Origin: Acidobacteriota bacterium
GTDB taxonomy: Bacteria > Acidobacteriota > Vicinamibacteria > Vicinamibacterales > 2-12-FULL-66-21
DNA length: 64,000 nucleotides
Assembly: GCA_031393955.1 (NCBI GenBank)
Contig: JANMWI010000046.1
Location: 185 to 64,184 of the forward strand
Direction: 5' to 3'
Shown here: piece after piece, positions 1 to 64,000 of the stretch
How positions within the stretch are numbered: the first letter of the stretch is position 1
How the letters are laid out: each line of letters begins with the position of its first letter
Position numbers and translations under genes: made by a program
Notes under the pieces: generated by a model
Told to the model about the DNA's origin: nothing
Seen by the model: the letters and a program-made list of their open reading frames with translations, nothing else
Databases searched by the model: none

Positions 1-3000
1 TCGTCAACAGCCGGCGCATCGCCGAGCGGCTCGCCGCGGCGCTCAACGAGCTCGCCGGCGAGGTGCTGGTCCGGTCGCACCACGGCTCGCTGGCGCGGCC
101 GCAGCGGATGGAGGTCGAGGATCGCCTGAAGGCCGGGCTGCTGCGCGGGCTGGTCGCGACCTCGTCGCTCGAGCTTGGCATCGACATGGGCGCCATCGAT
201 CTGGTCATCCAGATCGAGGCGCCGCCGTCGGTGGCGAGCGGCATGCAGCGCATCGGCCGCGCCGGCCACACCATCGGCGCCGCCAGCCGCGGCATCATCG
301 TCCCCAAGTTCCGCGGCGATCTCGTCGCCTGCGCGGCGGTGACCCGCGCGATGCACGAGGCGCGGATCGAGTCGATCCGCTACCCGCGCAATCCCCTCGA
401 TGTCCTCGCCCAGCAGATCGTCGCGATGGTCGCGACCGACGAGTGGGCGGTCGACGCGCTCTACGACGCGGTCCGGCGCGCCGCGCCGTTCGCCGACCTG
501 AGCCGGCCGGTCTTCGACGGCGTGCTCGACATGCTGTCGGGGCTGTACCCGTCGGACGACTTCGCCGACCTCCGTCCCCGCCTCACCTGGGACCGGCTGG
601 CCAACCGCCTGACGCCGCGCGACGGCGCCAAGCGGGTCGCGGTCATCAATGGCGGGACGATTCCGGATCGTGGGCTGTACGGGGTCTTCCTGGTCGGCGA
701 GCGCGGGCCGGGGGCACGCGTCGGCGAGCTCGACGAAGAGATGGTGTTCGAGAGCCGGGTCGGCGAGACCTTCCTGCTCGGCGCCTCGTCGTGGCGGATC
801 GAAGAGATCACCCACGACCGCGTGCTCGTCTCCCCCGCCCCCGGCGAGCCCGGCAAGATGCCGTTCTGGAAGGCGGACGCGGCCGGCCGGCCGCTGGAGC
901 TCGGGCGTCAGATCGGCGAACTGGTGCGAACGCTGCGGCAGCTGCCGCCGGCCGGGGCGATTCAGCGGCTGGTCGCGCATCACGACCTCGATCAGCAGGC
1001 CGCCGAGAACCTGCTCCGCTACCTGGCCGACCAGGCGGCCGCCGCCGGCACGGTGCCGGACGATCGGACCATCCTGATCGAACGGTGCCGCGACGAGCTT
1101 GGCGACTGGCGCATCTGCGTCCTGTCGCCGTTTGGCGGCCGTATCCACGCCCCCTGGGCGATGGCGGCGGTCGAGCGCGCCCGGGCCGAGACCGGCCTCG
1201 ACGTCGAGACGATGTGGACAGACGACGGCTTCGTGGTGCGGTTTCCCGAGACCGAAGAGCCGCCCGATCCGGCGTTGATGATCCCCGCCTCGGAGGAAGT
1301 CGAAGCGCTAGTCGTGCGCCAGCTTGGCGGCACCGCGCTCTTCGCGGCGCGATTCCGCGAGGCCGCGGCGCGGGCGCTGCTGCTGCCGAAGCGCCGGCCG
1401 GGCGGCCGCAGCCCGCTCTGGCAGCAGCGCAAGCGCGCCGCCGACCTGCTGCGGGTTGCCTCGAACTACGGCTCGTTCCCGATGCTGCTCGAGGCCTACC
1501 GCGAGTGCCTCAGGGACATCTTCGACATTCCGTCGCTGGTCGACACGCTTCGCCTGATCGAGGCTCGCGAGATTCGCACGGTCACGGTGGACTCGTCGAT
1601 TCCGTCGCCGTTCGCCTCGGCGCTGCTGTTCGGCTACGTCGCGAACTACCTCTACGACGGCGACGCGCCGCTGGCCGAGCGCCGCGCCCAGGCGCTGTCG
1701 ATCGACCAGGCGCAGCTGCGCGAGCTGCTCGGCGATGCCGAGCTGCGGACGCTGCTCGATGCCGATGCGCTCGCCGAAATCGAGCGCCATCTGCAGAACC
1801 TCGATCCCGAACATCACGCCCGCTCGGTCGACGGCATCCACGACCTGCTGCTCCGGCTCGGCGATCTCACCGCGCCGGAAATTGCCCGGCGCAGCCGCAT
1901 CGACGCGGCCAGCGGGCTCGCCGAACTGGTCCGCGCGCGGCGCGCGATCACGGTGCAGATCGCCGGCGAAACCCGCGCGCTGCCGGTGGAATATGCCGGC
2001 CGCTATCGCGATGCGCTCGGCGTCCCGCTGCCGATGGGACTGCCCGAGTCGCTGCTGGCCTCTTCCCCCAACGCCGCCACCGATCTCGCCCGGCGCTACG
2101 CGCGAACGCACGGGCCGTTCACGACGACGGAGTTCGCGGCCAGGTACGGCCTCGGCCGCGCCACCGCCGAAGCCATCCTCAAGGAGCTGGCCGGCAGTGG
2201 CCGGCTGCTCGACGGGGAGTTCCGCCCCGGCGGATCGGGGCGCGAGTGGTGCGATCCGGAAGTCCTCCAGTCGGTCCGCCGCCGATCGCTGGCCCGCCTC
2301 CGCAAGCAGGTCGAGCCGGTCGACCCGCCGGTGTTCGTGCGGCTGCTGACCGGATGGCAGGGAGTGGCGAGGCCCCGCGCCGGACTCGACGCCCTCCTCG
2401 ACGCGATCGAGAACCTGCAGGGAGCGCCGCTGCCCGCCTCGATCTTCGAGTCCGAAATCCTCGCCGCCCGGGTGCAGGGCTACAATCCGGCCGATCTCGA
2501 TGCGCTGGCATCCGCCGGCGAGATCGTCTGGGCCGGGATCGAGCCGCTCGGCGACCGCGACGGCCGGCTCGCGGTCTATCTCACCGACCACTTTTCCCGC
2601 CTGCGCCGCCCGGTGCTCGACGCGGAGCTGTCGCCGCGCGAACGCGCCATCATCGACCACCTGCAGTCGCAGGGGGCGTCGTTCTTCGCGCCGCTGCACA
2701 CCGCCGGGGGAGCGGGTTTTCCCGGCGACACCGTCGACGCGCTCTGGGACCTCGTCTGGAAGGGACTCGTCACCAACGACACGTTCCATGCGCTGCGCGC
2801 CTATACGCGTCCGCCGCAGCGCAGGCAGCGGACGCCGGGGCGACGCCGCAGCTTCCGCAGCCGCCGCACCGCCCCGCCTACGGCCGAAGGGCGATGGTCC
2901 GTTCTCGACGATCGCGGCGGCGTCTCCGCGTCGCCGACCGAGCGCTCGACTGCGACCGCCCAGCAGCTGCTGGCGCGCTACGGCGTCCTGACCCGCGAAG

Positions 3001-3629
3001 TCGCCGGCGCCGAGGGCATCGCCGGCGGCTTCAGCGCCGTCTATGAAGTGCTCAAGGCGATGGAGGATGCCGGCCGTATCCGGCGCGGCTACTTCGTCGG
3101 CAGCGTCGGGGCGACGCAGTTTGCGATGCCGGCCGCGCTCGAACTGATGCGCTCGATGGCCGAACCGCCGGAGGATCCCGAAACGCTCCTCCTCGCCGCC
3201 ACCGATCCCGCCAATCCGTTCGGGACGATGCTCAAGTGGCCGGCGACTGGTGAAGCCGGCGGTTCCGGCGGCCGAGGCCCGACCCGCAGCGTCGGCGCGC
3301 TGGTCGTGCTCGTCAACGGCACGCTGGCGGCGTACATCGGGCGCGGCGGACGGCAGCTGCTGGTCTTTCTCTCCGAGGACGAACCGGCGCGCTCGGCGGT
3401 CGGCCGGCCGCTCGCGGCGCGGCTGGCGCGGATGGCGCGGCCCGACGAGGGGGGCGCCGGCCTGCTGATCGACGAGGTCAACGGCGTCCCCGCGGCCGAT
3501 CATCCGTTCGCCGCGTTCCTGCTCGAGGCCGGGTTCACCGCGTCGGCGATGGGCTTCCAGGTGCGCCGCCAGACCGCGCCCGCGCCGGCGCGACCGCCCG
3601 TATTCTCCGACCGGAAGCGGCATGCCTGA
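1..3629 (+). CDS. lhr: ATP-dependent helicase Lhr (large helicase-related); the 5' end lies outside the window
   Basis: The frame is open from nt 3 (VNSRRIAERLAAALNELAG...) into ORF 63..3629. It carries the SF2 helicase motif V/VI region 'VATSSLELGIDMGAIDLVIQIEAPPSVASGMQRIGRAGH', followed by the long Lhr-type C-terminal extension. No start codon is in the window. Confidence 0.9.
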   Translation, partial: VNSRRIAERLAAALNELAGEVLVRSHHGSLARPQRMEVEDRLKAGLLRGLVATSSLELGIDMGAIDLVIQIEAPPSVASGMQRIGRAGHTIGAASRGIIVPKFRGDLVACAAVTRAMHEARIESIRYPRNPLDVLAQQIVAMVATDEWAVDALYDAVRRAAPFADLSRPVFDGVLDMLSGLYPSDDFADLRPRLTWDRLANRLTPRDGAKRVAVINGGTIPDRGLYGVFLVGERGPGARVGELDEEMVFESRVGETFLLGASSWRIEEITHDRVLVSPAPGEPGKMPFWKADAAGRPLELGRQIGELVRTLRQLPPAGAIQRLVAHHDLDQQAAENLLRYLADQAAAAGTVPDDRTILIERCRDELGDWRICVLSPFGGRIHAPWAMAAVERARAETGLDVETMWTDDGFVVRFPETEEPPDPALMIPASEEVEALVVRQLGGTALFAARFREAAARALLLPKRRPGGRSPLWQQRKRAADLLRVASNYGSFPMLLEAYRECLRDIFDIPSLVDTLRLIEAREIRTVTVDSSIPSPFASALLFGYVANYLYDGDAPLAERRAQALSIDQAQLRELLGDAELRTLLDADALAEIERHLQNLDPEHHARSVDGIHDLLLRLGDLTAPEIARRSRIDAASGLAELVRARRAITVQIAGETRALPVEYAGRYRDALGVPLPMGLPESLLASSPNAATDLARRYARTHGPFTTTEFAARYGLGRATAEAILKELAGSGRLLDGEFRPGGSGREWCDPEVLQSVRRRSLARLRKQVEPVDPPVFVRLLTGWQGVARPRAGLDALLDAIENLQGAPLPASIFESEILAARVQGYNPADLDALASAGEIVWAGIEPLGDRDGRLAVYLTDHFSRLRRPVLDAELSPRERAIIDHLQSQGASFFAPLHTAGGAGFPGDTVDALWDLVWKGLVTNDTFHALRAYTRPPQRRQRTPGRRRSFRSRRTAPPTAEGRWSVLDDRGGVSASPTERSTATAQQLLARYGVLTREVAGAEGIAGGFSAVYEVLKAMEDAGRIRRGYFVGSVGATQFAMPAALELMRSMAEPPEDPETLLLAATDPANPFGTMLKWPATGEAGGSGGRGPTRSVGALVVLVNGTLAAYIGRGGRQLLVFLSEDEPARSAVGRPLAARLARMARPDEGGAGLLIDEVNGVPAADHPFAAFLLEAGFTASAMGFQVRRQTAPAPARPPVFSDRKRHA

Positions 3630-4446
3630 AGGCGACACCATCTTCCGAGCCGCCAGGACCCTCAAGCGCGCGCTCGCCGGCAAACTCGTCGTCCGCTTCG
3701 AATCGGCGCTGGCGGCCCTCGACCAGGTCCACGATCAATCCCCGATCACCGGCCGCACCGTGGACGACGTCGGGTCGGCCGGCAAGCACCTGCTGATGCA
3801 CTTTTCCGGCGGCCTGGTGCTGCGCACGCATATGCGGATGAACGGCAGCTGGCACATCTACCGGCCGGGCGAGCGCTGGCAGCGGCCGCGGCGCGACATG
3901 CGGGTGGTCGTCGCCACGGCGGACTTCGAAGCCGTCGGCTTCAAGATTCCGGTCGCCGAGTTCATCCGCTCGCGGGACCTGATGCGACATTCGGAGCTCG
4001 GTCAGCTCGGCCCGGATGTTTTGTCGGACGACTTCGACGCCGACGAGGTCCTGAGGCGGCTGCGCGGCAGAAGCGAGACGCCGATCGCCGACGCGCTGCT
4101 GAACCAGCGGCTGCTGGCGGGACTCGGCAACGTCTACAAGTCGGAAGTGTTGTTCATGTGCCGCGTCAGCCCGTTCGCGCCGGTGCGCAGCGTCGCCGAC
4201 GAGACGCTGTCGGCGATCGTGGCTACCTCGCAGCGGCTGCTGCGCGCCAACGTGACCGACCGGCTGGCGCCGATGACGACTTACACCGGGCTGCGGCGCA
4301 CCACCAACCGCGAGGATCCAACGGAGCGGCTGTGGGTCTACGGCCGCGCCCGGCTGCCGTGCCGCCGCTGCGGCACGCCGATCGGCGTCAGGAAACAAGG
4401 GCCGCATGCGCGCCTGACCTACTGGTGCCCGCAATGCCAGCCGTGA
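3622..4446 (+). CDS. nei: Fpg/Nei-family DNA glycosylase (endonuclease VIII-like)
   Basis: The N-terminus is MPEGDTI (Pro2/Glu3 of the Fpg/Nei family). An H2TH region 'LLNQRLLAGLGNVYKSEVLF' and a C-terminal zinc finger 'CRRCGTPI...YWCPQCQ' are present. The ATG overlaps the lhr stop by 8 nt (ATGCCTGA). Confidence 0.9.
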   Translation: MPEGDTIFRAARTLKRALAGKLVVRFESALAALDQVHDQSPITGRTVDDVGSAGKHLLMHFSGGLVLRTHMRMNGSWHIYRPGERWQRPRRDMRVVVATADFEAVGFKIPVAEFIRSRDLMRHSELGQLGPDVLSDDFDADEVLRRLRGRSETPIADALLNQRLLAGLGNVYKSEVLFMCRVSPFAPVRSVADETLSAIVATSQRLLRANVTDRLAPMTTYTGLRRTTNREDPTERLWVYGRARLPCRRCGTPIGVRKQGPHARLTYWCPQCQP

Positions 4447-4462
4447 GACGGAGGAATCAGGG

Positions 4463-4867
4463 GTGAGCAGCGTGATGATGTGGTTGGCTCTTGCGGCCGG
4501 CGGTGCGGCGTCCGCGGCGGCCTTGTACGGCCACTACCGGGTGCTCCCGGCGTGGCTCACCGGTCCGGAAGTGTGCCTGATGGCCGAGGGCGGGTGCGCC
4601 GTCCTGTTCCGCAGCCCTCGATCGCGGCTGCTCGGCGTGCCGAACGCGCTGCTCGGGGTGCTGCTCTACGTGCTGCTCGCCATCGGGCTGGCGCGGCACT
4701 GGCCGCCGTGGCTGCTGCTGGCGATGATGGTGCCGGCGCTGGCGATGAGCGCGTTCCTCGGCCGCAGCCTGCTCGTCAATCGCCTGCAGTGCCGGATCTG
4801 CTGGACCGGGCACGCGGCCAATGCCGCGCTCGCCGTCCTGCTGGCGTGGCGCGGCGTCGCCGGCTGA
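4463..4867 (+). CDS. Vitamin K epoxide reductase (VKOR) family membrane protein, stand-alone short form
   Basis: This is a 134-aa polytopic hydrophobic protein with a GTG start. It has the loop cysteine pair 'CLMAEGGC', the 'LLGVPNALLGVLLY' segment and a CxxC motif ('CRIC') in the last helix. No fused thioredoxin domain is present. Confidence 0.7.
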   Translation: MSSVMMWLALAAGGAASAAALYGHYRVLPAWLTGPEVCLMAEGGCAVLFRSPRSRLLGVPNALLGVLLYVLLAIGLARHWPPWLLLAMMVPALAMSAFLGRSLLVNRLQCRICWTGHAANAALAVLLAWRGVAG

Positions 4868-4872
4868 CACAA

Positions 4873-7152
4873 TCAGCGGGCGTCGTGCAGGACCACCCGG
4901 ATGACGCCATCCGCGCCGGCGATTCTTTCCAGGACGACATCCGGACGGCGTGTCGCCGCCGTCCGCACCACACCGGCGGCGCGGTTGTCCGTCACCGGCT
5001 CGCCGCCGGTGCCGGCGGTGCCTGTCGTCGCGGCATGGTCGCCATGCTGGGCGCAGGGCTCCGCGGGGAGGGATCCCAGCGGGAAGAGGTCCTCGTAGAC
5101 TGGACTCTCGCCGTGGCGGAGCGCGCTCGCCGGCGCGGCTTCGTCACCATGGAACGCGTCGACCGGCACCATTCGCGGCGAGCCGCCGTCACTCGTCACG
5201 CTGTAGACGTCCGCCTGATGCCGGCACGCGTCGGTCGCGCGAGCGCCGCTCAGCCGGCACACCGACACCTTCTCGACGTCCGCCGGTATGGCGTACCAAT
5301 CGGGCTTGTCGCCGGCAGTCGCCGCGCGCATGAACCGCGCCCACGCCGGCACGGCGACCACCCCCGCGAAACCGCCGCGCATGATCGGCGCGGGACGGTC
5401 GAGCCCGAACCAGACGCCCGCGACGAGATGCGGCGTGTAGCCGACGAACCAGGCGTCTGCGTAGTCATCGGTCGTCCCCGTCTTGCCGGCCGCCGGCAGT
5501 GTGAAGCCGTCGCGCCGCACCGCCGCGCCGGTGCCGCCGCTGATGACCTCCGCCAGCATGCTGGACATCAGGAAGGCGGTCGTCGCGCTGACCGCCTGGG
5601 TATGGCGCTCGGGGGCCGCGTAGATCACCGTGCCGGCCGGATCTTCGACGCGCGTGATCAATCGTGGCGCGGCGACCCGACCGGCATTGGCGAATGCCGT
5701 ATAGGCGGCGGTCAGCTCCATCAGGGTCACCTCGCCGGTGCCGAGGGCGAGCGACGGCACCTGCGGCAGCGGTGACGCAATGCCGAGCCGCTGCGCGTAG
5801 TACACCGCCGTGCCGATGCCGACGCTCTGGAGGAGCTGGGCGGCGGCGCGGTTGCTCGAGACCTTGAGAGCGGCGCGGAGGGTGTACTCGTTTTCCTCGT
5901 GGCCGCCGCCCGGCAGCCAAGCGGCGTCGCCGGTGCCGATCGGCGTGTCGAGATCGTGCAGCATCGTGCCGGGGGCGTAGCCGCGCTCGAGCGCCGCGGC
6001 ATAGATGATCGGCTTGAACGCCGAGCCGGCCTGCCGCCGCGCCTGGGTCGCGCGATTGAAACTGCTGGCGGTGAAGTCGCGGCCGCCGACGAGCGCCCGC
6101 ACGTCTCCGGTCAGCGGATCCATCGCCACGAAGCCGCCCTGCAGATCGCGAGCGGCCGGACGCTTCTTGATGATGTCGGTAATCCGGGTCGTCAGTGCCA
6201 GCTCCGCCTCGCGCTGCATCGCCGGGTCGTACGTGGAGTAGACGCGAAGGCCGCCGCGCAGCATCTTGTCGGCGCCGAACAGGCCGAGCAGCTGGCGGCG
6301 GATTTCTTCCTGGAAGTAGAGGCCGGAGGCGGCGGCTGACGCGGGCTGCGCAAAAGATGCCGCGGCCACCGGCGAGGCGGCAGCGGTCCGGCCAGGGAGC
6401 GTCCGGGTCAGCGCGACGCGATACGCCTCGCCGTCCAGCCGCCCCTGGGCATGCATCAGGCGCAGGACGAGATTGCGGCGCTGCCGTGCCCGGCTCGGAC
6501 TGATCGACGGGGCGTCGACCGATGGCGAGCGGACGAGCGCCGCGAGGAGGGCCGCCTCGTGGGCATCGACGTCCGCGGCTGACTTGTGGAAGTAGCCGCG
6601 CGACGCCGCCTCGACGCCGTAATAGCCTTCGCCGAGGTAGACGGTGTTGAGGTACTCCTCGAAAATGCGCGCCTTCGAATAGCGCCGCTCGATCTGCGCC
6701 GCCAGCAGGATTTCGCGCAGCTTGCGGTCGTAGGTCCGGACCGGCGTCAACCGCACCGCCCTGGCGAGCTGCTGAGTGATCGTGCTCCCGCCTTCGACAA
6801 TCCGCCCGGCGCGGAAGTTGCGCAGTGCCGCGCCTGCGATCCGTAAGGGATCGATGCCGTGATGGCGGAAGAAGCGCCGGTCTTCAACGGACAGGACGGC
6901 GTCGATGATCCGCGGCGACATGCGGTCGAGCGGCACGTCGATGCGCTGTTCGGCAAAGAAGGTGAAGGTCGGCCGGCCGGCGCGGTCGAAGACGACCGTC
7001 GACTGCGCCCGCGGCGGCAGCTCGACCGTCGCGGCCAGATCGAGTTCACCGGCCACGCTGCGGGCCAGCTTCGCCGCTCGAAACGCCGCGGTCCACATGC
7101 CGGCGGTCATCAGCAGGACCGCAACAGTCACCGCGGCACGGCGCAGCATCAT
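4873..7152 (-). CDS. Class A penicillin-binding protein (transglycosylase/transpeptidase, PBP1A type)
   Basis: GT51 motifs 'EDRRFFRHHGIDP' and 'GGSTITQQLAR' are present. Transpeptidase motifs 'SAFKP' (SxxK) and 'KTGTT' are present. There is an N-terminal membrane anchor and a ~130-aa C-terminal extension. Confidence 0.92.
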   Translation of the reverse strand: MMLRRAAVTVAVLLMTAGMWTAAFRAAKLARSVAGELDLAATVELPPRAQSTVVFDRAGRPTFTFFAEQRIDVPLDRMSPRIIDAVLSVEDRRFFRHHGIDPLRIAGAALRNFRAGRIVEGGSTITQQLARAVRLTPVRTYDRKLREILLAAQIERRYSKARIFEEYLNTVYLGEGYYGVEAASRGYFHKSAADVDAHEAALLAALVRSPSVDAPSISPSRARQRRNLVLRLMHAQGRLDGEAYRVALTRTLPGRTAAASPVAAASFAQPASAAASGLYFQEEIRRQLLGLFGADKMLRGGLRVYSTYDPAMQREAELALTTRITDIIKKRPAARDLQGGFVAMDPLTGDVRALVGGRDFTASSFNRATQARRQAGSAFKPIIYAAALERGYAPGTMLHDLDTPIGTGDAAWLPGGGHEENEYTLRAALKVSSNRAAAQLLQSVGIGTAVYYAQRLGIASPLPQVPSLALGTGEVTLMELTAAYTAFANAGRVAAPRLITRVEDPAGTVIYAAPERHTQAVSATTAFLMSSMLAEVISGGTGAAVRRDGFTLPAAGKTGTTDDYADAWFVGYTPHLVAGVWFGLDRPAPIMRGGFAGVVAVPAWARFMRAATAGDKPDWYAIPADVEKVSVCRLSGARATDACRHQADVYSVTSDGGSPRMVPVDAFHGDEAAPASALRHGESPVYEDLFPLGSLPAEPCAQHGDHAATTGTAGTGGEPVTDNRAAGVVRTAATRRPDVVLERIAGADGVIRVVLHDAR

Positions 7153-7317
7153 CTCGCCGCGAGACTGAGCAACGCCGGTGCCAGCCTCGCGCAGCGGGAT
7201 CGCCTGTCACCGGCCCGTCCTACCCCTGCGGAACGCCCCGATCACGGCTCCGCGACGGAGGGTTCGCCGCCGGGAAGGCAGAGATGGGGAGGGGGTTACC
7301 TAGGAGCGGGTGTCAGG

Positions 7318-7388
7318 GTGCCAAGGTGCCGGGGTGCCAAAGTGCCAAAGTGCCAAAGTCCAAGGTGCCAAAGTGCCACGGTGCCAGG
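7318..7388. repeat. Nine tandem copies of a degenerate octanucleotide GTGCCARR (minus strand YYTGGCAC)
   Basis: Read directly: gtgccaag gtgccggg gtgccaaa gtgccaaa gtgccaaa gtccaag gtgccaaa gtgccacg gtgccagg. The array ends 4 nt from the stop codon (7393-7395) of the minus-strand DUF523/DUF1722 gene. It lies ~165-235 nt upstream of the PBP start at 7152. Confidence 0.9.
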
Positions 7389-7392
7389 TACT

Positions 7393-8376
7393 CTAAACAT
7401 GATTCCTCAGCATGAGCTCGCGCGGGTGGGGCTGGAGATAGACCTGGCCGGCGAGGTACTCGACCTGGTGGACGCGCACGTAGTGCGCGATCAGGGTCAG
7501 CGGTACGACCAGCGGCACCAGGCCCATGCGGTATTCCTCGATCGACGCGGCCAGCTCGCGGCGGGACGCCGCATCGAGCTTGTCCTTGAAGTGCCCGGCC
7601 ATGTGACTCAACACGTTGGTCTGCCGCCGTGTCGTTGCCGGCACCGCCAGCGTTTCCATGAAGATCCGTTCGTAGTCCGCGCGCAGCTCCGCCCGGCTGA
7701 CCGATTTGGCCGCCGCCACCAGACGGCCGAGCTCGTCGTAGCGGACGGTGGAATGCGCCAGCAGCGCCATTTTGTTGGCGGTGTGAAACCGGACCAGGTC
7801 GCCGATCGACCACTTCGATCCAAACAGGTCCTTGAGGCGCCGGTACGCGAACACCCGCTCGATGAAGTTTTCCCGGAGCCGCGGGTCGAAGAGCCGCCCT
7901 TCCTCCTCGACCGGCAGCAGCGGCATCCGGCCCAGCAGCGCCGCCGCGAAGAGTCCCCGGCCGTCGCGGACCCCGGGGCCGTCGGCGCCGTAAACCTTGA
8001 CGCGCTCCATGCCGCAGCTCGGCGAGTCCTTCTTGAGGACGTAGCCGTCGAGATTGGCGCCGGCGATCCTCCCGACCTGCGCGTCCGACCAGGCGGTCAT
8101 CCGGTCGGTCCAGTCGATCGCCGTCCGCGTCGTCACCATCCGGACGCCGCCGCCGGCGCGGACCAGCCGCAGCGTCTCCCGCGGCGTGCTCATCCCGACC
8201 TCGACCTCGGGACAGAGCGGGAGCCATTCGACGTGCGGTGCCAGGACGCCGGTCAGGAATGCATCCTTCTTGTGCCCGCCATCGAACCGGACCTCCTCGC
8301 CGAGCAGGCAGGCGGAGATCCCGATGCGAAGCGCCGCGGGACGCGCGGACGAGGCAGGGTCAGTCGAGGTGGTCAT
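7393..8376 (-). CDS. YbgA-like DUF523 + DUF1722 fusion protein
   Basis: 'RIGISACLLGEEVRFDGGHKKD' and 'KKDSPSCGMERVKVY' indicate the DUF523 part. 'FAYRRLKDLF...HTANKMALLAHS...HMAGHFK' indicates the DUF1722 part. I placed the start at the ATG for MTTSTDP (8376). The track ORF extends to 8472, but that extension is Arg/Pro-rich. Confidence 0.8.
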   Translation of the reverse strand: MTTSTDPASSARPAALRIGISACLLGEEVRFDGGHKKDAFLTGVLAPHVEWLPLCPEVEVGMSTPRETLRLVRAGGGVRMVTTRTAIDWTDRMTAWSDAQVGRIAGANLDGYVLKKDSPSCGMERVKVYGADGPGVRDGRGLFAAALLGRMPLLPVEEEGRLFDPRLRENFIERVFAYRRLKDLFGSKWSIGDLVRFHTANKMALLAHSTVRYDELGRLVAAAKSVSRAELRADYERIFMETLAVPATTRRQTNVLSHMAGHFKDKLDAASRRELAASIEEYRMGLVPLVVPLTLIAHYVRVHQVEYLAGQVYLQPHPRELMLRNHV

Positions 8377-8557
8377 GTTTAGTGGCTTCCTGTTGGCGAG
8401 GTCCAGGCGGCGAGCTCCAGGCGAACGACCAATTCCCGGAGGCCTACAGGAAACAGCCGGGCTGGCCGACACTCCGACTGCGAGCCGCCCGCCCAGCTGC
8501 TCCTGGCCAGATTACAATGGCGGCCGAACGAAGCGAAGACCCTTGTGGAGGACCCCT

Positions 8558-9568
8558 ATGAAACGTCAGCTGCTCTCCTGTGCCATGACGCTGCCGCTGG
8601 TCGCGCTGCTGGCGGCCCCGGCGGCGGCCGAGGTCAAGACCCGCGAGAAGTCGCAGGTCAAGATTGAAGGCATCATCGGCCGGATGATGAACATGTTCGG
8701 CGGCAAGGCTGCCAAGGAAGGCGTCGTCTCGACCGCCGCCGTCAAGGGCGACCGCAAGGCGACGATGAACGATTCGACCGGGCAGATCATCGACCTCGGC
8801 GAGGAAAAGGTCTACGACCTCGACCTCAAGAAGAAGACCTACGAGGTCACCACCTTCGACGAGCTGCGGCGGCGGATGCGGGAGGCGCGTGAGAAGGCGG
8901 AGAAGGACGCCGAGCGCGAGCAGCCCCCATCGAACAAGCCCGAGAAGACCGAAAAGCCGACCCAGCCTGAGAAGGAATACCAGGTCGACTTCGACGTCAA
9001 GGAAACCGGTCAGAAAAAGCCGCTCGCCGGCTACGACACGCGCGAGGTGATCATGACCGTCACCGTCCACGAGAAAGGCAAGCCGCTCGACGACGCCGGC
9101 GGCTTCGTGATGACCGCGGATTCATGGCTCGGCCCGCAGATTGCCGCGCTCAAGGAGCTTCAGGACTTCGACATCCGCTATTGGAAGAAGCTCGAAGGTC
9201 CCGACGCCTTGGGGATGTCCGCCGGGCAGATGGCGATGGTGGTGGCGACGTATCCGATGCTGAAGCAGGCGTCGGAGCGGCTCTCGAAGGAGAGCAGCAA
9301 ACTCCAGGGCACGCCGCTCGCCTCGACGACGACCTTCGAGGTCGTGAAATCGAGAGAGCAGATGGCCGCCGCTTCCGACAGCGGCAGCTCGGGCGGTGGC
9401 GGCGGCGGGCTCGGCGGGATGCTGGCCCGCAAAATCGCCAAGCGCGACAGCAGCGAGCCGAAGGCCCACGCCACTGTCTTTACCGTCATCGGCGAAACGC
9501 AGGAAGTGTCGACCAGCGTCGCGGCCGCCGACGTCGCCGTTCCGGCCGACTTCAAGCAGAAGAAATAG
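8558..9568 (+). CDS. Secreted hypothetical protein (signal peptide, K/E-rich linker, poly-Gly tract)
   Basis: The ATG at 8558 is preceded by GGAGGA. The signal peptide is 'MKRQLLSCAMTLPLVALLAAPAAAEV'. I recognised no family. The upstream part of track ORF 8054..9568 is non-coding-looking. Confidence 0.6.
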   Translation: MKRQLLSCAMTLPLVALLAAPAAAEVKTREKSQVKIEGIIGRMMNMFGGKAAKEGVVSTAAVKGDRKATMNDSTGQIIDLGEEKVYDLDLKKKTYEVTTFDELRRRMREAREKAEKDAEREQPPSNKPEKTEKPTQPEKEYQVDFDVKETGQKKPLAGYDTREVIMTVTVHEKGKPLDDAGGFVMTADSWLGPQIAALKELQDFDIRYWKKLEGPDALGMSAGQMAMVVATYPMLKQASERLSKESSKLQGTPLASTTTFEVVKSREQMAAASDSGSSGGGGGGLGGMLARKIAKRDSSEPKAHATVFTVIGETQEVSTSVAAADVAVPADFKQKK

Positions 9569-9571
9569 CGC

Positions 9572-10720
9572 TCAGGGGACGCGGGGAAGGTAGATCACGA
9601 ACCGCGTCCCGCTCTCCCGGCCGCTCGTCAGGTAGATCCCGCCGTGGTTCTGCTTGACGATGCCATAGACCGTGGCGAGGCCGAGCCCGGTCCCCTTGCC
9701 CTGCTCCTTGGTCGTGAAGAACGGCTCGAAGATGTGCAGCCGCACTTCTTCCGGGATCCCGGTGCCGGTGTCGGTGACGGTCAGCGTGACGTACTCGCCG
9801 GGCCGCAGCCCCGGCCGCTCGCGCGGATCCACCGCCTCGACGACGACATTGCCGGTGGCGATCGTCAGTGAGCCTCCCTCCGGCATGGCGTCGCGGCCGT
9901 TGGCGGCGAGGTTCATGAGGATCTGCTCGATCTGCCCGGGATCGGCCAGCACCTTCCAGAGATCCGGCGCAGCCTCGATCACCATCGAGATGTCTTCGCC
10001 GACGAGGCGCGCCAGCAGCTTGTGCAGGCTGTCCACGACCGACGCCAGATCGAGCCGCTGCGGCTGGATCATCTGCTTGCGGCTGAACGCCAGCAGCTGA
10101 CGGGTCAGGGCGGCGGCGCGCTCCGCGGCGTGGCGGATTTCCTGGACGTCCTCGCGGCGGGGATCGTCCTCGGGGAACTGATCGAGCAGCAGGTCGGCGT
10201 AGCCGAAGATCGCGGTCAGCACATTGTTGAAGTCATGGGCAACGCCGCCGGCGAGGCGGCCGATCGCCTCCATCTTGTGGGACTGGCGCTGTTCGGCCTC
10301 GCGCCGCGCCGAGTCGCGGCGCCACTCGGCGCGCTCGCGCGCGTAGCGGATCGAGCGCTGCAGCAGCTCGCCGTCGGTGCGGTCCTTGACGAGATAGTCC
10401 TGCGCGCCGCGCTGCACCGCCTGCACCGCCGTCACGTCGTCGTCGGTTGCGGTCAGCACGATGATCGGCGTGATCTCGCCGCTGGCGTTGGCGAGCAGCC
10501 GCTCGACGGTCGCGAGCCCGCCGCTGTCGGGCAGGGCGAGGTCGAGCAGGACCACCGCGAAGGCGGTGCGGTCGAGCGCCGCCAGGGCCGCGGTCATGGT
10601 GCTGACGCGCTCGAGCGCGAACGGCACGGCCGCGTCACTGAGCAGCTCGCCGACGAACGTCGCATAGTGATCGTCATCGTCGACGAGCAGCACGGGAAGG
10701 GGCGCTGAGGCGGATTCCAT
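9572..10720 (-). CDS. Hybrid response-regulator/histidine kinase (N-terminal REC, HisKA, HATPase_c)
   Basis: REC motifs 'VLLVDDDD' and '[11 protein letters not shown]' are present. The H-box is '[18 protein letters not shown]' and the G-box is '[13 protein letters not shown]'. Confidence 0.85.
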
Positions 10721-10785
10721 GGATTCGGATCAGAGGTCGGAACGCCGCTATTCTACTGTCAATCCTGTGGAGCCGCCTTTCCACC

Positions 10786-10791
10786 TATAAT
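10786..10791 (+). promoter_or_regulatory. Candidate -10 hexamer (perfect TATAAT) upstream of the cyclophilin gene
   Basis: A perfect TATAAT sits in the 145-bp divergent intergenic region, 75 nt upstream of the GTG at 10866. I found no convincing -35 element. Confidence 0.2.
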
Positions 10792-10865
10792 TTCTTTCGG
10801 ACCCGCGCGTCGCGGGCGCCATCGTCCGCTGCGGCAGAGCGTCGCGGCGCCGGAAGGAGACACGC

Positions 10866-11384
10866 GTGGAATCTGGTACGTACGCCCGCTTCGACACCAC
10901 CGAGGGATCGTTCACGGTCCGGCTCTTCGACAAGGAGGCGCCCAACACCGTCGCCAATTTCGTCGGCCTGGCGGAGGGCACGAAGGAATGGCGCGATCCA
11001 TCCAGCGGCGAGAAGAAGACGGCGCCGTACTATGACGGCGTCAGCTTCCACCGGGTGATCAGCGGCTTCATGATCCAGGGGGGCGATCGGCTCGGCACCG
11101 GCACCGGCGGCCCGGGCTACAACTTCGCCGACGAATTCCACCCGACCCGCCGCCACACCGGGCCCGGCATCCTCTCGATGGCCAATGCCGGCCCGAACAC
11201 CAACGGCAGCCAGTTTTTCATCACGCTCGGTCCGACGCCGCACCTCGACAACCGCCACACGGTGTTCGGCGAGGTCGTCGAGGGGCTGGAGGTCGTGAAG
11301 AAGATCGGCGCGGTCGCGACCGGCCGCCAGGATCGGCCGGTGACGCCGGTCGTGATGAACCACGTCACAATCGAGCGGGTCTGA
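10866..11384 (+). CDS. ppiB: Cyclophilin-type peptidyl-prolyl cis-trans isomerase
   Basis: '[14 protein letters not shown]', 'GTGGPGY' and '[18 protein letters not shown]' are present. There is no signal peptide. The start is GTG. Confidence 0.9.
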
Positions 11385-11399
11385 CCCCGCGCGGCGGCG

Positions 11400-12422
11400 T
11401 CAGCGCAGGCGATCGGCGAGCAGGCCGACGCTGAGGGTGTAGGTGTGGGCGCAGTTGTAGGCGAGCAGCGCGTCGTAATTGCCGTAGAGCAGGAAGCTGC
11501 GGCGGCCCGCCTGCAGCAGCGACGCCGCCGCCGCGCCGGCCGGGAGCGGCGCGCCGGAGGCGGTGCGCAGCCCGAGCCGCTGCCACTCGGCGAGCGGGGC
11601 TGGCGCCGTCATCATGCGCTCGGCGCGGCACCCTTCGTCGCGGACCGGAATCGCGCCAATCCGGGCGCGGCTGGCGGCCGGAATCGTCACCTCCCTGCCC
11701 CATGCGGCGCCGTCGGTCCAGCCGTGCTGCTGCAGGTAATAGGCGACCGAGGCGAACACGTCCGGCAGCGAGCCCCAGATGTCGCGGCGGCCGTCGCCGT
11801 CGAAGTCCTGGGCGAACTGCAGGTAGCTTGACGGCATGAACTGTGGCTGGCCGAGCGCCCCGGCCCACGATCCCTTGAGCCGGGCGATGTCGATATCGCC
11901 GCGGTTGAGGATCTCCAGCGCGTCGAGCAGCTCGGATCGGAACATCGGGCCGCGGCGCGGATCGTAGGCGAGCGTCGCGAGGGTCGGGATGGTCGGCCGC
12001 ACGCCGGCAAACCGCCCGAAGTTGGATTCGAGCCCCCAGACCGCGACAACGATTCGCGGATCGACGCCGAACTGCGCGCCGACCCGCTTGAGCAGCACGC
12101 GGTGCGTCCCGTACATCTGCTGCGCGGTGCGCACCATCGCGGTCGTCAGGCGGCGGCGCAGGTAGGCATCCAGGTCGAGCGTGAACTCCGCCTGCGAGCG
12201 GTCGCGATCGAGAATCTGGGCGACCGGCTGGATGCCGGTGAACGCCTCGTCGAGAATCTCGGGGCGGATGCCACGCGCCTCGGCCTCGGCACGGACGCCG
12301 ATGATCCACTCGTCAAACGGGGGCGGCAGCGGCGCCACCGGCGCGACCGGCACCGGCGCCTGAACCGGCCGCCAGCCGCCAGCCAGACACGCGAGCACCA
12401 GAATCACCGCCAGTCGCTGCAT
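11400..12422 (-). CDS. Lytic murein transglycosylase (MltB family)
   Basis: A signal peptide is present. Motifs are 'WGLESNFGRF', 'LKGSWAGALGQPQFMPSSY' and 'DFDGDGRRDIW'. Confidence 0.85.
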   Translation of the reverse strand: MQRLAVILVLACLAGGWRPVQAPVPVAPVAPLPPPFDEWIIGVRAEAEARGIRPEILDEAFTGIQPVAQILDRDRSQAEFTLDLDAYLRRRLTTAMVRTAQQMYGTHRVLLKRVGAQFGVDPRIVVAVWGLESNFGRFAGVRPTIPTLATLAYDPRRGPMFRSELLDALEILNRGDIDIARLKGSWAGALGQPQFMPSSYLQFAQDFDGDGRRDIWGSLPDVFASVAYYLQQHGWTDGAAWGREVTIPAASRARIGAIPVRDEGCRAERMMTAPAPLAEWQRLGLRTASGAPLPAGAAAASLLQAGRRSFLLYGNYDALLAYNCAHTYTLSVGLLADRLR

Positions 12423-12499
12423 CCGTCATTCTACCAGCCGCGATCGCGGCCTCCGGCGGATTGCGCAGAATGATTTGGCGGCGGCGGCATGGACGATGG

Positions 12500-12505
12500 G
12501 ATAAT
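12500..12505 (+). promoter_or_regulatory. Candidate -10 hexamer GATAAT, 8 nt upstream of the SDR ATG (possible leaderless transcript)
   Basis: The sequence reads gGATAATccgccgcgATG. No Shine-Dalgarno sequence lies between the hexamer and the ATG at 12514. Confidence 0.2.
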
Positions 12506-12513
12506 CCGCCGCG

Positions 12514-13266
12514 ATGAATCAGCTGGACTTGCGGGATCGGGTCGCGATCGTCACCGGCGGCGCGCGCGGCATCGGCCTCGGCGTGGCGCGGCGGGCGCTC
12601 GCCTCAGGGGCGGCGGTGGCGATCTGGGACATGGACGACGCCCGCGCCGAGCCGGCGCGGACCGAGCTGGCTGCCCTCGGCCCGGTGTCGACGGTGCAGG
12701 TGGACGTCACCAGCCAGGCGTCGGTCGACGCGGCGGCGACGGCCACGCTCGCCGCGCACGGCCGGATCGACATCCTGATCAACAACGCCGGCATTGCCGG
12801 CGGGAACGGCCCGACCTGGGAGCTCGACCCGGCGGTCTGGCGCCACGTCATCGAGGTCAACCTGGTCGGCTGTTTCCTGACCTGCCGCGCCGTCGTCCCC
12901 CACATGCTCGCCGGCGGCTACGGGCGGATCGTCAACGTCGCGTCGATTGCCGGCAAGGAGGGCAACCCGAACGCGTCGCACTACAGCGCGTCGAAGGCCG
13001 GGCTGATCGGCCTGACGAAGTCGCTCGGCAAGGAGCTGGCGACGCGGAACATCCTGGTCAACTGCGTCGCGCCGGCGGCGGCCAACACCGAGATCTTCGC
13101 GCAGATGAAGCAGGAGCACATCGACTACATGCTGTCGCGGATTCCGATGGCGCGGTTCGTCGAGATCGACGAGATCGCCGCGCTGATCTGCTGGCTGGCC
13201 TCCGCCGAGTGCTCGTTCTCGACCGGCGCGGTGTTCGACATCAGCGGCGGCCGGGCGACCTACTAG
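12514..13266 (+). CDS. Short-chain dehydrogenase/reductase (FabG-like)
   Basis: Motifs are 'VAIVTGGARGIG' (TGxxxGxG), 'NNAG' and 'YSASKAG' (YxxxK). Confidence 0.85.
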   Translation: MNQLDLRDRVAIVTGGARGIGLGVARRALASGAAVAIWDMDDARAEPARTELAALGPVSTVQVDVTSQASVDAAATATLAAHGRIDILINNAGIAGGNGPTWELDPAVWRHVIEVNLVGCFLTCRAVVPHMLAGGYGRIVNVASIAGKEGNPNASHYSASKAGLIGLTKSLGKELATRNILVNCVAPAAANTEIFAQMKQEHIDYMLSRIPMARFVEIDEIAALICWLASAECSFSTGAVFDISGGRATY

Positions 13267-13268
13267 CG

Positions 13269-14372
13269 TCAGCGCGGCGGCAGGACGACCCGCGCGTGGG
13301 TCCGCATCGACTCGCGCGCGGCCTCGAGGATCTCGGTGACGATCAGGTTGTTGGCGAGCGACGACAGCGCGTTCGGCCGCGTCCGGCCGCGCACCACCGC
13401 GAGCAGGTGCGAGACCGAGTCGAGCTGGTCGGCGGGCAGCGGATCGGCAGTCACCGCATGTTCGGGTTCGGTGCCGGTGCGGACCCGCAGGCCGGCGCGG
13501 TTGCCGACCGCCTGCGCGCGCTCGGCATAGACCTCGAAATCCTTCCGATCGAACGGCCAGTTCCACGAGGCCTGGATGATGCCCTGGGCGCCCGGATATT
13601 CGAGCAGGACGGTGGCTTCGTCGTCGACGCGCGGGTAGATCGCCGGCTTGAACTGCTGCGTCAGGGCCAGGACCGAGACCGGGCGGCGGTTGTCCATCAT
13701 CCACGTCATCAGGTTCGCGCCGTAGCAGCCGAAGTCGAACAGCGCGCCGGCGCCGTTCTTGACCGGATCGGACAGCCAGCCGAGGAACTCCGGGCCGACG
13801 CCGATTTCCTTCGGACCACGGTGGCCGTCTTCGGCGACCATCTTGCGGATGTCGCCGCCGGCCGTCTGCTCCTTGAGCAGCGCCCACATCGCCGCGTGGC
13901 TGGGATACCAGGTCGTCTCGTAATTGACCAGGACGTCGATCTTGCCGGCGGCCGCGGCGCGCTCGATCCGCCGCGCGTGGACCATGCTGACGGCGAGCGG
14001 CTTCTCCATCATCACGGTGATATGCCGCGGCGCCGCCGCTTCGACGACCAGCGGGTGATCGTCGGTGCTGGTGAAGGACGCGACCGCCTCCGGCTTGGTG
14101 CGATCGAGCATGGCGCCGAGGTCGTTGAAAAACAGCGATGGATCGAGATGGAACCGGGCGGCATAGGTCTTCTGGAGATCGCTATCGGGCTCGAACACGC
14201 CGACAATCTGGACATCCTGGCGCGACTGCGCGGCCTTGAGGAAGCCCGAGACGTGGCCGTGGACAAGGCCGGCGATGGCCAGCTTGAGCGGAGCGGGCGG
14301 CGGCGCCTGGGCCGCGGCCGCCGGCGCAAAGAACAGTCCGGCGATGATGCCGGCAAGCAGAACACGCCTCAT
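13269..14372 (-). CDS. Gfo/Idh/MocA-family oxidoreductase with signal peptide
   Basis: The start is at the ATG for 'MRRVLLAGIIAGLFFAPAAAAQA' (14372), preceded by GAGGAGAG. The Rossmann start is 'LKLAIAGLVHGHV'. The 141 codons upstream in the track ORF are Arg/Pro junk. Confidence 0.8.
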   Translation of the reverse strand: MRRVLLAGIIAGLFFAPAAAAQAPPPAPLKLAIAGLVHGHVSGFLKAAQSRQDVQIVGVFEPDSDLQKTYAARFHLDPSLFFNDLGAMLDRTKPEAVASFTSTDDHPLVVEAAAPRHITVMMEKPLAVSMVHARRIERAAAAGKIDVLVNYETTWYPSHAAMWALLKEQTAGGDIRKMVAEDGHRGPKEIGVGPEFLGWLSDPVKNGAGALFDFGCYGANLMTWMMDNRRPVSVLALTQQFKPAIYPRVDDEATVLLEYPGAQGIIQASWNWPFDRKDFEVYAERAQAVGNRAGLRVRTGTEPEHAVTADPLPADQLDSVSHLLAVVRGRTRPNALSSLANNLIVTEILEAARESMRTHARVVLPPR

Positions 14373-14497
14373 GAGACACTCTCCTCGAATGCGGCCCGCC
14401 CGGGTGGGCCCGCTCACGCTATCAGAGCCGGCACGGCGGCGCCACTCGAAGACAGCGGCGCGGCGGGCCCGGCCGGCCATGACAACATAGGAAGACC

Positions 14498-16264
14498 ATG
14501 ATGCGCAGCATCGCCTGTCTCTCCCTCGTCGGCGTTCTGACCGTGGCGTCGCCTGGCCGCGCACAGCCGGCGGCGACATCGACCCGGGACTGGATCGCGG
14601 AGAGCAACCGCAACGCCGAGGTCCTCCTCGACGTCGTCGCGAAGTTTTCACCGGAGGCGGCCGGCGAGATTGGCGTCTCGGGCCTCGACCGGGAGATTTC
14701 GAGCCTGACGCCGGAATCGCACACCGCCGAGCGCCGCGCCCTCGAGAGCGCCCTGGCCTCGCTCGAGACGCGGCTGGCGGCCGCGCCGCATCCACAGGTC
14801 CGTCAGGACCTGCAGATCCTGATCCGCGCCGGACGAACCAGCCTCCGGGAACTGCAGCTCGGCGACGAGCGGCTGGTGCCGTATCAGGACGTTCCGAGGA
14901 TTGTCTACCAGGGCCTGCGCGCGCTGCTCGATCCGCAGGTCGCGGCGGACCGGCGGGGCGCGGCGGTTGATCGCCTGCGGAAGTACGCGGGGTTGAGCGG
15001 CGGGATGACTCCCCTGGCCAGCCAGGCGATCAGGCGGATGCGGGCGGGGCTGGCCGACTCGCGCCTCCTGCCGCCGGCGCGGGCCCAGGTCGAGCGCGAC
15101 CTGGCGAACGACGCCGTGATGGTCGCCGGAATCGAAAAGATGCTTGGCGAGTATCAGCTCGACGACTGGCGCGAGCCGTTTGCTGCGCTCGCCGCCCAGC
15201 TGACCGAGTACCAGGCCTTCGTCCGCGGCACCGTGCTGCCGAAGGCGCGGACCGACTTCCGGCTGCCCTCCGACCTCTACGCGTTTGCGCTCGAACAGGT
15301 CGGGGTGACGATTGCGCCCGAGCCGCTCGCCGCGATGGCGCATCAGGCCTTCACTGACATCCAGCAGGAAATGGCGCGTCTCGCCCCCGAGGTCGCCCGC
15401 GCGCGGGGGCTGCAGACCACCAATTACCGCGACGTGATCGAGGCCCTCAAGAAGGATCAGCTGGTCGGCGAGGCGATCCTGCCCCACTACCGGAAGCGCC
15501 TCGAGGAGATCGAAGCGATCGTGCGACGTGAAAAGCTCGTCACGCTGCCGGACCGGGCCGCCCGGATCCGGATCGCCACCGACGCCGAGGCCGCGCAGAC
15601 GTCGGCGCCGAACATGCGGCCGCCGCGGCTGCTCGGCAACACCGGCGAGCTCGGTGAGTTCGTGCTGCCGTTGAACGTGCCGGGCCGCGCCGACGGCGCC
15701 GGCCGCTTCGACGACTTCACGTTCGCCGCCGCGTCGTGGACGCTGACGGCGCACGAAGCCCGTCCCGGTCACGAGATGCAGTTCGCCAAGATGATCGAAG
15801 CCGGCGTCTCGGTGCCGCGCGCGGTCTTTGCCTTCAACAGCACCAACGTCGAGGGCTGGGGACTTTACGCGGAGTGGATGATGCTGCCGTACATGCCGGC
15901 CGACGGGCAGCTGATCTCGCTGCAGTTCCGCCTGCTGCGGGCGGCGCGGGCGTTTCTCGATCCCGAGCTGCACATGGGGCGAGTCACGCCGGACGAAGCG
16001 CGCCGCGTTCTCCGCGAGGAGGTCGGCATGTCGGCGGCGATGACCGAATCGGAGGTCGAGCGCTACATGTTCCGCTCCCCCGCCCAGGCGACGTCCTATT
16101 TCTACGGCTACACCCAGCTGCTGCAGCTGCGCGGCAAGGTCGAGCGGTCGATGGGCAGCGGCTTCAGCCCGCTCGCGTTCCACGATTTCGTGCTCGCCCA
16201 GGGGCTGCTGCCGCCGGCGCTGCTCGAGGAAGCGGTCGTGGCGCAGTTCGTCCAGGGTCGCTGA
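14498..16264 (+). CDS. DUF885 family protein (secreted)
   Basis: A signal peptide 'MMRSIACLSLVGVLTVASPGRAQ' is present. The DUF885 core is 'LTAHEARPGHEMQF...NSTNVEGWGLYAEWMM'. Confidence 0.85.
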   Translation: MMRSIACLSLVGVLTVASPGRAQPAATSTRDWIAESNRNAEVLLDVVAKFSPEAAGEIGVSGLDREISSLTPESHTAERRALESALASLETRLAAAPHPQVRQDLQILIRAGRTSLRELQLGDERLVPYQDVPRIVYQGLRALLDPQVAADRRGAAVDRLRKYAGLSGGMTPLASQAIRRMRAGLADSRLLPPARAQVERDLANDAVMVAGIEKMLGEYQLDDWREPFAALAAQLTEYQAFVRGTVLPKARTDFRLPSDLYAFALEQVGVTIAPEPLAAMAHQAFTDIQQEMARLAPEVARARGLQTTNYRDVIEALKKDQLVGEAILPHYRKRLEEIEAIVRREKLVTLPDRAARIRIATDAEAAQTSAPNMRPPRLLGNTGELGEFVLPLNVPGRADGAGRFDDFTFAAASWTLTAHEARPGHEMQFAKMIEAGVSVPRAVFAFNSTNVEGWGLYAEWMMLPYMPADGQLISLQFRLLRAARAFLDPELHMGRVTPDEARRVLREEVGMSAAMTESEVERYMFRSPAQATSYFYGYTQLLQLRGKVERSMGSGFSPLAFHDFVLAQGLLPPALLEEAVVAQFVQGR

Positions 16265-16337
16265 TCCGGCCGGCGCCCGGCTCGCACACGATCACCCGCG
16301 CCCGCGGCGACGCGGCGCCCGAACGAAAGGACCGATC

Positions 16338-16706
16338 ATGATTCCCGCTCCGACAGACGTCGCCGCTCCGCCGGCCGATGCCAGCACCACTGCCAGCGGC
16401 CTGGTGACCAAGGTCCAGACCGCGGGATCAGGCACGCGCCATCCGACCGCAACCTCGCGCGTGCGCGTCCACTACACCGGCTGGACGACCGACGGGAAGA
16501 TGTTCGACAGCTCGGTCGCCAGGAACGAGCCGATCTCCTTCGGCCTCAACCAGGTCATCCCGGGATGGACGGAGGGCGTCCAGCTGATGGTCGAAGGCGA
16601 GACGCGCCGGCTGTGGATTCCCGAAAAGCTCGCGTATCGCGGCCAGCCCGGCGCGCCACAGGGCATGCTGGTCTTCGACGTCCAGTTGATCCGGATCGAG
16701 TCGTAG
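16338..16706 (+). CDS. FKBP-type peptidyl-prolyl cis-trans isomerase
   Basis: 'VRVHYTGWTTDGKMFDSS', 'FGLNQVIPGWTEG' and 'LVFDVQLIRI' are present. Confidence 0.85.
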   Translation: MIPAPTDVAAPPADASTTASGLVTKVQTAGSGTRHPTATSRVRVHYTGWTTDGKMFDSSVARNEPISFGLNQVIPGWTEGVQLMVEGETRRLWIPEKLAYRGQPGAPQGMLVFDVQLIRIES

Positions 16707-16719
16707 GAGGGGCGCCGCG

Positions 16720-18135
16720 ATGTCGAGCCGGCGAGGGACGGCGGAGTTGCCAGCGGCAAAAGAGGCGCTCAGGCGCGTGCTCGGTTCGCGCTGCAGCGAC
16801 AGCGCGGCCGTTCGCGACCATCACAGCCACGGCGAGTCCTATCATCCCCCCGCCGCGCCCGACGTCGTCTGCTTCCCCGCTACCACCGCCGAGGTCGTCG
16901 CGATTGTCGGCATCAGCCGGCAGTACGCCCTGCCGATCGTCCCGTTCGGCGCCGGCACCTCACTCGAAGGACACGTCCATGCGCTCGAAGGCGGGATCAC
17001 CGTCGACCTGAGCGGGATGAACCGGGTGGTCCGCGTCGCCACCGCCGATCTGGACGCCACCGTCGAGGCCGGGGTCACGCGGCTCCAGCTGGCGCGCGCG
17101 CTCGAGAACACCGGCCTGATGTTTCCCGTCGACCCGGGCGCCGATGCGACGATCGGCGGCATGACCGCGACCCGCGCCTCGGGCACCACCGCCGTCCGCT
17201 ACGGGACGATGCGCGAGAACGTGCTCGGCCTCGAGGTAGTGCTGGCCGACGGCCGGGTCGTGACGACCGGCACGCGCGCGCGCAAGTCCGCGGCCGGCTA
17301 CGACCTGACGCGGTTGTTCGTCGGTTCCGAAGGGACCCTCGGCATCATCACGCAGGTCACTTTGCGCCTCCACCCACGCCCCGAAGCGATCTCGGCGGCA
17401 GTCTGTTCCTTTGCGTCGCTGCGCGGCGCCGTTGACGCCGTCATGGCGACCATCCAGCTCGGCGTCCCGGTCGCCCGCATCGAGCTGCTCGACGACCTGC
17501 ACATGGACGCGATCAACCGCTACTCGAAGACGGCGTATCCGGTGGCGCCGACGCTGCTGTTCGAATTTCACGGCGACAGCCCGGGTCATGTCGCCGCGCA
17601 GGCCGAGACCGTCCAGGCGCTGACCGCCGAGCACGGCGGCCGCGGCTTCGCGTGGGCGACGCGCCCCGAGGATCGTGAACGGCTGTGGCAGGCGCGCCAC
17701 AACGCGCACTTCGCGGCGCTGGCGCTCCGGCCGGGTTGCCGTTCGTGGGCGGGCGACGTGTGCGTGCCGATCTCCCGGCTCGCCGACTGCATCATCGAAA
17801 CGAAGCAGGACCATGAAGGCGCGCCGTTCCCCGTCTGCCTGGTCGGGCACGCCGGCGACGGCAACTTCCATCTCGTCTATCTGCTCGACCCCGCCAGCGC
17901 CAGCGAGCTGGCCGAAGCGCGGCGGCTGAACACCCGGATGGTCGAGCGCGCGCTGGCAATGGGCGGCACCTGCACCGGTGAGCACGGCGTCGGCTACGGC
18001 AAGATGCAATCGCTCGTCGCCGAACACGGTGAGGGCATCGGCGTGATGCGCGACATCAAGCGGGCGCTCGACCCGGACAACCGGATGAACCCCGGCAAGG
18101 TGATTGAAAGTCACCCCGCCGCCTCGGATCGGTGA
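16720..18135 (+). CDS. FAD-linked oxidase (D-lactate dehydrogenase / GlcD-like)
   Basis: FAD_binding_4-type N-terminal half: '[14 protein letters not shown]', '[13 protein letters not shown]', '[18 protein letters not shown]'. C-terminal motifs 'GHAGDGNFH' and '[11 protein letters not shown]'. Confidence 0.85.
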
Positions 18136-18178
18136 TACAACCTACCGCCATTGCGCGGAAGTATTTCCTGGAGGGTCC

Positions 18179-19171
18179 ATGAAGCGTACGGCTGTCGCCG
18201 TCCTCGCCGCCGGCATCGCCGCGCCGTGGAACGGCGCGTCCTCACAGGCACCGGCGCCGCCAGCGGTCAACACCGACGCCCACTACCAGCTCGGTCCCGA
18301 CTCGCTGCCGCGGGAGGGGGTTCCGAAGGGGGACATCCGCGGTCCCTTCACGCTGCCGAGCCAGGCGTACCCCGGAACGCAGCACACCTACTGGGTCTAT
18401 GTGCCGGCCCAGTACGACTCGGCGGCGCCGGCCAGCCTGATGATCTTCAACGACGGCCAGGCGTTCAAGAACATGGACGGGGATGCCCGCGCTCCCTACG
18501 TCCTCGACAACCTGATCTACCGCCGCGAGATACCCGTCATGATCGGCGTGTTCATCAATCCCGGCCGGACGCCGGAGCAGCCCGAGCCGACGCCGCAGGA
18601 GTGGGGCGACCGCACCACCAACCGGCCGACCGAGTACAACACGCTCGACGACAAATACGCCCGTGTCATCGTCGACGAGCTGATGCCGGCGCTCTACAAG
18701 GACTACGCGATCGCGAAGGATCCCGAGCGGCACGGCATCGGCGGCGCGAGCTCCGGCGCGATTGCCGCCTTCACGGTCGCGTGGCAGCGGCCGGAGCAGT
18801 TCCACAAGGTCCTCAGTATCGTCGGCAGCTTCGTGAATCTGCGTGGCGGGCATGCCTACGCCGATCTGGTCCGGACGTCGCCGAAGAAGCCGATTCGGAT
18901 CTTCCTGCAGGATGGCCGCAACGACAATCGCGGCGTCGGCCGGGACGGCAACTACGACCAGGCGCGCGACTGGTTCTTCCAGAACGTCCGGCTGATGCAG
19001 GCGCTGACCGAGAAGGGCTACGACGTAAACTACACCTGGGGCATCGGCCGCCACGGGCAGAAGCAGGGGGGCGCGATCCTGCCCGAGATGCTGCGCTGGC
19101 TGTGGCGCGATCAGCCGGTGTCGGTCGACGTCAACGACGCCGTTGAGCGCAGCTTTCGCGACAAGCGCTAG
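18179..19171 (+). CDS. Secreted esterase-family alpha/beta hydrolase (enterochelin-esterase-like)
   Basis: The ATG at 18179 follows GGAGGG. The signal peptide is '[16 protein letters not shown]'. The nucleophile elbow is 'GIGGASSGA'. '[11 protein letters not shown]' is typical of this esterase family. Confidence 0.75.
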
Positions 19172-19186
19172 CCCCGACCGGGCCCG

Positions 19187-19268
19187 ATGGGGACACTCAC
19201 CTTTAGCGTAAGTCGTTGATTCAACAGGACGATTCTTCAAAAGTGGGCCGATCGCGGAGGAGTCCGGC
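19187..19268 (+). repeat. Solo left-arm copy (~80 bp) of the inverted-repeat element found at 22863-23010
   Basis: GGGGACACTCACCTTTAGCGTAAGT (19189-19213) matches 23 of 25 nt of the left terminus at 22863-22887. By hand alignment the following ~55 nt are about two-thirds identical to the interior of that element. No right-arm partner is nearby. The copy ends at the ATG of the next gene. Confidence 0.6.
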
Positions 19269-20513
19269 ATGGGCAGGGTGGATCGCATCAGCGGCATGGC
19301 CGCCATCGGGTTGCTGGCGCTGCTCGCGGCCGGGTGCCGCGGCAAGGAGGAGCCGGTGACGACGGCCGATCGCTTCGCCGCGGATCTGGCGTTTCTCCGT
19401 CAGCACTCGGAGATCGTGGTGCTCGGCGACGACGGCGGTGCCCGCGTCGCCGTCGCGCCCGCATATCAGGGGCGGGTGATGACGAGCACCACCGGGGGGG
19501 CCGGGGCGCCGAGCTTTGGCTGGATCGGGCGCGCCGCGATCACGGCGGGAGCCCGCCAGCCGCACATGAACGTCTTCGGCGGCGAAGATCGGTTCTGGCT
19601 CGGCCCCGAAGGAGGGCGCTACGCGCTCTATTTCAAGCCCGGGGACCCGTTCGATCTCGACCACTGGCAGACGCCGGAGCCGTTCGACTGGGGCGCGTGG
19701 GAGATCACCAGCCGGTCGCCGGCGCAGGTCGCGTTTCACAAGCGCATGTCGCTCGAGAATTACGCCGGCACGCACTTCGACGTCGAGGTCGAGCGGACGG
19801 TCCGCTTGCTGCCGCCGGCGGAAGCCGCCAGTCAGATCGGCGCCGCGGGAGACACCTCGCTGCGCATCGTCGCCTTCGAGTCGTCCAATACCGTGACGAA
19901 CGCCGGCGCGTCGGCCTGGCAGCGCGACGGCGGAATGGTCTCGATCTGGGTCCTCGGCCAGTTCACGCCGTCGCCGCGCACGACCGTCGTCATTCCGTTC
20001 GCTCCCGGCGCGGCAGCGACCGCCGGACCGGTCGTCAACGACAAGTACTTCGGACCGGTCCCATCCGACCGCCTCGCCATCGGCGACCACGCCCTGTTCT
20101 TCAAGGCCGACGGCCAGCACCGCGCGAAGATTGGACTGTCCCCGGCCCGCGCCCTCGACACCGCCGGCAGCTACGACGCCGACGGCGGCGTGCTGACCCT
20201 GGTCCAGTACACCCGGCCGGCCGGAAGCGCGGCATACGTGAACTCGATGTGGGATGCCGGCGCCGATCCCTATGCCGGCGACGTGGTGAACAGCTACAAC
20301 GATGGACCGGCGGCACCCGGCAAGCCGCCGCTCGGCCCGTTCTACGAGCTGGAGACCTCCTCCCCGGCGCTATCGCTGGCGCCAGGCGAACGCTACTCGC
20401 ATGTCCACCGGACGATGCATGTCAGCGGACCGCCAGCCGCGCTCGAGCGCGTCGCGCGGGCCGCGCTCAAGGTCGGCCTCGCGGAGATCACTTCCGCCTT
20501 CCCGTCGCACTGA
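19269..20513 (+). CDS. Hypothetical lipoprotein
   Basis: A lipobox 'LLAAGC' follows a signal sequence, and GGAGGA lies 8 nt upstream of the ATG. A conserved-looking 'GGEDRFWLGPEGG' segment is present. I could not assign a family from memory. Confidence 0.6.
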   Translation: MGRVDRISGMAAIGLLALLAAGCRGKEEPVTTADRFAADLAFLRQHSEIVVLGDDGGARVAVAPAYQGRVMTSTTGGAGAPSFGWIGRAAITAGARQPHMNVFGGEDRFWLGPEGGRYALYFKPGDPFDLDHWQTPEPFDWGAWEITSRSPAQVAFHKRMSLENYAGTHFDVEVERTVRLLPPAEAASQIGAAGDTSLRIVAFESSNTVTNAGASAWQRDGGMVSIWVLGQFTPSPRTTVVIPFAPGAAATAGPVVNDKYFGPVPSDRLAIGDHALFFKADGQHRAKIGLSPARALDTAGSYDADGGVLTLVQYTRPAGSAAYVNSMWDAGADPYAGDVVNSYNDGPAAPGKPPLGPFYELETSSPALSLAPGERYSHVHRTMHVSGPPAALERVARAALKVGLAEITSAFPSH

Positions 20514-20531
20514 GCGGCAACTGGAGATCCT

Positions 20532-21911
20532 ATGAAGCGCCGTGACGCTCTTCGCTCACTGACTCTGGCCGGTGGCGCCTCGCTGCTGACCGCCGGCCGC
20601 TCGCTGGGCCAGGCGATCGCCCCGGCGAGGACGGCGGCCGAAACCCAGGCGCGGCAAGGCGCCGGAACGGTCAAGATTCGCGACATCACGACGATCGTGA
20701 CCGCTCCCAATCGCATCCGGCTCGTCATCGTCAAGATCGACACCACCGAGCCGGGGCTGGTCGGCTGGGGCTGCGCCACGTTCACGCAGCGGGCGCTCGT
20801 CGTCCAGACTGCGCTCGAGCAGTACCTCAAGCCGTTCCTGCTCGGCCGCAACGTCGACGAGATCGAGGACATCTGGCAGTCGAGTTATGTGAGTTCCTAC
20901 TGGCGCAACGGCCCGGTGCTGTTCAATGCCATGAGCGGCATCGACATGGCGCTCTGGGACATCAAGGGCAAGCGCGCCGGGATGCCGGTCTATCAGTTGC
21001 TCGGCGGCAAGGTGCGGCAGGGGGCCGACTGCTACTTCCACGCCAGCGGCAGCAGCTTCACGGAAGTCGAGGACAGCGCGCGCAAGGCGATGGAACAGGG
21101 CTTCCGTCACGTGCGCGTGCAGGTGGCGACGCCCGGCTATGCGGGCTACGGAGCGGGCGGCGGGCGAGCCGCCGGCGCCGGCGTAGCGGACCCGATCGTT
21201 GGACCGACGAATCCGCAGGCGATCTGGGAATCAGGCCCTTACGTCCGCATGGTGCCGAAGTTCTTCGAGTATCTGCGCGGCAAGCTGGGCGACGAGGTCG
21301 AGCTGCTGCACGACGTGCACGAGCGGGTGACGCTGAATCAGGCGATCAACCTGTGCAAGGCGCTCGAGCCGTATCGTCTCTTCTTTCTCGAGGATCCGTT
21401 CCCGCCGGAGGAGAACGATCATTTCCGCATCCTCCGCCAGCAGACCAGCGTCCCGATCGCGATGGGTGAGCTGTTCAACTCGCAGCACGAGTACGTGCCG
21501 CTCATCAAGGAGCGGCTGATCGACTTCATCCGGATTCACATTTCACAGATCGGCGGATTGAGCCCGGCGCGCAAGGTCGCGGCGTTCAGCGAGTTCTTCG
21601 GCGTCCGTACCGCCTGGCATGGTCCGGGCGATGCGTCGCCGATCGCCCACGCCGCGCAGCTCGCGCTGGAGCTGGCCAGCTACAACTTCGGCGTCCACGA
21701 GGGCAGCGGCTTTCCGAAGGAGACGCAGGAGGTCTTTGTCGGCTGCCCCGAGGTCAAGAACGGCTACATGCTGGCGCAGGAGAAGCCCGGGCTGGGTATC
21801 GACGTCGACGAGAAGCTGGCCGCGAAATTCCCGGCCCCTGCGGGTCCACCCAACTTCGATTATTCGTGGGGGACGACGCGGCGGCGGGACGGAACCGTGA
21901 TCAGGCCATAG
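20532..21911 (+). CDS. Enolase-superfamily dehydratase, D-mannonate dehydratase (ManD/RspA)-like, with Tat-type signal
   Basis: The N-terminus is 'MKRRDALRSLTLAGGASLLTAGRSLGQA'. 'GLVGWGCATFTQRA' and 'NAMSGIDMALWDIKGKRAGMPVYQLLGG' match the ManD subgroup. Confidence 0.85.
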   Translation: MKRRDALRSLTLAGGASLLTAGRSLGQAIAPARTAAETQARQGAGTVKIRDITTIVTAPNRIRLVIVKIDTTEPGLVGWGCATFTQRALVVQTALEQYLKPFLLGRNVDEIEDIWQSSYVSSYWRNGPVLFNAMSGIDMALWDIKGKRAGMPVYQLLGGKVRQGADCYFHASGSSFTEVEDSARKAMEQGFRHVRVQVATPGYAGYGAGGGRAAGAGVADPIVGPTNPQAIWESGPYVRMVPKFFEYLRGKLGDEVELLHDVHERVTLNQAINLCKALEPYRLFFLEDPFPPEENDHFRILRQQTSVPIAMGELFNSQHEYVPLIKERLIDFIRIHISQIGGLSPARKVAAFSEFFGVRTAWHGPGDASPIAHAAQLALELASYNFGVHEGSGFPKETQEVFVGCPEVKNGYMLAQEKPGLGIDVDEKLAAKFPAPAGPPNFDYSWGTTRRRDGTVIRP

Positions 21912-21938
21912 GATCGCGACAGCAACGGGACGTCTGAT

Positions 21939-22880
21939 ATGAATGATCCGGTGACCCGGCGGACATTTCTCGGCGCCGCGCTCGCCGCGGCGGCGGTGAG
22001 CTCTCGGATGGAAGCGCGCGCGATGGACATGCTCGACTGCCACACCCATTTCTACGATCCGGGCCGTCCGCAGGGGGTGCCGTGGCCCGACAAGTCCGAC
22101 CGACAGCTGTATCGCCCGGTCTATCCTCGCGACTACCAGGTGCTGGCGTTGCCGCTGGGGATCACCGGTACCGTCGTCGTCGAAGCCAGCGAGTGGGTGG
22201 CGGACAACGACTGGATCCTCGACCTCGCGACAAGCGAGCCGCTGATCAAGGGATTCGTCGGGCGGCTCGAGCCAGGCGCGGCCGAATTCGGGAGCGGCGT
22301 CGAGCGCCTCGCGAAGAATCCCACGTTCCGCGGCATCCGCGTCAGCGGCCGGGAGGTCGCGTCGCTCACGGAGCCGCGGCGGCTGAACGACCTCGCCGTG
22401 CTGGCGGATCGCGGCCTGGCGCTGGACGTCAACGGCGACATCTCCTCACTGCCGACCGTCGCCGCGGTGGCGCGGGCGGTGCCACGGCTGCGGATCGTCA
22501 TCGATCACGTCGCCAACGTGCGCATCGATGGCGGGCCGCCGCCGTCCGACTGGCAGGACGGCATGGGCGCCGCCGCGACGCGGTCCAACGTCTTCTGCAA
22601 GGTTTCGGGATTGGTCGAGGGCACCGGCCGGCGCGGCGGCCAGGCGCCGGCGGATCCGGCGTTCTACCGGCCGGTCCTGGACGCGGTGTGGCGGATGTTC
22701 GGCGATGAGCGGGTCATCTTCGGCAGTAACTGGCCGGTCAGCGAAGTCTTCGCGCCGCTGGCCACCGTCGTCGGCATCGTGCGGCAGTACGTCGCCACCC
22801 GCGGCGCCGAGGCCGAGCGCCGCTACTTTGCCGGCAACGCCCGCACCGCCTACTTCGCCCATGGGGACACTCACCTTTAG
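21939..22880 (+). CDS. Amidohydrolase_2 family protein (sugar-lactonase-like) with Tat signal
   Basis: The Tat motif is 'TRRTFLGAALAAAA'. 'DCHTHFYDP' is the metal-binding start of the amidohydrolase_2 fold. The last six codons and the stop (HGDTHL*) lie inside the left inverted repeat of the 22863-23010 element. Confidence 0.8.
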   Translation: MNDPVTRRTFLGAALAAAAVSSRMEARAMDMLDCHTHFYDPGRPQGVPWPDKSDRQLYRPVYPRDYQVLALPLGITGTVVVEASEWVADNDWILDLATSEPLIKGFVGRLEPGAAEFGSGVERLAKNPTFRGIRVSGREVASLTEPRRLNDLAVLADRGLALDVNGDISSLPTVAAVARAVPRLRIVIDHVANVRIDGGPPPSDWQDGMGAAATRSNVFCKVSGLVEGTGRRGGQAPADPAFYRPVLDAVWRMFGDERVIFGSNWPVSEVFAPLATVVGIVRQYVATRGAEAERRYFAGNARTAYFAHGDTHL

Positions 22881-23010
22881 GCTAAGTTACTGAATCCAAA
22901 GGCCAACTCTCGGAATGTGGACGGATCGACTGAGGCTCCGTGGCCGATCCGGGCTCATTTCGGGATTGCTCGTTACAGTTCAACAACTTAGCCTAAAGGT
23001 GAGTGTCCCC
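22863..23010. mobile_element. 148-bp MITE-like element or long hairpin bounded by perfect 25-bp terminal inverted repeats
   Basis: The left arm GGGGACACTCACCTTTAGGCTAAGT (22863-22887) is the exact reverse complement of 22986-23010. By hand count the 98-nt interior is ~54% G+C, clearly below the flanks. It contains an inner 7-bp stem, CGGATCG (22923-22929) pairing with CGATCCG (22944-22950). No obvious target-site duplication is present. Confidence 0.6.
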
Positions 23011-23767
23011 GTTTGAGGCAGGCGAGCTGGCGGTCAGGTGTGACGCGCTGCACAAGCGCTACGGCGGCGTCGTCGCGGTCGACGGCCTGACGCTGCACGT
23101 CCGGCGCGGCGAGTGCTTCGGCCTGCTCGGGCCGAACGGCGCCGGCAAGACCACCACCATCGAGATCCTCGAAGGGCTGCTGACCCCCGACAGCGGCGAG
23201 GTCGAGATCCTCGGCCGCCGCTGGCGTCACCACGAGCGTGAGCTGCGGGAGCGCCTCGGCATCCACCTCCAGGAAACACAGCTCAGCGACAAGCTCACCG
23301 TCGAGGAGATGCTCCGGCTATTCCGCTCGTTCTATCGGCGCGGTCTGCCGATCGCCGAGCTCCTCGACATCGTCGCGCTCGAGAGCAAGCGGCGCAGCCG
23401 CGTCGGCACGCTGTCCGGCGGACAGAAGCAGCGTCTGTCGCTGGCTTGCGCGCTCGCGGGACGTCCCGACCTGCTGTTTCTCGACGAGCCGACCACCGGC
23501 CTCGACCCGCAGTCGCGCCGCCAGCTCTGGGACGTCCTCGAACGCTTTCGCGGCGACGGCGGGACCATCCTGCTGACGACGCACTACATGGATGAAGCGC
23601 AGACCCTCTGCGACCGCGTCGCGGTGGTGGATCACGGCAAGCTAATCGCGCTCGGCACGCCGCGGGAGCTCATCGCGACCCTCGCGGCGCCCCGCACGAT
23701 CGTCCAGCAAGGCACGCTCGAAGACGTCTTCATGTCGCTCACCGGACGGCACCTGCGCGATGAATAA
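23003..23767 (+). CDS. ABC transporter ATP-binding protein
   Basis: Walker A is 'GLLGPNGAGKTT', the signature is 'LSGGQKQRL' and Walker B is 'LLFLDEPTTGLD'. The only canonical in-frame start is GTG at 23003, directly after an in-frame TGA. That GTG lies inside the right inverted repeat. Confidence 0.9.
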   Translation: MSPFEAGELAVRCDALHKRYGGVVAVDGLTLHVRRGECFGLLGPNGAGKTTTIEILEGLLTPDSGEVEILGRRWRHHERELRERLGIHLQETQLSDKLTVEEMLRLFRSFYRRGLPIAELLDIVALESKRRSRVGTLSGGQKQRLSLACALAGRPDLLFLDEPTTGLDPQSRRQLWDVLERFRGDGGTILLTTHYMDEAQTLCDRVAVVDHGKLIALGTPRELIATLAAPRTIVQQGTLEDVFMSLTGRHLRDE

Positions 23768-24812
23768 GGTGGACCGCGGCGGCGCCCATCACCCCATCAT
23801 CGAGCTGACGCTGACGCGCGTGCGCGAATTCGTCCGCGAGCCGGAGGCGCTCTTCTGGACGTTCGTGTTCCCGATCGTCATGGCGCTGGTGATGGCGATG
23901 GCGTTTCCGTCGCGCGCCGCGCAGCCCGTCCAGGTCGGCATCGTCGCGGGCGCGGCGTCGGAGACGATCAGAAAGTCGCTCGCCAACGCACCCGGGCTGG
24001 CGGTGCGCGAGATTGCGCCCGGCGAGGAGCAGCGCGCGCTGCGTGAAGGGCGCGTTCACGTGCTCGTGCTCCCGACCGAGCCGCCGACTTATCGCTTCGA
24101 CGCCGCTCGCGGCGAGAGCCGCACCGCGCGGCTGGTCGTCGACGATGCCCTGAAGAGAGCGGCCGGGCGGACGGACCCGTGGACGGCGCGCGAGGAAGCG
24201 GTCGAGGTCCCGGGGTCGCGCTATGTCGACTGGCTGATTCCAGGGCTCGTCGGCATGGGCATCATGAGCAACGGCATGTGGGGGGTGGCGTTCTCCATCG
24301 TCCAGGCGCGGATGCGGAAGCTGCTGAAGCGGATGGTGGCGAGCCCGATGCAGAAGCGCGACTACCTGCTGGCGCTGCTGCTCGCGCGGCTGCTCTCGCT
24401 CGGACCGGAGGTCGCGGTCCCGCTCGGCTTCGGGGTGCTGGCCTTCCACATGCCGGTGCACGGCACCGTCGCGTCGATTGCCGCCGTGGCGGTGCTGGGC
24501 TCGCTCGCGTTTGGATCGTTCGGCCTGCTGCTGGCGACGCGCGCGCGGACGTTCGAAGCCGTCTCCGGGCTGATGAACCTGGCGATGCTGCCGATGTGGC
24601 TGCTGAGCGGCGTCTTCTTCTCCTCCTCAAATTTCCCGGAGGTGATGCAGCCGTTCATCCGGGCGCTGCCGCTGACGGCACTCGTCGACAGCCTCCGCGC
24701 CGTGACGCTCGAGGGGGCCGGCGTGACCTCGCTCGGCGCTCCGCTGCTGGTCCTCGCCGCCTGGACGGTCGTCCCGTTCGGCCTCGCGCTGCGATTCTTC
24801 CGCTGGCGCTGA
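23760..24812 (+). CDS. ABC-2 type transporter permease
   Basis: A polytopic membrane protein whose start overlaps the ATPase stop by 8 nt (ATGAATAA). It has the ABC-2 topology of one N-terminal helix, a large loop, then five helices. Confidence 0.8.
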   Translation: MNKVDRGGAHHPIIELTLTRVREFVREPEALFWTFVFPIVMALVMAMAFPSRAAQPVQVGIVAGAASETIRKSLANAPGLAVREIAPGEEQRALREGRVHVLVLPTEPPTYRFDAARGESRTARLVVDDALKRAAGRTDPWTAREEAVEVPGSRYVDWLIPGLVGMGIMSNGMWGVAFSIVQARMRKLLKRMVASPMQKRDYLLALLLARLLSLGPEVAVPLGFGVLAFHMPVHGTVASIAAVAVLGSLAFGSFGLLLATRARTFEAVSGLMNLAMLPMWLLSGVFFSSSNFPEVMQPFIRALPLTALVDSLRAVTLEGAGVTSLGAPLLVLAAWTVVPFGLALRFFRWR

Positions 24813-24821
24813 GATAGCCCG

Positions 24822-24845
24822 GCCGGCGCGTCGCCGCGCGCCGGC
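24822..24845 (+). terminator. GC-rich stem-loop downstream of the ABC-2 permease
   Basis: GCCGGCGCG (24822-24830), a tcgccg loop, and CGCGCCGGC (24837-24845) form a 9-bp perfect stem 10 nt after the stop. There is no U-tract, so terminator function is uncertain. Confidence 0.3.
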
Positions 24846-24854
24846 ACTCCCGCC

Positions 24855-24883
24855 TTGACAACATTCCCCCCTGACGGCAGACT
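24855..24883 (+). promoter_or_regulatory. Candidate sigma70-type promoter for the TonB-dependent receptor
   Basis: A perfect TTGACA (24855-24860) is followed by 17 nt and a weak CAGACT. It lies 77 nt upstream of the ATG at 24932. Confidence 0.2.
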
Positions 24884-24931
24884 GCGCAGCGCGCACGATA
24901 TCCATCATCCAGTGACGAGGGGAACAGCCCG

Positions 24932-27900
24932 ATGAAGCAGGTACAAGGACTTGCGGCCGTGCTACTGACCGTCGCCGCCGTCATCTTCCCGGCGCCGCTT
25001 GCCGCACAGGTCACGACCGGCACCATCGTCGGCACCGTCAGCGACCCCGGCGGCGTCGTCCCCGGCGCCAGCGTGACGATCCGGGAAGTCAGTCGCGGCA
25101 CGGCGGACACCGTCGTTACTGACAGCGCCGGCAGCTACACCGCGCCGTTCCTGTCGCCGGGCACCTACACGGTCGAAGTGAACGTCGCGGGCTTCAAGAA
25201 GTGGGTCCGCGCCGGCGTCGTTCTGCAGGTCAACCAGCGGGCGCGGGTCGATGCCGACCTCGAGGTCGGCGGCGTGACCGAGACGACGACCGTGACGGCG
25301 TCGGCACCGCTCCTCCGGACCGAGTCCTCCGAGGTCGGCACCGTCATCGAGGAGCGCGCGATCAAGGAACTGCCGCTGAACGGCCGGAACTTCGCGACGC
25401 TCGTCTATCTCACGCCCGGCATCACGCCCGGACAGGCGAACGAGAACCTCTCCGGGGCCAGCACCTTCAACCCGCGCGGCGCCTCGAACTTCAATGCCCT
25501 CGGACACCAGGCGAACGCCAACGCCTGGCTGCTCGACGGCATCGACAACAACGAGTACAGCTTCAACACCGTCATCGTCGCGCCGTCGGTCGAGCAGGTG
25601 CGGGAGTTCAAAGTGCTGTCGGGAGTCTTCTCCGCCGAGTTCGGCCGCGGCGCCGGCGTCGTCTCGGTGGCGACCAAGTCCGGCAGCAACGTCATGCACG
25701 GCACGGTGTTCGAGTACCTGCGCGACGACCGCTTCGACGCGCGCAACTTCTTTGTCCGCAAAGTCGCTCTGCCCGGCGGTGGCCTGAAGGTCGATCCCAA
25801 GCCGCCGCTCAACCGCCACCAGTTCGGCGGCGCCACCGGCGGGCCGCTCGTCATCCCCGGACTCTACGACGGGCACAACCGCACGTTCTTCTTCGCCGAT
25901 TACGCCGGCCTCAAGGAGACGCGCGGCCAGGTCTTCGTCAACACCGTCCCGACCGCGCAGACGCGCGGCGGCGACTTCAGCGACTTCCGCGACGCCGCCG
26001 GCAACCTGATTCCGATCTACGACCCGCTGACGACGCGGCTGAATCCGGCGTTCGACGCGTCGCGGCCGGTCGGCGCCTCGAACCCGCAGTTCCTGCGCGA
26101 CCCGTTCCCCGGCAACATCATTCCGCAGAGCCGCATGAATCCGGTCGGGCGCAACGTCGCCAGCATCTATCCGCTGCCGAACGGCCCCGGCAACTTCAAC
26201 AACTACACCTCGACCGTCAACCGCGAGGTGACCGATAACGTCTTCTCCGGCCGCATCGACCACAAGGTCTCCGACAAGTCGTCGCTGTTCGTGCGCTTCA
26301 ACTGGGGCCGCTTCAAGCTCGATGCGCCGCAGGGCCAGGCCGCCTGCTGCCTGCCGACCCCCGCCGACGCCGCGTCGCGCTTCGACCTCGGTCCGTTCGT
26401 CGCCGGCATCCAGAACACGCGGCTGACGACGCACGGCGCCGCCTTCAACTATTCGCGCGTGCTGAGCCCCCGGTTCGTCAACGAGCTGCGGCTTGGCTAC
26501 GCCCGCACCCAGCCGTTCACGTTCCAGTCCGACTTCGGGACGCACGCGGCCGACTCGCTCGGCATCCGCGGCATCAACGTCACCGAATTCACCACCGGGC
26601 TGCCGAACATCAACATCCCGGACCTGACCGGCATCTCCGGCGGCCCGGCGTTCCTGCCGGTCAACCCGAAGCAGTTCCACTGGCAGGCCGAAGACGCGCT
26701 GGTCTGGCTCAAGGGCCACCACCAGCTCAAGGTCGGCTACCGGCTGGTCGACCGCTACCCGTCGCCGTTCACCAACACCGACACCCGCGGGACGATCAAC
26801 TTCGGCCGCAACTACACCAACAACCCGATCACCAACGGCGGCGGCTCCGGCCTCGCCTCGCTCCTGACCGGCTACATCAACAACGCCGCGCGCGGCTTCC
26901 TGCTCGAACCGTACACGCTGCGTACCCAGGAGCACGGGATGTTCCTCCAGGACGACGTCAAGCTGACGCCGCGGTTCACGGTCAACGCCGGGGTCCGCTA
27001 CGAGATCTTCCGTGCCGAGACCGAGGAGCACAACAAGATCGTCAACTTCGATCCGGTCGGACTACGGCTGATCTACGCCGGTGAGGATGGCGCCAGCCGC
27101 TCGGTCAACAAGAAGACGCAGTTCGGCAACATCGCGCCGCGGCTCGGGCTGACCTACGACCTCTTCGGCAACGGCGCCACCATCCTGCGGACCGGGTTCG
27201 CCATCACCTACTTCCCGGTACAGCCGTCGGCGTCGAACATGATCGGCCAGCAGGTCCCGTACACGATCTCGCAGAACGTCAGCTTCGCGACCAATCCGAC
27301 CGACTTCTCAGCGGTCCGCACCATCGACGATCCGTTCCCGGCGATCGCCGCCGTCAAGCCGCGCACCACCGCCGAGCTGCAGGCCGCGAATCCGCGCGTC
27401 CTCGGTCATTCGTTCGCGAACGAGACCCCCTACGCCGAGCAGTGGCACCTCGGTGTCGAGCGGCGGGTGCTGCCGACGATGGCGGTGGAGCTGACGTATG
27501 CCGGCAGCGCCGGCAAACACCTGGTCTACTGCTACAACCCGAATGAAGTGCAGCCCGGAGTCGGCTCGCAGGAATCGCGGCGGCTGATCCAGCCGCTCAA
27601 CCGGCTGAGCAACATGGTGCAGTGCGACCCGCGCAACCGCTCGACCTATCACAGCGGCCAGCTCAAGGTGACGCAGCGCTTCAGCGGCGGCGTCCAGTTC
27701 CTGGTCAGCTACACCTACGGCAAGGCGCTCGACTACGGCGGATCGGCAGCGAGCGGCGGCGGCGCGGTCGGCAATCCCCAGACCGTCACCAACCTCGCGG
27801 CCGGTCATGGCCCGTCGGGCTTCGACGTGCGCCACCGCGCGGTCGTCAGCGGCGTCTGGGAGCTGCCGTGGGGCGCCGGCCGGCACTGGCTGTCGAGCGG

Positions 27901-28354
27901 CGGGCTGCTAGGCGCGGCGCTCGGCGGCTGGCAGCTCTCCGGCATCGGCACGGTGACCACCGGTCGGCCGTTCACGGTCTTCATGCAGAACGGCGTCAAC
28001 AGCGGCGCCCCGAGCTGGCCGAACCGCACCGGCTCGGGGGAGCTCGACCATCCGACCGTCGACCTCTGGTACAACCCGCGCGACTTCGCGGCACCGCCGG
28101 CCAACACCTATGGCAACACCGGACGCGGCATTCTCTACGCGCCCGGCCACGTCAACATGGATACGTCGCTGTCGAAGCGGTTCGCGGTGGTCGGCCGGTC
28201 GAACCTCGAGTTCCGCTGGGACGCCTTCAACCTGTTCAACGAGCCCGGCTTCGGCTTCCCGAATCAGAACTTCGATTCACCAACCGCCGGCCGGATCACG
28301 TCGACGATTGTCGACAACCGTTCGATGCAGTTCTCGATCAAAGTCAATTTCTAG
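24932..28354 (+). CDS. TonB-dependent receptor with N-terminal carboxypeptidase-regulatory-like domain
   Basis: A signal peptide is present. The CarboxypepD_reg-type segment is 'TGTIVGTVSDPGGVVPGASVTIRE...GSYTAPFLSPGTYTVEV'. The plug motif is 'LPLNGRNFATLVYLTPG'. A long beta-barrel ends in 'FSIKVNF'. Confidence 0.9.
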   Translation: MKQVQGLAAVLLTVAAVIFPAPLAAQVTTGTIVGTVSDPGGVVPGASVTIREVSRGTADTVVTDSAGSYTAPFLSPGTYTVEVNVAGFKKWVRAGVVLQVNQRARVDADLEVGGVTETTTVTASAPLLRTESSEVGTVIEERAIKELPLNGRNFATLVYLTPGITPGQANENLSGASTFNPRGASNFNALGHQANANAWLLDGIDNNEYSFNTVIVAPSVEQVREFKVLSGVFSAEFGRGAGVVSVATKSGSNVMHGTVFEYLRDDRFDARNFFVRKVALPGGGLKVDPKPPLNRHQFGGATGGPLVIPGLYDGHNRTFFFADYAGLKETRGQVFVNTVPTAQTRGGDFSDFRDAAGNLIPIYDPLTTRLNPAFDASRPVGASNPQFLRDPFPGNIIPQSRMNPVGRNVASIYPLPNGPGNFNNYTSTVNREVTDNVFSGRIDHKVSDKSSLFVRFNWGRFKLDAPQGQAACCLPTPADAASRFDLGPFVAGIQNTRLTTHGAAFNYSRVLSPRFVNELRLGYARTQPFTFQSDFGTHAADSLGIRGINVTEFTTGLPNINIPDLTGISGGPAFLPVNPKQFHWQAEDALVWLKGHHQLKVGYRLVDRYPSPFTNTDTRGTINFGRNYTNNPITNGGGSGLASLLTGYINNAARGFLLEPYTLRTQEHGMFLQDDVKLTPRFTVNAGVRYEIFRAETEEHNKIVNFDPVGLRLIYAGEDGASRSVNKKTQFGNIAPRLGLTYDLFGNGATILRTGFAITYFPVQPSASNMIGQQVPYTISQNVSFATNPTDFSAVRTIDDPFPAIAAVKPRTTAELQAANPRVLGHSFANETPYAEQWHLGVERRVLPTMAVELTYAGSAGKHLVYCYNPNEVQPGVGSQESRRLIQPLNRLSNMVQCDPRNRSTYHSGQLKVTQRFSGGVQFLVSYTYGKALDYGGSAASGGGAVGNPQTVTNLAAGHGPSGFDVRHRAVVSGVWELPWGAGRHWLSSGGLLGAALGGWQLSGIGTVTTGRPFTVFMQNGVNSGAPSWPNRTGSGELDHPTVDLWYNPRDFAAPPANTYGNTGRGILYAPGHVNMDTSLSKRFAVVGRSNLEFRWDAFNLFNEPGFGFPNQNFDSPTAGRITSTIVDNRSMQFSIKVNF

Positions 28355-28364
28355 GGAGCAGACG

Positions 28365-29765
28365 ATGAAATCAGCGGTGAAAGCGATGGTCGCGGCACCG
28401 GTCTCGGGCGTCGACCGGCGTTCGTTCTTCAAGACCCTCGGCGCCGGGGCGGCCGGCACCCTGGCGCTGACCGGCGCGGCCGCGGCCGAGGCCTCCGCCA
28501 ACTTCGTCCAGTCCAACGTCAAGCGCGCCTCGGAGCCGTCGGCGCTCAAGATCACCGACATGCGGGTCGCCGTGATCGTCAACGCGCCAATGACGGTGCC
28601 GTTGATCCGCATCGACACCAACCAGGGGCTGGTCGGCTGGGGAGAGGTGCGCGACGGCGGCAACGAGACCTATGCGCTGATGCTGAAGAGCCGGATTCTC
28701 GGCGAGAACCCTTGCAACGTCGACCGCGTGTTCCGGAAGATCAAGCAGTTCGGCGCCCCGGCCCGGCAGGCCGGCGGCGTCTGCGGCATCGAGATGGCGC
28801 TGATGGACCTTGCCGGCAAGGCCTGGGGCGTGCCGTGCTGGCAGATGCTCGGCGGCAAGTTCCGCGACCGCGTCCGTCTCTACGCCGACACCGTCGAGCG
28901 CGACACCGCCGAAGAGCAGGGCAAGCTGCTCAAGGAGCGCCTCGACCTCGGCATCACGTTCCTCAAGCAGGATTTCGGCATCGGCCTGCTGAAGGACGTC
29001 CCGGGCGCGCTGTCGATGCCGGCCGGCACTTCGATCGGCGGCGGCGACCGCGTCATGCATCCGTTCACCGGCATCGAGCTCACCGACAAGGGCGTCGCCT
29101 GGCTGTCGGACTGGGTCGGCGGCATCCGCGGCGTCATCGGCATGGACACGCCGCTCGCCTCGGATCACTTCGGCCACATCAGCGTCAACAGCTGCATCAA
29201 GCTCGCCCGCGGGATGGAGAAATGGAACCTGGCGTGGATGGAGGACATGGTGCCGTGGCAGCTGCCCGAGCTGCTCAAGCAGATCAAGGACTCGACGACG
29301 ACGCCGATCCTGACCGGCGAGGACCTCTACCTCAAGGAGCCGTTCATGAAGCTCATCGAGATGGGGGCGGTCGACATGATCCACCCCGACCTGGCGAGCT
29401 CGGGCGGCCTGATCGAGACGAAGAAAATCGGCGACTACGCGATGGAGCACGGCGTGCCGATGGCGATGCATTTCGCCGGCTCGCCGGTGTCGTTCATGGC
29501 CAACGTCCACACCGCCGCGGCAACCGAAAATTTCGTCGCCCTGGAGCACCATTCGATCGACGTGCCGTGGTGGGAAAGCCTGGTGCGGACGACCGGCGGC
29601 AACAAGCTGGTCGACCGCGGCTTCGCGCCGGTGCCCGACGCCCCGGGTCTCGGCGTCGAGATCAACGAAGAGGTCGTCAAGCAGCATCTCCGGCCGAAGT
29701 CGGGGCTGTTCGAGCCGACCACGCAGTGGGACGAGATCCGCAGCAACGACCGGCAGTGGAGCTGA
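28365..29765 (+). CDS. Mandelate racemase/muconate lactonizing enzyme family (enolase superfamily) protein with Tat signal
   Basis: The ATG at 28365 follows GGGAG. The Tat motif is 'DRRSFFKTLGAGAAGTLAL'. 'GLVGWGEVRDGG' and 'GIEMALMDLAGKAWGVPCWQMLGG' are present. Confidence 0.85.
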   Translation: MKSAVKAMVAAPVSGVDRRSFFKTLGAGAAGTLALTGAAAAEASANFVQSNVKRASEPSALKITDMRVAVIVNAPMTVPLIRIDTNQGLVGWGEVRDGGNETYALMLKSRILGENPCNVDRVFRKIKQFGAPARQAGGVCGIEMALMDLAGKAWGVPCWQMLGGKFRDRVRLYADTVERDTAEEQGKLLKERLDLGITFLKQDFGIGLLKDVPGALSMPAGTSIGGGDRVMHPFTGIELTDKGVAWLSDWVGGIRGVIGMDTPLASDHFGHISVNSCIKLARGMEKWNLAWMEDMVPWQLPELLKQIKDSTTTPILTGEDLYLKEPFMKLIEMGAVDMIHPDLASSGGLIETKKIGDYAMEHGVPMAMHFAGSPVSFMANVHTAAATENFVALEHHSIDVPWWESLVRTTGGNKLVDRGFAPVPDAPGLGVEINEEVVKQHLRPKSGLFEPTTQWDEIRSNDRQWS

Positions 29766-29786
29766 CCGGCCGCCGGCGGCGCGCCG

Positions 29787-30512
29787 TCAGATGCGGCCGA
29801 ACTGTTTCACGGCCTCGCCGATCGAGCGGAACTTCTCGATGAACGGCAGCATGCGGTGCTCGGTGTCGTCGAGCTCCTGGGACTTCCTGAGCACCTCCGC
29901 GGCGCGCTCGCGCGGCACGACCGCGACGCCGTCCTCGTCGGCCGTCACGATGTCCCCGGGGCTGACCCGGACGCCGGCGCACGTCACCGGCACGTTGACG
30001 CCGGTGACGCGGAAGTGATTGATGGTCGTCGACGGCGCGACGCCGCGGCTGAAGACCGGAAACTGGAGCTTGCGGATCTGCGGCGTGTCCCGCACCGACG
30101 CGTCGATGACGGCGCCGGCCAGACCGCGGTACTTCATCGCGGTCGCCATCAGCCCGCCGATCCCGGCGTAGTCGGCGGCTCTGTCGCCCTCGAGCACCAT
30201 CACGTAGACCGAGCCGGCGGGGGCCGCGTCGATGGCGTCGAGCATGCCTTTCGACGCCGCCGCCCCCTCCTTGTGCTCTTCCTGCTTCAGCAGTACGGTG
30301 ACGGCGGGGCCGGCGAACTTGGCCGGGGACAGCGGCCGCATCTCGTGCGACATGTAAGCGCGCTGGCCGTAGAGCTGTTCCATCGCGTCCGCCACCGACG
30401 CGACCTCGACCGTCCGGAAGCCATCGACCGTCCCGTCGACCGCCGGCTGCGCCATCAGCCACACCGAACCTGCCACGGCCGCCGCGGCCGTCAGGAAAAT
30501 TGCCCGTGTCAT
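29787..30512 (-). CDS. RraA-like family protein (class II aldolase/decarboxylase fold) with Sec-type signal peptide
   Basis: The signal peptide is 'MTRAIFLTAAAAVAGSVWLMAQ'. 'GAVIDASVRDTPQIRKLQFPVFSRG' and 'VSPGDIVTADEDGVAVVP' match the RraA/HMG-CHA aldolase family. GAAGGAG lies upstream. Confidence 0.8.
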   Translation of the reverse strand: MTRAIFLTAAAAVAGSVWLMAQPAVDGTVDGFRTVEVASVADAMEQLYGQRAYMSHEMRPLSPAKFAGPAVTVLLKQEEHKEGAAASKGMLDAIDAAPAGSVYVMVLEGDRAADYAGIGGLMATAMKYRGLAGAVIDASVRDTPQIRKLQFPVFSRGVAPSTTINHFRVTGVNVPVTCAGVRVSPGDIVTADEDGVAVVPRERAAEVLRKSQELDDTEHRMLPFIEKFRSIGEAVKQFGRI

Positions 30513-30531
30513 TGCTGCTCCTTCGACCGGA

Positions 30532-31443
30532 TCACTTGGGGTTGGACTGCCGAATCTCTTCGAGGCGCTTCTTCAGGTAGTCCTCGTATTCCTTCTTCAG
30601 CGCCGGATCCTTCGGCGAGCCGTAGATGTCGCTCGACTTGTACTTGCCCTCGTCGAACTTCTTGCGCGTCCATTCGTCGTGGACGTGGGTTTCGTCGGCC
30701 TTGTCGACGACCTGCTGGACGAGCGCCGGCGGAATGAAATAGACCCCTTCGGAATCGCCGAAGACCAGATCGCCGGGCATCACGGTCGCCTTGCCGATGC
30801 GAACCGGGATGTTGATGCCGCTCAGAACGACGTTGTTGATCGCGCTGGGGTGGGCGTCCCTGAAATACGCCGGCATTTCCATCCGCGAGATCCCCTCCAG
30901 ATCGCGGATCGCGCCGTCGACGACGAGGCCGCCGTTCTTGGTCGTTTTCATGACGTAATAGAACAGGTTGTCGCCGACGATCGTCCCGCCCTCGACCTGC
31001 CCGAACAGATCCACGACCAGCACGTCACCCGGCTGAAGCATGTCGATCGCGACCTGGTTGTTCAGCCGCGCGATGCCGGCCGCTTTGGCCTTGTTGGCGA
31101 TCAGGCTCTCGAGGTCCGGGCGCTGCGGCATGAACTGCACCGTGAAGGCGCGGCCGGCCAGTTTCCGCTCCGGGTGCAGCACTTTGAAACCGTCGGCGTA
31201 CTGATTGCGGAAGCCCGCTCCCGGCAGCACCGCCCAGACCTCTTCGGCCGACAGGCCGCGGGCGCGCTCGATCAGCGCATCGGGCACCTTTGGGCGGCCA
31301 TCGGCAAAGCGGTCGAACGGGTTCTGCGCGGTCAGCTCGGTCAGCTGCTCCCGCGAGAACGTGAAGAGCTGGGCGTCGGCAAGGACCGGCACCAGCACCG
31401 CCGCGGCGCAAAGTGCGGCCGCCACCGTCATTCGATGCGTCAT
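30532..31443 (-). CDS. RraA-like family protein, second paralogue, with signal peptide
   Basis: The signal peptide is 'MTHRMTVAAALCAAAVLVPVLADAQ'. 'QPGDVLVVDLFG', 'GLVVDGAIRD' and 'VMPGDLVFGDSEGVYFIP' are present. Confidence 0.75.
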   Translation of the reverse strand: MTHRMTVAAALCAAAVLVPVLADAQLFTFSREQLTELTAQNPFDRFADGRPKVPDALIERARGLSAEEVWAVLPGAGFRNQYADGFKVLHPERKLAGRAFTVQFMPQRPDLESLIANKAKAAGIARLNNQVAIDMLQPGDVLVVDLFGQVEGGTIVGDNLFYYVMKTTKNGGLVVDGAIRDLEGISRMEMPAYFRDAHPSAINNVVLSGINIPVRIGKATVMPGDLVFGDSEGVYFIPPALVQQVVDKADETHVHDEWTRKKFDEGKYKSSDIYGSPKDPALKKEYEDYLKKRLEEIRQSNPK

Positions 31444-31494
31444 CTCGGGCTACATCCTTTCGTCAGGAAAAACACCGCCTCCACGGGCGGGCGG

Positions 31495-32607
31495 TCAGGC
31501 GGTCAGCGCCGCCTGGAGCATGGCACGGGCGTAGCCGACGTTGTAAATCTCCCCGGCAAAGCCGCCGCCGCCGGGATACTGATTGCGGATCGGGCCGGCG
31601 TCGCGATCGGGGTCGATGGCGCGCGGATGCTCCGGATACAAGCCGCGCGGGTAGCGCTGGCGGACCAGCTCGCGCATCACGCCGAACATGTCGACCTCGC
31701 CCTCGTCGAGAAACACTTCGGTGTAGTCGACGTAGGGCTGCCGCACGATGACGTTCCGGTAGTGGACGTGGCTGATGCAGTCGCGCCCGCCCAGGTAGCG
31801 GCAGACCGCGATCGGATCCTCCCCCATCTCGCGCGACACGCCGCAGTCGAACGTCATGCCGTTGTGCGGGCTGCGGACGAGGTCGAGGTACTCCTTCCAG
31901 TGCGCGAAGGTCGCCATCAGCTGTTCGGAGCCGCGGCTGAGCGGCACCGGCGGATCGTTCGGATGGAGCGCCAGGCGGACGTTGGCCTTCTCGGCCTCGG
32001 GCACGACGGCCGTCAGGAACGCCCGGGCGCGCTTCAACTGCTCGGCGCGGGTGTGCGTGCCGAGGCCGTCGCGCGGCGGCAGGCGCCGCGACAGTTCGTA
32101 GTCGTAGGCCGTCAGCCCCGCGCCGGCGCGTCCGGCCTCCTCCTTGTAGCCTTCAATCAGCCGGTAGGCGTAGAAGTTGTACTCGATTACCGGCAGCCCG
32201 GCCCGGCCGGCGGCCCGCACCGATCTGATGAACCGATCGGTCTGTTCGTCCGCCTTCGGTCCCCCCCGAATCACATCGTCGATCCCGGAGATCATCAGGT
32301 TGATGAGGTCGAGCCCGGCGGCTTTGTACTGGGCGATGCGGCCGCGCAGGTCGGCCTCGTCCCACGGCATCGGCGGCCCGCCGCCGAGAACGCTGTGGAC
32401 GCCGATCTGGGCGACCCGCCGCATCGCGGCGGCGTCGGTCGAGGCGACGCCGCCGAGGCAGATCTTCGGTGTGTCCTTGCCCTCGCCCGGCATCGCCTTG
32501 AATGCCGGGGCGGCGGCGAGCGCCGGCCTGACTCCCGCCGCGCTGGCGGCGGCCGCGGCCGCCGCCGCCTGCAGCATCCGCCTACGGGAGAAGGAATGAC
32601 CGCTCAT
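31495..32607 (-). CDS. UxuA-family mannonate dehydratase-like TIM-barrel protein with Tat signal
   Basis: The Tat motif is 'SRRRMLQAAAAAAAA'. 'VIEYNFYAY', 'VRLALHPNDPPVP' and 'ISHVHYRNV' align by eye with E. coli UxuA segments ('VCYNFMPV', 'VRMAVHPDDPPRP', 'IYFTHLRS'). Confidence 0.8.
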   Translation of the reverse strand: MSGHSFSRRRMLQAAAAAAAASAAGVRPALAAAPAFKAMPGEGKDTPKICLGGVASTDAAAMRRVAQIGVHSVLGGGPPMPWDEADLRGRIAQYKAAGLDLINLMISGIDDVIRGGPKADEQTDRFIRSVRAAGRAGLPVIEYNFYAYRLIEGYKEEAGRAGAGLTAYDYELSRRLPPRDGLGTHTRAEQLKRARAFLTAVVPEAEKANVRLALHPNDPPVPLSRGSEQLMATFAHWKEYLDLVRSPHNGMTFDCGVSREMGEDPIAVCRYLGGRDCISHVHYRNVIVRQPYVDYTEVFLDEGEVDMFGVMRELVRQRYPRGLYPEHPRAIDPDRDAGPIRNQYPGGGGFAGEIYNVGYARAMLQAALTA

Positions 32608-34336
32608 GGGGCGAGAGGATAGCGGCCCGGCTGCCGGGAGGCAAGTGAAATGGGTAAGGGGTGACGCCCTTGCCCTCGATGCATTCGTAGGCTTTGCCGG
32701 TGGCGAGCTGCGTGAACTCCTCGCTTCGTCCCGACGGCCACTCGATGACGACGCGGTCGACGCGGTCGCGGGCGCCGACGCCGAAGGTCAGCGGCAGCTC
32801 CGACTGCGAGAGGTAGCTCGAGCCGCTCTTCACCACCTGCGCCGCGGTCGCGCCGCCGTGCGTGACGCGGACGGTGGCGCCGATGGCGTCGCGATTGGAC
32901 TTTACGCCGACCAGCCGGAAGCGCAGGCTGCGCCGGCCGGCGGCGTGGTCGTTGCGAAAGAGCACCGAACGGCCGCCGTTGGTCGTCATCAGCAGGTCGA
33001 CGTCGCCGTCGCCGTCGATGTCGCCGGCGGCCAGGCCGCGCCCGACCCGCGGCTGCACGAACCCGCCGCCGACCTCGCCGGCGGCGTCGCGGAAGCGGCC
33101 CGAGCCCTGATTCAGGAACAGGTGCGGCGCCTGGGCGTAGTTGGCGTTACCACGGATATTGCGCACGGTGTCGTCGATGTGGCCGTTGGCGACCGCCAGG
33201 TCGAGCTGGCCGTCGAGATCGAAATCGGCAAACAGGCATCCGAACCCGAGCCGCGTCCGCGAGGCGCCGCCGACGCCGGACGAGATCGTCACGTCGCGGT
33301 AGACACCTTTGTCGCCAGCCTGGTAGAGAGCGACCATCTCCCCTTCGAAGTTCGTCACCGCCAGGCCGGACCGTCCGACGCCGACGAAGTCGGCGGCGTC
33401 GACGCCCATGCCGGCGCGGGCCTTGCCGTCTTCGCTGAGCGCCACGCCCGCTTCGAGCGCGACGTCGCGAAACGTGCCGTTGCGCTGGTTGCGATACAGC
33501 TTGTTCGGCTGGGTGTCGTTGGCGACGAGCAGGTCCGGCCAGCCGTCCTGGTCGTGGTCGATGAGCGCGACGCCGAGCGCCTTCGAGCTCGAGTCGAAGA
33601 TTCCGCAGCTGGCGGTGATGTCCTCGAAGGTGCCGTCGCCGCGGTTCCTGAACAGCCAGCAGGTCTCGCCGCGGTAGGCCTCGGGCGTGCAGTACGACTT
33701 GCGCGTGCCGTCGATGCTGCAGAACACGTCGTGCTCGACCGACCAGCGCACGTAGTTGCAGACGAACAGGTCGAGCAGGCCGTCGCGATCGATGTCGACC
33801 CACATCGCCGAGGTGCTGAACGCCTCGCGCCCGGCGAGGCCGCTGGCGCGGGTGACGTCGATGAACCGGCCCTTGCCGGTATTGCGGAACAGCCGGTTCT
33901 GGCCGACGCAGGTCACGAACAGGTCCTGGAGGCCGTCGTTGTTGAAGTCGCCGACCGCCACGCCCATGCCGTAGACCTCGATGTCGAGTCCGGCCTCGCG
34001 GGTGACGTCGGTGAAGGTGCCGTTCCGGTTATTGCGGTAGAGCGCGAGCGTCGAGCGCTGGCGCTTGTGGCCGGGCCAGTCCATCCCGTTGATGAGGATG
34101 ATGTCCTGCCAGCCGTCGGCGTCGTAGTCGATGAAGGCGCAGCCCGAGCCGAGCGTCTCGGGCAGCAGCTTGCCCCCCCAGGCGCCGCTGTTGTGACGGA
34201 ACGTCAGGCCGGCCGCGGCGGTGACGTCGACCAGCCGGAATCCCGGCGCGGCCTGCGCCGCGGCCGCCGCTCCCGCCGGCAGCGCCGCGAGCGCCGCCCA
34301 GCTGCCGCACCGTTCGAGGAAGTCGCGCCGGTTCAC
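32582..34336 (-). CDS. CRTAC1-family protein (FG-GAP/VCBS repeats + ASPIC/UnbV C-terminal domain) with Tat-like signal
   Basis: The N-terminus is '[29 protein letters not shown]'. FG-GAP-like units repeat ('DYDADGWQDI', 'DFNNDGLQDL', 'DIDRDGLLDL', 'DHDQDGWPDL', 'DFDLDGQLDL', 'DIDGDGDVDL'). The C-terminal 'GSSYLSQSELPLTFG' is the UnbV/ASPIC signature. The start is GTG. Confidence 0.85.
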   Translation of the reverse strand: MNRRDFLERCGSWAALAALPAGAAAAAQAAPGFRLVDVTAAAGLTFRHNSGAWGGKLLPETLGSGCAFIDYDADGWQDIILINGMDWPGHKRQRSTLALYRNNRNGTFTDVTREAGLDIEVYGMGVAVGDFNNDGLQDLFVTCVGQNRLFRNTGKGRFIDVTRASGLAGREAFSTSAMWVDIDRDGLLDLFVCNYVRWSVEHDVFCSIDGTRKSYCTPEAYRGETCWLFRNRGDGTFEDITASCGIFDSSSKALGVALIDHDQDGWPDLLVANDTQPNKLYRNQRNGTFRDVALEAGVALSEDGKARAGMGVDAADFVGVGRSGLAVTNFEGEMVALYQAGDKGVYRDVTISSGVGGASRTRLGFGCLFADFDLDGQLDLAVANGHIDDTVRNIRGNANYAQAPHLFLNQGSGRFRDAAGEVGGGFVQPRVGRGLAAGDIDGDGDVDLLMTTNGGRSVLFRNDHAAGRRSLRFRLVGVKSNRDAIGATVRVTHGGATAAQVVKSGSSYLSQSELPLTFGVGARDRVDRVVIEWPSGRSEEFTQLATGKAYECIEGKGVTPYPFHLPPGSRAAILSPHERSFLLP

Positions 34337-34959
34337 AGTGGATTCACGAGGCCGTGCTGGATCGCGTAGACGACCAGCTCGGCGGTCTTGTGGACGTCGA
34401 GCGCATTCATGATGTTGGTGCGGTGGACGGCGACGGTGTTGATGCTCAACGACAGCCGCTCGGCGATCTCCCGGTTCGACAGGCCGTCGCAGATGAGCTG
34501 CAGCACCTCGAGCTCCCGGGGGGTCAGCCGCGTTCGCTCGCCGCCGGATCCTCCGGGCTTCGCGAGCGCGGGGTCGAGGACGGTCTCGCCGGCATCGACA
34601 CGGCGCACCGCGGCCGCCAGATCGAGGTCGATCGCGCTCTTGAGAACGTAGCCGCGCGCGCCCGCATCCATCGCCTGCCGGACCAGGGTCTCTTCCGCGT
34701 GCATGCTCAGCATCAGGATCCGGATGCCAGGCGCGGCGTCGAGAATCCGCCGGATGGCGGCGAGCCCGCTGGTGCCCGGCATGGCGGCGTCCATGACGAC
34801 GACGCGCGGGCGGAGGGCCAGCGCGAGGCGGACCGCCTCGTCGCCGTTACTGGCTTCGGCGACCACTGCGATCGACGGATCGTCCTCGAGCAGCCGCCGG
34901 AAGCCGCGACGGACGAGCGCGTGGTCGTCGGCAAGCAGCACTGTCAGGGTCTGTGTCAT
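34333..34959 (-). CDS. NarL/FixJ-family response regulator
   Basis: The start is at the ATG for '[19 protein letters not shown]' (34959). REC and a LuxR-type HTH, 'LTPRELEVLQLICDGLSNREIAERLSLSINTVAVHRTNIM', are present. The upstream 361 codons of track ORF 34333..36042 are an off-frame reading of the kinase gene. Confidence 0.9.
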   Translation of the reverse strand: MTQTLTVLLADDHALVRRGFRRLLEDDPSIAVVAEASNGDEAVRLALALRPRVVVMDAAMPGTSGLAAIRRILDAAPGIRILMLSMHAEETLVRQAMDAGARGYVLKSAIDLDLAAAVRRVDAGETVLDPALAKPGGSGGERTRLTPRELEVLQLICDGLSNREIAERLSLSINTVAVHRTNIMNALDVHKTAELVVYAIQHGLVNPL

Positions 34960-36299
34960 ACGGCCTCGATCGACTCCCGGAGCGGCACGTGCAGGCGGAC
35001 GCGCGTGCCGCCGCCGTCGCCGATGGCGAGCAGTTCGAGCGTCCCGCCGAGCAGCGCGGCGCGCTCCCGCATCGCGACCAGCCCGAGGCCGCGGCGCCCG
35101 GAGTCGCCGCCGATGCCCCGACCATGATCCTCGATCTCGAGCAGCAGCGAGCCCGGGGCGTAGTGCAGGCGGACGATCGCCTCCTTGACGCCGGCGTGCC
35201 GGGCGACGTTGCCGATCGCCTCCTGCAGCACCCGGTAGACATGAATGCCGATCGTCTCGTTGACGGCGACCGGGCTGCCGGACCGCTCGCAGGTGACGCG
35301 AACGCCGAGCTGGCGCTCGACGGTCGAGAGATACCAGTCGATCGTGCTGTCCAGCCCGAGCTCCTCGAGAATCGACGGATGAAGCGTCTGCGACAGGCCG
35401 CGGACGTTGTCGAGCGCCGCCTGCGCGACCTCGCCGATCTCCCGCAGGTCGCTGCGCAGCGGCGACCCTTCGGGCGCCTGGCGGCCGGCCCGTCCGAGCA
35501 TCAGCCCCATCGCGGTCAGGACCTGGCCGAACTCGTCGTGAAGCTCGCGCGAAATCTCCCGGAGGGTCGCTTCGCGCGCCGCGATCAGCTTCTGCGCCAG
35601 ACCGCGGCGCTCGTCCGACAGCGCCGCGAGCTCGGCGAACAGGCGGCGGTTCGACCGAATCAGGAACAGCCCGGTGGCGGCAATCGCCGCCAGCGTCGCG
35701 GCCAGGAACCAGTAGACCTGCCGCTGCACGGCGGCATAGATATCCTGGACCTGCTGGGCGGTCTGCTCCTCGCTGGCGTTGTTCTGAACGAGCAGCCGCG
35801 CCACCGCTGAACTGAGCGCCTCCTGGCGGGCCTGCAGCGACAGGCGGATCTGCGCCCGCGCGTCTTCCTCGCGGCCGGCCCGGGCGGCCGCGAAGATCCG
35901 GTCGGCGGCGTCCCAGAACTGGGCCACCGCACGGGCGAGGTACTCGGCCTGCTCGGGCGTCCGGCGCGCCAGCGCCAGCCCTTCTTCCTCGGTCAGGGCG
36001 GCGTCGAGGTCCTGCCGGATGCGCTCGAATGGCGCCGACCACGCGACCAGCGGATAGCGCTCGCTGGTGTCGAGCATGTCGCGCATCGCCAGCGCCAGCT
36101 GGTTCAGATCGTTCTGGATGCGCAGCAGCTGCAGCGAGTCGCGGCGGTTGCGATCGGTCAGCTCGGACTGCAGCCGGCGCAGCCCGGCAATCTGGCCCGA
36201 GACGTACCAGGCGTAGACCAGCACCGTCGAGAGCGTGATGAGCAGGCCGATGAGCAGCGCCGCGGTCGGCGGCCGGCCAGGACGACCCGCGCCCCTCAC
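34956..36299 (-). CDS. NarX/LiaS-type sensor histidine kinase (two TM helices, periplasmic helical domain, HisKA_3, HATPase_c)
   Basis: The GTG start at 36299 overlaps the cysH stop (GTGA). TM1 is '[21 protein letters not shown]' and TM2 is '[20 protein letters not shown]'. The H-box is '[10 protein letters not shown]', and 'GNVARHAG' and '[11 protein letters not shown]' are present. Confidence 0.85.
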
Positions 36300-37024
36300 C
36301 TCAGGTTGCCACTGTGCAGCCCGCACTCCTTCTTGGTTTCCTCCTCCCACCACCAGCGCCCCTCGCGTTCGTGCTGCGACGGATTGACCGGGCGGGTACA
36401 GGGCTCGCAGCCGATCGAAATGAAGCCGCGGTCGTGCAGCGGGTTGTAGGGAACGCCGTGCTCGCGGATGTACGCCCAGACCTGAGCCGAGCTCCAGCGG
36501 CTGAGCGGGTTGAACTTGACCAGCGGCCGATCCGGCGCGCCGAAGGTGTCGTCGATCTGCACCACCGGCACCTCGGCGCGGGTGTTGGGGCTCTGATCGC
36601 GCCGCTGTCCGGTCACCCACGCCCGCGCCGACCGCAAGGCCCGGGCAAGCGGCTCGACCTTGCGGATACCGCAGCACTCCTTGTGCCCATCGCGGTAGAA
36701 GGAGAACAGTCCTTTTTCGGCAACCAGCGCCTGCAGCGCCGCAGGCTGCGGCACGAACACGTCGATCGGAATGCCGTAGTGGGTGCGGGCCTGCTCGAGG
36801 AAGCGGTAGGTGTCCGGGTGCAGCCGGCCGGTATCGAGCGAAATCACCCGGAACGATCCGCCGGCCTTGACCGCCATGTCGATCAGTACGACATCCTCCG
36901 CGCCGCTGAACGAGATGACCACGTCGGGGGAGAACTCGCGCAGCGCGGCGGCCAGAATCTCGCGCGGTTCCTGGCCGGCCAGCGCGGCGGCGGCCGCCGC
37001 GATCGTCACTGAATCAAGCTCCAT
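36296..37024 (-). CDS. cysH: Adenylylsulfate/phosphoadenylylsulfate reductase (thioredoxin-dependent; Cys pattern of the Fe-S APS-reductase type)
   Basis: '[10 protein letters not shown]', 'SIGCEPCT' and the C-terminal 'KECGLH' are present. The CC...CxxC arrangement is characteristic of [4Fe-4S] APS reductases. Confidence 0.9.
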
Positions 37025-37077
37025 GGTCGGTGATGCCTCAGCTCATCCTAACGCGATTGCCGCCGACGGCGACGTGA

Positions 37078-37107
37078 TTGACAGCGCGGCTGGCCGGCGG
37101 GTACGCT
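37078..37107 (+). promoter_or_regulatory. Candidate sigma70-type promoter for the second TonB-dependent receptor
   Basis: A perfect TTGACA (37078-37083) is followed by 18 nt and TACGCT (TAnnnT). It lies 81 nt upstream of the ATG at 37159. Confidence 0.25.
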
Positions 37108-37158
37108 CGTGTGTTGCGCGCTTCATTTTGCCGCCTTTCTATCATCGGAGGTTCGATC

Positions 37159-40128
37159 ATGTCCGGCCCAGTCATCGACATTTTCCGCCGCTGTCTGTCG
37201 CTCGCCGCCGTCGTCCTGCTCGGCCTGCTGCTCGGCTCGACCGCCGCCGCGGCGCAGAGCGCCACGGCATCAATCGAAGGCACGGTCACCGATCCATCCG
37301 GCGCGCCGGTGCCGGGTGTCACGGTCGTGCTCACCCAGCAGGCGACCGGCGTCACCCGCGAAGTCGTCACTGACGGCCAGGGGCTGTTCCGCGCGCCGCT
37401 GCTGCCGGTCGGCAGCTACGAGATCAAAGCCGAGCTCGCCGGCTTCGCGCCCTTCAGCCAGCGCGATCTCACCCTGACGGTCGGACAGACGCTGTCGCTG
37501 ACGGTCCCGCTGGCGCCGGCGGCGCTGGCCGAAACGGTCAACGTCTCGGGCCGCACCCCGATCGTCGAGGCGACCCGCAGCCAGGTCAGTTCGACGGTCG
37601 GCGAAGCCACGGTCGCCAATCTGCCGGTCAACGGCCGCAACTTCATCGACTTCGCGCTGCTCACCCCGGGCGTGACCCGCGACGTCCGCACCGGCGACAT
37701 CAGCTTTGCCGGCCAGCGCGGCACGCTCAACAGCCTGGTCGTCGACGGCGCCGACAACAACAACACCTTCTTCGGGCAGTCGCTCGGTCGGACCGGCTCG
37801 GGCCGCGCCCCCTACCAGTTCAGCCAGGACGCGGTCCAGGAATTCCAGGTCAACTCGAACGCCTACTCCGCCGAGTACGGCCGCGCCGGCGGCGCCGTCA
37901 TCAACGTCGTCACCAAGTCCGGCACGAATGCCGTGCACGGCTCGGTGTTCGAGTTCTATCGCGACAAGGCGCTAAACGCGAACGACGCGATCAACGTGCT
38001 GAACCGCCGGCCGAAATCGGCCTACCACTACAACCAGTTCGGCGGCAGCCTCGGCGGCCCGATCCTGCGCGATCGCCACTTCTTCTTCGCCAACTACGAC
38101 GGCCAGCGCAACACCCAGCCGAACGACGTCTTCCCGGGGATTCCGTCGAATACGCCCGGCGATCCCGACACTGCCGCCGGCCTGGCACGGATCCGCGCGC
38201 TGGCCAACAGCTGGACGCGCACCCAGGACCAGGATGTCTTCCTGCTCAAGACCGACTTCCAGCTGGCGTCGAGCCAGCGGCTGACGCTGCGCTACAACCA
38301 CCAGAACTTCACCGGCGGCAACTTCGAGAGCGGTGGCCCGCAGATCGCGCTGGAGCACACCGGCGCCTCGAAGGTGATGACCCGTTCGCTCAACGCGAGC
38401 CTGACCAGCGTCTTCCGCCAGTCGCTGCTGAACGAGGTCCGGACGCAGTGGGCGCGCGACCAGGAGCCCGGCTTCGCCAACAGCGCTAACCCCGAGGCGG
38501 TCATCCGCCAGGGCGGATCGACGGTCCTGACGATCGGCCGCAACTTCTTCAGCCCGCGCGAAACGACCATCAAGCGCGGCCAGGTTGCCGACACGCTGAC
38601 GTTCGTGCGCGGCGCGCACAAGATGAAGGCCGGCGCCGACCTCGTGTTCGACCGCATCCTCAACTTCTTCCCCGGCAACTTCTCCGGGTCCTACACCTTC
38701 AACAGCATCGCCTCGTTCCAGCGCGGCATCCCTGACGGCACCGGCGAGCGCTACGTCCAGGCCTTTGCCGGCCCCGGCACGTCGGGGGCGACGACCCATC
38801 CGGACATCACCGAATATGCCGCCTTCGTCCAGGACGAGTGGCGCGCGACGCCGTCGGTGACGGTCAACGCCGGCCTCCGCTACGACCTGCAGAAATTCGC
38901 CACGCCCGAGGTCCGCAACCCGGATCCGCAGCTGGCGCAGGCGGGCATCGACACCAGCGTGCTGAACACCGACACCAACAACTGGGGTCCGCGCGTCGGC
39001 GTCGCCTGGTCGCCGCGCGGCCGCCGCATCGTCGCCCGCGCCGGCTACGGGCTGTTCTACGGCCGGACGCCGTCGATCATGGTCGGCACCGCCCACTCCA
39101 ACAACGGCATCAACGTCCAGACCATCACCTTCACCGGCGCGCTGGTCCCGACTTATCCGGCGATTCTGCCGGCGGTCCCGTCCGGTGTCGCGCTGCCGAA
39201 GCCGACGATCTTCACCTTCGACAGCCAGTACCAGAACGCCCGGGTGCAGCAGACCAGCGCCGGAGTCGACTACGACCTCGGCCACGACACCGCCGCCTCG
39301 GTCAGCTACCTGTTCGTCCACGGCGACGACCTGCCGCGGTCGACCGACCTCAACATCGGCGCCGCCTGGCCGGTGACGCTGACGGTTGCCGCCACCGGCG
39401 AGCAGATCCCGCACTATCAGTTCGCGCCCGGCCCGTTCACCAACTTCGCGCGCATCATCTCGTTCCAGAGCACGGCGGTGTCGACCTACCACGGCCTGAC
39501 CTTCGAGCTGAACCGCCGCTTCAGCCACGGGATGACCGGGCGCGCGGCGTACACGATTGGCCGGGTCAAAGACACCGTTCCGGACGCCACCGCGGTCGTT
39601 CCGGGCGGCAGCGACGATGCCAAGTTCGCGTCGAACCCGGCGGACTTCAACACCGACCGGACGCGCGGCGCGAACGACCAGCGGCACCGCCTGGTCCTGA
39701 GCGGGGTCTACATGACGTCCGGCAGCGGGTTGAAGGGCGCGGCCCGGGCGCTGGTCGGCGGCTGGACCTTCGCCGGGATCCTGACCGCCCAGTCCGGACA
39801 GCCCTACAACGCCTACGTCAGCGCCGACGTTAATCGCGACGGCAACAATCGCAACGACATCGCGCCGGGCACGAAGCGCAACGCCTACACGCTCGAGTCG
39901 CAGATCTCGCTCGACCCGCGGATCGCGCGGGACATTCCGCTCGGCCACGCCAAGCTGCAGCTGATTGCCGAGGCGTTCAACCTCCTCAACCGCGACAACA
40001 TCAGCTCGGTTCGCAACGGCCTGTACACCGCGAACGGACTGGTCCTGAGCCGGACGACGAACTTCGGTAACCCGCTGACGTCCGCCGGTACGCGGATCGT
40101 TCAGCTTGCCGCTAAGGTGACGTTCTGA
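37159..40128 (+). CDS. TonB-dependent receptor with N-terminal carboxypeptidase-regulatory-like domain (second copy)
   Basis: The ATG at 37159 follows GGAGG. A signal peptide is present. 'ASIEGTVTDPSGAPVPGVTVVLTQ...GSYEIKAELAGF' and the plug motif 'LPVNGRNFIDFALLTPG' are present. The C-terminus is 'VQLAAKVTF'. Confidence 0.9.
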   Translation: MSGPVIDIFRRCLSLAAVVLLGLLLGSTAAAAQSATASIEGTVTDPSGAPVPGVTVVLTQQATGVTREVVTDGQGLFRAPLLPVGSYEIKAELAGFAPFSQRDLTLTVGQTLSLTVPLAPAALAETVNVSGRTPIVEATRSQVSSTVGEATVANLPVNGRNFIDFALLTPGVTRDVRTGDISFAGQRGTLNSLVVDGADNNNTFFGQSLGRTGSGRAPYQFSQDAVQEFQVNSNAYSAEYGRAGGAVINVVTKSGTNAVHGSVFEFYRDKALNANDAINVLNRRPKSAYHYNQFGGSLGGPILRDRHFFFANYDGQRNTQPNDVFPGIPSNTPGDPDTAAGLARIRALANSWTRTQDQDVFLLKTDFQLASSQRLTLRYNHQNFTGGNFESGGPQIALEHTGASKVMTRSLNASLTSVFRQSLLNEVRTQWARDQEPGFANSANPEAVIRQGGSTVLTIGRNFFSPRETTIKRGQVADTLTFVRGAHKMKAGADLVFDRILNFFPGNFSGSYTFNSIASFQRGIPDGTGERYVQAFAGPGTSGATTHPDITEYAAFVQDEWRATPSVTVNAGLRYDLQKFATPEVRNPDPQLAQAGIDTSVLNTDTNNWGPRVGVAWSPRGRRIVARAGYGLFYGRTPSIMVGTAHSNNGINVQTITFTGALVPTYPAILPAVPSGVALPKPTIFTFDSQYQNARVQQTSAGVDYDLGHDTAASVSYLFVHGDDLPRSTDLNIGAAWPVTLTVAATGEQIPHYQFAPGPFTNFARIISFQSTAVSTYHGLTFELNRRFSHGMTGRAAYTIGRVKDTVPDATAVVPGGSDDAKFASNPADFNTDRTRGANDQRHRLVLSGVYMTSGSGLKGAARALVGGWTFAGILTAQSGQPYNAYVSADVNRDGNNRNDIAPGTKRNAYTLESQISLDPRIARDIPLGHAKLQLIAEAFNLLNRDNISSVRNGLYTANGLVLSRTTNFGNPLTSAGTRIVQLAAKVTF

Positions 40129-41915
40129 GGCCCGTCGCCGTCGCGCTGGCGATCGCGGCAGCGGGGCTGAGCGGCGGCGTCATCGCCGTCGCGCAAACCC
40201 GCACCGGCGCGTCCGCCAGCGCCGCGTCAACGGCGCTGCACCGCATCGTCGCCGACTACGAGCGCTTCGATCGCGCCGAGGACCCGCTGGCGTCCGGGCA
40301 GGAGGGGGATCGCGACGCGCTCGCCCGCCTCCCCGGCATCACGCCCGCCGACAACGCACGCCGGCAGGCAGCGCTCGAGCGGTTCCGCGCCAGGCTCAGC
40401 CAGGTTTCGAGCCGCGGCCTGCCGCCGGCCGACCGCCTCAACCTGGCGTTCCTGCAGCGCGTCATCAGCGAACGTCTCGAAGGCCTCCGCTTCGACGACG
40501 GCCGGCTCGGCTTTACCAACGAAGGCGGGCCGGAGCAGCTGCTCGCCTACATCGCCGACAGCACCGTCATCCGCTCTGCCGCCGACGCCGCCGCGTACCT
40601 GTCGAGGCTCGAGGCGGCGGCGAAATACATTGAGGACACCACCGCCAACGTCCGCCGCGGCGTCGCCGCCGGTTTCGTGCAGTCGCGCGCGACGACCGAC
40701 GTCGTGCTCCGCCAGCTCAAATCACAGGCGGCCACGCCGACCGACGATGGGCCGTTCATGAAACCCGTGGCGGCCCTGCCGCGCGCCATTCCCGAAGTCG
40801 AGCAGCAGGCGCTGCGCACCCGGGCGCGGCAGATCATCGACACCAGGATCCGTCCGGCGCAGGCTGCCTTCGCCCGCGCCGTCGAAAGCGAAGTGCTGCC
40901 TGTCGCGAAGCCCGACATCGGCGCACTGCATCTGCCCGGCGGCCGGGAATACTACGCCTACCTGGCCCGCTTCTACACGACCACCGAGCTGACGCCCGAT
41001 CAGATCCACCAGAAGGGACTCGACGAGGTGGCGCGGATCCGTGGCGAGATGCAGAAGGAAATCGCCGCCGCCGGCTACAACGGGACGTTCGCTGAGTTCC
41101 TGCATTTCCTGCGGACCGACCCGCGCTTCTACGCGACGTCGCGCGAGGACCTGATGGAGAAATCGGCCCGGATTGCCAAGCTTGCCGATGACCAGCTGCC
41201 GAAGATTTTCGGCAAGCTGCCGCGGCTGCCGTACGGCGTCCGGGAAGTGCCGCACGACATCGAGGAAAACTTCACCACCGCGCGCTATAACCCCGGCTCG
41301 CCGCAGCTCGGGCTTGCCGGCGGGCTGATGGTCAACACGTCACACCTCGATCAGCGGCCGCTCTACGAGCATCCGGCGCTGATCCTTCATGAAGGCGTGC
41401 CGGGACATCACCTGCAGATCGCCATCCAGCAGGAGCTTGGCGAGCAGCCGTGGTTCAGGCGCCAGGCCGGCGTGACCGCGTTCGTCGAAGGCTGGGGGCT
41501 GTACAGCGAGTTTCTCGGCTACGACATCGGCGCCTATCGCGACCCGTACGAGCGGTTCGGCAAGCTGTCGATGGAGATGTGGCGCGCCTGCCGGCTGGTC
41601 GCCGACACCGGCATCCACTGGAAGGGCTGGGACATCGAGCAGGCCCGGGCCTGCTTCACCGAGAACTCAGCGCTCGCGGCCAAGAACATCGAGAACGAGC
41701 TGCAGCGCTACATTTCGTGGCCGGGCCAGGCGCTCGCCTACAAGATCGGCGAGCTGAAGCTGCGCGAGCTGCGCGCCCGCGCGGAGGCCGCGCTCGGCAC
41801 CCGATTCGACCTGCGCGCCTTCCACGACGCCGTGCTCTGGAACGGGCCGCTGCCGGTCGATCTCCTCGACGCGCAAATCAGCGCGTGGATCCGCGAGCAG
41901 GGCGCGACGCCGTAG
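40125..41915 (+). CDS. DUF885 family protein (second paralogue), probable CTG start overlapping the receptor stop codon
   Basis: The track ORF starts at an internal GTG (40677). I translated the same frame by hand and it is open back to an in-frame TAA at 40113. That stretch encodes a signal-like 'LRPVAVALAIAAAGLSGGVIAVAQ' and a DUF885-type N-terminal region ('ADYERFDRAEDPLASGQEGDRDALARLPGITP...'). No ATG, GTG or TTG lies between 40116 and 40677. CTG at 40125 is preceded by AAGGTGA (40114-40120). The core motif is 'LILHEGVPGHHLQ...FVEGWGLYSEFLG'. Confidence 0.75.
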   Translation: MRPVAVALAIAAAGLSGGVIAVAQTRTGASASAASTALHRIVADYERFDRAEDPLASGQEGDRDALARLPGITPADNARRQAALERFRARLSQVSSRGLPPADRLNLAFLQRVISERLEGLRFDDGRLGFTNEGGPEQLLAYIADSTVIRSAADAAAYLSRLEAAAKYIEDTTANVRRGVAAGFVQSRATTDVVLRQLKSQAATPTDDGPFMKPVAALPRAIPEVEQQALRTRARQIIDTRIRPAQAAFARAVESEVLPVAKPDIGALHLPGGREYYAYLARFYTTTELTPDQIHQKGLDEVARIRGEMQKEIAAAGYNGTFAEFLHFLRTDPRFYATSREDLMEKSARIAKLADDQLPKIFGKLPRLPYGVREVPHDIEENFTTARYNPGSPQLGLAGGLMVNTSHLDQRPLYEHPALILHEGVPGHHLQIAIQQELGEQPWFRRQAGVTAFVEGWGLYSEFLGYDIGAYRDPYERFGKLSMEMWRACRLVADTGIHWKGWDIEQARACFTENSALAAKNIENELQRYISWPGQALAYKIGELKLRELRARAEAALGTRFDLRAFHDAVLWNGPLPVDLLDAQISAWIREQGATP

Positions 41916-41989
41916 CCGGCGGACGTCAGTCGCGCAGCCCACGCGGCCGGCGCGGCTCGCCGACCCCGTCGCGCATCGGAATGCCGAGC

Positions 41990-42211
41990 GTAGGCGCCGG
42001 CGATGCCGTGCTCGGCGGGGTAGCAGCCAGTCGCGATGGTCGAACTGGCGGCCGGCGTAATCGAGGGGAAGATCGAGACCGACGACTCGTGCATGCGGCC
42101 GGCTTCGGCCAGCCGCTGCAGCACCGGCAACCGCCCGGTGCGAATCGCGGGGCAGACAACCCGCGGCGTCGCGGCGTCGATGACGATCAGCAGGACTTTG
42201 CGCGGCGGCAT
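41990..42211 (-). pseudogene. N-terminal remnant (~74 codons) of an alkaline-phosphatase-superfamily (nucleotide pyrophosphatase/phosphodiesterase-type) gene
   Basis: 'MPPRKVLLIVIDAATP...LPVLQRLAEAG...SIFPSITPAASSTIATGCYPAEHGIAG' matches the N-terminal metal-site/nucleophile region of type I phosphodiesterase family proteins. After that the frame becomes Arg/Ala junk and runs antisense into the DUF885 gene. Only ~300 bp are available for a family that normally needs more than 1.2 kb. Confidence 0.5.
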
Positions 42212-42258
42212 CTGATCAGTTCAGCGGAAGGCACCGCGACCGGCGAGCCCGCAGTCTT

Positions 42259-44514
42259 CTACCATGTAACGTCGAACATCCGCGAGTACTTGACGACAAA
42301 CGACCGATCGGTCCGCTCGGGCCGCGGGAAGAGATCGTAGAGCCCGCGCGTGTCCGTATACACAAGAAACAGTCCGGTGCCGGCGGCCTGGAGCCATGCG
42401 AATCGGACATTGGCCGACCAGAGATCGGCGCGATCGTTGTACTGGACGAGCCCCTGCAGGAACGTCCGGGTCGTGAACGAGTACGAGAGGCGGGTCCGCA
42501 GCAGGTTGGTCGTGAAGCTGCCCCAGGGTCCCGTGACGTCGTTCCGCTGATAGGCGACTTCGCTCGTCAGGGTGTCGCCAATCCGCATCCGCAGCGTCGG
42601 CGTGGTGGTGACGCGGTCGCCGCCGAAGAACCCGCCGATGACGGTCTGCAGGTTGAGGCTCACCGGCGCGCCGCGGTTGGTCGTGAAGACCAGCTGCGCT
42701 TCGTTGTGGCCATACGACCCTGGCGGAACGTTGATGCCCGGGAAGATCGGAAACGCCTTCCGGACCCCCTCGTGCGTGATGTTCATGCCGGTGTGGATCT
42801 CGTAGCTGTTCCGGAACTGCCAGTGGTTGTCGATGTGCCACAGGCTGCTCTCGAGGAAGCCGTCGAAGCCGTAGAAGGCGCGGTACGACGAGTGCGGCCG
42901 CAGCTCCTGGAGATGCAGGAAGTCGTGCGGACGGAAACGCGTCATCAGCGACACGCTGGGCTTGCGGTAGCCGCGGCGGCTGAGGAACCCGACCTCGGGG
43001 TTGAAGCGCTCGCCGATTTGCTGGTAAGCGGTATCGAAGTCGAAGCGTGGCACGCTGGTGCGGGAGCGCAGGTTATAGCCGTAGTCGCGCGACTTGACCC
43101 CCGGCGTGTCGGTCTTGGCGAGAAACCCGGACACCACGGTGTGCTGGCGGATGCCCGCCTTGCCGTCGACCGCGTAGGTCCGGTTGTAGTCGCGGCCCGC
43201 GGCAAACCGTCCGGTCCCGGACCGGTTCACGAACAGGCCGCCAATCGTGGCGCGGTTCGGCAGGTTGCGGCTGACCCGGGCGACCGAGAAGTTGTTCGCC
43301 GGAATGCGGATGCCGGCGTCGCCGGTCTGCATGTCGAGCAGGCCGATGTCGTAGCGGCCGGCTTTGCCGGAGACCCGGCCGCCGCCGAGGATCGGCGTAT
43401 TCTCGCCGTTCGGGCCGATCCCGATCCGGCGGCTGAAGAACAGATCGACCTCGCCCGGATTGCCGACGGCGAAGAAACCCGAGTTCTCGAGGAAGAAGGG
43501 ACGCTTCTCGGGGAAGAACAGCTCGAACCGGTCGAGATTGACCTGCTGATCATCGACCTCGACCTGCGCGAAGTCGGTGTTGACGGTGGCGTCGAGGGTC
43601 AGGCTCGGCGTCAGGCTGTACTTCAGGTCGCCGCCGACATCACCGAGCAGGACGCCGTGCGCCGGCCGGACGCCGGACTCCAGGGCGTTGCCGAGCACGT
43701 ACGGCGTCGCCTTGAGGCTGCGGATGACCGGCGTCTGCAACCCGACCAGCTGTCCCGCCAGCGACAGCCGGTAGAGCGAGTACTGCCGCGGGATCGGCGC
43801 CCAGTAGGCGCGCTCGTTGCGGCGCCTGATGTTGCGCTGGAAATTGACGCCCCAGATCCGTCCCTCGCCGGCCGGGAAGCGGAGGGTCCGGAACGGAATC
43901 GCGAACTCCGCCGACCAGCCGATCTCGGTCGTCCGGGCGCGCACTTCCCACGCTCCGTCCCAATTCAGATTGAAGCCGCCGCCGGATCCGGTCTGCTGGA
44001 GTTGCCCGATCGACAGGCCGCCCCCGCCCTGGCCTTCGTTCGTCACCTGGCCGTCGTATTCGATGCCGGCCGGATTGGTCCCGAAGACGAAGCCGTTCAG
44101 CTGATCGCGGTAGGTGTCGAAAATGATCCGGAAGCTGTCCGAATCATCGAGGCTGGCGTCGCGCCGCGCCGTCGAGACGATGATCCCATCGGGATCACGG
44201 TCGTAGCACACCACGCCGACGTAGAGCGTGTCGGCCGTGAAGACGACGCGGACCTCGGTGCGCTCGGACGACGGCTGCCCTTCGTCGGGCTGCTCCTGCA
44301 GGAAGCCGGTCGCCGGCACCGCCGCCGCCCAGGCGGGGTCGTCGAGGACGTCGCCATCGAGAATCGGCGCCTGCGCGGCCGCGACCGCCCGGACGAGCGG
44401 ACGGCCGGCGACGGCGGTCTCCTGACCCGCACCTGCGGCGGCCGCCGCGGGTACGTCCGCCAGCAGCGGCCACGCCAGCGCGGCAACGACAACGGCAACG
44501 GCGCGCCACGGCAT
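42259..44514 (-). CDS. DUF5916 / carbohydrate-binding-family-9-like outer-membrane-type protein
   Basis: The start is at the ATG for '[19 protein letters not shown]' (44514). 'ILDGDVLDDPAWAAA', 'TEVRVVFTADTLYVGVVCYD', 'WDGAWEVRARTTEIGWSAEFAIPF' and 'WGVNFQRN' indicate the CBM9-like N-domain. A long beta-rich C-terminus follows. The N-terminal 414 aa of track ORF 42259..45756 are an alternative frame of pckG. Confidence 0.75.
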   Translation of the reverse strand: MPWRAVAVVVAALAWPLLADVPAAAAAGAGQETAVAGRPLVRAVAAAQAPILDGDVLDDPAWAAAVPATGFLQEQPDEGQPSSERTEVRVVFTADTLYVGVVCYDRDPDGIIVSTARRDASLDDSDSFRIIFDTYRDQLNGFVFGTNPAGIEYDGQVTNEGQGGGGLSIGQLQQTGSGGGFNLNWDGAWEVRARTTEIGWSAEFAIPFRTLRFPAGEGRIWGVNFQRNIRRRNERAYWAPIPRQYSLYRLSLAGQLVGLQTPVIRSLKATPYVLGNALESGVRPAHGVLLGDVGGDLKYSLTPSLTLDATVNTDFAQVEVDDQQVNLDRFELFFPEKRPFFLENSGFFAVGNPGEVDLFFSRRIGIGPNGENTPILGGGRVSGKAGRYDIGLLDMQTGDAGIRIPANNFSVARVSRNLPNRATIGGLFVNRSGTGRFAAGRDYNRTYAVDGKAGIRQHTVVSGFLAKTDTPGVKSRDYGYNLRSRTSVPRFDFDTAYQQIGERFNPEVGFLSRRGYRKPSVSLMTRFRPHDFLHLQELRPHSSYRAFYGFDGFLESSLWHIDNHWQFRNSYEIHTGMNITHEGVRKAFPIFPGINVPPGSYGHNEAQLVFTTNRGAPVSLNLQTVIGGFFGGDRVTTTPTLRMRIGDTLTSEVAYQRNDVTGPWGSFTTNLLRTRLSYSFTTRTFLQGLVQYNDRADLWSANVRFAWLQAAGTGLFLVYTDTRGLYDLFPRPERTDRSFVVKYSRMFDVTW

Positions 44515-46355
44515 TACAGCCGGCAAATCAGCAACTCTCGCTCGTAGACCATCTCCGGCGGCAGGTGGCTGTGGACGTCGATGAAGAGCTCCTCGTGCTC
44601 GATCACCTCCGACCGCCAGCTGACGGGATCCACCGACTGGATCGTCTCGAACGCCTCGCGCGAGAACGGCAGGCCGGTCCAGTCGATGTCCTCGTAGCGC
44701 GGCATCCACCCGATCGGCGATTCGCGAGCCAGGGTGCGGCCGTGCACCCGGTCGACGATCCAGCGGAGGATGCGCATGTTCTCCTGGAAGCCCGGCCACA
44801 GGAACCGGCCGTCGGCCCCTTTGCGGAACCAGTTGACGTGGAAAATCTTCGGCGTCTCGGTCAGCGCCCGCTGCATCTGGATCCAGTGCCGGAAGTAGTC
44901 GCCCATGTGATACCCGCAGAACGGCAGCATCGCCATCGGGTCGCGGCGGACCTTCCCGACCTTGCCGACCGCCGCCGCGGTCGTCTCCGATCCCATCGTC
45001 GCGCCGACGTAGACCCCGGCCGTCCAGTTGAACGCCTGATAGACCAGCGGCATCGTCGTCGCGCGGCGGCCGCCGAAGATGAACGCGCCAATCGGCACGC
45101 CGTTGGGCGACTCCCAGTCGGCGTCGATGATCGGCGCCTGGACGATCGGCGCGGTGAACCGTGCGTTGGGATGCGCGGCGAGCCGGCCGGTCTCGCGGCC
45201 GATCGCCGGGGTCCACGGGTGGCCCTGCCAGTCGATACATTCGGCCGGCGGCTCGTCGGTCATCCCCTCCCACCAGACGCCCCCATCCGGGGTCTCGGCG
45301 ACGTTGGTGAAAATCGTGTTGCGGGCGATCATCGCCATCGCGTTCGGGTTGGTCTTGACCGACGTGCCCGGCGCGACGCCGAACACGCCCGCTTCGGGAT
45401 TGATCGCCCGCAGGTGGCCGTGCGCGTCCGGCTTGATCCAGGCGATGTCGTCGCCGACGAGCGACACCTTCCAGTCCGACAGCCCCGGCGGCGGAATCAG
45501 CATCGCCAGGTTCGTCTTGCCGCAGGCGCTCGGGAACGCGGCGGCGACGTAGGTCTTCTCGCCGCGCGGATCCTCGACGCCGAGAATCAGCATGTGCTCG
45601 GCCATCCAGCCCTCGTCGCGGGCAATCGCCGAGGCAATCCGCAGGCCGAAGCACTTCTTGCCGAGCAGGGCGTTGCCGCCATACCCGGATCCGTAGGACC
45701 AGATCTCGCGCGTCTCGGGGAAGTGCACGATGTACTTGTCGGGGTTGCACGGCCACGGCACGTCCGCCTCGCCGGGCGCGAGCGGCGCGCCGACGCTGTG
45801 CATGCAGGGGACGACGCGCTTCTCGTCGCGGTCGATCGCCGCCAGCACCGGCGTGCCGATGCGCGCCATGATCCGGGTGTTGACGACGACGTACGGCGAA
45901 TCGGTCAGCTGGACGCCAATCTGCGACATCGGCGAGCCGACCCGGCCCATGCTGAAGGCCAGCACGTACATCGTCCGGCCGGCCATGCAGCCGCTGAATT
46001 TTTCCTTCAGCGTGCGGCGCATCTCGTACGGGTTAACCCAGTTGTTGGTCGGCCCGGCGGCTTCCTTCGACAGCGAGCAGACGAAGGTGCGCTGCTCGAC
46101 TCTGGCGACATCGCCGGCGTCCGAGCGCGCCAGGTAGCAGCCCGGCCAGAGCTCGTCATTGAGCTTGACGAGCGTGCCGTTGCGGACCATCAGCGCGCTG
46201 AGCGCGTCGTTCTCCTCCTGCGAGCCGTCGACCCAGTGGACCGCCGCCGGACGGGTCAGCTGCCGCATCTTCTCCACCCAGCGCAGCAGGTGGGTGTTCC
46301 GCGCCAGCGGCACGGACGGGTCGCGCGACAGCGAGATGCCGATCTCCTTGCTCAT
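44514..46355 (-). CDS. pckG: Phosphoenolpyruvate carboxykinase (GTP)
   Basis: 'GPTNNW', '[15 protein letters not shown]' and 'GDDIAWI' are present. The length and N-terminus are typical of GTP-dependent PEPCK. Confidence 0.95.
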
Positions 46356-46388
46356 GGGACTCCTGTGCTCCGGCGCCGCCGCCGAAGG

Positions 46389-47855
46389 CTACGTACCGAG
46401 GCCGCCGACGGCGAGGTACTTGATTTCGAGGTACTCGTCGATGCCGTACTTCGATCCCTCGCGGCCGAGGCCGGACGACTTCATGCCGCCGAACGGCGCT
46501 ACCGCCGTCGAAATGATCCCTTCGTTGATCCCGATGATCCCGTATTCCAGCCCCTCCGCCACCCGGAAGATGCGGCCGACGTCGCGGCTGTAGAAATAGG
46601 CAGCCAGCCCGAACGGCGTATCGTTGGCCAGCGCCACCGCCTCCGCTTCGGTGCGGAAGCGGAACAGCGGCGCGAGCGGGCCGAACGTCTCCTCCCGGAA
46701 GACCAGCGCCCGCGGCGGCACGTCGCCGAGCACCGTCGGCTCGAAGAAATTGCCGCCGAGCGCGTGGCGGCGGCCGCCGATCAGCAGCCGCGCCCCACCG
46801 CCGACGGCGTCCGCGATGTGCGCCTCGACTTTCTCGATCGCGGCGGCGTTGATCATCGGTCCCTGGGTGACACCCGGATCCATGCCGTTGCCGACCTCGA
46901 GCGCGGCCACCTCGCGGGTCAGCCGGCCGGCGAATTCCTCGTAGACGGCATCCTGCACCAGAATCCGGTTCGCGCAGACGCAGGTCTGGCCGGAATTACG
47001 GAACTTGGAGGCCATCGCCCCCTCGACCGCGGCATCCAGATCCGCGTCGTCGAAGACGATGAACGGAGCGTTGCCGCCGAGCTCCATGCTGAGCCGCTTG
47101 ACCGTCGGCGCGCACTGTTGAATCAGCTTCGCACCGGTTTCGGTGCTGCCGGTGAACGACAGCTTCCGGACGAGCGGATTCGCGGTCAGCTCCTGCCCGA
47201 TCGGTTCGGCCGGACCGGTCACGACATTGCAGACCCCCGGCGGCAGGCCGGCGCGCTCGGCCAGTACCGCGATCGCCAGCGTCGACAACGGCGTCTGGCT
47301 GGCGGGGCGCAGCACGCCGGTGCAGCCGGCGGCCCAGCCCGGACCCGCCTTCCGGGTGATCATCGCGGCCGGGAAGTTCCACGGCGTGATGGCGGCGAAC
47401 ACCCCGACCGGCTCCTTGAGGACGATGATCCGGCGGCCGTGCTCGTTCTGCGGAATCGTGTCGCCGTAGACCCGCCTCGCCTCCTCGGCGAACCACTCGA
47501 TGAAGCTTGCCGCATAGCGAATCTCGCCGCGGCTCTCCGCCAGCGGCTTGCCCTGTTCGGCGGTCATCAAGGCGGCGAGATCCTCGAGGTTGTCGAGCAT
47601 CAGGCCGTAGAGCCGGCGCAGGATGACGGCGCGATCCGCCGCGAGGGTCGCGCGCCAGGCGGGAAACGCCCGGCTGGCGGCCTCGATGGCGCGCCGGGTC
47701 TCGGTCGCGCCCATCGCCGGCACCGTGCCGACCACTTCACCGGTCGCCGGATTGAGTACCGCCAGGGTCTGGCCGGCGTCGGCCTGGACCCAGCGGCCGT
47801 CGATGCAGCAGGCGTCCCGGAGCAGCGTCGGATCAGCCAGTTTCAGCGTCGCCAC
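46389..47855 (-). CDS. gabD: NAD(P)-dependent succinate-semialdehyde dehydrogenase
   Basis: The aldehyde dehydrogenase motifs 'ELGGNAP' and catalytic 'GQTCVCANR' are present. The N-terminal 'CCIDGRWVQADAGQTLAVLNPATGEVVGTVP' is GabD-like. Confidence 0.9.
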   Translation of the reverse strand: MATLKLADPTLLRDACCIDGRWVQADAGQTLAVLNPATGEVVGTVPAMGATETRRAIEAASRAFPAWRATLAADRAVILRRLYGLMLDNLEDLAALMTAEQGKPLAESRGEIRYAASFIEWFAEEARRVYGDTIPQNEHGRRIIVLKEPVGVFAAITPWNFPAAMITRKAGPGWAAGCTGVLRPASQTPLSTLAIAVLAERAGLPPGVCNVVTGPAEPIGQELTANPLVRKLSFTGSTETGAKLIQQCAPTVKRLSMELGGNAPFIVFDDADLDAAVEGAMASKFRNSGQTCVCANRILVQDAVYEEFAGRLTREVAALEVGNGMDPGVTQGPMINAAAIEKVEAHIADAVGGGARLLIGGRRHALGGNFFEPTVLGDVPPRALVFREETFGPLAPLFRFRTEAEAVALANDTPFGLAAYFYSRDVGRIFRVAEGLEYGIIGINEGIISTAVAPFGGMKSSGLGREGSKYGIDEYLEIKYLAVGGLGT

Positions 47856-48050
47856 GCCCTCTAGTCTGGCTCATCTTCGCGCTGCTTGTCGCGCCCCGGC
47901 GCCCTCCCGTCCGCCAGCGTTCGAGCTCATCGGATCCGCCGAGAGCCATCGAATCGATCGCCGACGCGGCAGCCGGCCGTCGGGCCGCCGGGGCGGATGA
48001 TAGACTTCCCCTATGGACTCTCAGGTTTTCGAGCCGCGGGGGCCCCGGCG

Positions 48051-49217
48051 ATGACGCGCTCCGCCGCGGTCTACACGCACCACACCGACAGCGAGCAGGC
48101 CGGCCGCGATCTCGGCGAACAGGCGCGCCGGGCCCTCGAGGGCACTGCACCCGATGCGGTCGTCGTGTTCGCCTCGTCGCGGTTCGAACACAACGTCCTG
48201 CTCGAGGCGCTCCAGGCCGCCTGCCGTCCCGGGCTGCTCGTCGGCTCGTCGTCGGCCGGGGAGTTCACGGGCAGCGATCGCGGCGAGGGAACGGCCTGCG
48301 CCCTGGCGCTGCACTCCACGGAAATCAAGTTTGCCGCCGGTCTCGGACGCAACGTCGGCGCGGATCGCGCGCAGGCGGCGCGCGAGCTGGTCGGGGGCTT
48401 CCGCGGCCTGACGACGCATGATTTCCCGTATCGCGCCGCGATGATCATGACCGACGCGCTCGCCGGGCATGCCGACGACCTCGTCGAACAGCTCACCGTC
48501 GTCACGTCCGGCAAGTATCAGTTCGCCGGCGGCGGCGCCGGCGACGATGCGCGGTTCACGCGGACGCACGTGTTCTACGGCACCGAGGCGCACACCGACG
48601 CGGTCGTCGGACTCGAAGTGCTGTCGATGAAGCCGATCGGCGTCGGCGTCGGCCACGGCTGGATGCCGGCCGGCCCGGGGCTGAGGGTCACCGCGGCCGA
48701 GGGCATGCGCGTCATCAGCCTCAACGGGATGCCGGCGGTCGAGGCGTTCGAGGAGCATGCCGCGCTCAACGGCCAGCCGTTCGACCGCAGCAACGGCCTG
48801 CCGTTCTTCCTGCACAACATCCTGGGCATCGATACCGGCGTCGGGTACCGCCTGCGGGTGCCGCTGTCGGTCTCTGCCGATGGGTCGGTGATGTGTGCGG
48901 CGGAGATTCCGACCGGCGCGCGGGTCCACATCATGAAGGCGACCGCCGACTCGGCGATCGCCGCGGCCAAGCGGGCGACCGAAACCGCCGTCGGCAAGCT
49001 GCTCGGGCAGCCGGCCGGAGCGGCGCTGTTCTTCGACTGCGTCGCGACCCGGCTGCGGATGGGGGAGGCGTTCGGCTTCGAGGTCGACTCGGTCACCGAC
49101 CTGCTCGACGGCGCCGGACTGATCGGCTGCAACACCTACGGGCAGATTGCGCGCGCCGACGGGCAGTTCGGCGGGTTCCACAACTGCACGGCGGTCGTGC
49201 TCGTCCTGCCCGCCTGA
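48051..49217 (+). CDS. FIST-domain signal-sensor protein (FIST_N + FIST_C)
   Basis: 'DAVVVFASSRF', 'LVGSSSAGEF' and 'ALFFDCVATRL...GCNTYGQIA' match the FIST architecture. The start may be at 48051 (MTRSAAVY) or at 47997 (MIDFPYG); this is unresolved. Confidence 0.8.
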   Translation: MTRSAAVYTHHTDSEQAGRDLGEQARRALEGTAPDAVVVFASSRFEHNVLLEALQAACRPGLLVGSSSAGEFTGSDRGEGTACALALHSTEIKFAAGLGRNVGADRAQAARELVGGFRGLTTHDFPYRAAMIMTDALAGHADDLVEQLTVVTSGKYQFAGGGAGDDARFTRTHVFYGTEAHTDAVVGLEVLSMKPIGVGVGHGWMPAGPGLRVTAAEGMRVISLNGMPAVEAFEEHAALNGQPFDRSNGLPFFLHNILGIDTGVGYRLRVPLSVSADGSVMCAAEIPTGARVHIMKATADSAIAAAKRATETAVGKLLGQPAGAALFFDCVATRLRMGEAFGFEVDSVTDLLDGAGLIGCNTYGQIARADGQFGGFHNCTAVVLVLPA

Positions 49218-49221
49218 CCGG

Positions 49222-50931
49222 ATGCCGGACGACGCGACGCTCCGGCTCGCAGCCGCGGTGGCGGCCGCACCGGACAGGTTCGACGCCGCGCAGCAGCTTG
49301 CCCGCCACCTCGGCGCGTCAGCGCTGCTGGTGCTCGTCCACGACCGGACCATCGATGCCTTGCTCCCGGCGCCGGGCTTTCCACAGACGCTGCCGGGCGG
49401 CGGCGCCTGGCGTGACTTCCTGCGCCGCATACCAACGGATGGATTTCACGAGGGGACGCTCGGGTTCCCGCGCGCCGACGAGCCGGTGCCGGCGCTGGCG
49501 TGGAGCCTCGATGGCCTGACGCTGATCTTCTTCGCCGCCGGCGGCGCGCCGCCGCGCCAGGCGCTCGTCAGCGGCCAGCTCGCCGCCATCGTGCCGCTGC
49601 TCGCAACCTGCCTGCGTGCGGAACAGGACGCGTTCGTCGCCCGCGGCGAGCTCGAGGTGGCGCTGTCCAGGGCGCGCGAGGTCGAGGCGCTCGCCCATGC
49701 GCTCGACAGCGCCCGGTCGGAAATCGAGCGCACGGTGCTGCAGCTCGAGCAGGAAACCCGCGCCGCCGACGAAGCGCGCGGCCGCGCCGAGGACGCGGCG
49801 CGCACCAAGGACGAGTTCCTGGCGATGCTCGGGCATGAGCTGCGTAATCCGCTGTCGCCGATCCTGACCGCGCTGCAGCTGATGCGGCTCAAGAACCAGA
49901 CCTCGCGGGAGCAGGAAGTCATCGAACGGCAGGTCACCAGCCTGATGCGGCTGGTCGACGACCTGCTCGACGTCGCCCGCATCACGCGCGGCAAGATCGA
50001 CCTCCGCAAGGAACGCGTCGAGCTGGCCGAGATCGCGGCGCGGGCGATTGAGATGTCGAGTCCGCTGCTCGAGAAGAAGCAGCAGGTCCTGACCGTCCAG
50101 ATTCCGCCGCGCGGACTGCCGGTCGATGCCGATCCGTCGCGGCTCGCCCAGGTCCTCGCCAATCTCCTGACCAACGCCGCCAAGTACAGCGACGCCGAGA
50201 CGACGATTATGTTTGCCGCGGAGCGGATCGGCGAGCAGATCCGGCTGCGCGTCAAAGACCAGGGCATCGGCATCGCCGCCGAGATGCTGCCGCGCGTCTT
50301 CGATCTGTTCGTCCAGCACCGCCAGTCGATCGATCGCTCGCAGGGCGGCTTGGGGCTCGGGCTGGCGATCGTCCGCAGCCTGGTCGAGATGCACGGCGGG
50401 ACGGTGTCGGCGTCGAGCGCCGGGGAGGGCGCCGGCAGCGAGTTCGTCGTGACGCTGCCCGGCGCGGCGCTGACGCCGTCGGCCGCGGAATCGACGGCAC
50501 CGGCGGGCGTGACGGCGGTGGCGGAGGGCGGACGGGCCAGACTCCTGGTCGTGGACGATAACGAAGACGCCGGGATCCTGCTGGCCGAGGCGCTCGACGC
50601 GCTCGGGTATCAGGTCAGGCGGGCGTGCGACGGTCCCGGCGCGCTGCTGATCGCGGCGGAGTTCAGGCCGCAGATGGCGCTGCTCGACCTCGGGCTGCCG
50701 GTGATGGACGGCTACGAGCTGGCGCTGCACCTCCGCCAGCAGCCCGGCGGCGCGGCGCTGCGGCTGGTGGCGGTGACCGGCTACGGCCAGGAAGAGGACA
50801 TGCGCCGGTCCGCCGACGCCGGCTTCGATGCCCATCTCGTCAAGCCGGTGGCGCTCGACCAGCTGCAGCACATCCTCGCGCAGCTGCTCGATCCCGGGCC
50901 GGGGCGGAACGAATCCGCCCCGTTTAAGTGA
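49222..50931 (+). CDS. Hybrid sensor histidine kinase/response regulator
   Basis: The ATG at 49222 lies 4 nt after the FIST stop. The H-box is 'FLAMLGHELRNPLSPI'. 'DQGIGI' and 'GGLGLGLAIV' are present. The C-terminal REC has 'LLVVDDNED...LLDLGLPVMDGYEL...KP'. Confidence 0.9.
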   Translation: MPDDATLRLAAAVAAAPDRFDAAQQLARHLGASALLVLVHDRTIDALLPAPGFPQTLPGGGAWRDFLRRIPTDGFHEGTLGFPRADEPVPALAWSLDGLTLIFFAAGGAPPRQALVSGQLAAIVPLLATCLRAEQDAFVARGELEVALSRAREVEALAHALDSARSEIERTVLQLEQETRAADEARGRAEDAARTKDEFLAMLGHELRNPLSPILTALQLMRLKNQTSREQEVIERQVTSLMRLVDDLLDVARITRGKIDLRKERVELAEIAARAIEMSSPLLEKKQQVLTVQIPPRGLPVDADPSRLAQVLANLLTNAAKYSDAETTIMFAAERIGEQIRLRVKDQGIGIAAEMLPRVFDLFVQHRQSIDRSQGGLGLGLAIVRSLVEMHGGTVSASSAGEGAGSEFVVTLPGAALTPSAAESTAPAGVTAVAEGGRARLLVVDDNEDAGILLAEALDALGYQVRRACDGPGALLIAAEFRPQMALLDLGLPVMDGYELALHLRQQPGGAALRLVAVTGYGQEEDMRRSADAGFDAHLVKPVALDQLQHILAQLLDPGPGRNESAPFK

Positions 50932-50937
50932 CACCCT

Positions 50938-52179
50938 TCAGATCGACAGGTTGAGCGCCCGGGCGGCGTTCGCCGAGTAGACCTTGCGCAGGATCGGCTC
51001 CGGCAGCCCGATCCCATAAATCCGCCACCGTCCCTGCGGCGGAACCGGCGCCGGCGCATAGTCGAAGTACTCGTCCTCGGTCTCGAGAAAGCGAAAATAG
51101 ATCTCGTAGAGGTCGGCGCCGAAGATCTGCTGGGGCGTCTCGATGCCGTGCGGCACCGCGTCGGTGCCGAACATGATGCGGTCCTGGTAGCGATCGAAAA
51201 AACGGCGGGCGGCGCGGGGCTGGCGGCCGAGCTCGCCAATCCGCGCGCCGAGCTCGACGTTCATGTTCGGGTGGCGGTCGAGACACTCCGAGACGTAGCC
51301 GAGGTCCTCGGCGTTGTGGCCGACATGGAGCGCGATGAAGGTCGTCTTCGGATGACGGGCGAAGACGCGGTTCCGGGCTTCGAGCAGGGCGCGGCTCGAC
51401 GGGAAGTCCCGGCCATGGAACGACCAGTCGGGGTGGTTGTTGAGCTCCTCGAAGCGCTCGTTGAAGCGGTCGGTCGGCAGGAAGAACGCGTCCGGATCGC
51501 TGACGTGGATGGCGACGGGCATGGCGTTGGCCGCGCAGGCCTCCCACATCGGATCGAAGCGCGGATCGTCAATCTTGACGAGCGGCCCCGACGTCACCTG
51601 CTCGCGGAGGTAGAGGCCGAGCGTCTTGAGCACCTTCAAGCCGTGCGCGCCGAGGCGGTGCGACCGCTCGATGTCGTCGGCCTGCGCCGTCGCGTAGCCG
51701 GGCGTGTTGATCTCGGCGAACCGCGGCTCGCAGAAGACCAGGAACCGGCCCGGGTGAGCGGTCTGGTATCGCGCGATCCCCTGCTGCAGCCCGGAGCCGA
51801 CGCCGCCGGTGAGGTTGATCATGGTCTGCAGGTTGACCTGGTCCATCACCTTCAGCAGTTCCTCGGGCGGGGCCAGGAACCGCACCGCCTCCCCCTGCGG
51901 CACGCCGGCGGTGCTGGCGGCCCGGAACCCGAGATGCGTATGCACATCGATGACGGGAAACCGCGCCCGCGGCACCCGCGTCACCGGCACCTTGAGCATG
52001 CTGCGCGGTTGAAAGTCCTTGAGCTGGAGCGGGATCGGCTGAGGCCGCGGCGACGCGGCCGGCGCGGCCGGTTTCGCGGACTGAGCCCGCAGCAGTTCCG
52101 GTACCGCCGCTGACAGCGGCAGCGCCGCCGCGACTCCTGACAACCATTGACGTCGATTCATCAGCGGAATATATCGCAC
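50938..52179 (-). CDS. Amidohydrolase_2-type metal-dependent hydrolase with Tat-like signal
   Basis: 'MNRRQWLSGVAAALPLSA' and 'VIDVHTHLG' are present. The start may be at 52179 or at the internal ATG at 52161. Confidence 0.75.
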   Translation of the reverse strand: MRYIPLMNRRQWLSGVAAALPLSAAVPELLRAQSAKPAAPAASPRPQPIPLQLKDFQPRSMLKVPVTRVPRARFPVIDVHTHLGFRAASTAGVPQGEAVRFLAPPEELLKVMDQVNLQTMINLTGGVGSGLQQGIARYQTAHPGRFLVFCEPRFAEINTPGYATAQADDIERSHRLGAHGLKVLKTLGLYLREQVTSGPLVKIDDPRFDPMWEACAANAMPVAIHVSDPDAFFLPTDRFNERFEELNNHPDWSFHGRDFPSSRALLEARNRVFARHPKTTFIALHVGHNAEDLGYVSECLDRHPNMNVELGARIGELGRQPRAARRFFDRYQDRIMFGTDAVPHGIETPQQIFGADLYEIYFRFLETEDEYFDYAPAPVPPQGRWRIYGIGLPEPILRKVYSANAARALNLSI

Positions 52180-52208
52180 CGCGCCCGGGTGCGCCTACCG
52201 GCTGCGGG

Positions 52209-52214
52209 TAGAAT
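52209..52214 (+). promoter_or_regulatory. Candidate -10 hexamer TAGAAT, 8 nt upstream of the hyi ATG (possible leaderless transcript)
   Basis: The sequence reads gggTAGAATgtgccggcATG with no Shine-Dalgarno sequence. The geometry is the same as at 12500-12516. Confidence 0.2.
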
Positions 52215-52222
52215 GTGCCGGC

Positions 52223-52993
52223 ATGCCGCGTTTCTCCGCCAATCTCGGGCTGCTCTGGGCGGCGCTGCCGCTTGTCGATCGCATCGAGGCGGCGGCCCGC
52301 GCCGGCTTCAAGGCGGTCGAGTGCCACTCGCCGTTCGACGTCGAGCCGGCGGCGCTTGCCGCAACCTGCCGGCGCCACGGTGTCGAGCTGCTGGCGTTCA
52401 ACAGCGATGCCGGCGGCGCCGGTGAGTTCGGGTTCGCCTCGCTCCCCGGCCGCGAGGACGAGTTCACCGCCAGCATCGAGAAAGCCATCGCCTACGCCCG
52501 TGTTGCGGGTGCGCCGGCGATTCACGTGCTTGCCGGTGTGCCGGCCGGAGCGCCGCCGGATCGCGCCCGCACGGTCTTCGTCGACAACCTGCGTCGTGCG
52601 TCAGATGCCGCCACCGGCCTGACGCTGCTGCTCGAGCCGCTGAACGTGAAAGACCGGCCCGGCTACTTCTACTCGACCGCCGACCAGGTCATCGACATGC
52701 TGACGGCGATCGACCGGCAGAACGTCCGGCTGCTGTTTGACGCCTACCATGTCGGCATGGCCGATCCCGACGTCGCGGCAGCGCTCAGACGCGCCGCGCC
52801 GTTCATCGGCCACGTCCAGGTCGCCGGGGTCCCGAACCGTACCGAACCGGACGAAGGGTCGGTCGACTACCGGGACGTCTTCAAAACCCTCGGCGAGATT
52901 GGCTACGACGGCTGGATTGGTTGCGAGTACCGGCCCAGGACAACGGTCGAGGCCGGGCTGGGCTGGATCGGCGCCCTCACGCTGCACGCCTGA
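52223..52993 (+). CDS. hyi: Hydroxypyruvate isomerase family TIM-barrel protein
   Basis: 'MPRFSANLGLLW', 'AGFKAVEC' and 'LLEPLN...PGYF' match the Hyi/OtnI family. Confidence 0.85.
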   Translation: MPRFSANLGLLWAALPLVDRIEAAARAGFKAVECHSPFDVEPAALAATCRRHGVELLAFNSDAGGAGEFGFASLPGREDEFTASIEKAIAYARVAGAPAIHVLAGVPAGAPPDRARTVFVDNLRRASDAATGLTLLLEPLNVKDRPGYFYSTADQVIDMLTAIDRQNVRLLFDAYHVGMADPDVAAALRRAAPFIGHVQVAGVPNRTEPDEGSVDYRDVFKTLGEIGYDGWIGCEYRPRTTVEAGLGWIGALTLHA

Positions 52994-53027
52994 CGCGGCG
53001 GCGGTCGCCGCGCGCTATCATCAGGAC

Positions 53028-53600
53028 ATGCCCGAGGGACCCGAAATCGACACCGACCGGCTCCAGGAAACCATCAGCGATCCACCCGGCAACACACTCC
53101 TGCGCAACATCGCGCTGACGACGGCCCTGCTGGCCGCCCTCGGGGCGCTCGCGGCGCTGCGTGCCGGCGGCACGGTCAACGAGGCGCTGGTCCTCAAGAC
53201 CGAGGCGGCGCGTCTGCAGGCCGAGGCCTCCGACCAGTGGGCCTACTATCAGGCCAAAGGGATCAAGGCGAGCGTTCAGGAAGCGACGCGCGCGACGTGG
53301 ACGGCGGCCGGCAAGACACCACCGGCAAGCATCGACGATGCGATTCGCAGGTATGCCGCCGAGCAGAAGGAGAGCGAACACACCGCCCGCGAGAAGGAAC
53401 GCGAGCGCGACGACAAGTCGCGTGAGGCGGACGCACTGCTCGCCCACCACCACCACTTCGCAAACACTGTCGCGCTGCTGCAGGTGGCGATCGCGCTCGG
53501 AGCGGTCGCTGCACTCACCAGGCAGCGGCTGGTCTGGGCCGGCTCGACGCTCCTCGGCCTCCTCGGCGCCGCCCTGTTCGCCTGGGCCGTCATCCGCTGA
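53028..53600 (+). CDS. DUF4337 family membrane protein
   Basis: The ATG at 53028 begins MPEGPEIDTD. 'NEALVLKTEAARLQAEASDQWAYYQAKGIK', a charged middle region and a C-terminal TM pair are present. Confidence 0.8.
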   Translation: MPEGPEIDTDRLQETISDPPGNTLLRNIALTTALLAALGALAALRAGGTVNEALVLKTEAARLQAEASDQWAYYQAKGIKASVQEATRATWTAAGKTPPASIDDAIRRYAAEQKESEHTAREKERERDDKSREADALLAHHHHFANTVALLQVAIALGAVAALTRQRLVWAGSTLLGLLGAALFAWAVIR

Positions 53601-53617
53601 CCCGGCCTGGCACCGCT

Positions 53618-53815
53618 ACTTCGCGCGTTCGTGTACATGTGCCGCATGACGCCGCGCATCAGGAGCGCCATGGTCGCGCCCATGACCAGCGCCATGGAGG
53701 CGCGCGTCTCGCTGAAGAAGACGTGGTCGATTTCGTAGGTATTCAGGGACATCAGCCCGAACATCGCGACGGTCGACGTCAGGATCATCACCGCGAACCT
53801 GGAGTACTTGTCCAT
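53618..53815 (-). pseudogene. Small two-TM membrane ORF, probably the N-terminal remnant of a longer gene
   Basis: 'MDKYSRFAVMILTSTVAMFGLMSLNTYEIDHVFFSETRASMALVMGATMALLMRGVMRHMYTNAR' looks like a genuine membrane anchor. From memory, and unverified, it resembles the N-terminal anchor of some DUF305-type proteins. The frame has no stop until 53276 and then runs antisense through the DUF4337 gene as junk. Confidence 0.35.
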
Positions 53816-53843
53816 CCGGCCTTTCAGGCGCCATGCCAGCGTC

Positions 53844-55511
53844 TCAGGCTGCTCCGCCGCCTGCCGCCGCGCCAATCGCGGCGTCGACGATCGACTGCGC
53901 CTCGGCCAGGATCCGGCGCAGGTGTTCCTCCCCCTGGAAGCTTTCCCCATAGATCTTGTAAATCGGCTCGGTGCCCGACGGCCGCGCCGCGAACCAGCCG
54001 TGCCGGGCGACCACTTTCAGGCCGCCAATCGACGCGCCATTGCCGGGCGCATGGGTGATGACGGCCTCGATCGGCTCGCCGCCAAGCTGGTCCTGCCGGA
54101 TCTGCTTCGCGGACAGCCGTCCGAGCTGCGCCTGCTGGGCCGGCGTCGCCGGCGCTTCGACCCGGTCGTAGACCGGCGCCCCCATCTCGCGGGTCAGTTC
54201 GCCGTAGACGTCGCCTGGATCGCGGCTGAGCACGGCGGTGATCTCGGCCGAGAGCAGCGCCGCGACGATCCCGTCCTTGTCGGTCGTCCAGGCGCTGCCG
54301 TCGGCGCGGACGAAGGACGCACCGGCGCTCTCCTCCCCGGCAAAGCCGAGCGACCCGCTCAGCAACCCGTCGACGAACCACTTGAAGCCGACCGGTACCT
54401 CGTAGACAGCGCGCCCGATCTTCGCGCCGACGCGGTCGATCATCTGGCTGCTGACCAGGGTCTTGCCGATCGCCGCCTCGGGCCGCCACCGCGGCCGGTG
54501 CTGGAACAGGTAGAAGATCGCCGCCGACAGGTAGTGGTTGGGGGGCATCAGCCCGCGGCTCTTCGTCACGATGCCGTGCCGATCGTGATCGGGATCGCAG
54601 GCAAACGCGATGTCGAAGCGATCCTTGAGCGCGACCAGGCTGCCCATGGCGTACGGAGACGACGGGTCCATCCGGATCCGGCCATCCCAGTCCATCGTCA
54701 TGAAACGGAAGGTCGGGTCGACCTGGTCGTTGACGACCGTGAGGTCCAGCCCGTAGCGCTCGGCAATCCGCCCCCAGTAGTGCACCCCGGCGCCGCCGAG
54801 CGGGTCGACTCCCATGCGGACGGCAGCGCCGCGAATCGCCTCCATGTCGATGATCGTGCCGAGGTCGCCGACGTAGGCGGTCAGATAGTCATGGCGGTGG
54901 GTGGTCGGTGCGCGCAGCGCCGCCGCAAGAGGGAGACGCCTGACGCCGCGGAGATCCTGCGCGAGCAGCTCGTTGGCCGTGGCCTCGATCCCGGAGGTGA
55001 TGCCGGGTTCGGCGGGCCCGCCGTGCGGCGGGTTGTACTTGAAGCCGCCATCGCCCGGCGGATTGTGCGACGGGGTGATGACGATGCCGTCGGCGAGGCC
55101 GGCGGTGCGGCCGCGGTTGTGTGTGAGAATCGCGTGGGACACGGCCGGCGTCGGCGTGTACTCGTCCTCGGCCGAGAGCATGACCTCGACGCCGTTGGCG
55201 GCCATCACTTCGACGGCGCTGGCGAGCGCCGGCGTCGAGAGCGCGTGGGTGTCGGCGCCGATGAACAGCGGACCGTCGATCCCGTTGGCCGCGCGGTACT
55301 GACAGATCGCCTGGGTAATGGCGAGGACGTGCCCCTCGTTGAACGAATTGTCGAACGATGAGCCGCGATGGCCGGAGGTGCCGAACGCCACCCGCTCGGC
55401 CGGCGAGGACGGGTCCGGCCGTCCGGTGTAGTAGGCCGAGATGAGTTTCGGCACGTCGACGAGCAGCGATGGCTCGGCGGGCTGTCCGGCACGCGGATTG
55501 ATTGTCACCAT
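53844..55511 (-). CDS. pgm: Phosphoglucomutase (alpha-D-glucose phosphate-specific)
   Basis: The start is at the ATG for '[28 protein letters not shown]' (compare E. coli Pgm N-terminus). The phosphoserine loop is '[14 protein letters not shown]'. 'DPDHDRHG' and 'RPSGTEP' are present. Confidence 0.95.
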
Positions 55512-55520
55512 AAAGCGTTC

Positions 55521-56810
55521 ATGACCGATAACGACGGAATCCTGCTGGCGCCGCTCCAGCGTGAAAGCTTCGACTACTTCCTCCGCGAGGTCAACCCCGC
55601 CAACGGCCTGATCGCCGACAAGACCCAGGCGCACTGGCCCGCCAGCATCGCCGCCACCGGCCTTGCCCTGGCCGCTTATCCGGTCGGCGTCGAGCGGGGA
55701 TTCGTCGCCCGCGATCACGCCGTCCGGCTCACCCTGGCGGCGCTGCGGTTCTTCCAGACCAGCCCGCAGGGCACGGCTCCGGACTGCACCGGCTACAAGG
55801 GCTTCTATTATCACTTTCTCGACATGGCGACCGGGGCGCGCGCCTGGCGCAGCGAGCTGTCGACGATCGACACCACCTTCCTGCTCGCCGGCGGCCTGAC
55901 CGCCGCCGCCTACTTTACCGGCGAGTCCGGAGACGAGGCGGAGATCCGCGCCCTTGCCGACGCGCTCTATCGCCGCGCCGACTGGCGGTGGGCGCAGAAC
56001 GGCGGCGCGACCGTCACGCACGGCTGGCGGCCGGAGCGCGGCTTCCTCCCCTACCGCTGGTCGGGCTACGACGAAGCGCTGCTGCTCTACGTTCTCGGGC
56101 TCGGCTCGCCGACCTATCCGCTGACCGCCGACAGCTACGCCAGCTGGCTGTCGAGCCATCGGTGGCGGAAGGTCTACGGCGACGAGTACCTCTATGCGGG
56201 GCCGCTCTTCATTCACCAGCTGTCCCACTTGTGGCTCGACCTGCGCGGGATCCAGGACGCCTACATGCGGCCGCGCGGCAGCGACTACTTCGAGAACAGC
56301 CGGCGGGCCACCTGCGTCCAGCGCGAATACGCGATCAGGAACCCGCGCGGCTTCGCCGGCTACCACAAGGACTGCTGGGGCGTGACCGCGAGCGACGGGC
56401 CGGGGCCCGCGCTGCTGACGATTGACGGGGTCCGGCGGCGGTTCTTCGACTACGCGGCGCGTGGCGTGCCATACGGGCCGGACGACGGGACGATTGCGCC
56501 GTGGGCGGTGCTCGCGTCGCTGCCGTTCGCGCCCGAGATCGTGCTGCCGGCGGTGCGCTACTTCGTCGACCGCCTCGACGTCCGGCAGCCTGATGCCTAC
56601 GGCTTCAAGGCGACGTTCAACCAGACCTACCCGGCGCCGTCGAGCGGCGCCGCGGGCTGGGTATCGCCCTGGAACTTCGGGCTCAATCAGGGCCCGATCG
56701 TCCTGATGATCGAGAACTTCCGCAGCGGGCTGATCTGGCGGCTGATGCGGAACTGTCGCTACGTTGTCGACGGCCTGCGCCGCGCCGGGTTCACGGGGGG
56801 GTGGTTGTGA
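55521..56810 (+). CDS. Glucoamylase-family / GH144-like (endo-beta-1,2-glucanase family) protein, no signal peptide
   Basis: The ATG at 55521 begins MTDNDGIL. '[20 protein letters not shown]', '[11 protein letters not shown]', '[13 protein letters not shown]' and '[21 protein letters not shown]' are present. Confidence 0.8.
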
Positions 56811-56829
56811 GCGGGCCGTCGCGGGGCGC

Positions 56830-57861
56830 TCACTTGCCGCCGGGCGCCGTCGTCGCGCGCCGGCGCGCCTGCGCCAGCAGCTGGCGGTGCCAGCGATCGC
56901 GATGGCTGGTGACCTGCAGCGGCCGCAGCGCCAGCCGGCCCGCCCCGCCAATCGCCTCCTGCAGGTGGTCGCGCTCCGCCAGGCTGTCCTCGAGGTCGTC
57001 GTCGCCGGCCAGTTCGAGGCCGGCTTCCCGCGCCATCACCAGCGCGCGCGCGTGGACCGAGAGCTCGAGCTCGAGCCGCAGCAGGCAGTACATGTCGGCG
57101 ACCACCTCCGGCGGGAATCGTGACCGCATCTCCTGCAGATACTGGCCGAAGCGGGTCAGCGTGAACGTCTCCGAGGCGACCAGCTGCAGGACCTCGATGT
57201 CGAGATCCATCCCGGCCCCCATCCATTCCCGCGTCGCCCGCTCGCTCCGCTCGTAGACGAACAGCAGCAGCAGCGGCAGCGTCAGCATGACGACGCCGGT
57301 CAGCAGCACCGGCGGGAGCGGCAGCAGGTTGAAGCCGGCATGAATCACCACCGCCACGGCGAGCCCCGGCAGGAACGCCAGCACCCCCCGGCGCGGATAG
57401 CGGTCGGTCAGCGCCCGGCCGAGCGTCGCGAAGATCGCCGTCGCGCCGCCGTGCAGCATCGCGGTGCCGAGGCCGCGCACCAGCCACAGCGCCAGCGGCG
57501 CGTCGCCGAGCGTCCGCAGATAGAGGACGTTCTCGACCAACGCGAAGCCGGCGCCGACCGCGAATCCCTGGACGGCGGCATCGACCAGGAAGCCGGCACG
57601 GCCGCGCAGGATCAGCACGACGATCACGGCGGCCTTGAGCGTCTCCTCCAGGAACGGCGCGACGTAGCGGCTGTCGACGTGCGCGCTCTGGAGGTCCATG
57701 CCGAGCGCCGACCACGCCCACAGCGAGACGACCGCCGTGCAGGCGCCGACCGCGACGGCGGAGAGGATGGCGCGCTGCGGCACGAGCCGGAAACTGTCCA
57801 TCATGAAGAGGACAGCCAGGAAGCCGACGACGGGCAGGAGGGCGACGGCAGCGTCGAGCAT
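56830..57861 (-). CDS. PrsW-family intramembrane metalloprotease with ~140-aa cytoplasmic C-terminal extension
   Basis: 'FLEETLKAA' (EExxK), 'FALVENVLY', 'HGGATAIF' and 'HAGFN' lie within about eight TM helices. The ATG overlaps the upstream gene's TAA by 1 nt (TAATG). Confidence 0.8.
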
Positions 57862-60809
57862 TATTTGAGAATCTTGACCGACAGCATCGCTTCGCGGCGC
57901 GGCGCGTAGCCGTCCTCGAACGCCACCGCCGCGCCGGCCGACACGGTCAGCTCGAGCGTCGACAGCAGGCCGAAGCGGAAATCAACCTGCGCGCCGGTGT
58001 CGGTCAGGGTGCGACGCGCCTGGCGGGCATCGAGATTGGTGGCGAGGCCGCCGACAAACAGCGACGGCCGCGCCCACGACGCATAGAAGCCCGGCCGGCC
58101 GACGCGGCGGAAGCGGATCGGCGGCAGGTTCCACTCGATCATCGACTTGACGAACGTGCGTCCGGCGATCTCGTTGAGCGACGCGCCCGGAAAGCTGTAC
58201 GGCTCGCGATAGCGCTTCTCGTCGCGGTGATCGACCCAGTTGTTGCCGAATGCGCCGAAATAGAAATTGGCGAACGGCTGGGCGCGATTGCCGGGCGAGA
58301 ACCCGGCCGCGGTCCGCAGCCAGATCGAGGAATGGCCGGCCGGCATCGCGAGGCCGCGATCGAACGCGCCATGGAAGCGCGGCACCATCCGGCCGTTCAG
58401 CTGGTTGCCCTGGGCGTCGACAAACCAGCGCCGGCCGGTCTCATCGTCGACGTGGCCGAGCGAGCTGCGCAGGTCCTGATCGGTCAGCCGGGCATCGACG
58501 GTGAAGAGCCGCGTCACGTCGACCGCGACGTTCTGGAATTCCGGCAGCCGATCGAGGTTGCCGGCGAAGCGGGCGCTGATGTCGAGCTCGACGCGGTGCG
58601 GGATGTCGAACAGCAGCGTCTGCTTCTTGCCGACCGACAGCGCGTAGCCCTTGCGGCCGACTTTGGTCGGTCCGAAAAAGTCGTAGAAGTCACCGGCGTT
58701 GAGGTCGAACCGGCCGCGCCAGTCGAACCGCTCGTAGTCAGCCTTGAGGTGCAGGCGCTCGGCGGCCGGCAGGCTGGTCGAGGGGGAATAGGTCGCGACG
58801 AGGCTGGCCCGGTTGAACTGGAGCGGGTCGGAGAAGTTCACCCGCATCCCGACCGCGCCGGTGTCCTTGTAGCCCTGAAAGACCGGGTAGAACGACTCCG
58901 GCTGGAGACCGCCGGCGAGTTTGTAGGTGCCCCGCTCCTTCGTCATCTCGTCGAACCCGATCGCGGCCGGCGAGCCGACCGTCCAGCTCTTGACGATCGG
59001 ATGCTCCTCGGCGAGCCGCTCGCCGAGGAAGGTGATGGCGCTGACGTCCTCGAGCGGGTGCGGCTGGATGCGGGTCGGCACGAAGCCGGCGCCGGAATAC
59101 CGGAAGACGATCAACCCGCCGTCGGCGAGCGGGATCGGCCGGAAGAAGCCGGTCTCCGCGTTCGTCACCGCGTCGAGCTTTTTGGTCGCGAGATCGTAGC
59201 GGAAGATATTGGAAACGCCGGTGAAGTACGAGCTGCCGTAGAGCGCCTGGCCGTCGGGCGTGAAGGTGAAGCCATTGGGCACGGCAGTGCCGAAATCGAA
59301 CGCGGCGACCGGCGTCGCGTCCGGCCCCGTCAACGCGGCGGTGTCGAACACCTGGACGTGCTGGCGGCCGCTGATTTCGCCGAACGACGCGACCAGCCGC
59401 GAGCCGTCGGGCGACAGGTCGAGATCGTAGATCACCGTGCCGTACGGCCACGTCACGACCTGCGTCCAGTCGCGATACGGCGCCACCATCCGGACGAGCG
59501 TGCAGATGCCGTTCAGGTGGCGGATGCCCCACAGCGAGCGGTCGGCGCGGTTGAAGGCGAGGTCGCCGATCCGGGCGTCCTTCTGCAGGATCTCCTGGCG
59601 CTTCGTCTTCGGGTCGAGCCGGACGAGATCCCGGTAGGCGCCGTTGTCGCGCGTGTAGTAGAGAACCTGCTCGGCGGGATTCCAGGCCAGCGACGCGACC
59701 GTGAAAATCGTCGGCCCCTTAATGTCGGCGAGCCGTTCGATCCGGCCGGTGCCATCCGAGATGGCGGCGACGTGCGACACCACTCCAGGGTAGTTGAGCG
59801 CCGCGTAGATTTTCTTCCCTTCGGGATCGTAGAACGCCCGCGAGACGGATCCGAGCGCCCGGGTCGTGATGTCGGTCGACGGCGTCACCGGGAACTTGCG
59901 GATCGCGGCCAGATTCTGCCGCTGAAAGATCACCTCGTCGGTCTCCCAGGCCGCCCACGCCTTCTCGATAGACGAGCCGAATACCTGCCGGAACTGGGTC
60001 GCATAGTAGGCGCGGCTGCCATCGCGGCGCGACACCCACTCGATCACCTTCTCGGGCGAGTAGTGGCGGCCAAGCCAGGTCATGAAGCGGGTGCCGTAGA
60101 GGTAGGAGTTGACCTGGACCTGAAAGTCGATCTGCGTCCCTTCGCTGACCAGTCCCAGCGGATCGTAAAACGGCGTGCCGTCGCGCACCATCGAACGGAA
60201 CACCATCTCGTCGTAGCCGCTCTGCGCGCGGCCGAGGCCGCCCGACATCCAGGTATCGACGAACACGGCGATGCCTTCGTGATACCAGCGCGGCGACGCC
60301 ACCCGCGGCGTGGTCAGCAGGAAGTAGAGGATCGATTCGGGATGATCGCGGACCGGCGCCACCTTGCCGCCGAACAGCCGCCGGAAGACCCGGTCGGCGC
60401 CCGCCGCCTGGTCCATCGTCGCGATGTGGACCAGCTCGTGGTTCATCAGGATGTTCATCCGCTCGTTGCCGGCGATCGTCTCGAAGGCGAAATTGAGCGG
60501 CGCGATCTCGACGGTGACGACATCGCGCGGGACGACCGAGGCGCCGGCGTTGCCGGTGTCCGAGATGTCGGTGAGGAGCAGGAAGACCGGTTTCTTCGGA
60601 TGGAAGTCGAACAGCCGCCGCTGAAACGCCAGCGAGTTCAGGAACGTCCGCGCCGCGTGCGGCACCAGGAAGGTCTCGGTCGGATCCAGGTAGACCAGCC
60701 GCATGCCGGAGACGCCGACGACGCTCAACTGGGCGGCGGCCGGCCGGGAAACGGACAGCACGGCGAGGAGCAGACAGGTCGCCGCGACCCCTCGCGGCGG
60801 AATGCGCAT
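57861..60809 (-). CDS. 982-aa secreted multidomain protein: HExxH peptidase-like N-domain, TolB-like beta-propeller middle, beta-rich C-terminal domain
   Basis: The signal peptide is 'MRIPPRGVAATCLLLAVLSVSRPAAAQ'. The zincin-like motifs are 'NHELVHIA' and, downstream, 'WYHEGIAVF'. PD40-like units 'DLSPDGSRLVAS' and 'FTPDGQALYGSS' are present. The ~330-aa C-terminus has alternating beta-strand character. Confidence 0.7.
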   Translation of the reverse strand: MRIPPRGVAATCLLLAVLSVSRPAAAQLSVVGVSGMRLVYLDPTETFLVPHAARTFLNSLAFQRRLFDFHPKKPVFLLLTDISDTGNAGASVVPRDVVTVEIAPLNFAFETIAGNERMNILMNHELVHIATMDQAAGADRVFRRLFGGKVAPVRDHPESILYFLLTTPRVASPRWYHEGIAVFVDTWMSGGLGRAQSGYDEMVFRSMVRDGTPFYDPLGLVSEGTQIDFQVQVNSYLYGTRFMTWLGRHYSPEKVIEWVSRRDGSRAYYATQFRQVFGSSIEKAWAAWETDEVIFQRQNLAAIRKFPVTPSTDITTRALGSVSRAFYDPEGKKIYAALNYPGVVSHVAAISDGTGRIERLADIKGPTIFTVASLAWNPAEQVLYYTRDNGAYRDLVRLDPKTKRQEILQKDARIGDLAFNRADRSLWGIRHLNGICTLVRMVAPYRDWTQVVTWPYGTVIYDLDLSPDGSRLVASFGEISGRQHVQVFDTAALTGPDATPVAAFDFGTAVPNGFTFTPDGQALYGSSYFTGVSNIFRYDLATKKLDAVTNAETGFFRPIPLADGGLIVFRYSGAGFVPTRIQPHPLEDVSAITFLGERLAEEHPIVKSWTVGSPAAIGFDEMTKERGTYKLAGGLQPESFYPVFQGYKDTGAVGMRVNFSDPLQFNRASLVATYSPSTSLPAAERLHLKADYERFDWRGRFDLNAGDFYDFFGPTKVGRKGYALSVGKKQTLLFDIPHRVELDISARFAGNLDRLPEFQNVAVDVTRLFTVDARLTDQDLRSSLGHVDDETGRRWFVDAQGNQLNGRMVPRFHGAFDRGLAMPAGHSSIWLRTAAGFSPGNRAQPFANFYFGAFGNNWVDHRDEKRYREPYSFPGASLNEIAGRTFVKSMIEWNLPPIRFRRVGRPGFYASWARPSLFVGGLATNLDARQARRTLTDTGAQVDFRFGLLSTLELTVSAGAAVAFEDGYAPRREAMLSVKILK

Positions 60810-60862
60810 GCGTAAGAGTAAGGGATGAAGACCCGCGGAGGGAAGCCGCCGGCGTAGAGGAA

Positions 60863-60891
60863 GGGGACAGGCACCCGCGGCGCCCGTCCCC
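60863..60891 (-). terminator. Stem-loop 8 nt downstream of the anti-sigma stop codon (candidate intrinsic terminator)
   Basis: The minus-strand RNA GGGGACGGGCGCC-GCG-GGUGCCUGUCCCC forms a 13-bp stem including two G-U pairs. It is followed by UUCCUCU. Confidence 0.4.
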
Positions 60892-60898
60892 CAGGGTG

Positions 60899-62269
60899 TT
60901 AGTTCGCGAGCGCGGATGCGAATTTCGGCGTCATCAGCGCCGACGCGAAGCCGTCGCTCTGAAGCGCCTGGGCGAACGCCGCCGACTGCATCGCCTTCGG
61001 CAGGGCGCCATCCGCCAGTGCGCGGCGGAACGCGTCGGAGCTGAGCGCCCGGGCGAAGCTGTCGTTGCTGAGCGCCCGCGCCACCGCCGGGTCGGAGAAC
61101 GCCCGCGCAATCGCCGGATCCGCCATCGCCCGCATCATCGCGCCGTCGCTGAGCGCTTTCGCGATCGCCGGATCGGCCAGCGCGCGGCCGAGCGCATCGC
61201 TGGTCAGCGCCCGCGCGACCATCGCATCGCCAAGTGCCCTCGCCAGCGCCTCGTTGCTGAGCGCCCTGGCGGCGGCGTCGTTGCCGAGCGCCCGCCGGAC
61301 CGCGTCGTTGCTGAGCGCTCTCGCGGTGACGGCGTCGGTCGTTGCGGCACGCGCGGCGGCGCCGTCGGCGCTCGCCCGAATCTTGGCCTCGGCGCTAATC
61401 GCCCGCGCCATCAAGGGATCCGACAACGCCTGCACCAGCGCCGGGTCCGCAATGGCGCGGCGGAAGCCCGGGTCGGCCAGCGCGCTGGCCATCCCCTTGC
61501 TCGCCAGCGCCTGCGCGACCGCCTGGTCGGACAGCGCCCGCGCGACCGCCGGATCGGCCAGCGCGGCGCGGAAGTTGGCATCGGCCATCCGGGCGGCGAG
61601 CGCCGGCTCGGCGAGCGCGCCAGCCATCCCCTTGCTCGCCAGCGCCTGCGCGACGGCCTGATCCGACAGCGCCTGCGCGATCGCCGGATCCGACAGCGCC
61701 GCGACGACCGCGGGATCCGCCAGCGCCTGCCGGACGGCGCCGTCCGACAGCAGCTTGCGGGCGTTTTCATCCTTGATCAGGCGATCGAAGGTGTCGCTCT
61801 GCAGGAACTGCTGCGCCGACGTGTCGCCAAGCTTCACGTCCGACGCCGCCATCTGCGGCTCGGCCGCCTGATAGCGGGCCGCCTGCCCGATCGTTCCTTC
61901 CGTCCCCTTGCCGGTCGGGGGGTAGCCCAGAATCGCAAACGTTACGAGAACGACCGCCGCGGCCGCGGCCAACCCGATCATTGTCTTTTTTGCCATGAAC
62001 CTGTCTCCTTGGTCAGTGCGCCCGGCCGCAACACCGCCACCGATCCGACCTGTCACCGCTCGAACCGTCGCCGCAGCCAGATCTTGGGGCGGCGCGACGG
62101 TTCCGAGTTCTTCGACCAGCGCCGTCAATGCCCGCAGCTCCGACAGCCGGGCGCGCGCCTCGGCATTGCCCGCCACACGGCGCTCCCACTCCACCTGCTG
62201 CTCCCGCGTCAGCTCGCCGTCGACGGCGGCGTGCAGCAGTTCGTCGTCTGAAGGATCCACTGGGCTCAT
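60899..62269 (-). CDS. Anti-sigma factor: N-terminal sigma-binding domain, single TM helix, extracytoplasmic domain of ~34 nonapeptide repeats
   Basis: The ATG at 62269 overlaps the sigma-factor stop (ATGA). 'LLHAAVDGELTREQQVEWERRV...ARARLSELRAL' is an RskA/zf-HC2-like domain lacking Cys/His ligands. The TM helix is 'TMIGLAAAAAVVLVTFAILGY'. A 306-aa repeat domain follows. Confidence 0.75.
   Translation of the reverse strand: MSPVDPSDDELLHAAVDGELTREQQVEWERRVAGNAEARARLSELRALTALVEELGTVAPPQDLAAATVRAVTGRIGGGVAAGRTDQGDRFMAKKTMIGLAAAAAVVLVTFAILGYPPTGKGTEGTIGQAARYQAAEPQMAASDVKLGDTSAQQFLQSDTFDRLIKDENARKLLSDGAVRQALADPAVVAALSDPAIAQALSDQAVAQALASKGMAGALAEPALAARMADANFRAALADPAVARALSDQAVAQALASKGMASALADPGFRRAIADPALVQALSDPLMARAISAEAKIRASADGAAARAATTDAVTARALSNDAVRRALGNDAAARALSNEALARALGDAMVARALTSDALGRALADPAIAKALSDGAMMRAMADPAIARAFSDPAVARALSNDSFARALSSDAFRRALADGALPKAMQSAAFAQALQSDGFASALMTPKFASALAN
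60902..61819 (-). repeat. In-frame 27-nt periodic coding repeat (34 nonapeptide units, consensus about [DP]-A-h-x-[RQ]-A-L-[SA]-[DN])
   Basis: I parsed the translation by hand into SAQQFLQSD/TFDRLIKDE/NARKLLSDG/AVRQALADP/AVVAALSDP/AIAQALSDQ/AVAQALASK/GMAGALAEP/.../DGFASALMT/PKFASALAN. There is one single-residue register shift near 'AVTARALSND'. The period also shows in the antisense track ORF 60896..62251. Confidence 0.85.
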
Positions 62270-62862
62270 CGTTCCATCCACATCGTCAGGGCGCCGGCGA
62301 GCTGCTGGCGCGCGCTGTAAAGCCGCGACTTCACGGTTTTGACCGGAATCCCGATCGCGTCGCTCATCTCGTCGTAGCTGAGCGACGCAAAGTGCCTGAG
62401 GACGATGACTTCACGGTACGGCGCCGGGAGCGTCAGGATGGCGCGCTTGACATCCCGCCGCCGTTCCGCCGTCTCGACCGCGTCCGGCTCCTGGTGCCGC
62501 GCCGCCGCCGCGTCCAGTCCGCCGTCGAGAAGCACCATCGCCGGCCGCCGCCGCAGGTTGAGGCACTCGTTGGTCAGGATGCGGTAAATCCAGCTGAAAA
62601 AGCGCCGGTCCGCGTCGTAACTGGAGAGCTTCTCGTAGGCCCTGATGAAGGCGGTCTGGGCGGCGTCGCGGGCATCCTCTTCATTGCCGAGCATCCGCAG
62701 CGCGACGTTGAAGAGCACCCCTTGATACCGGACCACGAGCGCCGCGAACGCCGCGCCGTCGCCGTCCAGACACCGTCGGACGACAACCGCATCGTCCAGG
62801 CTCTGGTCCAAATACACCGCAGGGGCTGGAAAGTTGGTGGGCAACGGGCCGAACCTTACCAT
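62266..62862 (-). CDS. ECF (group 4) RNA polymerase sigma factor
   Basis: Region 2 is 'AFAALVVRYQGVLFNVALRMLGNEEDARDAAQTAFIRAYEKL...FFSWIYRILTNECLN'. Region 4 is 'LPAPYREVIVLRHFASLSYDEMSDAIGIPVKTVKSRLYSARQQL'. The start is at ATG 62862 or GTG 62817. The further-upstream part of the track ORF is Arg/Pro-rich. Confidence 0.9.
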   Translation of the reverse strand: MVRFGPLPTNFPAPAVYLDQSLDDAVVVRRCLDGDGAAFAALVVRYQGVLFNVALRMLGNEEDARDAAQTAFIRAYEKLSSYDADRRFFSWIYRILTNECLNLRRRPAMVLLDGGLDAAAARHQEPDAVETAERRRDVKRAILTLPAPYREVIVLRHFASLSYDEMSDAIGIPVKTVKSRLYSARQQLAGALTMWMER

Positions 62863-62891
62863 GGGCCGCGCGCGTATTACAGTAGGAGAAA

Positions 62892-63239
62892 ATGGCGCGC
62901 CCCCCCCGCACCTGGAGCCTCGCGACGTCGGTCGAAGCGGTCCCGGGAGCCACGATCCTGAGCGCCCACGGCCGGATCGGCATTCGCACCGCACGCGCCT
63001 TCGCCGACGCGCTGGCCGCGGCCGGCGCCGGGCCGGTCGTGATTGACCTGACCGGGGTGGACTACATTTCGGGGCCCGGCCTGACGGCGCTGCGCGACGC
63101 GGCATCTGTCGGCAGCCGCCGCGCGGTCGTCTGCGGCCTGCAGGAGGCGGTTCGCATCACGCTGGAACTGGCCGGCCTCCTCGACGACCTGCCCGCCGAG
63201 CACACCAGGGAAACCGCCCTGGCGCGGCTCTCCGGCTAG
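62892..63239 (+). CDS. STAS-domain protein (anti-sigma-factor antagonist, SpoIIAA-like)
   Basis: A 115-aa protein. 'VVIDLTGVDYISGPGLTALRDA' contains the conserved Ser position of STAS anti-anti-sigma factors. It is transcribed divergently from the ECF sigma gene. Confidence 0.8.
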   Translation: MARPPRTWSLATSVEAVPGATILSAHGRIGIRTARAFADALAAAGAGPVVIDLTGVDYISGPGLTALRDAASVGSRRAVVCGLQEAVRITLELAGLLDDLPAEHTRETALARLSG

Positions 63240-63262
63240 GCCGGCATCTTACGCTCTTCGGC

Positions 63263-63712
63263 CTAGGTCAGCAATCGCGGATCGATGGCATGCTGGCCGT
63301 CGCCGACAATGACGACGCGGCTCGCGGCGGGGTGCGCGGGATTGAGCAGGATGTTGACGGTCTCGGGAACGATGGCTGAAGGCACGCGCAGGAGCGGCGC
63401 CGAGCCGTCGGCGAGCCAGTCGTCGCCTATCGCGCGCGTCGTGTCCATGCGCGACGGCCAGTCAGGCGGCAGGCGCCCGGCGGGGACGGTCTCAACTCGC
63501 AGGTCCGCCGGCGCCTCGATCGTGAAGAGGCGGTAACGAACCGGCAGCCCCTGAAGGTCGACTTCGAGGTGGACTAGAACTTCCAGCAGCGCCGCGGCGG
63601 GGCTGGACGCGCAATAGACGATGCGCTGACCGCGGCTATGCCAGCGTCCCGGGGTGCGCAGGCCGCCCTCGCCCGCCAGGGACTTGTGGTTGCTGATCCG
63701 CCACAGCCGCAC
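63263..63712 (-). CDS. RES-domain toxin (RES-Xre type II TA family)
   Basis: 'GGLRTPGRWHSRG' (Arg), 'YCASSPAAALLEVLVH' (Glu) and 'LRVPSAIVPE' (Ser) are present. The GTG start overlaps the upstream stop by 1 nt. Confidence 0.85.
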   Translation of the reverse strand: MRLWRISNHKSLAGEGGLRTPGRWHSRGQRIVYCASSPAAALLEVLVHLEVDLQGLPVRYRLFTIEAPADLRVETVPAGRLPPDWPSRMDTTRAIGDDWLADGSAPLLRVPSAIVPETVNILLNPAHPAASRVVIVGDGQHAIDPRLLT

Positions 63713-64000
63713 TACGCCGCCAGGCCCTCGTCGACCCGGTACAACAGCTCCTCGACGAGACGGGCGCCGGCCTCAGTGACCATCAGCTGCAGCGGACTGC
63801 GGCCCCGGAACTGGCGCTTGGCGGCGCGGAGCCACGGCCAGGCGCGGGCGGGCTCGCCGAACACCTGCTCGGCCAGCGCGGCGATTCGGGCGAGGCGGAC
63901 GGCGCGGTCCGATTCCTCCCGGCTCAGGGGTTCGCGGCGGGTCCGCCGATGCGTCAGCGTCCGTCGCGGGGCGATGAGCGCATGGATTTCATCGTCGGTC
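63712..64000 (-). CDS. Xre-like antitoxin with DUF2384 (MbcA/ParS-type) toxin-binding domain; the 5' end lies outside the window
   Basis: My hand translation of the minus strand gives '...LSREESDRAVRLARIAALAEQVFGEPARAWPWLRAAKRQFRGRSPLQLMVTEAGARLVEELLYRVDEGLAA*'. The TAG at 63712-63714 overlaps the toxin GTG. Confidence 0.8.
   Translation of the reverse strand, partial: TDDEIHALIAPRRTLTHRRTRREPLSREESDRAVRLARIAALAEQVFGEPARAWPWLRAAKRQFRGRSPLQLMVTEAGARLVEELLYRVDEGLAA

Follow-up and report, generated by a model that had tools for sequence, protein, structure and literature searches.

Predicted export signals on sugar-acid-type enzymes beside a TonB-dependent transporter in Vicinamibacteria (Acidobacteriota)

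Related pathways and their location in the cell

The cytoplasmic non-phosphorylative routes compared here (Weimberg/Dahms, De Ley-Doudoroff variants, and L-fucose/L-fuconolactonase), together with ManD and UxuA of glucuronate catabolism, share several families with the present cluster, namely Amidohydro_2 lactonase (4DLF), enolase-superfamily dehydratases (ManD: 3T6C, 3TW9, 4IHC), and UxuA. Their enzymes carry no signal peptides, and the solved homologues align from the domain start only. These routes include NAD(P)-dependent steps and use DHDPS/NAL- or HpcH-type aldolases, not the RraA fold, whereas the present cluster encodes no dehydrogenase and its Amidohydro_2 protein lacks the strand-8 Asp.

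Periplasmic aldose oxidation is represented by PQQ/FAD dehydrogenases with a periplasmic gluconolactonase (Pseudomonas, Gluconobacter, and Zymomonas) and by the Tat-exported GFOR. It is an established example of sugar lactones and sugar acids being formed in the periplasm, but ends at oxidation and lactone hydrolysis, while dehydration and C-C cleavage are cytoplasmic after uptake; GSDH and GMC/Gluconate_2-dh3 genes adjoin the present module in some relatives. The RraA-fold aldolases are characterised on 4-hydroxy-2-oxo-dicarboxylates of aromatic catabolism and are not known to act on 2-keto-3-deoxy sugar acids, for which a literature search gave no counter-example. The RraA-like proteins of the cluster, G7 and G8 (Table 1), share the fold and the Arg-Asp pair with HMG/CHA aldolase (LigK/ProA, 3NOJ) and with RraA aldolases/oxaloacetate decarboxylases, but the characterised members are cytoplasmic and without signal.

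Another predicted periplasmic multi-enzyme system is the 3-keto-glycoside pathway of Bacteroides and Alistipes (BT2156-2160 / AL1-AL5), in which usually cytoplasmic families (xylose-isomerase-like TIM barrel and Gfo/Idh/MocA) likewise carry Sec, lipoprotein, and Tat signals (bioRxiv 10.1101/2024.03.25.586180). One of its enzymes belongs to the same TIM-barrel superfamily as G9; however, its chemistry is different (C3 oxidation, glycoside 1,2-elimination, and then hydration) and it has no enolase-superfamily, UxuA-type, or RraA-fold enzymes. No published description of an exported sugar-acid-type enzyme module of the present kind was found.

Genes of the cluster and their export signals

The cluster lies in a stretch of 64,000 nucleotides from an Acidobacteriota bacterium (contig JANMWI010000046.1), which is called the window below. 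Checking its gene models by codon-position GC led to a single correction (the start of G6 is the ATG at 28365 and not the longest-ORF start at 28110), and families were assigned with Pfam and NCBIfam models. Family membership, signal architecture, deep signal conservation, and shallow gene-order conservation were all obtained by computation. The sequence-only reading of the window had named two enolases, one of ManD type, an Amidohydro_2 protein, a UxuA-like protein, two RraA-like proteins, and a CRTAC1-like protein, and these seven assignments were confirmed, as were all the N-terminal motifs that it quoted. According to these data we consider the cluster, with a probability of about 0.55, to be a lineage-specific module of Vicinamibacteria whose metal-only enzymes act in the periplasm on acidic, sugar-like substrates. 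Conserved export signals on normally intracellular enzyme types suggest a so far undescribed periplasmic chemistry of sugar-acid type in abundant soil Acidobacteria.

Table 1. Positions in the window, assignments, and predicted export signals of the cluster and associated genes
Gene	Product	Position	Strand	Basis	Predicted signal
U1	Esterase PF00756	18179..19171	+	Pfam	Sec-like N-terminus
U2	DUF6786 lipoprotein, lipobox LLAAG before C	19269..20513	+	Pfam, E 1.6e-147	Sec-like
G1	ManD-subgroup enolase-superfamily enzyme, 459 aa	20532..21911	+	MR_MLE_N+C; best match ManD model	Tat-like, about residues 1-28 (nt 20532-20615), MKRRDALRSLTLAGGASLLTAGRSLGQA before IAP
G2	Amidohydro_2 (cog3618-like), 313 aa	21939..22880	+	Pfam/NCBIfam	Tat-like, residues 1-28 (nt 21939-22022), TRRTFLGAALAAAAVSSRMEARA before M
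G3/G4	ABC ATPase and ABC-2 permease (DrrAB/NodIJ-like)	23003..24812	+	Pfam/NCBIfam	None
G5	TonB-dependent transporter, Oar/CarboxypepD_reg type, 1140 aa	24932..28354	+	CarboxypepD_reg + Plug + OMP_b-brl_4	Sec-like
G6	MR_MLE acid-sugar-dehydratase-like enzyme, 466 aa	28365..29765	+	MR_MLE_N+C	Canonical Tat, residues 1-45 (nt 28365-28499), DRRSFFKTLGAGAAGTLALTGAAAAEASA before N
G7	RraA-like/HMG-CHA-aldolase-fold protein, 241 aa	29787..30512	-	Pfam/NCBIfam	Sec-like, residues 1-21 (nt 30450-30512), MTRAIFLTAAAAVAGSVWLMA before QP
G8	RraA-like with N- and C-terminal elaborations (RraAS2/5X15-like), 303 aa	30532..31443	-	Pfam/NCBIfam	Sec-like, residues 1-24 (nt 31372-31443), ending VLVPVLADA before QLF
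G9	Distant UxuA-like TIM barrel (UxuA/AP_endonuc_2), 370 aa	31495..32607	-	Pfam/NCBIfam; AF2 and Foldseek	Tat-like, about residues 1-31 (nt 32515-32607), before A
G10	CRTAC1/ASPIC-like FG-GAP beta-propeller, 584 aa	32582..34336	-	FG-GAP repeats and UnbV_ASPIC	Tat-like, about residues 1-29 (nt 34250-34336)
	LuxR-type response regulator (34333-35001) and HisKA_3 histidine kinase	34333..36677	-	Domain annotation	
	Second Amidohydro_2, elsewhere in window	50938..52161			Tat-type

The signals were scored with a simple TATFIND-style rule set, and the claim that each of the enzymes bears one held for all seven proteins (7/7). The cytoplasmic controls of the window (PEPCK, SSADH, GlcD-like, SDR, PAPS reductase, ABC ATPase, and response regulators) gave no Tat or Sec call; a 2-oxo-tetronate isomerase-like TIM barrel, one further signal-less enzyme of the window, gave a marginal Sec-like call. 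Among spurious ORFs 4/163 were Tat-like (2.5%) and 2/163 Sec-like (1.2%), so that seven signal-bearing proteins out of seven are far beyond chance. The signal-less neighbours are nucleotide-dependent (ABC ATPase, GlcD-like FAD oxidase, NAD-dependent epimerase, and SSADH), and the exported enzymes, to judge from known family traits, would all need at most a divalent metal.

The N-terminal extensions might alternatively be no working signals at all, being mis-called starts, cytoplasmic leaders, or uncleaved anchors of enzymes that stay in or at the cytoplasm. Consistent with this, none of these N-termini reaches a curated Tat HMM cut-off (for PF10518, set at 22.7 bits, G2 scores 20.5, G6 19.3, G9 17.2, and G10 8.4, and G1 has no match), and some public gene calls place the start behind the RR motif, namely 9/120 for G9 and those of JGI in L088 and L089. 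On the other hand, the next in-frame start lies within the catalytic domain in both G1 (codon 55) and G6 (codon 65, counted from the ATG), most orthologues have Leu or Ile in place of the Met that follows the RR pair of G9, and no plausible downstream start that would remove the extensions was seen. The RR pair stays invariant over hundreds of sequences in which the residues around it drift, and the null rate is as low as 1-3%. PF10518 itself at E<=0.01 matches just 20/120 orthologue N-termini; when 120 N-termini of three unrelated families are aligned together, the two Arg are the sole invariant columns, and an architecture of RR pair, then an uncharged h-region and a small-x-small site, is kept while residues vary. 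Alignments with the solved homologues found do not reach into the extensions of the seven proteins, and the third-codon-position GC of these extensions is coding-like (0.69-0.85 in the signal regions vs 0.35-0.73 upstream). The sequences thus support the view that the extensions have the properties of genuine export signals, and export of the seven proteins is judged very probable, which leaves the non-signal explanation highly improbable.

Orthologues retain the signals down to about 50-65% identity. RR is present in 119/120 homologues of G1, whose own motif RRDALRS is non-canonical, and in 111/120 of G9, in the AF2 model of which an isolated helix and a disordered linker precede the barrel. 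Of 78 ManD family representatives about 24 are Tat-like. The G6 motif RRSFFK is kept in 80 species-level orthologues of 64-92% identity (RR in essentially all). As many as 115/120 G8 homologues have a hydrophobic Sec core ending in (S/A)-x-A, followed by the conserved mature N-terminus QLF(T/S). For G10 the motif NRR(D/E)F(L/M) is retained in two orthologues (L005 and L008), and the L007 orthologue shows KRRDFL in its in-frame upstream translation.

Enzyme families and candidate substrates

All cluster enzymes remain below the NCBIfam equivalog cut-offs. G1 aligns to 3T6C (E 2e-143) from residue 48, after an extension of 47 residues, which places it clearly in the ManD subgroup; G6 matches the structure 2QQ6 and favours the galactonate, gluconate, and mannonate dehydratase models over muconate cycloisomerase. 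The metal-ligand motifs D-x-H / E / E are retained in both alignments. The UxuA fold extends over the whole of G9 (Foldseek top matches of the AF2 model 1TZ9, 3BAN, and 4EAC). G8 keeps the Arg-Asp pair in its alignment and has RraAS2-like extensions (5X15), unlike the characterised HMG/CHA aldolase-type members. The substrates are judged, on balance, to be sugar-acid-like.

The same Pfam families serve the lower pathway of protocatechuate 4,5-cleavage, where Amidohydro_2 proteins are LigI/LigJ and the RraA-like protein is LigK (HMG/CHA aldolase), and the substrates of the module could instead be acids formed from aromatic or lignin-derived compounds, such as ring-fission products. The best characterised structural relative of G7 is indeed the HMG/CHA aldolase 3NOJ (3K4I is a further match, and the Arg-Asp pair is retained), G2 also matches the putative PDC hydrolase 2FFI, and TonB-dependent uptake of a lignin-derived aromatic has been documented (PMC6874591). 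However, G7 scores 112-124 bits against LigK equivalogs with cut-offs of 179 and 304 bits, no dioxygenase is encoded in the window, and the affinities of G1, G6, and G9 speak for sugar acids, making an aromatic substrate improbable.

The sequence-only reading had gone further, to a linear pathway from lactone to acid, keto-deoxy-acid, and finally pyruvate plus aldehyde, for which every enzyme type was said to be present. This was overstated, as the annotated genes of the window, which include no sugar dehydrogenase and no inner-membrane importer, fall short of a complete oxidative route. The lactonase role proposed for G2 is doubtful, because its strand-8 motif GSNWPVSE has Asn where fuconolactonase 4DLF and the PDC-hydrolase-like 2FFI have Asp. 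The linear pathway is regarded as tentative and rather doubtful; co-conservation of a core with the transporter in close relatives was borne out.

For the sugar-acid-type module we infer actual export, a substrate class, an order of reactions, and the direction in which G5 transports. The substrate, an acidic sugar or a sugar-like compound, would enter the periplasm through the adjoining G5; G1, G2, G6, G9, and G10 would cross the inner membrane by Tat, presumably already folded and metal-loaded, and the small RraA-fold proteins G7 and G8 by Sec. The enolase-superfamily and UxuA-like enzymes may then eliminate water by beta-elimination, the RraA-fold pair may follow with a metal-dependent retro-aldol or decarboxylation step, and expression would be under the two-component system upstream of G10.

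Gene order, transport, and regulation

The conserved core consists of the TonB-dependent transporter and the MR_MLE gene, convergent with the UxuA-like gene and two RraA genes, and occurs in close Vicinamibacteria relatives only; the ManD/Amidohydro_2 genes and the ABC-2 exporter are more loosely attached. Orthologues keep the signals more widely than the gene order: once G6 identity falls under about 77%, the cluster breaks up while the signals persist. The flanking TonB-dependent transporter proved to belong to the core, adjoining G6 directly upstream in 11/22 close relatives and in L087-L089, whereas the ABC-2 exporter lies beside the cluster only in L001 and L004.

The loss of synteny is what would be expected if the proteins were independent periplasmic enzymes of families expanded in Acidobacteria, forming a loose island near one of many TonB-dependent transporters and no pathway. 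In agreement with that, the neighbours of distant G6 orthologues come from 109 Pfam families, a second Tat-type Amidohydro_2 is encoded elsewhere in the window, and divergent Tat-type ManDs are stand-alone genes in unrelated contexts, so export does not imply this particular pathway. Against it, the G7-G8-G9 block is tight, with 13 of the 17 G8 orthologues adjacent to G9 and 12 to G7, gaps of 19-51 nt, and a G10/G9 overlap of 26 nt, and it recurs beside MR_MLE and transporter genes in independent contigs (the core was found again from a G8 anchor in L087-L089). This explanation is considered unlikely, and the periplasmic module is retained. A TonB gene adjoins the core in L089, and a GMC oxidoreductase with a Gluconate_2-dh3 small subunit in L087; genes near distant G6 orthologues include GSDH and GMC sugar dehydrogenases as well as importers of the TRAP/SBF acid type, given here as raw occurrence.

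Uptake through G5 is assumed, since CarboxypepD_reg-type transporters include Oar of Myxococcus, on which, along with ExbBD-TonB, secretion of the PopC protease from the periplasm depends (PMC6434023). G5 shares the Oar architecture (PF13620, Plug, and barrel), and an Oar-type G5 might secrete one or more of the enzymes over the outer membrane to act outside the cell. Yet this is the only documented secretion case for such transporters, SusC-type importers also have a CarboxypepD_reg-like domain, PF13620 and PF13715 were pooled in PMC6434023 because the models largely overlap, and small-molecule dehydratases and aldolases would gain little outside the cell; secretion is thus very unlikely, and periplasmic action is preferred. 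As in TBDT-linked utilisation loci, G5 adjoins enzymes and a two-component regulator, but unlike in those loci the annotated genes showed neither a SusD-like partner nor a glycoside hydrolase.

The response regulator and the HisKA_3 kinase share the strand of G10-G9-G8-G7 and lie upstream of them, the regulator gene overlapping G10 by 4 nt. They are syntenic in L004, L005, L007, and L008 and are the probable regulators. Relatives carry in addition a Tat-type RidA and other exported enzymes. At the other end, U1 has weak PDB matches to CE1 feruloyl/xylan esterases, indicating a distant CE1-like similarity, and U2, with no PDB or NCBIfam match, stands directly before G1 and is kept upstream of it in L001, L002, and L008; the order U1-U2-G1-G2 is shared by L002 and L004.

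Export signals and translation starts

All motifs quoted in the sequence-only reading were located at protein N-termini, and the seven export signals that it had described were recovered by a TATFIND-style rule set, which called Tat-like signals in the ManD-type enolase-superfamily enzyme (G1), the Amidohydro_2 protein (G2), the MR_MLE enzyme (G6), the UxuA-like protein (G9), and the CRTAC1-like protein (G10), and Sec-like signals in the two RraA-like proteins (G7 and G8). In each of the five Tat-like proteins an RR pair resembling (S/T)RRxFLK stands in a basic n-region, being canonical in G2 (TRRTFLG) and G6 (DRRSFFK) and variant in G9 (SRRRMLQ), G10 (NRRDFLE), and G1 (KRRDALR). It is followed by an uncharged h-region of 14–24 residues with a mean Kyte-Doolittle value of 1.35–2.02, and then by an A-x-A-type site; except in G2, the h-regions show the low hydrophobicity expected of Tat signals. 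G7 and G8 possess the basic n-region, the 10–15-residue core, and the small residues at −3/−1 of Sec type I signals, all kept in orthologues. Relative to family profiles and the solved homologues found, the N-terminal extensions comprise 47 residues in G1, about 30 in G2, about 60 in G6, about 20–27 in G7, and about 47 in G8, while the AlphaFold model of G9 places a lone helix (residues 8–22) and a disordered linker ahead of the barrel.

The same rule set made no Tat or Sec call in the cytoplasmic controls (PEPCK, SSADH, GlcD-like oxidase, SDR, PAPS reductase, ABC ATPase, and response regulators) and only a marginal Sec-like call in a signal-less 2-oxo-tetronate isomerase-like TIM barrel; among 163 spurious ORFs serving as the null set 4 were Tat-like (2.5%) and 2 Sec-like (1.2%). 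Because calls in seven of seven proteins stand against these controls and null rates, the signal-bearing N-termini are real, specific to the seven genes, and far beyond chance. On the same figures an artefact of GC-rich sequence was rejected as the source of the calls. The GC3 is 0.69–0.85 in the signal-coding segments, 0.78–0.89 in the mature regions, and 0.35–0.73 in the upstream DNA.

The two curated Tat profiles, of 21 and 29 positions, stayed below their cut-offs on the window proteins, a shortfall that at such model lengths is not taken as refuting the signals. PF10518 (cut-off 22.7 bits) gave 20.5 bits for G2, 19.3 for G6, 17.2 for G9, 8.4 for G10, and no match for G1, and TIGR01409 (cut-off 16.7) gave at most 15.2 bits; PF10518 matched 20 of 120 orthologue N-termini at E ≤ 0.01. 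The least canonical motif is that of G1, and divergent members of its family carry canonical ones, for example, MKRRNFLKTAGIG and MNRRELLKTLGVG. That the signals are non-functional, as such scores might suggest, is highly improbable in view of their conservation, which is the strongest evidence that the predicted extensions are real signals. Among G1 homologues of 81–91% identity M(N/K)RRD occupies residues 1–5 in 119 of 120; a stretch rich in Gly, Ser, Ala, and Leu, variable in sequence, comes next and leads to an A-x-A-like site. Virtually all of the 80 G6 orthologues, whose identity to G6 falls as low as 64%, keep RRSFFK(T/S)LG, with varying n- and c-regions. The G9 motif (S/T)RRxxL(Q/K) is present in 111 of 120 homologues, the other nine being gene calls that start at a Met just after RR, where most orthologues have Leu or Ile. 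When 120 N-termini of the G1, G6, and G9 families are aligned together, no column is invariant apart from the two arginines. As for the Sec-like proteins, 115 of 120 G8 homologues combine a basic n-region, a hydrophobic core, and (S/A)-x-A directly before the invariant mature N-terminus QLF(T/S), and the 13 G7 orthologues have Sec-type N-termini ending in A-Q-P or its equivalent. Taken at the level of sequence, export of the seven proteins is strongly suggested.

Downstream starts were rejected for G1 and G6, whose next in-frame start codons (codon 55 and codon 65, respectively, the latter counted from the corrected ATG) lie inside the domain, and Met11 was rejected as the true start of G9, as it is not conserved. 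Elsewhere the UxuA-like gene is called from after RR (MPSEG... or MLQA...) at two homologous loci (L088 and L089) and in the nine G9 homologues mentioned, and an in-frame Tat motif lies just 5' of each called start; therefore automated annotation hides some Tat signals and the pattern is under-reported.

Gene layout and enzyme families

The GC content of the window is about 70%, and real genes were separated from the many spurious ORFs by codon-position GC. The genes form two convergent sets, which are listed below with the other features.

Features of the window and of homologous loci (positions in the window unless a locus is named)
Feature	Position	Strand	Remarks
Plus-strand set		+	Order: esterase U1, DUF6786 lipoprotein U2, G1, G2, G3/G4 (ABC-2 system), G5 (TonB-dependent transporter), G6; intergenic gaps 10–122 nt
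Minus-strand set		-	Order: histidine kinase, LuxR-type response regulator, G10, G9, G8, G7; overlaps 4 and 26 nt, gaps 51 and 19 nt
G6 start codon	28365	+	ATG; not 28110, the sole correction to earlier coordinates
G2 strand-8 motif	22722–22745	+	GSNWPVSE, residues 262–269
GC-rich hairpin and T-run	31475–31490	-	CCGCCCGTGGAGGCGG TGTTTTT; in the 51-nt G9-G8 gap
First DUF885 protein	14498–16264	+	Signal-like N-terminus
Second DUF885 protein	37159–41915	+	Signal-like N-terminus; directly 3' of a second CarboxypepD_reg-type TonB-dependent transporter
Long ORF	~42259–44480	-	Signal-like start; in a stretch left empty by the GC3 filter
Second Amidohydro_2 protein	50938–52161	-	Tat-like N-terminus (MNRRQWLSGVAAALPLSAAVP); extension of about 70 residues
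TIM-barrel protein	52223–52993	+	Signal-less; divergent from the second Amidohydro_2 gene
UxuA-like gene as called	L088 8888–9889; L089 8832–9839		Called from after RR
RidA/L-PSP protein	L088 8286–8768; L089 8131–8613		Clear Tat signal (MTMAKSNRRAFLTKAPAVAVAAAAMAP)
GMC oxidoreductase and Gluconate_2-dh3 small subunit	L087 6360–8613		Divergent from the UxuA-like gene

Proteins identical or near-identical to G1 and G8 are encoded on soil Acidobacteriota metagenome contigs, namely, JANMQS010000812.1 of GCA_031370705.1 for G1 and a 94-kb NCBI contig for G8, and the 80 species-level relatives are annotated as Vicinamibacteria/Vicinamibacterales, with a few Blastocatellia. In a scan of the region no promoter was called, and the 10 terminator-like sites do not exceed chance, at which 7.6 would be expected; searching the window for Rfam families and tRNAs gave no match. 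The hairpin in the G9-G8 gap could act as a terminator or attenuator within the gene set. The two DUF885 proteins flank the region, and DUF885 is also encoded by 6 of the 119 genes neighbouring distant G6 orthologues.

The family assignments of the sequence-only reading were all confirmed by Pfam and NCBIfam, at the family level only, since no cluster protein reaches an NCBIfam equivalog cut-off. G1 (Pfam MR_MLE_N 157 bits, MR_MLE_C 81 bits) belongs by its domains to the ManD subgroup, in which its closest structures 3T6C (E = 2e-143), 3TW9, and 4IHC are found, but it scores below the ManD models (NF043051, 414 bits versus 550; PRK15072, 413 versus 430). Its D-x-H / E / E motifs are intact, LLHDVHER, FLEDP, and MGELF aligning with identical residues in 3T6C, and the Asp/Glu/Glu residues are the metal ligands of the enolase-superfamily barrel. 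G6 also keeps the metal motifs and scores best with galactonate, gluconate, and mannonate dehydratase models, its closest structure being 2QQ6, for which the PDB gives only the name “Mandelate racemase/muconate lactonizing enzyme-like protein”. In G9 the Pfam UxuA match (93 bits) covers the C-terminal half only, identity to solved UxuA structures is 17–23%, and the scores lie below the UxuA equivalog cut-offs (TIGR00695, 51.6 bits versus 199.6; PRK03906, 84.8 versus 191). According to its predicted model, with a mean pLDDT of only 62.8, the UxuA fold extends across full-length G9: the top Foldseek matches are 1TZ9, 3BAN, and 4EAC (E = 6e-16 to 4e-12, TM 0.6–0.7), and other xylose-isomerase-like barrels fit less well.

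The nearest structure to G2 is the L-fucono-1,5-lactonase 4DLF, and the strand-1 HxH of the cog3618 lactonases is present (DCHTHF). At strand 8 the motif reads GSDWP in 4DLF and in the PDC-hydrolase-like 2FFI, whereas G2 and all five orthologues compared have Asn; 6UVZ, named in the PDB only “Amidohydrolase 2”, has SNWPV.E like G2. In LigI and BmulJ_04915 the strand-8 Asp is the catalytic base. Thus, of the description of G2 as a lactonase-like amidohydrolase the family stands, but lactonase activity is doubtful because this Asp is replaced by Asn; the score with NF052480 is 106 bits against a cut-off of 400. G2, its orthologues, and 6UVZ form an Asn-type Amidohydro_2 subgroup whose chemistry may differ from lactone hydrolysis.

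The RraA-like domain was found in G7 (138 bits) and G8 (95 bits), and the Arg-Asp pair of 3NOJ, with Arg catalytic and Asp metal-binding, is matched in the alignments by VRD in G7 and by IRD in G8. G7 resembles the HMG/CHA aldolase 3NOJ, and G8 resembles the 270-residue 5X15. These likenesses, together with that of G2 to the LigI-type amidohydrolases, would suit a route for aromatic or lignin-derived acids built of LigI/J/K-like families, which we consider unlikely; G7 stays below the LigK/PcmE equivalog cut-offs (124 bits versus 179 and 112.5 versus 304.5), and G8 scores lower still. The cluster draws on the same enzyme families as the cytoplasmic non-phosphorylative sugar-acid routes. G10 belongs to the FG-GAP/ASPIC propeller proteins. 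The lipoprotein U2, always placed directly before G1-G2 in the closest relatives, has no relative in the PDB or NCBIfam and a single-sequence model with a pLDDT of 33; its function may be the key to the substrate.

Conservation of the cluster and spread of the exported families

The window proteins were mapped onto 80 loci, which were binned by G6 identity.

Neighbours of G6 orthologues by identity to G6
G6 identity	G5 directly upstream	At least two of G7/G8/G9 within 10 kb	G1 orthologue within 10 kb
≥77%	11/22	9/16	5/16
70–77%	1/22	1/20	1/20
60–70%	0/22	0/13	5/13

The transporter gene G5 lies directly upstream of G6 in 11 of 22 close relatives versus 1 of 44 more distant ones. The expectation that orthologues keep both signals and synteny was borne out for the signals of G1, G6, G7, G8, and G9 but not for synteny beyond close relatives, and the ABC-2 exporter that had been described as flanked by the enzymes is adjacent in the closest relatives only. 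Among 17 G8 orthologues G9 is adjacent on the same strand in 13 and G7 is adjacent in 12. Anchoring on G8 recovered a core on three long contigs (L087–L089), in which a UxuA-like gene precedes RraA (303 residues), convergent with MR_MLE (459–466 residues) and a CarboxypepD_reg transporter; a second RraA of about 249 residues follows directly in L088 and L089 and one of 236 residues lies about 9 kb away in L087. A TonB gene adjoins the core in L089. The U1-U2-G1-G2 genes form a second, looser module, 4 loci keep the two-component system in synteny, and no SusD-like gene was seen among the annotated genes.

L087 is the only locus with a candidate periplasm-facing oxidising step beside the core, as the pair of GMC oxidoreductase and Gluconate_2-dh3 small subunit is the signature of periplasm-facing FAD sugar dehydrogenases; the called N-termini of both show no obvious signal. 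L088 and L089 carry in addition a Sec-type Amidohydro_3, a Tat-type protein with no assigned family, and a Tat-type RidA, which stand in this order just upstream of the UxuA-like/RraA/RraA block, and the NAD-dependent epimerase of the same operon has no signal. The RidA/L-PSP family is classically cytoplasmic. On a Nanopore-derived MAG contig (L004) G1 and G5 are absent from the hit list and G10 aligns from residue 82 only, at 62% identity, gaps that probably stem from frameshift errors, which split the tblastn hits, and not from the loss of genes.

Among 1.84 billion cluster representatives searched, 763 are related to G1 at E ≤ 1e-30. Of the best 150 of them the N-terminus is covered in 78, which comprise 33 without an extension (the classical cytoplasmic type), about 24 with diverse Tat-like signals, 1 Sec-like, and 20 with other extensions. 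With about one-third of these nearest family clusters being of Tat type, Tat-bearing ManD-type enzymes therefore constitute a broad, divergent group; Bryobacteraceae is the only taxonomic name on record for the divergent clusters. The signal-bearing clades of G1, G8, and G9 contain thousands of metagenome sequences each. Two divergent Tat-type ManD genes on long contigs stand alone in unrelated neighbourhoods, and no shared neighbourhood was found round the divergent Tat-type ManD loci L084–L086. Export is a general feature and the cluster a local arrangement. The pattern is, as far as sequences can tell, robust and abundant in soil metagenomes, the entire case being computational.

That the exported enzymes are functionally independent of each other is possible, though doubtful: the stand-alone genes and the heterogeneous set of 119 neighbours of distant G6 orthologues (GMC, GSDH, TRAP, and SBF present in a pooled Pfam scan, recorded as presence only) are consistent with it, and the adjacency of G7, G8, and G9 argues for a joint function.

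The periplasmic reading and the transporter

Earlier work on enolase-superfamily acid-sugar dehydratases, UxuA, and RraA/HMG-aldolase proteins treated them as enzymes of the cytoplasm, and periplasmic aldose oxidation with gluconolactonase is established. The most far-reaching reading, a tentative one with a probability of about 0.3, is that abundant soil Acidobacteria may run the lower half of a sugar-acid route in the periplasm, namely, dehydration by the enolase-superfamily and UxuA-type enzymes and then C-C cleavage by the RraA-fold aldolases, with metal-only Tat- and Sec-exported enzymes turning a TonB-imported substrate into pyruvate-sized products before it crosses the inner membrane, and that the large Tat-bearing fraction of ManD enzymes would have periplasmic substrates that were never screened. 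In the mechanism that we consider most likely, with moderate confidence, Tat would carry the TIM-barrel enzymes and the propeller protein across in the folded state and Sec the small RraA-fold proteins; an acidic sugar-like substrate would then lose water through the enolase-superfamily and UxuA-like enzymes and undergo a metal-dependent retro-aldol or decarboxylation step by the RraA pair, under control of the adjacent two-component system. The kind of substrate, the sequence of steps, and any connection to uptake are inferred. The exported enzymes could work without ATP or NAD(P), because their families, to judge from family knowledge, need at most a divalent metal, whereas the signal-less neighbours are nucleotide-dependent enzymes, a division that gives the proposed mechanism internal consistency.

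The pathway is the weakest part of the case. Every enzyme type needed for an oxidative sugar-acid route had been claimed within the cluster, but the combination of sugar dehydrogenase, lactonase, dehydratase, and keto-deoxy-acid aldolase is not present in the window. A complete pathway is argued against because the window encodes neither a dehydrogenase nor a transporter that would import the products, the lactonase assignment is in doubt, the synteny is shallow, and RraA-fold aldolases are not known to act in sugar-acid routes, no such role having been found by a literature search. The earlier interpretation is thus upheld in its families and signals but not as a complete pathway.

The direction of transport via G5 is uncertain: in its architecture (PF13620, Plug, and barrel) G5 matches Myxococcus Oar, a protein on which secretion of the protease PopC out of the periplasm depends (PMC6434023). 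Secretion beyond the outer membrane via G5, which this likeness would favour, is very improbable. As a precedent the Bacteroides/Alistipes 3-keto-glycoside pathway comes closest to this arrangement; its members have signals of the Sec, lipoprotein, and Tat types (bioRxiv 10.1101/2024.03.25.586180). The open-access literature searched gave no account of exported ManD, UxuA, RraA, or other enolase-superfamily enzymes, so that known enzyme families and known export routes appear here in a compartment and combination that is apparently unreported there.

According to the Gerlt-laboratory surveys many ManD-subgroup members were reportedly weak or inactive on an acid-sugar library, their physiological role being unknown. 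If these proteins work in the periplasm, the set of candidate substrates changes, as do the annotation of such genes in soil metagenomes and the view of what Acidobacteria, a group of soil bacteria that ranks with the most abundant and the least understood, do with their many TonB-dependent transporters; periplasmic metabolism, so far known for oxidation and hydrolysis, would come to include dehydration and aldol cleavage as well.

Apart from the cluster, the second Amidohydro_2 protein and the divergently encoded TIM-barrel protein, whose best match is 2-oxo-tetronate isomerase/hydroxypyruvate isomerase (268 bits versus a cut-off of 325), could be another pair of exported and cytoplasmic enzymes acting on small acid sugars.

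Follow-up and report, generated by a model that had tools for sequence, protein, structure and literature searches.

A REPIN-like repeat doublet, probably of the TIRYT/TIRtron class, supplies the stop and start codons of two neighbouring genes in Vicinamibacterales-type Acidobacteriota

Introduction

Within a 64,000-nt stretch of acidobacterial DNA (the window), a gene for a lactonase-like amidohydrolase and a gene for an ABC transporter ATPase meet at a short element with perfect inverted termini, in which the first gene finds its stop codon and the second its start codon. What kind of element occupies this junction, how long has it been there, and could it link the expression of the two genes? 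A preliminary description, made from the window alone, offered two readings, a miniature inverted-repeat transposable element (MITE) that had remodelled both gene ends and a structured element that would bury the start codon of the ABC ATPase. To our knowledge, work on repeats of the REPIN/RAYT type has centred almost wholly on Pseudomonas, enterobacteria and Stenotrophomonas.

Results

The features of the window referred to below are the following.

19189..19229, + strand: singlet copy of the repeat unit, GGGGACACTCACCTTTAGCGTAAGTCGTTGATTC..., between an esterase gene (stop 19171) and a DUF6786 gene (ATG 19269)
21939..22880, + strand: Amidohydro_2 / L-fuconolactonase-like gene (the lactonase gene); last five codons (GDTHL) and TAG (22878-22880) from the left arm
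22863..23010, no strand: inverted doublet (REPIN-like) of the repeat unit, 148 bp, with a 26-bp perfect terminal stem
22863..22903, + strand: left unit (arm), GGGGACACTCACCTTTA-GGC-TAAGTTACTGA...; stops in all three inward frames; arm HMM match at 22861-22903, E 5e-13
22904..22971, no strand: variable interior (spacer), 59-69% identical to the orthologue in L043, about the neutral level
22972..23010, - strand: right unit (arm), inverted; outward TAA-AGGTGA-GTG, that is a stop, a Shine-Dalgarno (SD)-like stretch, TGA and GTG; arm HMM match at 23015-22972, E 1e-13
23003..23767, + strand: ABC transporter ATPase gene; GTG (23003-23005) inside the right arm, in-frame TGA at 23000-23002, SD-like AAAGG at 22995-22999

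The preliminary description had read the first 25 nt of the element, GGGGACACTCACCTTTAGGCTAAGT (22863-22887), as the exact reverse complement of 22986-23010, which is correct; with one more base paired, the perfect stem reaches 26 bp (22863-22888 with 22985-23010). An inverted match of 25 nt has an expectation of 0.00, and none arose in 100 dinucleotide-preserving shuffles of the window, within which the element is by far the strongest inverted repeat. As a whole, the 148 nt make an imperfect palindrome whose 66-nt arms are 76% complementary. Folded in silico, they give a single long RNA hairpin with a dG of -84 kcal/mol, as compared with -43.6 +/- 3.5 for shuffles (z = -11.5). The interior had been put at about 54% G+C in a GC-richer context; we obtained 54.1% for the interior, 53.4% for the element and 66-72% for the window. 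At the gathering threshold, Rfam matched nothing in the whole window, and at E<=1 around the element it returned only the plant MIR918, a long-hairpin miRNA model (44.5 vs 268 bits), a match without meaning.

The lactonase open reading frame (ORF) ends in ...AYFAH|GDTHL*, its last codons, GGG GAC ACT CAC CTT TAG, being the opening 18 nt of the left arm. This TAG and six residues had been credited to the arm; the TAG stands, while the residues are five, because the preceding H (CAT 22860-22862) lies outside the arm. At the other end, the in-frame TGA directly abuts the GTG of the ABC ATPase, as described earlier, and upstream of the conserved N-terminal motif LAVRCDALHKRYGG there is no further ATG, GTG or TTG. 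The nine codons after the GTG show mostly synonymous differences among the window, L043 and L044 (CCG/CCC, GAG/GAA, GCA/GCG/GCC, GGC/GGT); the region is thus translated and, with a stop in frame just upstream, the GTG of the arm must be the start. Homologues of the lactonase with the element terminate in GDTHL* or, when a different frame is used, in GGHSSL(S/G)*, and those without it in AYKW..R*. Element-free orthologues of the ABC ATPase begin VHDLAV..., and the corresponding, presumably ancestral GTG is GCA in the window.

The arms are not peculiar to this site, since matches to an 18-mer and to the whole arm elsewhere define a multi-copy family. Its unit of about 45 nt reads (A)AAAT-GGGGACACTCACCTTTA-SSS-TAAGTNGTTGA, followed by an A/T-rich stretch and AGG, and all arms begin GGGGACAC. 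Units start with GGGG, are tagged by neither GTAG nor CGTC, and have no palindrome of their own other than TTTA-SSS-TAAG. Across all loci we counted 137 distinct units, which make up 40 distinct inverted doublets of 86-186 bp (mode 92-95 bp), the remainder being singlets or three-unit clusters (the latter in L041, L099, L148, L026 and L015). In most doublets perfect pairing ends at 17 bp, because the arms do not complement each other at the three central S bases; the 26-bp stem of the window copy is the longest and most perfect of the 40. Covariation analysis of 16 short doublets was uninformative, as their arms are nearly invariant, and the only recent polymorphism that we saw was a 49-nt tandem duplication of a half element.

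The hosts are Acidobacteriota/Vicinamibacterales metagenome-assembled genomes (MAGs) and soil metagenomes. The 18-mer GGGGACACTCACCTTTAG is present in 32 copies in CAVVOD01, an Acidobacteriota MAG of about 8 Mb, and in nine copies in the MAG JALZOC01; it also occurs twice in Caldilineae by chance, with no match beyond the 18-mer. A slightly degenerate 17-mer retrieved 104 metagenome stretches, from which the arm profile separated 48 loci as true members, the rest being chance matches to the 17-mer only. The tiles of CAVVOD sampled around matches (248 kb) hold 52 units. No copy was found in viral contigs, and a literature search for a 13-mer returned only an unrelated primer match. Short-read contigs tend to break at the repeat, two of them (L046 and L047) ending in an arm. 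In the window itself, the singlet at 19189 differs from the arm at 2 positions in 25 and has no partner; it is kept at the esterase/DUF6786 junction in L035 and L043 and is absent in L156.

Every unit, read inward, carries TAG at position 16, TAA at 21 and TGA at 29, hence stops in all three frames, and many carry a further TAA within the TAAAT flank. In 31 of the 137 units the stop of an incoming gene falls between -9 and +31 of the first G; 12 of these stops lie inside the unit and another 12 at -4/-3. With 12 of 137 units giving a neighbour its stop from within, a repeat-supplied stop is a trait of the family. Outward, the unit reads TAA-AGGTGA-GTG, and in ten units a long ORF continues in frame from the GTG; among these ten, a nearby alternative start is missing only in the lineage of the window, L042 and L043. 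Units face the 3' ends of genes as often as the 5' ends.

A candidate enzyme for the family came from a search of all ORFs of the loci with an approximate sequence of the E. coli RAYT, which picked a single ORF, in L032. Beginning about 30 nt into a unit, this ORF encodes a Y1_Tnp protein (PF01797, E 3e-9) that bears the HUH motif PNHFHFVLWP. In L157, L158 and L159, from relatives of the window organism (L158 and L159 being one Vicinamibacterales MAG), a Y1_Tnp gene of 229-231 aa is preceded at about 95-105 nt by one unit and overlapped at its 3' end by another, inverted one, in an identical neighbourhood of OEP, DAO, Y1_Tnp and Peptidase_M14 genes. Partial contigs agree, with a unit on one side of the gene in each of L032, L152 (upstream) and L153 (downstream). 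The only NCBIfam match of the transposase is the REP-associated tyrosine transposase (NF047646 equivalog, E ~1e-17 to 1e-21), at 32-76 bits and thus under the RAYT cut-off of 80, and its only PDB match is the E. coli TnpA-REP 4ER8 (E 6e-5).

Orthologous loci allowed the junction to be followed back in time. L042 (GCA_031365625), 99.4% identical to the window, has the same element with one substitution; L043, with 82.7% identity across 8.9 kb, carries a doublet of 148 bp at this junction too. The lactonase genes of L046 and L047, 73-74% identical in DNA, each end in the same left arm with the minority GGC centre. In L044/L045 (80% identical), a decayed, G+C-enriched remnant, which folds no better than shuffles (z -1.4), still supplies both the stop (TAA) and the start (GTG). 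Since the flanking genes of lineages that share this occupied junction are only 73-83% identical, the insertion is not recent; judged from these alignments, the doublet predates the divergence of those lineages. Empty sites in orthologous loci, which the preliminary description had suggested looking for, were found in part: the gene cluster occurs without the doublet in L035 (CAVVOD) and L156, and close relatives gave no clean pair of insertion and empty site. Elsewhere, L007 was considered as an empty site for a gap upstream of an OMP gene and dropped, since it shares only the OMP gene and is not orthologous.

Between the window and L043, the two 25-nt arms are identical at 47/50 positions (~94%) and the inner right arm at 18/20, compared with 59-69% in the interior and 72% at third codon positions of the ABC ATPase; the arms therefore change less than near-neutral sites do, while the interior drifts. 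The same is seen in further orthologous pairs between the two MAGs, which have near-identical arms and unalignable interiors. Of 58 predicted pairs, 10 are broken and 3 compensatory in L043. The sole paired change in an arm (C:G to T:A) is the C12T variant common to all three L043 arms, which, in a small sample, points to concerted evolution of the family rather than to selection at the RNA level. Conservation of the arms could also come from host function or gene conversion instead of recognition by the transposase.

Discussion

Taking these findings together, we regard the element as very probably a REPIN-like inverted doublet of a TIRYT/TIRtron-class repeat family in Vicinamibacterales-type Acidobacteriota, most likely mobilised or maintained in trans by the presumably single-copy RAYT-like Y1/HUH transposase. 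It is filed as REPIN-like and TIRYT-associated because inverted units flank a Y1/HUH gene that matches RAYT, the repeat ends fit GGGGWSAS, and neither target-site duplications (TSDs) nor a DDE transposase go with it; it is not a classical REP, as it has no GTAG and its units are not strong palindromes on their own. The assignment to TIRYT/TIRtron rests on flanking architecture, copy forms, the GGGGWSAS motif and the class as described.

The preliminary description had recognised no known element family. In fact, the repeat fits a published class: as Di Nocera et al. 2013 (BMC Genomics 14:522, PMC3733652) describe them, TIRYT genes are RAYT-like and flanked by long TIRs ("TIRtrons") that share GGGGWSAS, and TIR repeats occur as single, dimeric and grouped copies in moderately abundant families. 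The present family is alike in each respect, with a RAYT-like Y1/HUH gene that lies between inverted repeats and is overlapped by one of them at its 3' end, with the end motif (here GGGGACAC), with the same copy forms and abundance, and with a host in the phylum Acidobacteria. The same paper sets out a sharply defined acidobacterial TIRYT clade (tsa392, aba1552/3447, acp645 and gma794), the acidobacterial examples given there coming from Koribacter, Terriglobus, Acidobacterium and Granulicella, whereas the present family comes from Vicinamibacterales-type MAGs; nor do the passages considered here report a copy co-opted as the stop and start of its neighbours. The family is thus of a known but little-studied kind, here in Vicinamibacterales.

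REP/REPIN-RAYT systems (Bertels & Rainey 2011, PMC3116915; RAREFAN preprint 10.1101/2022.05.22.493013) offer the next closest likeness. They share with the present family non-autonomous inverted hairpin doublets in many copies alongside singlets, an extragenic location packed tight against genes, the lack of TSDs, a syntenic Y1 transposase flanked by repeats (single-copy in REP/REPIN-RAYT) and long persistence at orthologous sites; published abstracts describe such inheritance as mostly vertical over millions of years. They differ in their 5' GTAG-tagged, imperfect palindrome of 20-40 nt, as opposed to a poor palindrome of ~45 nt without GTAG here, and in hundreds of copies per genome as opposed to tens. 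Moreover, the transposase of the present family falls below the RAYT equivalog cut-off.

The Correia elements (NEMIS) of Neisseria are similar to the present element in outline, being ~100-155 bp long, with ~26-bp inverted termini, and lying between genes. They are co-transcribed hairpins that affect the expression of neighbouring genes, and they have an interior stretch of IHF consensus; the AATCAACAACTTA of the present element fits what we take to be that consensus, WATCAANNNNTTR. Unlike the present family, Correia elements have TA target duplications and no known association with a Y1 transposase; the two share no sequence similarity and live in different hosts.

Among other explanations, the one that survives best would make the family a set of bidirectional terminators or mRNA-stabilising hairpins that the host keeps at gene boundaries, the link to the transposase being secondary. 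Doublets have a G/C-rich stem base flanked by AAAAT...ATTTT, some of them (in L005 and L021) take up all of the space separating two convergent genes, whose stops both lie 2-4 nt from the element, the stops of neighbours cluster at -4/-3 or inside the unit, and the arms are conserved beyond the neutral level. Yet a promoter and terminator scan of 18900-25200 gave no site at the element, and the G+C-rich stem followed by a T-run that defines an intrinsic terminator was not found there, the T-run being short and interrupted (flank GTTTGAGG). Singlets, unable to form the hairpin, are equally conserved, one lineage let its copy decay and kept the gene order, and in the window the ABC start lies inside the hairpin, so that efficient termination would silence the exporter genes. 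We consider this explanation improbable.

Less credible still is a classical MITE, a deletion derivative of an insertion sequence (IS) with a DDE transposase that recently inserted between the two genes. Such an origin would account for an element that is short, A+T-richer than its surroundings and multi-copy, with terminal inverted repeats, and within which short-read contigs break (as L046 and L047 do, in an arm). A search for TSDs of 2-9 bp in the 40 doublets, however, found none (0/40), the flanks being inverted (AAAT...ATTT) and not direct; those of the window copy are CCAT and GTTT. Half units are frequent and are found at orthologous positions that are conserved, and the insertion is older than ~20-27% nucleotide divergence. 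The sole transposase adjoining units is the Y1/HUH enzyme, and no IS with a DDE transposase bounded by GGGGACACTCACC... termini was found in ~0.93 Mb of loci. Widely spaced inverted pairs, inspected as possible autonomous DDE elements, enclose ordinary genes and no transposases: NfeD, Band_7 and OYE genes in L036 (2.8 kb), sulfatases in L011 (3 kb), an adenylate-kinase-like gene in L070 (0.9 kb) and a 98-aa ORF without a Pfam match in L002 (0.5 kb). In substance, the reading of a mobile element that remodelled both gene ends is right, with a multi-copy repeat and element-free orthologues that differ at both ends (AYKW..R*, VHDLAV...); what does not hold is a classical MITE, given the absent TSDs, the single units and a Y1/HUH in place of a DDE enzyme, or a recent insertion.

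Equally hard to sustain is a structured RNA (attenuator, insulator or riboswitch-like) that arose specifically to serve this operon. It would explain why a very stable hairpin holds a stop, an SD-like stretch and a start, and why L043 has kept this hairpin, with a single paired C:G to T:A change. Against it, the unit is dispersed in unrelated contexts, in both orientations, at 5' and 3' gene ends and as unpaired singlets; Rfam has nothing at threshold; the interior changes at about the neutral rate with many pairs broken; and the "compensatory" change is the C12T of all three L043 arms. Readings of the unit by eye as a sigma-54 or ECF-type promoter were dropped, as the sigma-54 spacing does not fit and units lie at 3' ends as often as at 5' ends, as were integron attC or Xer/dif-like sites, the copies being dispersed and not in arrays, and a likeness to the Tn3 family (GGGG...ACGCTAAG), where lengths differ and there is no 5-bp duplication.

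Returning to the REPIN-like doublet, an ancestor would have gained it just where the lactonase gene ends, and both neighbours would then have come to use its TAG or TAA as a stop and its GTG as a start. Such an adoption of codons is suggested by the make-up of each unit, with stops in three inward frames and TAA-AGGTGA-GTG outward. A repeat copy that supplies the stop and the start of two neighbours and is kept across species is a tidy example, not an unprecedented one.

Could the hairpin also connect the two genes in their expression? The genes from 18104 to 28354 all lie on the + strand with short gaps, from which co-transcription is predicted to be likely. The preliminary description had supposed that the stem would bury the ABC start, and folding bears this out in silico: within 270 nt of RNA, the probability of pairing is ~1 for both the SD-like AAAGG and the GTG. 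The probability that the GTG is unpaired is 0.00 without constraint and rises to 0.84 when 22863-22893 is held single-stranded, mimicking a ribosome at the TAG; a ribosome modelled ten codons earlier does not free it. On a polycistronic mRNA, the -84 kcal/mol hairpin would sequester both the GTG and its SD-like stretch. Ribosomes that terminate at the TAG in the left arm would melt the stem, and translation of the ABC ATPase would then be coupled to that of the lactonase, with no independent initiation.

In the coat and replicase genes of phage MS2, the downstream initiation site is paired with the upstream ORF and is opened only by ribosomes that translate the upstream gene. The modelled behaviour here is alike, with a repeat element as the pairing partner, and the stem is unusually long (26 perfect bp, with 123 nt between stop and start). 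On the strength of this folding model, coupling of ABC ATPase to lactonase translation might perhaps occur, a tentative reading which we hold to be somewhat more doubtful than its opposite; termination, processing at the hairpin or no effect at all are the alternatives. Two points count against a gate: just 3 nt separate the SD-like stretch from the GTG, and pairing within the interior is not conserved when the window is compared with L043. The family-wide distribution of the unit, in turn, argues that the hairpin did not evolve for gating. A stronger version seems to us unlikely, namely that the doublet was exapted as a coupler or gate, so that the exporter ATPase would be made only when ribosomes finish the lactonase ORF and selection would keep the perfect stem and the conserved right half; more broadly, the family would then be a source of ready-made gene-boundary modules, with stops inward and an SD and GTG outward.

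The present analysis adds a well-delimited repeat family for uncultured soil Vicinamibacterales, with its unit, its doublets and its transposase locus defined, and it provides a clear case of host genes that have borrowed the stop and start codons of a repeat and kept them across species. For annotation, the repeat leaves recognisable marks: ORFs that end in GDTHL* or GGHSSL(S/G)*, or that start with (M/V)SP(F/Y), adjoining GGGGACAC. If the hairpin does couple translation, the junction would show, in a simple and testable form, how a selfish repeat rewires expression inside an operon.

Unit structure and possible growth of clusters

The ~45-nt units of all loci share an inner part, AATCAACAACTTA / TTCAACAACTTA, which in the window is found for example at 22976–22988 (top strand). 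This inner part presumably matches the IHF consensus WATCAANNNNTTR, a consensus from E. coli that may or may not apply to Acidobacteriota. The sequences at L099 (103–151) and L031 (3590–3640) are near-identical and differ by a tandem duplication of 49 nt. The duplicated segment comprises half an element plus the 6 nt that flank it (CCTAAY), and a three-unit cluster results. Comparable offsets of 48–49 nt were found in L041 and L026. This suggests that the clusters enlarge through local duplication.

Other Y1 transposases and their flanking repeats

Two further loci carry Y1 transposase genes bounded by repeats of their own:
L155 2940–2965 and 3668–3694, inverted repeat GGGGACATTCAAGATTATC, flanking P0122
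L154 1390–1435 and 2115–2160, palindrome AAAAAGGTGGCTGGCACCTTT...AAAGGTGCCAGCCACCTTTTT, flanking P0177

The transposase P0122 is more distant (54% identical) and its inverted repeat is a different one, although the GGGGACA at the repeat's end is related; gene and repeat together constitute a second TIRtron. The palindrome on either side of P0177 is perfect and of unrelated sequence, and this layout is REP-like rather than one of terminal inverted repeats.

Genes beside the units

In locus L002, an ORF of 98 aa (MTLQEFTSSTKQ...) for which no match was found in Pfam lies between two inverted singlets (5365–5885). The FtsX/MacB-like gene upstream of this singlet pair stops at the TAA of the TAAAT flank, and the second arm is directly followed by the SD and the ATG of the next gene. 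The orthologue of the ABC ATPase gene in L035, a CAVVOD MAG locus with the same gene cluster as the window and no doublet, is read in two frames at 6549–7299 (ORFs 6549–6890 and 6571–7299), a split that is probably an indel error of the long-read assembly and not a pseudogene.

Short-period repeats in the window and in related loci

Tandem repeats were observed at two other places in the window:
7309–7386, octamer GGTGCCAA, ~10 copies in tandem, with periods of 16 and 31 nt also readable
61073–61759, period of 27 nt (9 codons), up to 8.4 copies

The octamer array is placed in a gap of ~900 nt, from the gene boundary (end/start) at 7152 to the gene at 8054. The 27-nt repeats lie inside a predicted gene on the minus strand (60899–62281).

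Short-period arrays were also present in related loci. At 2320–2390 of L006, (GGGATTC/GGGACTC)n follows a singlet arm. Heptamers of the CACGGAG type form an inverted pair in L035 (6270–6470), in the interval from an FG-GAP-like gene to the ABC ATPase gene, and this stretch includes GTGTCCCCGT and CCCCGTTTGAG, similar to the outer end of the arm and its flank in the window. Intergenic arrays of the heptamers CAGCTCT / CAGCTGT / CAGCCAT occur in several related genomes:
L156 6090–6240
L035 5041–5066
L004 4780–4870
L018, beside the arm at 151

Two inverted blocks are a frequent layout of these arrays, and some of them lie within or adjoin doublets. The array of L156, which has the same gene cluster without the doublet, is found immediately 5′ of the ABC ATPase gene, the position held by the doublet in the window. 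The CAGCTCT / CAGCTGT / CAGCCAT arrays may represent a second repeat family.

What the first reader, a model, noticed from the sequence alone, without database searches (positions are those of the whole stretch)
56830..62862. Same-strand ECF sigma, anti-sigma, HExxH/beta-propeller protein and PrsW-type protease: a candidate self-contained regulated-proteolysis module
The order on the minus strand is as follows.
- ECF sigma (62862-62266).
- ATGA overlap.
- Repeat-rich anti-sigma (62269-60899).
- Hairpin and an 89-nt gap.
- 982-aa secreted HExxH/propeller protein (60809-57861).
- TAATG overlap.
- PrsW-family intramembrane protease (57861-56830).

In Bacillus subtilis, PrsW is the site-1 protease that cleaves the anti-sigma factor RsiW. 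Extracytoplasmic proteases must then trim the stump before site-2 cleavage.

Here a PrsW homologue and a large secreted zincin-like protein are translationally coupled and sit directly downstream of a sigma/anti-sigma pair. This suggests that the locus encodes both the switch and its dedicated proteolytic machinery. The repeat domain would be the sensor or substrate. That arrangement, and the extra ~140-aa cytoplasmic tail on this PrsW, are not something I know to be described.
Basis: inference. Interest (0 to 1): 0.7.

Follow-up and report, generated by a model that had tools for sequence, protein, structure and literature searches.

The report
Conserved SigW–RsiW–PrsW-like envelope signalling cluster
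This is a gene cluster, conserved in hundreds of double-membraned bacterial species, that places homologues of the Bacillus stress switch (SigW sigma factor, RsiW anti-sigma, PrsW membrane protease) next to two undescribed envelope proteins, so it probably encodes a self-contained proteolytic stress-signalling pathway not yet described in the papers I could search.

Summary
The four genes are present at the stated coordinates, with the ATGA and TAATG overlaps, the 89-nt gap and the hairpin.

**Homology.** The sigma's best solved relative is B. subtilis SigW. The anti-sigma's N-terminal domain best matches RsiW from the same crystal entry. The last gene is a PrsW-family protease with all catalytic motifs and a conserved ~140-aa cytoplasmic helical tail.

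**The 982-aa protein.** It has a signal peptide, an HExxH…E domain, a TolB-like propeller and a C-terminal Omp85-like barrel. It is probably anchored in the outer membrane, not free.

**Synteny.**
- Across at least five phyla the big protein is followed by this PrsW in 71 of 75 loci.
- The other four loci carry a PrsW gene elsewhere in the cluster.
- The orthologous sigma lies upstream in 34 of 44 loci.

**New findings.**
- The repeat domain is a separate conserved gene in most lineages and is fused to the anti-sigma here.
- An ECF-like promoter motif marks the sigma and that repeat gene.
- The sigma probably starts near 62817/62811, not 62862.
- A STAS gene is linked in Acidobacteriota.

**Verdict.** A functional module is well supported. 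PrsW cleaving the anti-sigma is plausible but untested, and the role of the big protein is open. I rate it a new variant of a known kind.

The parts
62892..63239 (+). STAS-domain protein (anti-sigma-antagonist fold), divergent from the sigma gene
   Evidence: Pfam STAS 6.2e-10 and STAS_2 3.1e-9. It lies in the same divergent position in most Acidobacteriota loci. It is present even where sigma and anti-sigma are absent (L021, L024, L025, L026, L028, L029, L078).
62810..62839 (-). Bipartite ECF-promoter-like motif CACCAACTTTCC-N9-GGTGTATTT (AAC-N16-TGTA, sigmaW-like)
   Evidence: It is the only strong instance in the 64-kb window (38 bits; the next best separate site scores 14.2). The DNA is conserved across phyla, with an invariant spacer length and AT-rich 'codons' in a 70% GC genome. 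It abuts the sigma start in 50/58 loci. A second copy lies upstream of the separate repeat-protein genes in 21/31 loci.
62266..62817 (-).
   Evidence: Pfam Sigma70_r2 and r4_2. The best NCBIfam models are SigW, but below the equivalog cut-off (134 vs 209 bits). The best PDB hit is SigW 5WUQ_A, E = 2.9e-27. Orthologues (E <= 1e-34) sit in the cluster across phyla.
62060..62269 (-). Anti-sigma domain (residues ~1-70) of the fused anti-sigma/repeat protein; RsiW-like, no zinc motif
   Evidence: It has an ATGA overlap with the sigma gene. The profile of 17 orthologous N-termini hits RsiW 5WUQ_C at E = 6.5e-9 and RskA at 1.5e-3. No HxxxCxxC motif appears in alignment A4.
61916..61984 (-). Single transmembrane helix (residues 96-118) of the anti-sigma/repeat protein
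   Evidence: Hydropathy scan.
61724..61915 (-). Conserved periplasmic juxtamembrane 'head' (residues ~119-182): PPTG..GTIGQAARYQA..DVKLGD..QQFLQSDTFDRLIKD
   Evidence: This is the most conserved part of the repeat-protein family across phyla. An HMM built from 26 loci finds it directly upstream of the big protein in nearly all loci that have enough sequence.
60902..61723 (-). About 30 tandem 9-residue repeats (ALSDPAVAQ-like), periplasmic
   Evidence: Tandem Repeats Finder period 27 nt. The same 9-aa periodicity, with different consensus units, is seen in other phyla. There are only spurious low-complexity Pfam hits.
60862..60892 (-). GC-rich 14-bp hairpin after the anti-sigma stop (terminator or attenuator-like)
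   Evidence: Fold of -39.5 kcal/mol, z = -2.6. Relatives have a hairpin, often followed by a T-tract, at the same position.
60815..60820 (-). TACTCT, a -10-like TAnnnT hexamer 5 nt before the ATG of the 982-aa gene (possible own promoter, leaderless mRNA)
   Evidence: ATACTCTTACGC(C)ATG is conserved in close relatives. Other TAnnnT hexamers occur at the same place in more distant Vicinamibacteria. This is inference only.
57861..60809 (-). 982-aa envelope protein: signal peptide (1-26), HExxH...E zincin-like domain (27-303), TolB-like beta-propeller (310-581), linker helices, C-terminal beta-barrel (625-982)
   Evidence: - AlphaFold2 model: pLDDT 78, pTM 0.75.
- Foldseek matches TolB and other propellers with probability 1.0.
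- H124, E125, H128 and E178 are invariant across phyla.
- Weak Pfam Omp85_2 hits in 14/37 members.
- No Pfam, NCBIfam or PDB sequence match for the N-domain or the barrel.
- The family is found in at least 591 species genomes and 639 clusters at 50% identity with E < 1e-30.
57250..57861 (-). PrsW-family intramembrane protease core (residues 1-204, 7 TM helices)
   Evidence: - Pfam PF13367 5.9e-21, above the cut-off.
- E72, E73, K76, F106, E110, H137, H174 and N178 are invariant in A2.
- The model has seven TM helices.
- The weak best Foldseek fold match is APH-1 (E = 0.2).
- TAATG overlap with the upstream gene.
56833..57249 (-). Conserved ~140-aa helical cytoplasmic tail of PrsW (residues 205-343)
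   Evidence: The tail is detected in every PrsW next to the big protein across phyla (E 1e-19 to 1e-71) and has many invariant residues. It is all-helical in the model. It has no Pfam match and no PDB fold match. The positive-inside pattern of the loops places it in the cytoplasm (sequence).

Best explanation
The locus is one instance of a widespread, conserved envelope-signalling module of double-membraned bacteria. The module is built around homologues of the Bacillus SigW / RsiW / PrsW regulated-proteolysis switch.

**Components**
- A SigW-like ECF sigma.
- An RsiW-like anti-sigma domain, anchored by one transmembrane helix.
- A periplasmic nonapeptide-repeat protein. It is a separate gene in most lineages and is fused to the anti-sigma domain in this window.
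- A 982-aa protein with a signal peptide, a zinc-protease-like domain, a TolB-like propeller and a probable outer-membrane barrel.
- An inner-membrane PrsW protease with a conserved cytoplasmic helical domain.
- In Acidobacteriota, a divergent STAS gene.

**Proposed mechanism (inferred, not shown)**
1. At rest, the anti-sigma holds the sigma at the inner membrane.
2. An envelope signal, sensed through the repeat domain and/or the outer-membrane protein, makes the conserved juxtamembrane head accessible.
3. PrsW cuts it as site-1 protease, as PrsW cuts RsiW.
4. A site-2 protease encoded elsewhere, and cytoplasmic proteases, then free the sigma.
5. The sigma activates its own promoter and, where the repeat-protein gene is separate, that gene's promoter.

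The big protein either degrades or trims the repeat domain, or acts as the outer-membrane sensor.

**Status of each step**
- Shown: gene content, homologies, synteny, fusion, shared motif.
- Inferred: every cleavage step, the localisation, and the direction of signal flow.
For: **Homology to all three partners of the experimentally defined pathway**
- Sigma to SigW (5WUQ_A, E = 2.9e-27; the best NCBIfam models are SigW).
- Anti-sigma domain to RsiW, from the same PDB entry (E = 6.5e-9).
- PrsW family, with all four catalytic motifs invariant.

**Synteny**
- Big protein followed by tail-type PrsW in 71/75 genome loci from Acidobacteriota, Gammaproteobacteria, Ignavibacteriales, KSB1, Zixibacteria, Balneolaceae and Bacteroidota.
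- The other four loci still carry a PrsW gene. In L030 it lies upstream of the sigma. In L052, L057 and L070 it is a paralogous PrsW on the opposite strand.
- Reciprocal search from PrsW finds the big protein upstream in 57/58 loci.
- The orthologous sigma is upstream in 34/44 loci and downstream in three or four more.

**Links between components**
- Rosetta-stone evidence: the anti-sigma domain is fused to the TM, head and repeats of the repeat protein here and in several other lineages, while the two are neighbouring genes elsewhere.
- A shared sigmaW-like bipartite motif lies at the sigma gene and upstream of separate repeat-protein genes.
- One predicted protein fuses PrsW plus tail to the big protein (P0278).

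**Topology and expression**
- The PrsW catalytic residues lie toward the periplasmic side of the membrane helices. This fits a juxtamembrane periplasmic cut.
- A terminator-like hairpin and a -10-like hexamer before the big gene suggest that the proteases are expressed independently of the sigma in this lineage. That is expected for upstream signalling components.
Against: - No experiment and no expression data were available.
- The NCBIfam equivalog thresholds for SigW and PrsW are not reached. These are relatives, not orthologues, of the Bacillus proteins.
- The extracytoplasmic part of the anti-sigma is unrelated to anything known, so the PrsW cleavage site cannot be mapped.
- Seven Vicinamibacteria loci have STAS with the repeat protein and/or the big protein and PrsW, but no adjacent sigma or anti-sigma. 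The trio can therefore exist without this sigma next to it.
- The sigma-type motif upstream of the repeat-protein gene is equally what one would see if the repeat protein, the big protein and PrsW were regulon outputs.
- The motif's geometry at the sigma start codon is odd for a promoter.
- The zincin and outer-membrane-barrel assignments rest on motifs, an AlphaFold model and weak Pfam hits only.
- No site-2 protease is in the cluster.
Confidence: 0.55

Rival explanations
1. The repeat protein, the big protein and PrsW are the output of the sigma, not its activators. They would form a sigma-controlled envelope maintenance or quality-control machine, for example processing or degrading periplasmic or outer-membrane proteins. 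The anti-sigma would be inactivated by other, unlinked proteases.
For: - An ECF-type motif lies 53-202 nt upstream of separate repeat-protein genes in 21/31 loci. ECF sigmas commonly sit next to their main target operon.
- Loci exist with STAS plus the trio but without the sigma.
- The big protein combines a protease-like domain, a TolB-like propeller and an Omp85-like barrel, which would suit outer-membrane protein handling.
Against: - The anti-sigma domain is fused directly to the TM, head and repeats of the repeat protein in this window and in several other lineages. This makes the repeat protein part of the switch itself.
- The sigma, anti-sigma and PrsW trio matches the Bacillus pathway component by component.
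- In this lineage the only copy of the motif is at the sigma gene. A terminator-like hairpin plus a -10-like hexamer separate the big gene and PrsW from the sigma transcript.
Confidence: 0.27
2. PrsW here is an export or self-processing peptidase that releases its own C-terminal domain, or processes the big protein, as a toxin or effector. This would resemble the PrsW-dependent polymorphic toxin systems. The sigma would be incidental.
For: PrsW domains with C-terminal toxin domains have been described by comparative genomics (PMC3482391). One predicted protein fuses PrsW plus tail to the big protein (P0278).
Against: - The tail is highly conserved rather than polymorphic, with many invariant residues across phyla.
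- By the positive-inside pattern it is cytoplasmic.
- No immunity-like gene is conserved downstream; flanking genes differ between loci.
- There are no PADLOC hits.
- The same paper separates toxin-linked PrsW from signalling-type PrsW fused to cytoplasmic domains.
Confidence: 0.04
3. The adjacency is fortuitous. The four genes are unrelated neighbours that happen to lie on one strand.
For: None beyond the 89-nt gap with a hairpin that interrupts the operon.
Against: Gene order is conserved in 71/75 and 57/58 loci, while the flanking genes differ. There are also gene fusions and a shared motif.
Confidence: 0.01

Closest known systems
Bacillus subtilis sigmaW / RsiW / PrsW / RasP regulated intramembrane proteolysis
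   Same: The sigma is SigW-like (5WUQ_A, E = 2.9e-27). The anti-sigma domain is RsiW-like (5WUQ_C, E = 6.5e-9). The single-pass anti-sigma has an extracytoplasmic domain. The PrsW-family protease has the EExxK, FxxxE, H and HxxxN motifs. The promoter-like motif AAC-N16-TGTA resembles the sigmaW consensus TGAAAC-N16-CGTA (the consensus is from my own knowledge; the motif is).
   Different: - In Bacillus, prsW is unlinked to sigW-rsiW (established knowledge). Here it is in the cluster in every locus examined.
- The host has two membranes.
- The anti-sigma domain lacks the zinc motif.
- The extracytoplasmic domain is a nonapeptide-repeat array with a conserved head, usually encoded by a separate gene.
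- There is an extra protein, probably in the outer membrane, with protease-like, propeller and barrel domains.
- PrsW carries a 140-aa cytoplasmic domain.
- The NCBIfam equivalog cut-offs for SigW and PrsW are not met.
E. coli sigmaE / RseA / RseB / DegS / RseP envelope stress pathway
   Same: An ECF sigma is held by a single-pass anti-sigma. A periplasmic accessory protein is encoded with the pair. Site-1 cleavage occurs on the periplasmic side, and the signal originates at the outer membrane (established knowledge). SigmaE is the second-best PDB hit of the sigma (1OR7, E = 5e-23).
   Different: Here the site-1 candidate is a PrsW-type intramembrane glutamic/metallo-protease, not a DegS serine protease. 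The accessory protein is membrane-anchored and repetitive. A dedicated outer-membrane protein is encoded in the cluster.
FecA / FecR / FecI-type cell-surface signalling
   Same: An outer-membrane beta-barrel protein is genetically linked to an inner-membrane anti-sigma and an ECF sigma. The signal is relayed across the periplasm and involves proteolysis of the anti-sigma (PMC8144685 and PMC9249621, listed; established knowledge).
   Different: The barrel protein here is not a TonB-dependent transporter. It has no plug or signalling domain and carries an HExxH domain and a propeller instead. The anti-sigma is RsiW-like, not FecR-like.
[quoted passage not shown]
   Same: Both are ECF regulatory systems that physically reach from the cytoplasm to the outer membrane.
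   Different: In Dma, a single polypeptide carries both the anti-sigma domain and the outer-membrane barrel (taken from the paper's abstract). Here these are separate proteins with a repeat protein between them, and two proteases are part of the set.
PrsW domains fused to cytoplasmic signalling domains (PilZ, cNMP-binding, FHA, Zn-ribbon)
   Same: A PrsW core is followed by a cytoplasmic C-terminal domain. Such proteins were proposed to be signalling peptidases (PMC3482391; the Leptospira PrsW-PilZ protein LIC_20173, PMC12943098).
   Different: The tail here is an all-helical domain without any Pfam or PDB match. It is always paired with the 982-aa protein.

Membership tests
ECF (group 4) sigma-70 factors | Sigma regions 2 and 4 only, about 180-200 aa, no region 3 or 1.1 | tested here: met
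   Pfam Sigma70_r2 7.7e-16 and Sigma70_r4_2 6.9e-14. TIGR02937 (sigma70-ECF) scores 105.9 bits against a cut-off of 42.9.
SigW orthologues (NCBIfam equivalogs NF007223 / TIGR02948) | Score above the curated equivalog cut-off | tested here: not met
   134.4 bits against 209, and 123 bits against 243. SigW is nevertheless the best model and the best PDB hit. The sigma is SigW-like, not a SigW orthologue.
Class I anti-sigma domain (RsiW / RskA / zf-HC2 type) | N-terminal helical anti-sigma domain encoded immediately downstream of the sigma, followed by one TM helix | tested here: met
   ATGA overlap. The profile hits RsiW at 6.5e-9 and RskA at 1.5e-3. The TM helix is at residues 96-118.
Zinc-binding anti-sigma (ZAS) subfamily | HxxxCxxC zinc motif | tested here: not met
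   There is no Cys in the aligned region of any of 17 orthologues. Pfam zf-HC2 matches only weakly (best 3.7e-4; 0.1 for the window protein).
PrsW family (Pfam PF13367, MEROPS M82) | Score above the Pfam gathering threshold | tested here: met
   75.4 bits against 23.5.
PrsW family (Pfam PF13367, MEROPS M82) | Four motifs EExxK, FxxxE, H, HxxxD/N (as listed for B. subtilis YpdC in PMC12943098) | tested here: met
   E72-E73-x-x-K76, F106-x3-E110, H137 and H174-x3-N178 are all invariant in 30 homologues.
PrsW orthologues (NCBIfam NF033739 equivalog) | Score above the equivalog cut-off | tested here: not met
   29.7 bits against 225.
PrsW function (site-1 cleavage of the cognate anti-sigma) | Cleavage of the anti-sigma extracytoplasmic domain | not testable with these tools
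   This needs co-expression and cleavage assays.
Gluzincin (clan MA) metallopeptidases | HExxH on one helix and a downstream Glu as third zinc ligand on the next helix | tested here: inconclusive
   H124-E-x-x-H128 lies in helix 114-132 and invariant E178 (WYHEG) in helix 174-188. There is no Pfam, NCBIfam or PDB sequence match to any peptidase family. Foldseek on the whole model reported only propellers.
TolB-like / PD40 beta-propellers | Beta-propeller fold | tested here: met
   Foldseek matches TolB chains with E about 1e-7, probability 1.0. There are weak TolB sequence hits and PD40 and SGL Pfam hits in 23-27 of 37 members.
Omp85 superfamily outer-membrane barrels | C-terminal 16-stranded membrane beta-barrel; POTRA domains in classical members | tested here: inconclusive
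   The model shows about 16-18 long strands at residues 625-982. Pfam Omp85_2 matches only weakly (best E = 0.0016, in 14/37 members). There is no PDB sequence hit, no POTRA domain, and the C-terminus ends in K/R rather than an aromatic residue.
STAS / anti-sigma-factor antagonists | STAS fold; in SpoIIAA-type members, a phosphorylatable Ser in a DSSG motif | tested here: inconclusive
   The STAS Pfam match is met. By my own reading, the motif is YISGPG, with Gly at the canonical Ser position. No partner kinase is encoded in the cluster.

The most novel reading that the evidence does not exclude
This would be a previously undescribed trans-envelope signalling machine that spans several phyla of double-membraned bacteria. 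In it, an outer-membrane-embedded protein (zinc protease, propeller and barrel) and an inner-membrane PrsW protease with a new cytoplasmic domain jointly process a nonapeptide-repeat periplasmic tether, which is or partners the anti-sigma. That processing switches on a SigW-like sigma factor in response to outer-membrane or periplasmic damage. In Acidobacteriota a STAS protein would plug into the PrsW tail as a second, cytoplasmic input or output.
Probability: 0.35. Interest if true: 0.85.

Novelty: new variant of a known kind. Interest (0 to 1): 0.72.

Why it matters
- PrsW-dependent activation of an ECF sigma has been worked out mainly in Firmicutes, where the protease gene is unlinked and the trigger is still poorly understood. 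Here the same three players are hard-wired into one cluster in hundreds of double-membraned species, including abundant soil Acidobacteria and marine Woeseiaceae.
- The cluster adds three conserved but unannotated elements: the repeat protein, the 982-aa envelope protein, and the PrsW tail.
- This gives a defined, testable parts list for how a PrsW-type switch senses the envelope. It also assigns a likely role to a large family of 'hypothetical proteins': at least 591 species genomes, and 639 clusters at 50% identity.
- It may reveal a new way of coupling the outer membrane to transcription.

Tried and rejected
1. **Sequence and profile searches of the big protein.** I searched the whole protein, its N-terminal HExxH domain (A3) and its C-terminal barrel (A5) against PDB chains. 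Only weak TolB hits for the propeller and spurious antibody hits appeared, or nothing.
2. **Foldseek of the whole 982-aa model.** It returned only beta-propeller matches.
3. **Foldseek of the PrsW model.** The best fold match was weak (APH-1, E = 0.2), and nothing matched the tail.
4. **Pfam and NCBIfam** on the repeat protein, the PrsW tail and the N-domain gave no real family, only low-complexity artefacts.
5. **A first regex for AAC-N16-19-CGT** upstream of the annotated sigma starts found nothing. The motif lies inside the annotated ORF, and it was found only after aligning the DNA.
6. **Sigma-70 promoter and terminator consensus scan** of the region was uninformative.
7. **Literature.** I found no paper describing a PrsW gene inside an ECF operon of diderms. 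The ECF reclassification paper does not mention PrsW or STAS in its main text, and its supplements are not held.
8. **PADLOC** gave no defence-system hits.
9. **Readings rejected.** I rejected the idea that the sigma's N-terminal 17 residues are coding. The conservation there is at the DNA level, uses AT-rich codons in a 70% GC genome, and includes a 1-nt indel in L017. I also rejected a polymorphic-toxin reading of the PrsW tail.
Full report
**1. Observation**

The window is about 70% GC. Its closest relatives are Vicinamibacterales (Acidobacteriota) metagenome-assembled genomes. ORF listing confirms the four minus-strand ORFs at the coordinates given.

- ATGA, where the sigma stop overlaps the anti-sigma start.
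- TAATG, where the 982-aa stop overlaps the PrsW start.
- An 89-nt gap after the anti-sigma. It contains a 14-bp GC hairpin at 60892-60862.

A convergent glucoamylase-family gene (55368-56810, +) closes the cluster. A divergent STAS gene (62892-63239, +) opens it.

**2. What the four proteins are**

*Sigma.* It has regions 2 and 4 only. Its best NCBIfam models are the two SigW equivalogs, but below their cut-offs. Its best solved relative is B. subtilis SigW (5WUQ_A, E = 2.9e-27).

*Anti-sigma.* It has a ~70-aa N-terminal domain, one TM helix (residues 96-118), and about 335 periplasmic residues. The periplasmic part consists of a conserved head followed by about 30 nine-residue repeats. Pfam alone does not recognise the N-terminal domain. 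A profile of 17 orthologous N-termini (A4) hits RsiW at E = 6.5e-9, and RsiW is the partner of SigW in the same crystal entry. It then hits RskA. There is no zinc motif.

*PrsW.* This is a bona fide PrsW-family member (75 bits against 23.5). The EExxK, FxxxE, H and HxxxN motifs are invariant in 30 homologues. The model has seven TM helices and an all-helical C-terminal domain at 205-338. The positive-inside pattern puts the N-terminus in the periplasm and the tail in the cytoplasm. The tail has no Pfam or PDB counterpart.

*The 982-aa protein.* It has no Pfam or NCBIfam family. The AlphaFold2 model (pLDDT 78, pTM 0.75) shows these parts:
- a signal peptide (1-26);
- an alpha/beta domain (27-303) carrying HExxH (124-128) on one helix and an invariant Glu (E178, WYHEG) on a later helix;
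- a beta-propeller (310-581) that Foldseek matches to TolB;
- linker helices;
- a C-terminal array of 16-18 long strands (625-982). Fourteen of 37 family members give weak Pfam Omp85_2 hits for this part.

The HExxH…E residues are invariant from Acidobacteriota to Gammaproteobacteria and Ignavibacteria. I read it as an outer-membrane-anchored protein with periplasmic protease-like and propeller domains. The barrel and zincin assignments remain inferences.

**3. Synteny**

The 982-aa family is large:
- more than 6,600 hits at 90% clustering;
- 639 clusters at 50% identity with E < 1e-30;
- relatives in at least 591 species genomes.

In 80 genome loci spanning Acidobacteriota, Gammaproteobacteria (Woeseiaceae, Steroidobacteraceae, Lysobacterales), Ignavibacteriales, KSB1, Zixibacteria, Balneolaceae and Bacteroidota, I scanned six-frame ORFs with the window's proteins. 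The results:
- The tail-type PrsW follows the big gene in 71 of the 75 loci that have enough downstream sequence.
- In L030, PrsW sits upstream of the sigma.
- In three Steroidobacteraceae loci, a different 570-aa PrsW-domain protein is encoded on the opposite strand between the big gene and the sigma.
- So every cluster has a PrsW-family gene.
- Starting instead from PrsW in metagenomes, 57 of 58 loci have the big gene upstream.
- A sigma orthologous to the window's (E <= 1e-34, against 1e-8 to 1e-25 for other ECFs in the same loci) lies upstream on the same strand in 34 of 44 loci, and downstream in three or four more.
- Flanking genes differ between loci.

**4. A fifth component and a gene fusion**

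In most non-Vicinamibacterales loci there are two genes between the sigma and the big gene.
- The first is a ~255-aa anti-sigma: the RsiW-like domain, one TM helix and a beta-rich periplasmic domain.
- The second encodes a single-pass protein with a short N-terminus, a TM helix, a conserved juxtamembrane head (FPP..G..GT[IV]G.A.RYQA.Q…DV.L.D…Q.F[LM]Q[ST]D.F..L.KD) and 20-50 tandem nine-residue repeats. The repeat unit varies (SDAFRQALA, PGVFEALSK, NKDVAAALA and others).

An HMM of the head finds this gene directly upstream of the big gene in nearly every locus with enough sequence.

In the window, the anti-sigma domain is joined directly to this TM, head and repeats. The same fusion occurs throughout Vicinamibacterales and independently in some Gammaproteobacteria and Ignavibacteria. 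It ties the repeat protein to control of the sigma. It also identifies the conserved head as the likeliest recognition or cleavage region.

One predicted protein (P0278) also fuses PrsW plus tail to the big protein. This could be real or a gene-calling artefact.

**5. Regulation**

Aligning DNA around the sigma starts revealed a bipartite motif, CACCAACTTTTC-N9-CGTGTATTT. It has these properties:
- The spacer length is fixed.
- The conservation is at the DNA level. The motif uses TTT and TAT in a 70% GC genome and tolerates a 1-nt indel.
- It resembles the sigmaW consensus (AAC-N16-TGTA against AAC-N16-CGTA).
- It is unique in the 64-kb window (62839-62810).
- It abuts the sigma start in 50/58 loci.
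- Independently of the training set, it occurs 53-202 nt upstream of separate repeat-protein genes in 21/31 loci.
- Only 88 hits occur in 2.84 Mb.

Consequences for the window:
- The sigma's first ~17 codons are probably not coding.
- The only motif copy is at the sigma gene.
- Between the anti-sigma and the big gene, most relatives have a GC hairpin, often with a T-tract.
- Vicinamibacterial big genes have a TAnnnT hexamer 5-12 nt before the ATG.

This suggests that the big gene and PrsW are transcribed separately, possibly as a leaderless mRNA. One puzzle remains. At the sigma gene the start codon sits where a normal ECF promoter geometry would place it upstream of the transcription start.

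**6. Interpretation**

The data establish a conserved functional module, and I am confident of that. The most economical mechanism is the Bacillus one transposed to a double-membraned cell. PrsW performs site-1 cleavage of the anti-sigma/repeat protein at the periplasmic face. An unlinked site-2 protease completes the release of the sigma.

The big protein's role is open. It could:
- dock the repeat domain and report outer-membrane status;
- do both.

The main rival is that the repeat protein, the big protein and PrsW are the sigma's output. The motif upstream of the repeat gene favours this. So do the seven Vicinamibacteria loci that have STAS with the repeat protein and/or the big protein and PrsW but no sigma. 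Against it are the anti-sigma fusion, the three-way homology to SigW, RsiW and PrsW, and the apparent separate promoter for the big gene and PrsW.

The STAS gene occurs in Acidobacteriota only, and the PrsW tail is universal. The roles of both remain unexplained. A cytoplasmic input to PrsW is conceivable, as proposed in general for PrsW proteins fused to signalling domains (PMC3482391).

**7. Comparison and novelty**

The closest system is sigmaW / RsiW / PrsW / RasP. Membership of the ECF, anti-sigma-domain and PrsW families is met, but orthology-level thresholds are not.

The logic also resembles two other systems:
- sigmaE with RseA, RseB and DegS;
- Fec-type cell-surface signalling, which links an outer-membrane barrel to an anti-sigma.

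Neither uses these proteins. Dma anti-sigmas of Bacteroides span both membranes in one chain (PMC10927553).

I found no paper describing a PrsW gene embedded in an ECF cluster of diderms, the repeat protein, or the 982-aa family. The supplements of the ECF reclassification paper could not be checked. I therefore class it as a new variant of a known kind, of substantial interest, with the mechanism still to be tested.

Noticed in passing
window 63263-63712 (-): This gene encodes a RES-domain protein (Pfam RES 1e-32), probably the toxin of a RES-Xre toxin-antitoxin pair. Its partner would lie beyond 63712, near the window edge.
   Followed up: partly
window 62810-62839 (-), and loci L001-L164: The sigmaW-like bipartite motif directly abuts the sigma start codon. 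That codon is ATG in many phyla, and in-frame GTG or TTG in the window. This places the start codon 5-8 nt upstream of the transcription start expected from a normal ECF promoter. The cause could be a leaderless mRNA with unusual spacing, or something else; it is unresolved.
   Followed up: partly
L052:6206-7942 (-), L057:3425-5257 (-), L070:9967-11676 (-): In Steroidobacteraceae the tail-type PrsW is missing. It is replaced by a 569-578-aa polytopic protein, on the opposite strand between the big gene and the sigma, whose C-terminal half is a PrsW domain with intact motifs.
   Followed up: yes
P0278 (1365 aa): A single predicted protein joins PrsW plus tail to the N-terminus of the 982-aa-type protein, via the latter's signal-peptide-like helix. 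It is either a real fusion or a gene-call read-through. P0280 and P0292 instead carry an unrelated ~280-aa beta-rich N-terminal extension.
   Followed up: partly
L021, L024, L025, L026, L028, L029, L078: These Vicinamibacteria loci have the divergent STAS gene next to the repeat protein, big protein and PrsW (or just the big protein and PrsW). They have no sigma or anti-sigma and no copy of the ECF-like motif.
   Followed up: partly
L017:5769-5799, L042:5688-5718, L018:5210-5239: In some fused anti-sigma/repeat genes, a second copy of the ECF-like motif lies inside the coding region just upstream of the TM segment. It could be a relic of the separate repeat-gene promoter, or an internal promoter that makes a repeat-only isoform.
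   Followed up: no
window 60815-60820 (-), and relatives: A TAnnnT hexamer lies 5-12 nt before the ATG of the big gene, with no Shine-Dalgarno sequence. This hints that leaderless transcripts may be common in this lineage.
   Followed up: no
window 62892-63239 (+): By my reading, the STAS protein has YISGPG where SpoIIAA-type proteins have DSSG, so a Gly replaces the usual phospho-serine. It may therefore not be regulated by a partner-switching kinase.
   Followed up: no
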